Shown here piece after piece: positions 1-20,000 of a stretch of 20,000 nucleotides of DNA. Position numbers and translations under genes: made by a program. Location: positions 52,319 to 72,318 of IMG/VR virus record IMGVR_UViG_3300038335_000131, one strand, 5' to 3'. The notes beneath the pieces were generated by a model that saw only the letters and a list, made by a program, of their open reading frames with translations, was not told the origin of the DNA and did no database searches. The stretch comes from an uncultured virus (IMG/VR IMGVR_UViG_3300038335_000131). Its lineage: Duplodnaviria; Heunggongvirae; Uroviricota; Caudoviricetes. The first letter of the stretch is position 1. The number at the start of each line of letters is the position of its first letter.

Positions 1-546
1 TACCTGCGTTTCATCCAGAGCGCCTTCGACATGTTTGTCTTCGTTCACCACTCTGCCCATGACGACGACCACGGGCGCTTTGGCGACGAAGACCTTGAAA
101 CCTTCCAGATCATCCTTGGCATACTTATCGGCCCAGTCTTTCTGCGCCGGTGTGATCTTGCCTTCCTTCATGGCCAGGGCCACGACTTCGGTTGCGTCCT
201 TCAGCGTCAGTTTGTCCTTGAGATCTTTTACGGTCTGAGCTAACCCGCCGACCTGATCGTGCGATTGCTTCATCGCCATGATGGTGCCGGTGACTTCGGC
301 CTCGGTTGCCGTCTCCGGCAAGCCCAGCGCCGTCAGGACAGCTTTGTTCGCCACAACAACGACGCTACCGCTCTTGAGTTTATTCACCATCGCGATTACT
401 TCGGCTTCAGTCGCCGTCTCCGGCAAGCCCAGCACTGCAAAGACGCCCTTATTGGCCACAATGCCTATAAGTTTGTTTACTGCCGCGATGACGTCGGCTT
501 CGGTTGCCGTCTCGGCCAGGCCGAGAAGTTTCAACAATGCTTTCAT
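1..546 (-). CDS. Putative scaffold protein (Mu gpZ-like) from an internal in-frame start within the I gene
   Basis: AAGGAGG (555-561) lies 8 nt upstream of the in-frame ATG at 546 (MKALLKLLGLAETATEA...). This mirrors the Mu I/Z arrangement. Confidence 0.7.
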   Translation of the reverse strand, partial: MKALLKLLGLAETATEADVIAAVNKLIGIVANKGVFAVLGLPETATEAEVIAMVNKLKSGSVVVVANKAVLTALGLPETATEAEVTGTIMAMKQSHDQVGGLAQTVKDLKDKLTLKDATEVVALAMKEGKITPAQKDWADKYAKDDLEGFKVFVAKAPVVVVMGRVVNEDKHVEGALDETQV

Positions 547-1023
547 CGTTACTTCCTCCTTATTTTCAAATTGGATTTGATATCCCGATTTATTCACGAG
601 CGGCACCATGCCGTCGATATTCGGTTGATTGGTGAGGGCCATATTGATTAGTTCGACGACCCTGTTGTCGGATATCCGTTTCAGAAAAACCGGCGACGTG
701 TATTTATATTCCTTGTTAGCCAGATATTGTTTGGCCCTATCCGTCCAGTTGACAACAGCCCATATTCCGTCTTTGCCCTTGTCGATCAGTTTGGTAATCC
801 ATCCGGCTGCCGGGGCCTCCGTTCCCTGAAGAGTCTGGTGCTCGTAATCAATGACCATTTGATTTTTTTTATTTTCAAAGGCGGCGATCACGATAGGAGC
901 GCTTTGTTCGTCCAGAGTGAATGGCCCTTTCGGTGTCTGGATTTCGACGCCGTAAGGAATCGCCTGAATTTCTTCCGGGACGCCTATTATTTCTTTGCAG
1001 ATTAATTGCAGTAGATGTTTCAT
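1..1023 (-). CDS. Mu-like prophage I protein (prohead protease/scaffold), 3'-truncated by the window edge; absent from the ORF track
   Basis: Manual translation from ATG 1023 (TAATG overlap with the upstream stop): MKHLLQLICKEIIGVPEEIQ...MVIDYEHQTL...PAAGWI...VNWTDRAKQYLANKEYKYTSPVF...ALTNQPNIDGM. These are the typical Mu gpI motifs, and the frame is open to base 1. Confidence 0.92.
   Translation of the reverse strand, partial: MKHLLQLICKEIIGVPEEIQAIPYGVEIQTPKGPFTLDEQSAPIVIAAFENKKNQMVIDYEHQTLQGTEAPAAGWITKLIDKGKDGIWAVVNWTDRAKQYLANKEYKYTSPVFLKRISDNRVVELINMALTNQPNIDGMVPLVNKSGYQIQFENKEEVTMKALLKLLGLAETATEADVIAAVNKLIGIVANKGVFAVLGLPETATEAEVIAMVNKLKSGSVVVVANKAVLTALGLPETATEAEVTGTIMAMKQSHDQVGGLAQTVKDLKDKLTLKDATEVVALAMKEGKITPAQKDWADKYAKDDLEGFKVFVAKAPVVVVMGRVVNEDKHVEGALDETQV
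294..528 (-). repeat. Three coding repeats LGL[AP]ETATEA[DE]V in the scaffold region
   Basis: Near-identical DNA copies (e.g. gccgtctccggcaagcccagc) at about 294-330, 398-433 and 491-528. Confidence 0.85.
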
Positions 1024-1487
1024 TACATATCCCCTTTTTGCTGTAGGTAGTTTCTCATGCCGTCGCGATAAAGAACGGCCCCATCGACTTGACCCGCCGC
1101 GATTCTCACCCAGGGACGACCTTTCATGCCCTTGACTGATCTGACCGGGTGCGATGCGCCGGGCCAGTAAAGCGCCTGTTTGCTTTTGGGCACGATCTTT
1201 GTTTTATGCGGGCCGTAAAGACCGGTGCCTTCGTGAACATAACCGGCATACGGCGCGGTGAAAGCCAGCGTGCCGCGTGTTCCGTCATCATTAACGCGGC
1301 TTGTGCGCGTACGCTTCATGTTGCTTGTTTTCTGCGGCGCGTCTTTGACCGAGATCGCTTCAACCGTGGTCAGCCAGTTGGTCATGCCCGCCCTTCGTGC
1401 GGGTTTCATGTCATCTCGAAGGTTTTTAAATAACCTTCCCGGATCTGGCTTTATGTTCATGTTTATTTCCATACGTTCACCATTCAC
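1023..1487 (-). CDS. HK97-gp10-like / Mu gpG-position virion morphogenesis protein
   Basis: Motifs APYAGYVHEGTG, KQALYW and VKGMKGRPWV, and position between F and I. The true start may be 1472 or 1460. Confidence 0.7.
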   Translation of the reverse strand: MNGERMEINMNIKPDPGRLFKNLRDDMKPARRAGMTNWLTTVEAISVKDAPQKTSNMKRTRTSRVNDDGTRGTLAFTAPYAGYVHEGTGLYGPHKTKIVPKSKQALYWPGASHPVRSVKGMKGRPWVRIAAGQVDGAVLYRDGMRNYLQQKGDM

Positions 1488-1494
1488 TTTTCAC
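1474..1494 (-). repeat. GTGAANN heptamer array (3 units) at the portal/next-gene junction
   Basis: Minus strand gtgaaaa gtgaatg gtgaacg. It contains the portal TGA (1491-1493) and the GTG at 1487. Confidence 0.75.
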
Positions 1495-3623
1495 GGTTTC
1501 ACGCGCTTAATCACGATTCCGTGACAATGCGGATGATACGGCGGCAATAAGCCCCTGGCCACGAGGGCCTCTGCATTGGCGACGGTCGGCGCAATTTTCT
1601 GGATGTCCTTCGTGTACTGATCAGGCGTCATGCCCGCCTGCTTGGTCATTGTGTTGTAGGCCGTGGCCACGCTGATGACTTTGCCGTTCATCGCCGCGCA
1701 GAAATCGCATTCCATTGTCGGCTCGTAAACTTCCAACTCGGTGATCCCGGCTTCGTGGAGCTGCGCCGTTGCCGCCCAGTTCTGTGCCCTGGTTACTGAC
1801 GTATCGATGATCCGGCTGACCTGAAAATCTTCCAGATCGGAAAGTTTCTGGCCGAAGAGATCCCGGAAGGCCTGATAGTTTTCCGGCAGGGCGCGTTTGA
1901 ATAATGCTTCGCCGTCCTGCAGGTAGCGCTCCGTCAAAAACGATTTGACGGTTTCGACCGCGTCCGGATTCTGCACCCACTTGGAAATATAAAAATTATC
2001 GACTTTGGACAGGAAGTTCATGGCGCGCAGATCCGGCCCGCCAAAATCGGTGATAGTTATATCGGCAAAGCGGAAATTCTTATAAATAATTTCGACGGCT
2101 TTTTTGATGACCGGCCTGTCCACTACGCTGAGGGCCGCGCCCAGGATGCTCTGTATGGAGGCGATGAATTCGGCCTGCGTGGGCGGCGTCTTCTGCTTTT
2201 GCAGATAGGATTCGATTTCGTCAAGAGCGCCGAAGCGGGCATTCTGCAGAGAAGGTTTGATGGCGGACATATAGGCGGCGACCCAGTCGGGCGTGCCTTC
2301 TTTGTTGACCATGATCTTATTGGCCTGGCTGATCGCGTCGGGCGCGGGATTAAAACCTTCACCCAGGGAAAAAGGCTGCGCGGCTTTTAGTGTTATTTCT
2401 CCCTTTTCCGGTACGGGTATGCCGAAGCGATCATGAATGTGGCTTGCGGGTATGCCCTCAAAACCAGCGTCCTTGACCAGCATGCCGTAGGTGCGGGCAA
2501 TCTTTTCGAGATCTTCGCCTTCTTCAAAATGCAGTTTGAATATCGGCACGCCTTTGCCTGGGCCGTAATTAAAAATGACCCAAGGTGCGAGCATCTTAAA
2601 TTTTATCGTCTTCTGTGCGGCTTTAGCGTCCGATTCTATGAGATCATGCCGCACGGCTTCCGATGCATTTTCTCCGCCCAGTTTGCCGGGTGTGCTTTCC
2701 GCGCTGCCGGTGTGGCCCAGCACGCCCTTGCTCATGGCCTTGTCGCAAAATTCTGCTAACCCTGAAAAAACACCGGTATCTCCCTTGCGTGCCGATTCTA
2801 CCAGTTCGATAATCGAATTATCCGAGATCACTGCGGCGGCATCGACGCCCAGGTTGAAGACGGCTTTTTTGAGCGCGTCCTTTTCGGGATCGCCAGCGCC
2901 GGGTTTGTATTTGCCCACGCGCATCGGAACGGCAAACAGTTCGTTAAATATGACCCAGTCCTTGATGTCGTAATTTTTAAACAGGTACATATAAGAGCAG
3001 GGCCGCAGTAATCCGCCGCGCGCCGTCGCTCCGGAGCGGGCCTTGTACTTGTGCAGGATGAATTTATTCGGCAGAAGATCTTCGCCCCATACAGGCGCTG
3101 CATCGGTGATCAGTTTAGGCATCTTTAACAAAGCGGCAGCAGAGTTGAAGGTGAAGCGCATCTGGTTGACCCATTCCGTCTCTTTAATCCATACTTGGCC
3201 TTCGGACATGTCCCACATGATTTCCTGAACGGAAAAGCCCTTACCGACGGCATCGAGCATGTCAAGAAGCATATCCTCAAAATTTTCCATGTACTCGATC
3301 ATCTGGATGGCGGCTTCGGCGATCTTCTTATCCTCGGCGGAATCGGATGCCGGGAGGATTTCCCACTCCAATCCGGTTATGGCCAGCTTTCTGGTTTGAA
3401 GAACGCCGCCGAGATGCAGGTCTTTTTCTTCCATTTCCATAAACAGTTCAGCCTGCCGCGTGATATCGCCCTGATCAGCCTCTTTGAAGATGGTCGCCAG
3501 GCGTTGCGGAGTCAGCCCCTGGGAGGGGTAAGAACCATACCGATCCCGGACGGTTTGAACCGCGACTTCTTCAAGAATCGGCTTATTTAATTTGATTTCT
3601 CGATTATATTGGTCGTACAGCAT
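1491..3623 (-). CDS. Portal protein (Mu gp29/DUF935-like) fused to a C-terminal Mu gpF/gp30-like head morphogenesis domain
   Basis: N-terminal motifs GLTPQRLATIFKEADQGD, MEEKDLHL, DMLDAVGKGFSVQEIMW and MSKGVLG. C-terminal motifs CDFCAAMNG and PPYHPHCHG. The gene follows the terminase. Confidence 0.88.
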   Translation of the reverse strand: MLYDQYNREIKLNKPILEEVAVQTVRDRYGSYPSQGLTPQRLATIFKEADQGDITRQAELFMEMEEKDLHLGGVLQTRKLAITGLEWEILPASDSAEDKKIAEAAIQMIEYMENFEDMLLDMLDAVGKGFSVQEIMWDMSEGQVWIKETEWVNQMRFTFNSAAALLKMPKLITDAAPVWGEDLLPNKFILHKYKARSGATARGGLLRPCSYMYLFKNYDIKDWVIFNELFAVPMRVGKYKPGAGDPEKDALKKAVFNLGVDAAAVISDNSIIELVESARKGDTGVFSGLAEFCDKAMSKGVLGHTGSAESTPGKLGGENASEAVRHDLIESDAKAAQKTIKFKMLAPWVIFNYGPGKGVPIFKLHFEEGEDLEKIARTYGMLVKDAGFEGIPASHIHDRFGIPVPEKGEITLKAAQPFSLGEGFNPAPDAISQANKIMVNKEGTPDWVAAYMSAIKPSLQNARFGALDEIESYLQKQKTPPTQAEFIASIQSILGAALSVVDRPVIKKAVEIIYKNFRFADITITDFGGPDLRAMNFLSKVDNFYISKWVQNPDAVETVKSFLTERYLQDGEALFKRALPENYQAFRDLFGQKLSDLEDFQVSRIIDTSVTRAQNWAATAQLHEAGITELEVYEPTMECDFCAAMNGKVISVATAYNTMTKQAGMTPDQYTKDIQKIAPTVANAEALVARGLLPPYHPHCHGIVIKRVKP

Positions 3624-3730
3624 GATTATTTAGCCCCTGCTTCGCGCGACGTTATGTTTATAAACAGTGTCAATGAAACTCCCGCCCCAATGGGAGGGCA
3701 AAACTGCTGTGGGGCATTTTTGCGGCCTCA

Positions 3731-5305
3731 TCAGAAAGCCCCCCTGCTAAAAAAACCGCTTTCATTTTTAGATTCGTCATCAATATCTCTTCCCGATGCC
3801 CACCTGTTGGCAACCGTCTCGTATTCTACCGGCCCGCCGTTCCATTCCTGCCTCGTTGCAAAGCAGGCCATTGCACCGGCAATACCGGAATCGCCGTGGC
3901 GCTTTTTATTGTCCTTGCCCTTCTGCCGGATCTCTGGAAGTTTGGCGACTCCCTTAATGACTTTAAAGGCCCGGTGATCTTCGATGACATCAGCGTCTCT
4001 GGCCATCGTTATTGTCTGATCCTCAAATGCCGCTTTATAGGCGGGCATGTTTTCGCGGTACCATGCCTCGGTGATCATGACCTGCGCAATGCGTCCTTCG
4101 CCGTAACGCTGCATGGCGCGTTCCGCCAGATACTGGCCGTTGCCCCTGGCATCGAGCGCGCCGAACTGAAAGCGCGGCAGGCGATCGCAGATGTAATAGA
4201 GGATCTGCTCCTGCTGTTGGAACGGCATATTGCGCAGTTCGAGCTGAAAGAGTTCGCGCCAGTTGGCCTTCTGGTTTTCCAGCCAGAATTTCATGACGGT
4301 CAAATCGCCGGTGCGGGCAAAGTCCTCGCCGAAGACGGCATTTTGTTTTGAATCGATGCCAACAAGAAGAGGCTTTAGAATTTCCTCGCACCAATCGCTT
4401 ACCTCGGCATGACGGATATGATCGGGAAGCGCGCCAAAGGATGTCTGCTGTTCATAGCGGATCACCTGTATGTCGGCGCTGAGGCATTTCTCGATGACGG
4501 CGCGAGTAAGGAAAACGCCGGTGCCCTGGCTCGGTATGCAGAAAAGTTCTTCATCCGCATCTTCGCCGTAGGAATCAATGATGCCCTGCCGCCATGTTAC
4601 CTCGGCCTCCGGCGACCATTGGCGTTTCAGAACTTCGCAGATACGTTTATAAAGTCCGTCTTGCAGGGCTTCATCAAACGTCACGCGATGGAGGCTGTAA
4701 GGTTTCTTGCCCGCCCGGATATCCTGGATAACGGAGTTGAATTCGTTGCTGTCGCCGAAGTGTGTGGAGATAACGCGAACCTGACCGCCCCACATAAGCA
4801 ATGCCATTGCCGCTTTCAGGAGGCCCGGCAGATCGTCATGGAAGGCCGCTTCGTCGATAACCACACGGCCCTGCTTGCCGCGCAGGTTTGTCGGCCTGCT
4901 GGAGAGAGCTGTAATGCGCCAGCCGGATTCAAAGGTGATTTTATAGGCAAGGATCTTCTGTTCTTTGACAATGCCCTGGTCATCTTCGTCCGGTTCTTCA
5001 TATTCATTAATGGATGATACAGCCATATTATAGGCGCGCGCCCAATTGGCGCAATCGTTGATAAATTCCAGCGCCATGTCTTTGGTGTAGCCGATGTACC
5101 AGACGTTGCGCTTTTCGCCGTTGCCTTTCTGTGATGCGTAAAGGGTATCGTCAGCGGCCTCGGCCCAGGAGATGCCGACACGCCGGGATTTTTCTATGAA
5201 CTTGACATCGGCCTGATCCGCCACCCATCGTTGCTGATAGGGCAGGAGGATGCCGGTTGAACTGCGCGCCTGATCAAATTCGTTTTGATTGTTTTCTTTA
5301 TCCAC
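3731..5305 (-). CDS. terL: Terminase large subunit (Mu gp28-like)
   Basis: LLPYQQRW, Walker A-like EKSRRVGISW, Walker B VVIDEAAFH, nuclease motifs GEDFARTGD and HGDSGIA. Confidence 0.95.
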   Translation of the reverse strand: MDKENNQNEFDQARSSTGILLPYQQRWVADQADVKFIEKSRRVGISWAEAADDTLYASQKGNGEKRNVWYIGYTKDMALEFINDCANWARAYNMAVSSINEYEEPDEDDQGIVKEQKILAYKITFESGWRITALSSRPTNLRGKQGRVVIDEAAFHDDLPGLLKAAMALLMWGGQVRVISTHFGDSNEFNSVIQDIRAGKKPYSLHRVTFDEALQDGLYKRICEVLKRQWSPEAEVTWRQGIIDSYGEDADEELFCIPSQGTGVFLTRAVIEKCLSADIQVIRYEQQTSFGALPDHIRHAEVSDWCEEILKPLLVGIDSKQNAVFGEDFARTGDLTVMKFWLENQKANWRELFQLELRNMPFQQQEQILYYICDRLPRFQFGALDARGNGQYLAERAMQRYGEGRIAQVMITEAWYRENMPAYKAAFEDQTITMARDADVIEDHRAFKVIKGVAKLPEIRQKGKDNKKRHGDSGIAGAMACFATRQEWNGGPVEYETVANRWASGRDIDDESKNESGFFSRGAF

Positions 5306-5306
5306 T

Positions 5307-5762
5307 TTAAACTATCCCCAAAATACGCCGCGAAATATCTCTTGCGTCAGCATCCGACATGCCGCCTTTCTTGACGGCTTTGGCTACTTCCGCCGCTGCC
5401 GCATTAACTTTATCTCTGAACAGGCCGTTGCTCTCGGCCTGTTTGAATTTAACGACTAACGATCCCAGCTTTGTGAGACTATCCATCAGAGCGCTGTCAA
5501 TCGCGCCGGGTTGTCTCTCTTCGGCGTGGGTCAACTCCCGTTCCAGGAGGGCTTCCATGCGTAGGCCGAAGTTTGCTTTGCGGGCGCGTGCCTTATCCCA
5601 TTCGTCGAGATCTTCACCCGGCTTTTTGGTCAGGCCTTTCCATGCGGATAGTGTCTGCCGGGATACGCCGAGTTCTGTTTCGATGGCGGAAAGGGATTTC
5701 CCGTCGATGAACATCTGCCGGGCAACGGGTTCAAGTTGTATCTTGATTCCTTTCTCAGCCAA
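5307..5762 (-). CDS. Putative terminase small subunit / Mu gp27-position HTH protein (DUF1804-like)
   Basis: N-terminal HTH (SLSAIETELGVSRQTLSAWK), WDKAR motif, C-terminal GMS...ILGI, directly upstream of terL. Confidence 0.7.
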   Translation of the reverse strand: MAEKGIKIQLEPVARQMFIDGKSLSAIETELGVSRQTLSAWKGLTKKPGEDLDEWDKARARKANFGLRMEALLERELTHAEERQPGAIDSALMDSLTKLGSLVVKFKQAESNGLFRDKVNAAAAEVAKAVKKGGMSDADARDISRRILGIV

Positions 5763-5763
5763 T

Positions 5764-6036
5764 TTAAAACCTCGTGAATAGTGAATAGTGAACGGTGAAA
5801 AAAATAATTATCAAAATCACCCATGCAGACACTGAAACAATTAACCGAGTGTTCCACTCAAAGTCATCCATCCAATCTAATAGAGCGTAAGCCTTGTCAC
5901 CTGCCCAATCCATTACCCAAAGCAGAGAATAAAAAAGGATTAACGGGAAAAAGACTAACGACAGAATCAATGATTTTAAAAGTTTAATGATTGCCTTTTT
6001 CTTTTTACTATTCACTTTTAACCCTTCACCATTCAC
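5764..6036 (-). CDS. Small AT-rich membrane protein (two hydrophobic segments); possible holin or moron
   Basis: Likely start is GTG 6036 (TAGTG overlap with the upstream stop, in frame with the track ORF). Basic N-terminus and two TM-like stretches. Confidence 0.55.
   Translation of the reverse strand: MNGEGLKVNSKKKKAIIKLLKSLILSLVFFPLILFYSLLWVMDWAGDKAYALLDWMDDFEWNTRLIVSVSAWVILIIIFFTVHYSLFTRF
5774..5801 (+). repeat. GTGAANN heptamer array (4 units), inverted relative to the other arrays
   Basis: gtgaata gtgaata gtgaacg gtgaaaa on the plus strand. Confidence 0.85.
6004..6036 (-). repeat. GTGAANN heptamer array (5 units, two degenerate)
   Basis: Plus-strand tttac/ttcac/ttaac/ttcac/ttcac at 6004, 6011, 6018, 6025 and 6032. 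Confidence 0.8.
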
Positions 6037-6281
6037 TAGCGAAGTTCCTCTTCCAGCCGCTTGATCTCCGCCTGTGCGGAAACCAGCTCCGCCCACTTTG
6101 ATTTCAGTTCATCAAACTGATTGTCCACGATATCGATCGGCAGATCTTCCGGACGCTTTAATGAACAATCAAGATTGATGCTGATTACCTGTGAGAGATT
6201 TTCAATCTCAATCCGTAATTGTTTTGCTTTATGCTCCAGATTCGTCAGTCTCACTTTGCGCATTGCGTTGAGTGTGCTCAT
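6036..6281 (-). CDS. Hypothetical coiled-coil protein
   Basis: Track ORF 6036..6314. The more likely start is ATG 6281 (MSTLNAMRK), just after the upstream stop. Confidence 0.7.
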   Translation of the reverse strand: MSTLNAMRKVRLTNLEHKAKQLRIEIENLSQVISINLDCSLKRPEDLPIDIVDNQFDELKSKWAELVSAQAEIKRLEEELR

Positions 6282-6285
6282 TAGA

Positions 6286-6627
6286 TCAACCTTCCACGGC
6301 TTCTTCGTCGACAAGCCGCATTGCTTTTTTCTTGCTGATTCTTATTACCGGGCAAAATTGATTTTGATTTATTGAGTCCTTACATTCGGTCATTGTCTGG
6401 ATGTTGAGAGTGACGATATCGCGCAGGTCATTCGTCACCGTGGCGAAGTCCTTGCATAAAGAGACATTGGATTTGTACATCTCGCGTTGCTCATTCATGT
6501 CCTTTTTGTATTGGTCAAGGACGGCCCACATCCGTTTGTTATCAGACCACCACAAAAAAATAACCAGGCCCACAGTCCCGAAATCGCCCAAAATTTTTAA
6601 AACGCTCATTATGCCCAGTTGATCCAC
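6286..6627 (-). CDS. Single-TM membrane protein with coiled-coil tail (holin-like or Mu gp25-position protein)
   Basis: Hydrophobic FGTVGLVIFLWW followed by a charged helical region. Position between the lysis genes and the terminase. Confidence 0.6.
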   Translation of the reverse strand: MDQLGIMSVLKILGDFGTVGLVIFLWWSDNKRMWAVLDQYKKDMNEQREMYKSNVSLCKDFATVTNDLRDIVTLNIQTMTECKDSINQNQFCPVIRISKKKAMRLVDEEAVEG

Positions 6628-6628
6628 G

Positions 6629-6859
6629 TCAGTCCCTCCGTTGTTCGTAATTTGTCTGACACCCTATGCACCGCTCCGCACCGGGTTTTGCTTTCAATCT
6701 TTTTTTCGGGATCGGCTCTCCGCAATCCTTACAATTCCTCTTTTTCACCTCGCCCTTGAGGGGAGAGGGTAAGGGAGAGTGTGATTTTTTAAAGTGCTCC
6801 TTCAGCGCGGTCTCCCGGAAAAGTGCGTCACGCTCCTGCGCCTGATCAAAGATGTCCAC
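6629..6859 (-). CDS. TraR/DksA-family C4 zinc-finger protein
   Basis: N-terminal DxxDxA (DIFDQA) and CKDCGEPIPKKRL...CIGCQ. Confidence 0.9.
   Translation of the reverse strand: MDIFDQAQERDALFRETALKEHFKKSHSPLPSPLKGEVKKRNCKDCGEPIPKKRLKAKPGAERCIGCQTNYEQRRD
6747..6784 (-). repeat. CCTC..GAGG REP-like palindrome inserted in frame in the TraR-like gene
   Basis: Minus strand tcacactctcccttaccctctcccctcaagggcgaggt encodes SHSPLPSPLKGE. Similar to the element at 12510-12544. Confidence 0.7.
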
Positions 6860-6866
6860 CCGCTTT

Positions 6867-7088
6867 TTACTCCTCCCGGTACGTCTGCTCGTAGCACTTC
6901 ACCGTCTTCTCCAGCTCCTTCGCGTAGATGACAGTGTTCGTGCTGTTTGCAACAAAATTTTTACCGCCCTTTTCCCATGTTGGCGGCAGCGGACTGCGGC
7001 AGAATGGCTTCACCAATACAGGTTCGGGGCAGCACGCTGTTATTAAAAAAAGCACCGAGACAATCGTTAATGCGATCCATCTTTTCAT
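6867..7088 (-). CDS. Outer-membrane spanin (Rz1-like lipoprotein)
   Basis: Signal peptide with lipobox-like ITAC, proline-rich segment, and overlap with the 3' end of the upstream TM/coiled-coil gene in another frame. Confidence 0.75.
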   Translation of the reverse strand: MKRWIALTIVSVLFLITACCPEPVLVKPFCRSPLPPTWEKGGKNFVANSTNTVIYAKELEKTVKCYEQTYREE

Positions 7089-7383
7089 TGTTGAATCCTT
7101 CCTTCTCTTTTTCGGTGAGGCTTGCCGCCAGATTACGCAGCGGCTCTGCCTGCTTTTGAATTGATTTCATTTCGATGTCCGCAACGCGGGCCGCCTGAGC
7201 GTTGCGGTTCATTGTTTTGTTGGCTGTTGTCAGCGTTTCGATTTGACCCTTCTGTTTTTCGATCTTTGCTTTTTTAAATTCGAGGTTGACACGCTGTGTG
7301 GCGATGATCAGTGCTGCGGAAACCGCCACGACTGCCAGCAAAATCCATACTTTGTATTTCCAGACAAATGATATGAATGCCAT
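6961..7383 (-). CDS. Inner-membrane spanin (Rz-like)
   Basis: N-terminal TM helix and long coiled coil, directly after the endolysin, with an overlapping lipoprotein gene. Confidence 0.75.
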   Translation of the reverse strand: MAFISFVWKYKVWILLAVVAVSAALIIATQRVNLEFKKAKIEKQKGQIETLTTANKTMNRNAQAARVADIEMKSIQKQAEPLRNLAASLTEKEKEGFNNEKMDRINDCLGAFFNNSVLPRTCIGEAILPQSAAANMGKGR

Positions 7384-7399
7384 GTTCTAAACTATCTCC

Positions 7400-8032
7400 T
7401 TAATCCACGCTCCGATTTATCCATGCGGAAAAAAATTGTCGCATCGCTGGCCGCCTCTGAATCAATGTAACGTAGAACTGCACACGCTTGATCCGTATCG
7501 AATTAAAGAACGCCACACGGCGTTCTCTTGCTTTTGTATAAGCATTTATCCAGGCTATTGTTTCAGGCGTGAATTTTGCGGGAATCGTCGGGATGGGATT
7601 GCCGGTCGCCCAGTATATTTCGATGAGAACCTTCGTGAGCAATCTCTCTGCCGCCGCGCCGCCCATGTTCACGGATTCGTCGCAGAGTTCATCGGCAATG
7701 CCCTGAGATTTTAATTTATCGAAATGAAATTTCAGCCAGTAGTCGCGCTCGTAGATCATGCGCGCCTGATCAGGTGTGAGATGTTTAATGATGAGTCCTT
7801 GCTTAAGCAGGCTTGTGCCGTATTGAGAAGCCGCTATGCCGTACTTTGTGCCCAGGAATCTGCCCTGGCCTTCTTTGCCGCCCGTCCAGTTGCCCGGATC
7901 GTGGATGTTATTGGAGTAGCCGCCCTCATGCGGGAGGATTGTGTTTTGCCACACCGGCAAAAAATCAGCCGCGAAAACCGGCTGAGCAATCAAAACGAAT
8001 ATGAATATAATTGTGGCGATGATTTTCCGCAT
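7400..8032 (-). CDS. Endolysin, glycoside hydrolase family 108, with N-terminal signal peptide
   Basis: HEGGYSNNIHDPGNWTGG...GTKYGI and IYERDYW motifs. GAGGTG SD precedes ATG 8032 (MRKIIATIIFIFVLIAQPVFA). Confidence 0.9.
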   Translation of the reverse strand: MRKIIATIIFIFVLIAQPVFAADFLPVWQNTILPHEGGYSNNIHDPGNWTGGKEGQGRFLGTKYGIAASQYGTSLLKQGLIIKHLTPDQARMIYERDYWLKFHFDKLKSQGIADELCDESVNMGGAAAERLLTKVLIEIYWATGNPIPTIPAKFTPETIAWINAYTKARERRVAFFNSIRIKRVQFYVTLIQRRPAMRQFFSAWINRSVD

Positions 8033-8074
8033 GTCTCGCACCTCGCTGGGTTCCTCCTCTATGCGCCTGCCGGT

Positions 8075-8104
8075 TGATCGGGCGGAATGGCGACCGCCCG
8101 ATCA
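8075..8104. promoter_or_regulatory. GC-rich hairpin in the leader of the lysis/late operon
   Basis: tgatcgggcgg-aatggcga-ccgcccgatca forms an 11-bp perfect stem with no U-tract. Confidence 0.5.
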
Positions 8105-8199
8105 GTTCCGGCAAGCTATAGCGAGGAGATGGTCATGTCTGGCTTACGACATTAAAGGATTGTTAAACGGCGGGCTACCAAAGCACTTGAGAAAATGGC

Positions 8200-8236
8200 A
8201 AAAGAAAACCCCTCTCTCGCGCGTGCGAGGAGGGGC
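8200..8236 (-). terminator. Rho-independent terminator closing the early/middle operon
   Basis: Minus strand gcccctcctcgc-acgc-gcgagagagggg followed by ttttctttt. Confidence 0.75.
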
Positions 8237-8265
8237 TGGGAAGGTTTGAAAATAATTATAATGTA

Positions 8266-8451
8266 TTATTTATTAGTTCTATTTTCCGTAGTTAATAAGC
8301 GAGCCAGTTGTTGTAACCCGTTTACGATATCTACGGTGTCATTTGTTATATTGAATTTCTGTGATGCGAGGTAACCGTCTTGCAACATAATCACTATAGT
8401 GAATCCTCCATGACGATCGTCTTCTACTGTTATATTATTTAAAGTGCTCAT
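8266..8451 (-). CDS. Small AT-rich hypothetical protein
   Basis: 61-aa ORF with a strong SD (GAGGAGG) right after the mor-like stop. Confidence 0.65.
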   Translation of the reverse strand: MSTLNNITVEDDRHGGFTIVIMLQDGYLASQKFNITNDTVDIVNGLQQLARLLTTENRTNK

Positions 8452-8463
8452 GAGACCTCCTCT

Positions 8464-8769
8464 TTATTCAAACAACTTACCTTGCTGTAATTTCCCGCGT
8501 AAAATATCACGGATGCGCGTCTCCGTCAAGCCGTAACGCCGCGCCAGTTCCAGATGGTTGAATCCGGTGAACTCTTTGCGGATCCGTTCATCGCGTTTAT
8601 CCATGAGCAGGCCGTCGAGTTTGCGGAAATAAAATCGCGTGCCGCCGAGGTACTCACTAAGGCTCAGTGTTGCCTCAACGCCGATGATTTCCGCGATGTC
8701 CTGGTAACATTCAGGGAGACTTTCGGTGGTCATCTCGGCAGCGATTTCTTTTAGCCATTCACCTTTCAC
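8464..8769 (-). CDS. mor: Mor/C-family transcription activator
   Basis: LSEYLGGTRFYF, RDERIRKEFTGFNHLELARRYGLTETRIRDIL. Positioned just before the late genes. Confidence 0.88.
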   Translation of the reverse strand: MKGEWLKEIAAEMTTESLPECYQDIAEIIGVEATLSLSEYLGGTRFYFRKLDGLLMDKRDERIRKEFTGFNHLELARRYGLTETRIRDILRGKLQQGKLFE

Positions 8770-8783
8770 TATTCACCCTTCAC
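8758..8783 (-). repeat. GTGAANN heptamer array (4 units) at the gemA/mor junction
   Basis: ttcac at 8758, 8765, 8772 and 8779. It contains the gemA TAG overlapping the mor GTG at 8769. Confidence 0.85.
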
Positions 8784-9266
8784 GGTTTGATGATCCAGCA
8801 TTTTTTTCAGTCCTTCTATAACGGTCGAGGCTTCCCAGTCTTTTGTGATGCGTTCTATTCTGTAAAACTTTTTAATCCAGTGATGAAAGCCATCTTCGAC
8901 ACGCCACTTTATTTGTCCGGCCAGGGCGTCGATCATATCAAGCTGTTCTCTCGACGGCATGACAACAACATTTTCCGGACGATCCTTGCGGGGCATGGAT
9001 CGGAAATCCTGAAAGGCGTTTGTTCCTCGTGTATATTTTTTTCGCCTGGGAATTTTGAAGCCTAATGTTTTGAAATGATCGATCAACTTCGATGCCTGAT
9101 GATAATTCAGATCCGTGCATGATGATGCCTTGCATTGAAGCCACAGAATGTCCCTGTATATCTGATCGGATAAACCGAGATTGCTTACTGCTGTATGAAT
9201 TATCTTGATTTGCAACGGTTCGATTTTTTTAACGGGCCGTTCTATTTTCACACCGGTATTAATCAT
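8769..9266 (-). CDS. gemA: GemA / Mu gp16 (DUF1018) family regulator
   Basis: IHTAVSNLGLSDQIYRDIL...SSCTDL...LIDHFKTLGF and C-terminal ASTVIEGLKKM. Confidence 0.85.
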   Translation of the reverse strand: MINTGVKIERPVKKIEPLQIKIIHTAVSNLGLSDQIYRDILWLQCKASSCTDLNYHQASKLIDHFKTLGFKIPRRKKYTRGTNAFQDFRSMPRKDRPENVVVMPSREQLDMIDALAGQIKWRVEDGFHHWIKKFYRIERITKDWEASTVIEGLKKMLDHQTVKGE

Positions 9267-9472
9267 GATCTATGCCTCAAAATGCCGCAAATATAACTGA
9301 CTGTAAAAAACAAACTCACAAGGGAAATACCCCACTGCCCGGCTGTAATCGTGGCGTAAATCCAAAACGGCTGGCCGCACAGGCCGCAAATGAAACCGAG
9401 TTGGTATCGTTTGCCGGACAGCGCCCAAATCGAAATACAAGAGAAAAAGAATATGGCTACTTGAATAATCAT
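9263..9472 (-). CDS. Small multi-TM membrane protein
   Basis: 69 aa, almost entirely hydrophobic (GFICGLCGQPFWIY...QWG), with ATGA overlaps on both sides. Confidence 0.7.
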   Translation of the reverse strand: MIIQVAIFFFSCISIWALSGKRYQLGFICGLCGQPFWIYATITAGQWGISLVSLFFTVSYICGILRHRS

Positions 9473-10014
9473 ATTTTTTTACCTATGCCGTTAACAATAT
9501 CACGACATCGCTGCATATTGGCTTCTGCCACCTCAGGAGGAACGCTCCTGGGTGTTTCTTCCTTCTCCGGCCTGCCGTTCCCGGCCAGTGCGTTTCCTTC
9601 GCGCACGCGCAGATCCTTTTCGTCCTGTTTGGATTTTCCTTTTCCTTCGCGCTCGGAGATATCGATCATAATCTGTTTTAGGTAATTATGATTAGTCAGG
9701 TGCTTTTTGAAATCCCTTTTTATCATGATGTCCAGCGCCTCGCCGATTCCGGCGTGACTGATTCCGTATGTGACTTTTTCAAACGCGAATGATTGCGCGT
9801 CGAATAACTTTTTCATCTCTTCGATGATGAGCCGCAGCTTCTTGGCCTTGATGTGCATGGGCGTGACGCCGAATAGCTGCGCGTACCCCATGACCAGGTG
9901 CGCATACCGCGAACCAAAAGAGGGCAGCGCGGCGATGACGTAACGTAAATCCTTGTCTGTAATAACATCCATAAAATTTATCTCCTTATTGCAGTGTGGG
10001 CAGTGATCGGTCAT
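9469..10014 (-). CDS. Hypothetical protein with N-terminal CxxC
   Basis: 181-aa ORF with CPHC and an LTNHNYL motif reminiscent of Mu-like semi-essential genes. Translationally coupled to its neighbours. Confidence 0.75.
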   Translation of the reverse strand: MTDHCPHCNKEINFMDVITDKDLRYVIAALPSFGSRYAHLVMGYAQLFGVTPMHIKAKKLRLIIEEMKKLFDAQSFAFEKVTYGISHAGIGEALDIMIKRDFKKHLTNHNYLKQIMIDISEREGKGKSKQDEKDLRVREGNALAGNGRPEKEETPRSVPPEVAEANMQRCRDIVNGIGKKI

Positions 10015-10313
10015 TTTTTAGTTTCCTTATGTAACATCGCTTTTGATGTGACTTTTAATGATAAACAAACAAAGCCCTCCTGAAGACCATATCGTCGATC
10101 GTATAGTATATGAGTTATTCTGGCCGAGATTGATGATCCCGTATAAATCAACGGCTTTCCTTTTCGCATTTCTGCGCCGGAATATTTTGTCTCTCTTAAA
10201 AGCAATCTATCACCGGTGCTGAAAGTTCTGTCATTATAGCGAATCTCGCAAGACTTCTCCTCGTTGAAGAGATATTTAAATGGAATCTTGTCGCATTTTA
10301 ATTCGTGTACCAT
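10011..10313 (-). CDS. ASCH/PUA-like (DUF3850) domain protein
   Basis: HELK...F...KSCEIRYNDRTFSTGDRLLLRE...YTG...ITHIL...GFVCLSL. Confidence 0.85.
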   Translation of the reverse strand: MVHELKCDKIPFKYLFNEEKSCEIRYNDRTFSTGDRLLLRETKYSGAEMRKGKPLIYTGSSISARITHILYDRRYGLQEGFVCLSLKVTSKAMLHKETKK

Positions 10314-10315
10314 TG

Positions 10316-10453
10316 TTATTTCTCCTCACATTTTTTATCCAGCCATTGACAACTAACGCCTGCTATCTGCCAGGCTTTTCTGATGATCGTCAGCGGAAGG
10401 CTGACAACAAAACAAACTATGATTATCCAGCCGATTAATATTTTTTTGATCAT
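10316..10453 (-). CDS. Small membrane protein (45 aa)
   Basis: ATG 10453 overlaps the upstream TGA (ATGA). MIKKILIGWIIIVCFVVSLPL is a hydrophobic helix. Confidence 0.55.
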   Translation of the reverse strand: MIKKILIGWIIIVCFVVSLPLTIIRKAWQIAGVSCQWLDKKCEEK

Positions 10454-10734
10454 GATATTTTCCCTTCGCTTTCTCCTGGATTCCGGCCTTCGCCGGAATG
10501 ACACACTTTATTTGGTAAAAAAAACTTGTATGCCAATATCTTTTCGCGTGGTTCATTAATAGCCTCCGATATATGAGCAAGTAGAAATTTACCTGCTTTC
10601 GCAAGGCCAAAAATAATTACTCCAATTACCAGTAAGGTAATCGCGATCAGGAAAATAGTAATTGTCATCAAAAAAAACATTTTAGCGACCAATGTCACCG
10701 CCTGACCATAATCAACCATTACAATGCCTTCCAT
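10450..10734 (-). CDS. Membrane protein whose C-terminus contains a translated palindrome
   Basis: AAGGAGG SD upstream, long TM segment, and CHSGEGRNP encoded by the element at 10477-10502. Confidence 0.65.
   Translation of the reverse strand: MEGIVMVDYGQAVTLVAKMFFLMTITIFLIAITLLVIGVIIFGLAKAGKFLLAHISEAINEPREKILAYKFFLPNKVCHSGEGRNPGESEGKIS
10477..10502 (-). repeat. GTCATTCC..GGAATCCA palindrome (CGTC-type REP / dRS3-like), copy 1
   Basis: Plus strand tggattccggccttcgccggaatgac. Confidence 0.85.
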
Positions 10735-10747
10735 AATTCCCTCCTTT

Positions 10748-10924
10748 TTAAACTTCGTAGTCTTCGCATCCTTTTTTTTCTCCCGGTTTGGGTATTGATT
10801 CCGGGAAAAACTTTTGTTTTTTTAAACAATACGCCCATCGCCAAACGTGCGGTTCATGCCGCCATCCATAGTGCGCGCATGTTGCGCAGATCCTCTCCAG
10901 TGGCGCGCTCAGTTCAGGACTCAT
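10748..10924 (-). CDS. Small Cys-rich protein (58 aa), below the ORF-track cutoff
   Basis: MSPELSAPLERICATCAHYGWRHEPHVWRWAYCLKKQKFFPESIPKPGEKKGCEDYEV. ATGA overlap with the upstream stop, and it fills the gap exactly. Confidence 0.7.
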   Translation of the reverse strand: MSPELSAPLERICATCAHYGWRHEPHVWRWAYCLKKQKFFPESIPKPGEKKGCEDYEV

Positions 10925-11142
10925 TTAAATGCACCGAGTGTACCTATAATTAACGCGATGCATGGCAGGTGTTTGTCCAACCAGGCCATAATGCGGCGCA
11001 GGTGGCGGGGCGGATATTTAACTTCTGCATCGCAACAAGTTTCAATTGAGAAAAGAATCCGACAATTATTTGAATATTGCGGATCGTGTTGCATGCACGA
11101 ATCTTTTGTACATATCGGTTCGCTAAAAATTAACTTCTTCAT
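10921..11142 (-). CDS. Small Cys-rich protein with C-terminal hydrophobic segment (73 aa)
   Basis: AGGAG lies 8 nt before ATG 11142 (MKKLIFSEPIC...). The track's longer start would overlap the upstream gene. Confidence 0.65.
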   Translation of the reverse strand: MKKLIFSEPICTKDSCMQHDPQYSNNCRILFSIETCCDAEVKYPPRHLRRIMAWLDKHLPCIALIIGTLGAFK

Positions 11143-11154
11143 GTTTTTATCTCC

Positions 11155-11180
11155 TGGATTCCCGCCTGCGCGGGAATGAC
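11155..11180 (-). repeat. GTCATTCC..GGAATCCA palindrome, copy 2 (intergenic, fused to an SD)
   Basis: Plus strand tggattcccgcctgcgcgggaatgac. Confidence 0.9.
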
Positions 11181-11183
11181 AAA

Positions 11184-11363
11184 TTATTTTTCCCGGCACT
11201 TTTTCCAGCCGCCATAACCGTAATCACTTTTATATTTTATTTCGCAGTCCGCGAAATCCCATCCCGCCATCGCGCAAGCGTCACGTACGGTCGCAGCGCG
11301 GTCTTCCCACCATTCGTTTGTTTTTGTATTTCTGATTCGATATACTTGTTTTGCTTTTACCAT
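11184..11363 (-). CDS. Small hypothetical protein (59 aa), below the ORF-track cutoff
   Basis: MVKAKQVYRIRNTKTNEWWEDRAATVRDACAMAGWDFADCEIKYKSDYGYGGWKKCREK. It fills the gap after gam. Confidence 0.7.
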   Translation of the reverse strand: MVKAKQVYRIRNTKTNEWWEDRAATVRDACAMAGWDFADCEIKYKSDYGYGGWKKCREK

Positions 11364-11402
11364 TTACCATTCACCCTTCACCCTTCACTTTTCACTCTTC
11401 AC
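11356..11402 (-). repeat. GTGAANN heptamer array (7 units) at the 3' end of gam
   Basis: Plus-strand tttac/ttcac at 11356, 11363, 11370, 11377, 11384, 11391 and 11398. Confidence 0.9.
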
Positions 11403-11879
11403 GGTGTATTCAAATTCCTCTTTCGGTTTCCGCTCCGCGCCGATGAGCACGAGTTTGGCGTCCGGCCACTTTTCTATTTTGTTGCGGTCGAGCGATTCGA
11501 CGATCTTAATAACATCAATGAATTTGTTTTCCTTGCAGGCTGCCAATGCTGTTTTGGGAATGCTGACATGATCGCCTTCGTTACGGATCAGTGAGCCATG
11601 CGGCAGATTGACAACGTCGGTACCGTCAAAAAGGACTCCTTTGTTTCTCTTCATTAACGTGGTGAGTTCCTTTTCCAGCGCGCTTTTGTCGTTACGCAAC
11701 GCATCGAGAAACTCTTTATAGGGCAACAACACTGCTTCCATTTCGGCGTTCGCCTTTGCTTCTAAATCAGTTATGCGTTCATTGATGTGTTTCACAAGAA
11801 GGAGCTTTTCATTTGCTTCTTCCTGGATTCCCGCCTTCGCGGGAATGACACTTTTCACATTTCTCTTTCCACTCTTCAC
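11385..11879 (-). CDS. gam: Mu Gam-like host-nuclease inhibitor
   Basis: Long N-terminal coiled coil, then LF...VNLPHGSL and IKIVESLDRNKI...IGAERKPKEEF. Position downstream of the ATPase. Confidence 0.8.
   Translation of the reverse strand: MKSGKRNVKSVIPAKAGIQEEANEKLLLVKHINERITDLEAKANAEMEAVLLPYKEFLDALRNDKSALEKELTTLMKRNKGVLFDGTDVVNLPHGSLIRNEGDHVSIPKTALAACKENKFIDVIKIVESLDRNKIEKWPDAKLVLIGAERKPKEEFEYTVKSEK
11824..11849 (-). repeat. GTCATTCC..GGAATCCA palindrome, copy 3, translated as VIPAKAGIQ in Gam
   Basis: Plus strand tggattcccgccttcgcgggaatgac. Confidence 0.9.
11854..11879 (-). repeat. Degenerate heptamer array (4 units) forming the gam 5' end
   Basis: Minus strand gtgaaga gtggaaa gagaaat gtgaaaa with period 7. 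Confidence 0.65.
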
Positions 11880-11881
11880 GA

Positions 11882-12277
11882 TTATGTTGCCTCCATTTCA
11901 AGTTGAAGTTGTCCGAGATAGGCGGGCAGAGAAACTTTTTCCGCGAGTGAGTTTTGTTTGAGGATGATCAGTGCCTTGATTTTCCGTTTGCGCAGGTAGT
12001 CAGTATATTCACTGCCCGCAGCGGGTATGTAGTATCCGCCATCGTTCTGAGAGGAGGATGAACATATCGCAACGCCTTCATCCCGCAGGGCCGTGATTAA
12101 TGTCCGCAGGGCGCGGGTGTCGTTGATCTTATCGTTCCAGGGACGATCAAAGACGATCTCATAAAGCGCGGTCATACTGATGGCGTTAATTTTACCGACG
12201 TGGTTAAACATTTCCGACTGCAAACGGCTCCTGTTCTCAGATGTATCGATTTCTCTGCTTTTTTCTTTTTCAATCAT
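11882..12277 (-). CDS. Winged-helix DNA-binding protein
   Basis: RALRTLITALRDEGVAICSSS...GGYYI wHTH pattern, with AAGGAGG SD upstream. Confidence 0.75.
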   Translation of the reverse strand: MIEKEKSREIDTSENRSRLQSEMFNHVGKINAISMTALYEIVFDRPWNDKINDTRALRTLITALRDEGVAICSSSSQNDGGYYIPAAGSEYTDYLRKRKIKALIILKQNSLAEKVSLPAYLGQLQLEMEAT

Positions 12278-12326
12278 TTTGTGCCTCCTTTAAGATCTCA
12301 TCTCCTCGCAAAGATTTAATCTTAAT

Positions 12327-12353
12327 GCGGCGCGTTCGGGGAACGCACCCTAC
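12327..12353 (-). repeat. GTAG-tagged REP-like palindrome
   Basis: Minus strand GTAG-ggtgcgttc-ccc-gaacgcgcc-gc. Confidence 0.65.
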
Positions 12354-12505
12354 CTCGTGAATATCCTCAGGCAGATCGGCCCGAAATGGAGCACCGCAAT
12401 GATGATGACGGCCCAGCACAGGATTTCCATCGACCATTTATACAAAGGCACGCGCCTTTTTTTTATCGGCATTTTCTCAATGTACGGTACAAAGTTTTCA
12501 ATCAT
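12350..12505 (-). CDS. Small single-TM protein (51 aa), below the ORF-track cutoff
   Basis: MIENFVPYIEKMPIKKRRVPLYKWSMEILCWAVIIIAVLHFGPICLRIFTR, with GGGGGTG 5 nt upstream of the ATG. Confidence 0.65.
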   Translation of the reverse strand: MIENFVPYIEKMPIKKRRVPLYKWSMEILCWAVIIIAVLHFGPICLRIFTR

Positions 12506-12509
12506 GTTT

Positions 12510-12544
12510 TCACCCCCACCTGGCCTCCCCCCTCAAGGGGGAGG
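12510..12544 (+). repeat. CCTC..GAGG REP-like palindrome
   Basis: tcacccccacctggcctcccccctcaagggggagg, similar to the element inside the TraR-like gene. Confidence 0.7.
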
Positions 12545-12546
12545 AA

Positions 12547-12579
12547 CTAATCCTCTAATCCGTCTAAACTTCTAATCCT
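12547..12579. repeat. Octamer-type tandem repeat (ctaatcct x about 4)
   Basis: ctaatcct ctaatccgt ctaaactt ctaatcct, just downstream of the ATPase stop. Confidence 0.7.
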
Positions 12580-12585
12580 CTTTCC

Positions 12586-13842
12586 CTAAATCGCCATGAC
12601 GACGTCTGCCGTGACTTTCTTTTCTCCCATTTCAAATGCCAGGTTCATGGCCCGCGCGGCGTAGTTATTGACGATCAGCGGATAGGCGTGTGATACGGTT
12701 TTATCGCGCCGGTCTTTGGTTGTCAGTCGGCGGCTCAGCGCGGCAAAGGCGTTATCATCGAAAATGTCTTCGATCTTCACGTTGATGCGTTTGAATTTCA
12801 GTTTTAAATATTCTTTCGTATTGCCGTTGAGGCCCTTGATTTCCGCCGTCTGTATTCTGCGGATCACTTCGCGCATTTCGATGTGCGCCTGCTCATTGAA
12901 AAGGTTTTTCAGTTCTGTCTGGCCCACCAGGATGATGCCCAAAAGTTTTCTGTAGCCGTCTTCCATTTCGGAAAAGCGTTTTAAATATTTGAGTGTGTTG
13001 GTGTTCAGATCGTGCGCTTCCTCAATAATAAGGACGGCCCTGAAATTCTGCTTTGCCCTCTCCAGCAGAAGTTTGTGCACCTGGCGGGATTTTGACTCTA
13101 AAGTTCTGGCCGGTTTTTGTTCCGACAGATCCATGATGATGGCGTCGCAAATACTCGATGAGTTGACTCTTGTTTTATCGATCATCTTGGGGAAAATTAC
13201 GATGGTGTCGCCGTCCTTGTTTAGCTGCTCAATGACCTTGCGGCGTATAACCGATTTGCCGCTGCCGACCTCGCCGATGACGGCGAGAAATCCCGCGTGC
13301 CGCGCTGTGTCCAGCATTGCCGCTTCGATGTAACGATGTTCTTCGCTCATGAAAATGTCCGAATCCTTTTGAATGTCGTCAATAAAAGGGTTCCTGAATA
13401 TTTTAAAATGTTTCATTGCTTCCTGATCTATCATCTCGACCTCCACGCTATTGATTAATTGTTCAGGGTTTCCCGGCACGATTGCCGCTATCCGTCTTGT
13501 CGCCCACGTTCTGTCGCTCCGTCCTGCCGGAGCAACTGCGCGCAAATCCTTGCCCAGCGGCTGCCAGATGTCTTCAATTTTCATCTGCCGTTCGATCAGC
13601 CACTGCATGGCTCGCGGGTTGGCTGATATCTCCGCTTCTACGATTGCTTTAAAATCCAGCCGCTCTTTCGGCATGTATCCGCGATTGAACGTGAGGTTGA
13701 TCGAGGCGCGGCTTAATTTCGTAGCCTTGCCGATCAGCGTCTGACTGATGCCGCACTCCACGCACACTTCTTTTAAAATGATTGGCTTGAAATCCATCTC
13801 GTAGGCTGATTGTTCGTTTACTTTTGGTCTCGCCATTGCCAT
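12586..13842 (-). CDS. Transposition ATPase (MuB-equivalent, ExeA-like AAA) with N-terminal HTH
   Basis: Walker A GEVGSGKS, Walker B LIIEEAH, ILVGQTEL and YPL motifs. Follows the transposase. Confidence 0.9.
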   Translation of the reverse strand: MAMARPKVNEQSAYEMDFKPIILKEVCVECGISQTLIGKATKLSRASINLTFNRGYMPKERLDFKAIVEAEISANPRAMQWLIERQMKIEDIWQPLGKDLRAVAPAGRSDRTWATRRIAAIVPGNPEQLINSVEVEMIDQEAMKHFKIFRNPFIDDIQKDSDIFMSEEHRYIEAAMLDTARHAGFLAVIGEVGSGKSVIRRKVIEQLNKDGDTIVIFPKMIDKTRVNSSSICDAIIMDLSEQKPARTLESKSRQVHKLLLERAKQNFRAVLIIEEAHDLNTNTLKYLKRFSEMEDGYRKLLGIILVGQTELKNLFNEQAHIEMREVIRRIQTAEIKGLNGNTKEYLKLKFKRINVKIEDIFDDNAFAALSRRLTTKDRRDKTVSHAYPLIVNNYAARAMNLAFEMGEKKVTADVVMAI

Positions 13843-13854
13843 CTCCTCTTTTCT

Positions 13855-13880
13855 GTCATTCCCGCCTGCGCGGGAATCCA
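13855..13880 (+). repeat. GTCATTCC..GGAATCCA palindrome, copy 4 (opposite orientation), between the transposase and ATPase genes
   Basis: Plus strand gtcattcccgcctgcgcgggaatcca. Confidence 0.9.
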
Positions 13881-13887
13881 GTATTTT

Positions 13888-15696
13888 TTATCCTGTCGCT
13901 TCCATTGTTTCTTGACCCTTGACCCATGACCCTTCAATAATCGCCCCGATCACCTCCTCCGCTTCGTTTACTGTGATGCCTTGCTCGTATTTTTCGCGCA
14001 GTTCGTTATTCAGCGCCGGTGTGATGACACCGATCTCCGCGCGTAATTGCTTTAATAATTCGGTAAAGGATATGCGCCGCGTGGCAATGCCGCGCGAAAT
14101 TTGGGATGCATCCACCGGCGTTGCTGTGTTAACCGGCAATTCAGGTTCTTTGATTTCCAGCGGTGTGCCTTTGCGTTCGATAAATTCGATGTTGCCGACT
14201 TTATCGGCGTGATTTCCGAAGACTTTAAGCGGCGACTCAAAGCCGACAGGCGGGGCCACGGCCATGCGTTTGTCGCCGGTGCCTTTCCATGTGATGCCCC
14301 AACTTTCAGCTTTGCCTTCCATTTCTGTTTTTGCTTTTTGCGTTTCGGTATACTTCGGTGTTTTGTATTCGCCGTAGGGCGTACCATTGCTCACTCTTCC
14401 ATAGATGTCTTCAGGAATAGGCTCACACAGCCAGACGTTGCCGTTAAAATGTACTTCGACATTCGGGTATTCATAAGGATGCCGTACAACGTTGACTTTC
14501 TGGCCAGCAGCCATTGAATCAGGAATCTGATAGTGGCGATTGTCCACGCTGATCAGCCGCGATCCGTCCGCTATCCTGGTGATCGTCGGCTCTTTGATGA
14601 GCAGGCGGTAAAGTTCCTCTTCCGGGCACAGCCGCAGTTGCTGGGCCGTGATGTTTGACCACATGTTTGATCGGGGAGCGACGCCGCGCATTTTCTTTTC
14701 GGCATTGACCCATATGCACCAATCCAGCGCCCAGCGGTTAAGTTCATCCAATCCTGATGGACGCTGAAATTTGAGGCCGGATTCAAAGGTATTGATGTAA
14801 TGCATCAGGCCTTCGATTGCGCCCTTCGCGCGCGGGTTGCCCGGCATGTGCAGTTGCAGATCGATTCTCAGGGCTTCCATGAGCGCCTGATTGGATTTTG
14901 CCGTGAGGATGGAACCTCGGTCGGATACGAGTATGAAGGGAACGCCGTGGAATTTGTATTGGCCGAGCTTCGCGCCGGATTCGCCGTTCCACGTTTTTTT
15001 TATAAGGTCGTCTTTGGGCCGCATGGCGCGGAAAAGAAAATCGGAGCCGTCCGCCGCACGTTCGCCGGACGCGTAATAATAAAGGAAGAAAAAAGCCCCG
15101 GAGCAGTGATCAACCACGGCGTAGCGGAGGAGTTCTTTTTTGATTGGTTTGTCGCGCAGGGTCTTGACGATTTTGTTTTTGTACATGGTCATTTGGAGGT
15201 CGCGCTCACCCATGCCTTTTTTATCATCGAGAAAATATTGAAGGCAGTTGGTAACATCGAATTGCCAGACCTGATTCGGATGCTCGGAAAGCAGGCGCTG
15301 GTGCGGCGATGGCCGGAGTAAGTCTTTTGCCGATATTTGCTCTTCCCGGAGCCTCGCGACAAACCGGTTGGTGGAAACACCGCCCGTCTCAATCCCGGAA
15401 TCTTCCAGAATCATTTTTGCGTAGCAGGCTGGCAGGGGGATTTCGTTGGATGTGCGTCTGGATGTCAGCATAAGCGTTGATGCGTTGAGAAGAATCTCAC
15501 GCGATGCGCTTGATTGACCTTTTGTTTTGCGCTCCTTCCGAAACCGAATCCCCCGCGCCGCCGCGTAACGATTGATGCTGGCCGGTGTGACACCGTAATG
15601 CGCTGCTAGTTTCTTTGTTTTTTGTGCAGCTTCTTTGGGCGTGAGGCCGCGCAGGCTTGATTCTACGTGGTTTAAAATGGTTTCCGATACTGCCAT
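13888..15696 (-). CDS. DDE transposase (MuA-equivalent)
   Basis: HPNQVWQFD, VVDHCSG, LVSDRGS and NPRAKGAIE catalytic-core motifs, plus an N-terminal HTH. Confidence 0.93.
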   Translation of the reverse strand: MAVSETILNHVESSLRGLTPKEAAQKTKKLAAHYGVTPASINRYAAARGIRFRKERKTKGQSSASREILLNASTLMLTSRRTSNEIPLPACYAKMILEDSGIETGGVSTNRFVARLREEQISAKDLLRPSPHQRLLSEHPNQVWQFDVTNCLQYFLDDKKGMGERDLQMTMYKNKIVKTLRDKPIKKELLRYAVVDHCSGAFFFLYYYASGERAADGSDFLFRAMRPKDDLIKKTWNGESGAKLGQYKFHGVPFILVSDRGSILTAKSNQALMEALRIDLQLHMPGNPRAKGAIEGLMHYINTFESGLKFQRPSGLDELNRWALDWCIWVNAEKKMRGVAPRSNMWSNITAQQLRLCPEEELYRLLIKEPTITRIADGSRLISVDNRHYQIPDSMAAGQKVNVVRHPYEYPNVEVHFNGNVWLCEPIPEDIYGRVSNGTPYGEYKTPKYTETQKAKTEMEGKAESWGITWKGTGDKRMAVAPPVGFESPLKVFGNHADKVGNIEFIERKGTPLEIKEPELPVNTATPVDASQISRGIATRRISFTELLKQLRAEIGVITPALNNELREKYEQGITVNEAEEVIGAIIEGSWVKGQETMEATG

Positions 15697-15697
15697 A

Positions 15698-15847
15698 TCA
15701 TTTACTCCGAGTGATTATTCGCGCTGGTTTTTTTCCATGCTTTTTTAATTCCGCAATGGCGTTATTTACGCTGAAGCCAGGCCAAACATGTTTTAATTCC
15801 CGGTTGCGGAAATCTAGGATCACTATATGAGGTCTTCTTTTTCCCAT
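15698..15847 (-). CDS. Small basic protein (49 aa), below the ORF-track cutoff
   Basis: MGKRRPHIVILDFRNRELKHVWPGFSVNNAIAELKKHGKKPARIITRSK. It ends 1 nt before the transposase ATG. Confidence 0.6.
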   Translation of the reverse strand: MGKRRPHIVILDFRNRELKHVWPGFSVNNAIAELKKHGKKPARIITRSK

Positions 15848-15872
15848 TCACTATTCACCCTTCACTGTTCAC
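15845..15872 (-). repeat. GTGAANN heptamer array (4 units) at a gene junction
   Basis: Minus strand gtgaaca gtgaagg gtgaata gtgaatg. The first unit gives the TGA stop and the last gives the ATG. Confidence 0.9.
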
Positions 15873-16879
15873 TTCTTGGTCTTCTTCGCCTTCCGCTCTT
15901 CCATCTTCGCCGCCACTTTCTTACCCATGCCCTTGCCCGCTGTCATGGGCAGGTTGTCGATAAGCACGTCGGTAGCAGGAAGTTCAAATTCGGAAATTTC
16001 CCAGGGAACCTCTTCTGCATTTTTGTATTCTTCATGCAGGCCCAGGCGCTCTTCCATCGTGACTTTGGACATGAATATATAAAGGTAGTAGAGCTGACGC
16101 AGGACGACTTCCGGCGCTTTGTGCGGAATGATTTTTTTCTTGATGTCGGATACTGTGGTGAGGAAATCTTTTTGCATCTGGATGAGCATGTCCACGCCTT
16201 CCTGCTCTTCCTCGGTGAGTTCGGATTTTTCGACCGTGCGCTCCAGGCGTTTTAGTTCGCGCTCCATTTTATTGATGGTGTCTTCCTTTGATTTAAGGAG
16301 GCGCTCTTTTGTGCGGAGCGTGGTGTCGGCCTCGTCTTTTTCTTTTTTGTGGTTCTCTTCGAGGGTCTCTATTAGGGATTGAATCTCTTCGGCGTGTTCC
16401 TGATCGACCGGGATTGTTTCGCCATTATAGGTAATGGCATTTCCGTTAATTCCGGAGTTTACCTCCGCATTTGAATCACCTAAATACTTGATTTTATTTA
16501 ATGTGACTCCAGAAAACCGGAGGAAATCCTCCAGAAATTCGACTTTGAATGGCTTTAAATCTGCAAGCTGTTCATCAATCCATCGGCGGTTTTCACCCAC
16601 ATATTCACAAAATTTTTCCCAGGACATATCAAAGAGATCACGATATGCTTTTGATTCCTTGATTTCTTTCATCTTTAATAGATAAAAAAAGCCTGATTGT
16701 GATTTTTGAAATTTCAGAGTTTTAATAGAACCAGCACCCTCAAAAATTTTCGCTATTGCCGCTTCTTTATCTTTCTGTTTTTGTTCGGCTGTCTTTTCCA
16801 TGTCGCGCTTTATTTTCTCAGTGCCTTCGGCATGCTTCTCCATTGCGTTGGTTAATAATTCCGCCTCTCGTTTTGACAT
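15869..16879 (-). CDS. Coiled-coil early protein upstream of the transposase (DUF3102-like position)
   Basis: 336 aa with MKEIKESKAYR...SWEKFCEYVG and a long coiled coil. The family assignment rests on synteny only. Confidence 0.7.
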   Translation of the reverse strand: MSKREAELLTNAMEKHAEGTEKIKRDMEKTAEQKQKDKEAAIAKIFEGAGSIKTLKFQKSQSGFFYLLKMKEIKESKAYRDLFDMSWEKFCEYVGENRRWIDEQLADLKPFKVEFLEDFLRFSGVTLNKIKYLGDSNAEVNSGINGNAITYNGETIPVDQEHAEEIQSLIETLEENHKKEKDEADTTLRTKERLLKSKEDTINKMERELKRLERTVEKSELTEEEQEGVDMLIQMQKDFLTTVSDIKKKIIPHKAPEVVLRQLYYLYIFMSKVTMEERLGLHEEYKNAEEVPWEISEFELPATDVLIDNLPMTAGKGMGKKVAAKMEERKAKKTKK

Positions 16880-17185
16880 TTATCTCTCCTCCAGTTCTGT
16901 TAATTTTTTATCAATGACATCTCTGTCGTTTAATAATTGCGCTATTTTCTTCGCCCGGAATCCCGCCATCTTCATTCCGATGATGTAGCCGTCACCGATC
17001 TTTTCAACCCAGCGCATTTCCGTCATCGTCCCGACCTGACGGAAACAACTATCAACGCTCAATCCGGTCGCGCGCGCTATATCCGTGACGCTGATCGGTT
17101 CCTTTGCGTCTCGAATGACTTCAAGAATTTGATCCGTCACCATGATCACTTCAATTTTTCTGCAACTCTTTGCCGCCATCGCCAT
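16880..17185 (-). CDS. IclR-type HTH DNA-binding protein
   Basis: ILEVI...ISVTDIARATGLSVDSCFRQVGTM...WVEK. AAGGAGG SD before ATG 17185/17179. Confidence 0.8.
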   Translation of the reverse strand: MAMAAKSCRKIEVIMVTDQILEVIRDAKEPISVTDIARATGLSVDSCFRQVGTMTEMRWVEKIGDGYIIGMKMAGFRAKKIAQLLNDRDVIDKKLTELEER

Positions 17186-17195
17186 CGCCTCCTTA

Positions 17196-17399
17196 TTATT
17201 TAGTCTCAACGCCCATCAGCTTCACGAAGCCACGTTTATCCCGGAAGTAGTCACCCTTGCCCGGTTTGAAATGACAAACAGCCACGGTGCTCTCCACCTC
17301 GACATCAATCGCCATGTCCGCTGGAAATTGTTTCAATGCTTTAATGAGTTCCCCGACATTCTTTGTTTCAATCGCGTTAATTATTTTCGACATCGCCAT
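17196..17399 (-). CDS. Small hypothetical protein
   Basis: AAGGAG SD before ATG 17399/17393 (MSKIINAIETKNVGELIKALKQFPADM). The track start at 17582 overlaps the next gene. Confidence 0.7.
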   Translation of the reverse strand: MAMSKIINAIETKNVGELIKALKQFPADMAIDVEVESTVAVCHFKPGKGDYFRDKRGFVKLMGVETK

Positions 17400-17412
17400 C
17401 TCTCCTTTTTTT

Positions 17413-17916
17413 TTAATTTGATTCGACCAGGGCTTTCTCCAGCCCTTTGAGTTCCTGATTTTTTTTTGTGATTTCTTCTTTGAGTAATCCGATGCGCGCG
17501 CGGACAACATCCTTGCCTTTGAGCGCTTTGTAATTGCCCGCCTCCGCCTGAATAAAAAGGATTTCCCAGTCGCCGGTGACAAAGCAAAACGCCGGAATTA
17601 TTTCTCCAGGCATGCCCCATCGTTTATTGCCGTTAAAATCAATGCCTTCATTTGACAGATCGCGTGATTCCGCCGTCCAGCCGTCGAGCGTGCTTTTGGG
17701 CACCTCTATGCCGGTGAGTTTGTAAATCTCGGCGCAAAGATCTATGCGCCCTTTTCCGGGATTGTTTTTTACGTAATTGTCAACTGCTTTAGAGGCGGCG
17801 TGGCGTAAACGCATGCCGATAGCCATACTGCCTGGACTTGGCGGTGAATCAGGCTCTAAAAGAGCAAATAAATTAGCCTGCTTTTCGTTGTCAATTTGTT
17901 TGTGTTTTTTTGACAT
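17413..17916 (-). CDS. Phage early regulatory-type protein
   Basis: 167 aa with TLDGWTAESR and IPAFCFVTG motifs reminiscent of Mu-like early genes. GAGG SD present. Confidence 0.7.
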   Translation of the reverse strand: MSKKHKQIDNEKQANLFALLEPDSPPSPGSMAIGMRLRHAASKAVDNYVKNNPGKGRIDLCAEIYKLTGIEVPKSTLDGWTAESRDLSNEGIDFNGNKRWGMPGEIIPAFCFVTGDWEILFIQAEAGNYKALKGKDVVRARIGLLKEEITKKNQELKGLEKALVESN

Positions 17917-17954
17917 TGCATTCCTCGCTATTTTTGGTAAGATAAAATCAAAAT

Positions 17955-18215
17955 TTAAGCGGCCTTCCTGGGGAATAATTCTTCCTCCGGTTTGCCGAGT
18001 TTCGCGGCTATTAGTTGCTTAATTTTTGCGATCTTTTTTCCGTTGCGGGCGACGCCCTTTTTATGCCCGCGAATAACTTGCGATACGAGCGCTCCTGATG
18101 CTTCGGCCTCTTTCGCAATGTCTTGCAGTTCGATTTCGTCGCCTCTGAGGGCAAGTAATGATTTGATGTAGCGGTATCTCTTTTGGTCGTCTTTGGTTAA
18201 GTGTTTTACTTTCAT
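17955..18215 (-). CDS. Ner/Cro-like HTH protein
   Basis: IKSLLALRG...LQDIAKEAEASGALVSQVIRG...IAAKLGKPEEELFP. Divergent from the repressor. Likely start is ATG 18215. Confidence 0.8.
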   Translation of the reverse strand: MKVKHLTKDDQKRYRYIKSLLALRGDEIELQDIAKEAEASGALVSQVIRGHKKGVARNGKKIAKIKQLIAAKLGKPEEELFPRKAA

Positions 18216-18222
18216 GATTGAA

Positions 18223-18252
18223 CTTATAAACTGCAAAACGCAGTATTGTCAA
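18223..18252 (-). promoter_or_regulatory. Putative early promoter with an operator-like inverted repeat
   Basis: Minus strand TTGACA (18252-18247), 18-nt spacer, TATAAG. The spacer contains actgc-aaaac-gcagt (18230-18244). Confidence 0.55.
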
Positions 18253-18268
18253 GGAAAAATATCGCAAT

Positions 18269-18880
18269 ATGCATTCTTTTTCTGAAATAGTTGAGAAGAT
18301 TAAGGAATTAAAGGGGCTTAAACATGATTATGAAGTCGCTGAATTACTTAATATTAAACAAAATACCATCAGCACCAATAAAAATAGAAATAGTATCTCA
18401 ATTAAAAAAATTACTGCATTTTGCCATAAAGAGGGCATATCATTAAATTGGTTATTACATGATGAAGGGCCGATGAAAATCTCTACAAAAAATTATCCAG
18501 AGAATCATGGTTCTCTTAATACATATATGTTAAGTGAAAATAAAAAAAACTCCTATCCAGTTACTTCTCCATCAGGTTCTAATGATTCCGGTATTGAACC
18601 GTCTCTTCAAGCGATGTCAGATATCAAGGAAATTTTTGATTCTGGCGACCCTATTCTTATTCCCGCTATTCAGGCAAACTTAAATGCGTTCAAACGTGCT
18701 CTTTTACGCGAACGACAATTCGCGCAGGTCATCGACGAAAATAAAGATTTAAGATCAAGGATTGTCAAACTGGAAAATTTATGCAAATCTCTACAGGGAA
18801 AAGTAAATCGTCTCACGGCTACATATGAAGACCCAGAAGGAGATTCAAAGGATTGCTCAAATCACGATACCAAAAAATAG
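18269..18880 (+). CDS. CI-like phage repressor (N-terminal HTH)
   Basis: IVEKIKELKGLKHDYEVAELLNIKQNTISTNKNRNSI...GISLNWLLHDEGPM. Divergent from the ner-like gene. Confidence 0.85.
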   Translation: MHSFSEIVEKIKELKGLKHDYEVAELLNIKQNTISTNKNRNSISIKKITAFCHKEGISLNWLLHDEGPMKISTKNYPENHGSLNTYMLSENKKNSYPVTSPSGSNDSGIEPSLQAMSDIKEIFDSGDPILIPAIQANLNAFKRALLRERQFAQVIDENKDLRSRIVKLENLCKSLQGKVNRLTATYEDPEGDSKDCSNHDTKK

Positions 18881-18923
18881 GGAATGTGATATATCTGAAT
18901 TAATACAAATTGGATCATAAACC

Positions 18924-19460
18924 ATGAAAAAAATAATTATCTTTATTGTTTTGTTATTTTTATATTCTGGTGTCGTCAACGCCGAAGGAATGTTCCCTGG
19001 TTTAAATAAAAAGATAGAACATCACTCACTGGGCACCACCATTAAATCTGAAATATCTATTAAAAATATATTGCGCGAGGCTAACCTTGATTTTAAAGTA
19101 GAGGATGCTTTACCAAACGATGGGACACCTAGACGAATTATTACCGCGAAAAAAACTGGAGCTATTTTAAATATTAATGGAAGGCCCGATGTGATTTCTT
19201 CTTTTGTTATTATTGTCCCTACTGATGACAATATCGTAAATCTTAATTCGCTCCTTGTAATGGGGGCCGCTTTAGATACTTTTTGCACCCATAATTCATC
19301 AGATGGTGGCAAATTGTTTTTACAAAAATATTCAAATTTTATCAGTAGTAATAAATTAAAATGTAATGGAATAGTTGGTAAGTGTAAGTATGAAATGATT
19401 CAAAGTGAAAAAAAAGCAAAAAGTCAATTATTTATAGTTACTTTTGAACCTAAAAATTAA
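18924..19460 (+). CDS. Secreted hypothetical protein (AT-rich accessory gene)
   Basis: Signal peptide MKKIIIFIVLLFLYSGVVNA, 178 aa. Confidence 0.75.
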   Translation: MKKIIIFIVLLFLYSGVVNAEGMFPGLNKKIEHHSLGTTIKSEISIKNILREANLDFKVEDALPNDGTPRRIITAKKTGAILNINGRPDVISSFVIIVPTDDNIVNLNSLLVMGAALDTFCTHNSSDGGKLFLQKYSNFISSNKLKCNGIVGKCKYEMIQSEKKAKSQLFIVTFEPKN

Positions 19461-19481
19461 AATGTTTTTAAAAAGGTGACC

Positions 19482-20000
19482 ATGAAAAAGTTTATATTAT
19501 TAATTACTATATTTTTCTTTTGTTTTACGGCGCTCGTAACTGCAGAAGTGAAGAATGATAACGATTTATTAAAAATACTCAACAATCCTAAAATTATAAA
19601 AGATAAATACTCACCCGATCCGAACGTTAAAATCATCAAAATGACTTTCACAAAAAAGGTATCTAATGAATGGGCCGATATATGGGAGGTTGAAACAACA
19701 TTGAAAAATTGTTATAAAATGAATGTTAGTTGTCATATATATGGTTCTTTTGAGTATAATGATGATTATTCTTATAATAATGACATGGATGAGTCTTGGG
19801 GTGTGTTTAGTGGTTTGGCTATAAAAAAACAAGATATCTGGATTGATAAAGAAGTGATTAAAATAATGAAAAAAAAAGAAAAATATATTGACCTATTTAA
19901 GATAAGAATAACCTGTGATCCTATTTATTCTGAACATTCTAATGAATATTATGGTGGCCATAAATATTGGAAGCAATTTGCACCGGGAAAATGTGAGTAA
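19482..20000 (+). CDS. Secreted hypothetical protein (AT-rich accessory gene)
   Basis: AGGTG SD then ATG 19482. Signal peptide MKKFILLITIFFFCFTALVTA. Stop at 19998-20000. Confidence 0.75.
   Translation: MKKFILLITIFFFCFTALVTAEVKNDNDLLKILNNPKIIKDKYSPDPNVKIIKMTFTKKVSNEWADIWEVETTLKNCYKMNVSCHIYGSFEYNDDYSYNNDMDESWGVFSGLAIKKQDIWIDKEVIKIMKKKEKYIDLFKIRITCDPIYSEHSNEYYGGHKYWKQFAPGKCE

Follow-up and report, generated by a model that had tools for sequence, protein, structure and literature searches.

Tandem arrays of the heptanucleotide GTGAANN occupy the gene junctions of an uncultured Mu-like phage, where they plausibly act as a modular intercistronic linker, a reading of these junction repeats that we hold tentatively. 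Heptanucleotide junction repeats are a known kind of element, and GTGAANN is a variant new to it. The window, the 20,000-nucleotide stretch that was analyzed, covers the early, middle and head region of the phage. The first-pass annotation had described seven arrays, and all seven are present with boundaries no more than 2 nt from those it gave. Its coding-strand bias also holds, with GTGAA on the gene (minus) strand in six arrays and on the plus strand in one. The arrays, and the open reading frame enclosed by two of them, are as follows.

1476..1494, minus strand: array of three units, separating the portal gene from a 154-aa neck/virion-morphogenesis-like gene
5764..6036, minus strand: ORF90, a putative small membrane protein, between sense and antisense arrays
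5774..5799, plus strand: antisense array of four units (TTCAC on the mRNA), at the 3' end of ORF90 and just before the small-terminase-like gene
6004..6036, minus strand: sense array of five units (three exact), adjoining the TAG (6038-6036) of a 92-aa gene
8758..8783, minus strand: sense array of four units, between the GemA-like gene and Mor
11356..11402, minus strand: sense array of seven units (five exact), containing the Gam TGA and the ATG (11363) of a 59-aa ORF
11854..11879, minus strand: degenerate sense array of four units (two exact), immediately 3' of the TAA of a 131-aa gene, with a dRS3-like hairpin next
15847..15872, minus strand: sense array of four units, the first of which holds the TGA of a 336-aa gene; the array also contains the ATG (15847) that opens a 49-aa ORF

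Three further arrays lie just to the left of the window:

contig 51155-51180, plus strand: array
contig 51191-51209, minus strand: array
contig 52215-52233, plus strand: array

All 10 arrays of the 72,318-bp contig fall inside 17 kb of the phage, and the remaining 55 kb has none. To the left of the phage, 32 kb of sequence proved to be another phage-like region rather than host, usable only as a neighboring-DNA control.

Enrichment and family

Enrichment over shuffled controls is clear: a three-unit pattern with up to three mismatches matched the window 24 times, whereas 200 dinucleotide-preserving shuffles gave a mean of 0.58 matches and a maximum of 4. Across five related phages the true pattern matched 57 times and the reversed pattern not once. 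The relatives, those named here being G001, G002, G004 and G005, were gathered by a scan for the repeat pattern; a search with the GemA-like protein alone returned nothing beyond one identical 40-kb contig. The nearest cultured transposases are at most 31% identical. A literature search, largely outside subscription journals, found no description of GTGAANN arrays in phages.

The five phages carry 32 sense and 8 antisense arrays. Array length ranges from three to seven units, with four units in 27 of the 40. The first spacer base (N6) is C in just 5 of 122 cases and the second (N7) a purine in 103 of 122. Orthologous arrays differ at 2 of 120 core positions compared with 10 of 36 spacer positions, although the pairs in this comparison are non-independent and the arrays were recognized by their cores.

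Position relative to stop and start codons

The arithmetic behind the first-pass annotation, that 7 mod 3 = 1 brings a stop and a GTG into all three frames, is correct, and the phages make use of it. Sense arrays sit at cistron boundaries, as had been claimed. In 19 of the 32, an upstream ORF no shorter than 60 aa ends within the array, and the TGA offsets 1, 8 and 15 are used in 4, 4 and 5 cases, so that entry occurs in all three frames. In the window, the stops of the portal gene (TGA, 1493-1491, within the first unit), the GemA-like gene (TAG), Gam (TGA) and the 336-aa gene (TGA) were correctly placed inside arrays, and the TAG at 6038-6036 abuts one. It had further been observed that no array lies deep inside a gene. 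For sense copies this is unavoidable, since their stops in every frame keep them out of gene interiors.

For 19 of the 32 sense arrays there is a start codon inside the array or no more than 10 nt past its end, a count that is partly automatic given the presence of GTG in every frame. The distance from stop to start varies between -1 and about 24 nt. The downstream starts proposed earlier are a mixed group. GTG 8769 is upheld by comparison as the start of Mor. The GTG at 1487 is in frame, but the start conserved in a relative is the ATG at 1472, which has GGTGA 4 nt ahead of it. The ATGs at 11363 and 15847 do open the 59-aa and 49-aa ORFs, GTG 11879 is a possible gam start, and ORF90 has two candidate GTG starts, at 6036 and 6015. 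Across the family, a hairpin element follows 9 of the 32 sense arrays and a Shine-Dalgarno-like motif lies within 40 nt downstream of four more; at such junctions the array need not supply the start.

In all 10 start-adjacent arrays, GGTGA stands 3-7 nt upstream of the start. Its predicted duplex with the 16S rRNA tail has an energy of -7.4 to -9.6 kcal/mol, compared with -5.7 for AGGAG, and units preceded by A (44%) would pair only weakly, at -3.9 kcal/mol. Lone sense arrays show a little less predicted structure than randomly chosen segments (unpaired 0.53 versus 0.45, p = 0.012). The effect is small, and the idea of an unstructured standby site was rejected.

The GemA-Mor junction

At the 8758..8783 array, the GemA TAG (8771-8769) and the GTG start of Mor (8769-8767) overlap, and the first four Mor codons lie in the array. 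Comparison among the relatives supports initiation of Mor at this GTG, and the array holds both the stop and the sole usable start. The residues WLKEIAAE, which precede an internal ATG, are conserved. G002 has ATA in place of the internal ATG, so that in this phage no start candidate other than the array GTG occurs up to 60 nt past the array, and the G004 Mor homolog, which is only ~30% identical, likewise begins inside an array. A PHROG profile aligns to Mor from residue 11. The stop-start sequence at the junction is TAGTG in two of the phages and GTGA in another, and in G005 it is filled by a hairpin with a C-run, a short loop and a G-run.

Inverted array pairs

The antisense arrays pair with sense arrays into predicted stems that lie outside the stop and start codons. 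For the inverted pairs, predicted folding energies range from -19.6 to -29 kcal/mol, and the corresponding z-scores lie between -4.6 and -6.75. The antisense array at 5774..5799 pairs with the sense array at 6036-6004 in a predicted 281-nt fold, and the pair at contig 51209-51155 has a predicted fold of -24.1 kcal/mol. The local folds of the half-pair at contig 52250-52215 (z = -0.35) and of 5840-5765 (z = 0.01) are no better than those of shuffles. An intrinsic (Rho-independent) terminator was considered and rejected: the U-run begins ~9 nt past the stem of the 51209-51155 pair, and a consensus scan did not flag the inverted pairs.

Interchange with other junction fillers

Heptamer arrays are not the only elements found at these junctions. 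The window contains a second and a third kind of filler, together with a second type of hairpin:

12547..12581, minus strand: octamer array, about four copies of a AGGATTAG-type unit, just past the MuB-like stop (second filler kind)
12524..12544, minus strand: hairpin of a second type, made of a C-run, a short loop and a G-run and following the octamer array
11827..11846, minus strand: dRS3-like hairpin (third filler kind), ending in AGGA(G) ahead of the next start
11158-11177 and 10480-10499: other dRS3-like copies
13858-13877: dRS3-like copy, inverted

The general form ATTCCC-N8-GGGAAT fits six phage copies of the dRS3-like element, if ATTCCG/CGGAAT arms are allowed in one. The second hairpin type also follows arrays in G001 and G004. 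Octamer arrays, like the heptamers, carry stops in all frames, along with a GAGGA motif.

These elements substitute for one another. The AGGATTAG-type octamer replaces the heptamer array at portal-gpG in G001, such that heptamer and octamer arrays occupy one site between conserved flanks, and it fills orf92-TerS in G002. Between endolysin and orf140, G005 has an array whereas the present phage has a canonical AAGGAG spacer. More generally, corresponding junctions that lack a heptamer array in relatives show a TGATG or TAAATG overlap, an AAGGAG spacer, an octamer array or a hairpin. The arrays are not a dedicated stop/restart device; they are dispensable and exchangeable with other fillers.

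A possible linker mechanism

The arrays are C-poor and purine-rich, usually have four units and sit exactly at the cistron boundaries of polycistronic operons. In the reading that we favor, a sense array would close the upstream frame, whichever frame arrives. Units preceded by G would give GGUGA, which could pair with the 3' end of 16S rRNA, and a GUG or AUG 3-7 nt further on would allow the terminating ribosome to start the next gene by translational coupling. Where an antisense array comes next after a sense array, the pair is predicted to form a bumpy stem-loop, possibly an RNA processing or stabilizing element. The linker can be swapped for octamer arrays, dRS3-like hairpins ending in AGGAG, or plain overlap.

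The first-pass annotation had inferred a frame-independent terminate-and-reinitiate linker, and as a whole that reading is partly supported. The all-frame stops, the joint stop and start at GemA-Mor, the consistent placement of GGTGA before starts, and the three short ORFs that adjoin arrays here and are missing from those junctions in relatives agree with it. As a general rule it is not supported, in view of the hairpins and Shine-Dalgarno-like motifs that follow some arrays, the antisense stems away from stops and starts, and the array-free junctions of relatives.

A broader version is possible but rather doubtful, namely that a lineage of transposable phages keeps a kit of interchangeable, frame-independent modules. 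Its members would be the GTGAANN arrays and the octamer GATTAGAG-type arrays, both of them combining all-frame stops with a motif that could pair with the ribosome, as well as cassettes of a dRS3-like hairpin plus AGGAG. Such modules would be copied between junctions, accept any gene regardless of frame and even seed new short ORFs, as ORF49, ORF59 and ORF90 each have their start in or at an array.

Alternative explanations

The arrays might instead be a neutral or selfish repeat, arising by local 7-nt duplication or slippage seeded at stops (G-TGA-A) and tolerated only at junctions, with the stops, GTGs and GGTGA as by-products. Single GTGAA units do occur at native stops, at the end of MuA in G002 and in the C-terminal codons of the portal gene, junctions exist without arrays, and the unit number at the 11356..11402 array and its orthologues varies from seven here to five in G001 and four in G002. 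In viral contigs, heptamer arrays with unrelated cores also reach similar numbers (113 and 119 stretches, versus at least 126), and GTGAA arrays occur in many phyla at genomic loci of which none of 121 shares proteins with this phage. However, slippage would homogenize the spacers too, whereas it is the cores that are conserved and the spacers that vary. The preference for four units, the 32:8 strand bias and the avoidance of C in the spacer also count against a neutral repeat, as do arrays at GemA-Mor in phages with such divergent Mor proteins. As regards phase variation, contigs from four DNA runs show no array insertion or deletion and a constant unit number, though such consensus contigs drop rare variants. 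On balance, we consider a neutral origin unlikely. An apparent joint from 12574 to 15850, present in all four runs, had sides of just 20-23 nt and was taken as repeat cross-talk.

Outside the family, a same-strand ORF of at least 100 aa ends in 25 of 66 viral and 36 of 96 genomic GTGAA arrays, and 28 of 66 viral and 43 of 96 genomic arrays lie in open frames of the opposite strand. There is no strict sense-strand rule for GTGAA arrays outside the family, a point against the linker reading.

The arrays could also serve as recombination linkers, short shared boundary sequences through which related phages could exchange or add genes in register. ORF49, ORF59 and ORF90 each adjoin an array and are missing at those junctions in relatives: ORF90 is lacking from the corresponding junction in G001, G002, G004 and G005 and had no relatives in the protein database, and the 49-aa ORF is lacking from its junction in relatives. 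G004 contains an inserted gene whose boundary is marked by a repeated segment, consisting of the 336-aa gene's 3' end together with the first unit of the array. For dRS3 arrays, whose element pattern is also present here, promotion of exchange at adjacent loci has been proposed in the part of the NIME report used here (PMC3898611). It had been suggested that mosaic breakpoints would coincide with arrays, and of the 18 homology ends in the comparison with G001, 3 do lie within 10 nt of an array, compared with ~0.3 expected by area. Yet most of the other ends also fall at gene boundaries, with no enrichment shown beyond that of any gene junction, array-free junctions are equally mosaic (G002, G004), and a five-base core whose spacers vary offers little for homologous recombination to act on. 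We regard this explanation as quite improbable.

Least convincing, and very unlikely in our view, are binding sites controlling the translation or stability of many junctions at once, read by an RNA- or single-strand-binding factor with a footprint of ~7 nt per subunit (cold-shock, S1 or KH type) or by a TTCAC-repeat antisense RNA: the fixed 7-nt phase, invariant 5-nt core, free spacers, preferred copy number of four and slightly low structure would suit such a reader, and a similar proposal, with Csp, S1 and CsrA as candidates, is made for TAACTGA repeats in the part of that report drawn on here (PMC4679880), but no candidate protein is encoded beside the arrays, no Rfam family scored above its gathering threshold in the window and the 12.4 kb to its left, and the replacement of heptamers by unrelated octamer arrays and hairpins at one site argues against a core-specific reader.

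Comparison with known systems

The linker reading has a familiar counterpart in overlapping stop-start junctions (ATGA, TGATG, GTGA) with termination-reinitiation coupling. The likeness is one of geometry, with the overlap motif multiplied in tandem so as to serve any frame. The short tandemly repeated repetitive (STRR) heptamers of cyanobacteria form intergenic arrays, sometimes as inverted pairs, although their units and hosts differ from those of GTGAANN, and we know of no link between them and starts or stops.

Heptanucleotide junction repeats have been noticed in cyanobacteria, Xanthomonas and Beggiatoaceae, but their function is not established. The phage lineage offers an unusually clean comparative system, as a single junction occurs in several states (heptamer array, octamer array, hairpin, canonical spacer, bare overlap). 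For Mor, the array demonstrably writes the start codon and the first residues. If coupling is real, the arrays would be a natural frame-independent linker with a bearing on how phage genes are inserted into operons, and possibly a synthetic-biology part; if not, they would be passengers tolerated in the only harmless places. Should the module kit exist, the unexplained heptamer repeats of bacteria would gain a function as portable linkers combining stop, ribosome site and start.

The neisserial intergenic mosaic elements (NIMEs) are chromosomal, 200-2700 bp long and built of dRS3 and RS repeats, as far as described in the portion of the report used here (PMC3898611). Like the phage junctions, they are filled with mixed small repeat modules, one of which has the 20-bp dRS3 pattern (Nf1 subtype), a likeness by pattern. 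In contrast to the phage modules, that portion does not tie NIMEs to stop or start codons and describes no heptamer arrays (PMC3898611).

The start-associated sequence (SAS) of Cluster K mycobacteriophages is a single 13-bp motif, to which ESAS adds poorly pairing 17-bp inverted repeats (Pope et al. 2011, PMC3203893, in the sections considered here). SAS and GTGAANN are both phage-specific, in one orientation, confined to part of the genome and located 3-7 bp before starts; both have a Shine-Dalgarno core, sometimes include the upstream stop and are missing from surrounding non-family DNA, with function unproven (PMC3203893). As there described, SAS is not tandem and has no all-frame stops, and the inverted arrays of GTGAANN, unlike the ESAS repeats, are predicted to pair (PMC3203893). 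In start-adjacent GTGAANN arrays GGTGA stands ahead of the start, but the motif is tandem and many arrays do not precede a start.

The GGGNATC heptamers of Xanthomonas and Nostoc are G-tract repeats that form G-quadruplexes (Rehm et al. 2015, PMC4692102). According to the parts of that study used here, they resemble GTGAANN in lying between co-oriented ORFs, ~50 bp or less from a sense-strand stop, and in preferring four units (PMC4692102). A G-quadruplex reading of GTGAANN was nevertheless rejected: GG makes up just 18 of the 122 spacers, too few to give most arrays four G-tracts.

A counterpart close in arrangement is the TAACTGA direct repeat of marine Beggiatoaceae, some Cyanobacteria and Bacteroidetes, for which a translational role was proposed and the function is unsolved (MacGregor 2015, PMC4679880, in the part drawn on here). 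Both are 7-nt tandem direct repeats of few copies, mostly intergenic, forward and just upstream of starts, and both carry stops in all three frames that sometimes overlap the upstream stop (PMC4679880). As characterized in that part, TAACTGA shows little Shine-Dalgarno character and lacks a start codon (PMC4679880). GTGAANN, by contrast, offers GTG in all frames and GGTGA; two of its seven positions vary freely within an array, it is carried by a phage lineage, and comparison reveals its interchange with other fillers. The short 7-nt sets, the placement at gene ends toward a start and the all-frame stops are common to the two, but the unit sequence is not: GTGAANN is the same kind of repeat as TAACTGA, and not the same family.

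Genome organization of the phage

The window is the final 20 kb of a 72,318-bp viral record and is laid out, on the minus strand, as a Mu-like transposable phage (G000), judged by PHROG matches to genes called by ORF heuristics rather than a gene finder.

PHROG matches in the window (coordinates, strand, gene)
1-1023, minus, head protease
1491-3623, minus, portal
3731-5305, minus, large terminase
5307-5762, minus, small-terminase-like DNA-binding protein
6629-6859, minus, DksA-like zinc finger
7400-8041, minus, endolysin
8464-8769, minus, Mor-type late activator
8769-9266, minus, GemA-like 165-aa protein (phrog_286, a family without assigned function; labeled from the first-pass annotation and its position directly before Mor)
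11385-11879, minus, Gam
12586-13842, minus, MuB-like transposition protein
13888-15696, minus, MuA-like transposition protein
18269-18880, plus, divergent repressor

A 40,065-bp viral contig is identical to the record from contig position 32,396 onward, so the phage extends over ~32.4-72.3 kb. To its left (contig 1-32395) lies a different phage-like region, not host DNA, in which a 4,951-aa ORF weakly matches Eco57I-methylase, SNF2 and helicase-C. The region also has an SU10 adaptor and Big_2, together with a pair of tail-collar proteins; one of the pair carries an Mtd_N domain and may be targeted by a diversity-generating retroelement. No GTGAANN arrays occur in these left 32 kb. The closest cultured transposases belong to Pseudomonas B3/D3112-like phages, at no more than 31% identity. 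The DNA is present in four groundwater metagenome runs from a single study, in each of which the right-end contig ends 142-143 nt past the window end (20000), compatible with a Mu-type phage terminus that is attached to variable DNA. At ~8195-8235 (minus strand), downstream of a 61-aa gene (8266-8451) and ~150 nt short of the endolysin, a T-run follows a GC-rich stem; this probable terminator would separate the middle transcription unit from the late one (lysis/head).

GTGAANN arrays in the phage and its relatives

All seven arrays listed in the first-pass annotation were found, with coordinates agreeing to within 2 nt. The three-unit pattern with up to three mismatches gave 24 matches in the window, whereas 200 shuffles averaged 0.58 and never exceeded 4. 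Three more arrays lie directly left of the window, and a whole-contig scan placed the resulting ten within contig 51,155-68,190, with none in the remaining 55 kb. Other tandem units also occur: a 7-nt unit (3.4 copies; 13911-13934, minus) forms the final codons of the MuA-like gene, and a 9-nt unit (2.4 copies; 15872-15893, minus) codes for the lysine-rich tail of a 336-aa gene and leads directly into its array.

The exact four-unit pattern matched at least 126 stretches in viral contigs, and proteins of this phage's family are encoded at 21 of the 126 listed loci (tblastn). Five family contigs, G001-G005 (8.6-36.9 kb), were taken whole; with up to one mismatch the three-unit pattern matched them 21, 8, 11, 15 and 2 times, the reversed pattern never. 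Once every contig is turned so that its genes run left to right, the set of six, picked partly for having arrays, shows 32 sense arrays (GTGAA on the gene strand) and 8 antisense. Four units are present in 27 of these 40 arrays, three in 7, five in 4, and six and seven in one each. Within arrays the five bases of the core hardly vary, in part as a product of array definition; at the first spacer position T, G and A are about equally frequent (C in 5 of 122), and the second is A or G in 103 of 122. Two orthologous arrays compared in three phages, between genes of 66-86% identity (BLAST), differ at 2/120 core and 10/36 spacer positions (Fisher p = 7e-6), though the pairs are non-independent and arrays are recognized by their cores.

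Stops and starts within arrays

Reasoning from the heptamer period, the first-pass annotation had proposed a stop in every frame, and upstream genes do end in all three. Nineteen of the 32 sense arrays contain the end of an upstream ORF that is 60 aa or longer (100 aa or longer in 16 of these); the stop used is the TGA at offset 1, 8 or 15 in 4, 4 and 5 cases and a TAG arising from a TA spacer in 6. Frame-independent stopping is thus more than arithmetic; it is actually used. Final residues of the upstream proteins, such as …VKGE, …VKSEK and …VNGEQ, are encoded by the array. The individual stops and starts named earlier are present at their places, but GTG at 1487 is not the conserved start of the post-portal gene, which is the ATG at 1472.

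Judged from sequence, Mor is the clearest case of a start inside an array. In G000, G001 and G002 conceptual translation from the GTG at offset 14 of the array gives V(K/N)(G/S)(E/G)WLKEIAAE…, and the residues ahead of the first internal ATG are conserved; G002 has ATA at that ATG, leaving the array GTG as the sole start codon up to 60 nt after the array. The PHROG profile alignment to Mor begins already at residue 11, and the G004 homolog (~30% identity) begins M-VNSE within its own array. The GemA stop overlaps the Mor start as TAGTG or GTGA.

GGTGA lies 3-7 nt upstream of the start in all ten arrays directly preceding one, four of which are Mor orthologs. Its predicted duplex with a 13-nt 16S tail of E. 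coli type, from which the tail in the host may differ, is -7.4 to -9.6 kcal/mol versus -5.7 for AGGAG; for A-preceded units the prediction is -3.9 to -4.7 kcal/mol.

Elements downstream of sense arrays

A hairpin element lies within 45 nt downstream of 9 of the 32 sense arrays, and in four others, which lack both a hairpin and an antisense partner, a Shine-Dalgarno-like motif follows within 40 nt; examples of the two classes are G001 MuA/MuB, G001 336-aa/next gene and G002 at 9041. Seven sense arrays are followed within 260 nt by an antisense array. Both where the protease gene ends and ahead of the major head gene, TAA stops lie upstream of the arrays, not inside, and sense and antisense copies form a stem followed by a canonical AAGGAGG-ATG. 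The folding energy of the pair next to the head gene is -24.1 kcal/mol (z = -6.75), and four pairs in relatives reach -19.6 to -29.0 kcal/mol (z = -4.6 to -5.2); the half-pair after the protease gene folds no better than shuffles. The stems are bumpy because pairing is limited to the cores. None of the pairs qualifies as a canonical terminator, and Rfam returned no family match. Of the stop/restart device first proposed, the all-frame stops and the Mor start are supported, but the arrays are not dedicated to such a role, given the hairpins, Shine-Dalgarno-like motifs, stem pairs and array-free junctions.

Interchangeable fillers at orthologous junctions

The elements filling orthologous junctions differ among phages.

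Fillers at orthologous gene junctions
orf92/TerS: G000, sense array, 200-nt ORF90, antisense array; G001, sense + antisense heptamer hairpin; G002, octamer array; G004, another hairpin; G005, bare TGATG
Portal/next gene: G000, heptamer array; G001, octamer array at the same site with conserved flanks; G002, TAAATG
MuA/MuB: G000, dRS3-like hairpin; G001, four-unit heptamer array; G002, one GTGAA, hairpin, one GTGAA
GemA/Mor: G000, G001, G002, G004, array; G005, C-run/G-run hairpin
Gam/next gene: G000, G001, G002, arrays of 7, 5 and 4 units; G004, another repeat
Endolysin/orf140: G000, canonical AAGGAG spacer; G005, array

The two arrays around ORF90 pair in the minimum-free-energy fold (z = -2.6). 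Octamer arrays, of GATTAGAG or AGGATTAG type, stand at gene junctions. Since 8 mod 3 = 2, three units place TAG in all three frames; the unit also has GAGGA, and at orthologous sites these arrays stand in for heptamer ones. The strongest indirect evidence for a linker function is this interchange of two unrelated arrays that share such properties.

Other fillers
12547-12581, minus, octamer array (also G001 portal/next gene and G002 orf92/TerS)
10480-10499, 11158-11177 and 11827-11846, dRS3-like hairpins
13858-13877, dRS3-like hairpin, inverted
Contig 42378-42397 and 45401-45420, dRS3-like hairpins outside the window

The six dRS3-like elements are 20-bp hairpins that match the neisserial dRS3 pattern (ATTCCC-N8-GGGAAT), and five of them fit the published Nf1-subtype consensus (PMC3898611). 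On the gene strand AGGA(G) usually closes the hairpin and precedes the next start. In a 25-nt version the element matched at least 132 stretches in viral contigs; phased GTGAA units lie upstream of 3 of 157 listed viral copies, several of which are preceded by other short-period arrays. The assemblies of the four runs break at copies of this hairpin.

Proposed role and alternatives

Taken together, the sequence patterns suggest that GTGAANN arrays may be intercistronic linkers (all-frame stop, GGUGA ribosome hold, nearby restart), a tentative reading to which we give somewhat less than an even chance. A sense array would close the upstream ORF whatever its frame, GGUGA pairing would keep the ribosome at the array, and the ribosome would restart at a GUG or AUG close by. 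Inverted pairs would build a stem, and the filler kit would be exchangeable and dispensable.

We consider it unlikely, though worth weighing, that the arrays are a neutral repeat that arose at G-TGA-A stop contexts and is tolerated there. Genomes from many phyla contain at least 121 stretches with the four-unit pattern; the 121 listed loci have no proteins in common with G000, and many are inverted pairs or adjoin arrays of other 7-nt units. Two control cores of the same composition, the first of which partly recovers GTGAAAA arrays, matched 113 and 119 viral-contig stretches. Arrays with a heptamer period are therefore common in themselves, and GTGAA does not stand out overall in these counts. 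Mixed spacers are more frequent in GTGAA blocks, at 107/177 viral and 83/161 genomic versus 50/136 and 38/157 for controls, counts in which overlapping loci are entered twice. Outside this phage family the arrays follow no strict sense-strand rule.

A recombination linker, akin to the gene-shuffling scar initially suggested, seems less probable still. The array that follows the 336-aa gene contains the start of ORF49, the one following Gam contains that of ORF59, and ORF90 lies between sense and antisense arrays; all three ORFs are missing in relatives at the corresponding junctions, and ORF90 has no relatives among 5.8 billion proteins. In G004, ~3600-4470, between the 336-aa homolog and MuA, holds several extra small ORFs, one cysteine-rich and zinc-ribbon-like. 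The insert is bounded by a direct repeat made up of the last ~40 nt of the 336-aa gene and the first unit of the array, suggesting that it was inserted through junction duplication. Breakpoints do fall at arrays, with 3 of 18 G000-G001 homology ends in the window within 10 nt of one (~0.3 expected by area), but two lie at hairpins and most of the remainder also at gene boundaries, so enrichment over junctions generally cannot be claimed.

The least probable of the readings is that the arrays are bound by a factor with a footprint of 7 nt or by an antisense RNA. The linker reading and these three are not mutually exclusive and can hold together.

Comparison with known repeats

No description of GTGAANN arrays in phages was found in the literature searched; start-associated sequences are described for phages (PMC3203893). 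GGGNATC repeats resemble GTGAANN arrays in preferring four units and lying near sense-strand stops (PMC4692102). TAACTGA repeats are likewise similar, placing stops in all frames immediately upstream of starts (PMC4679880).
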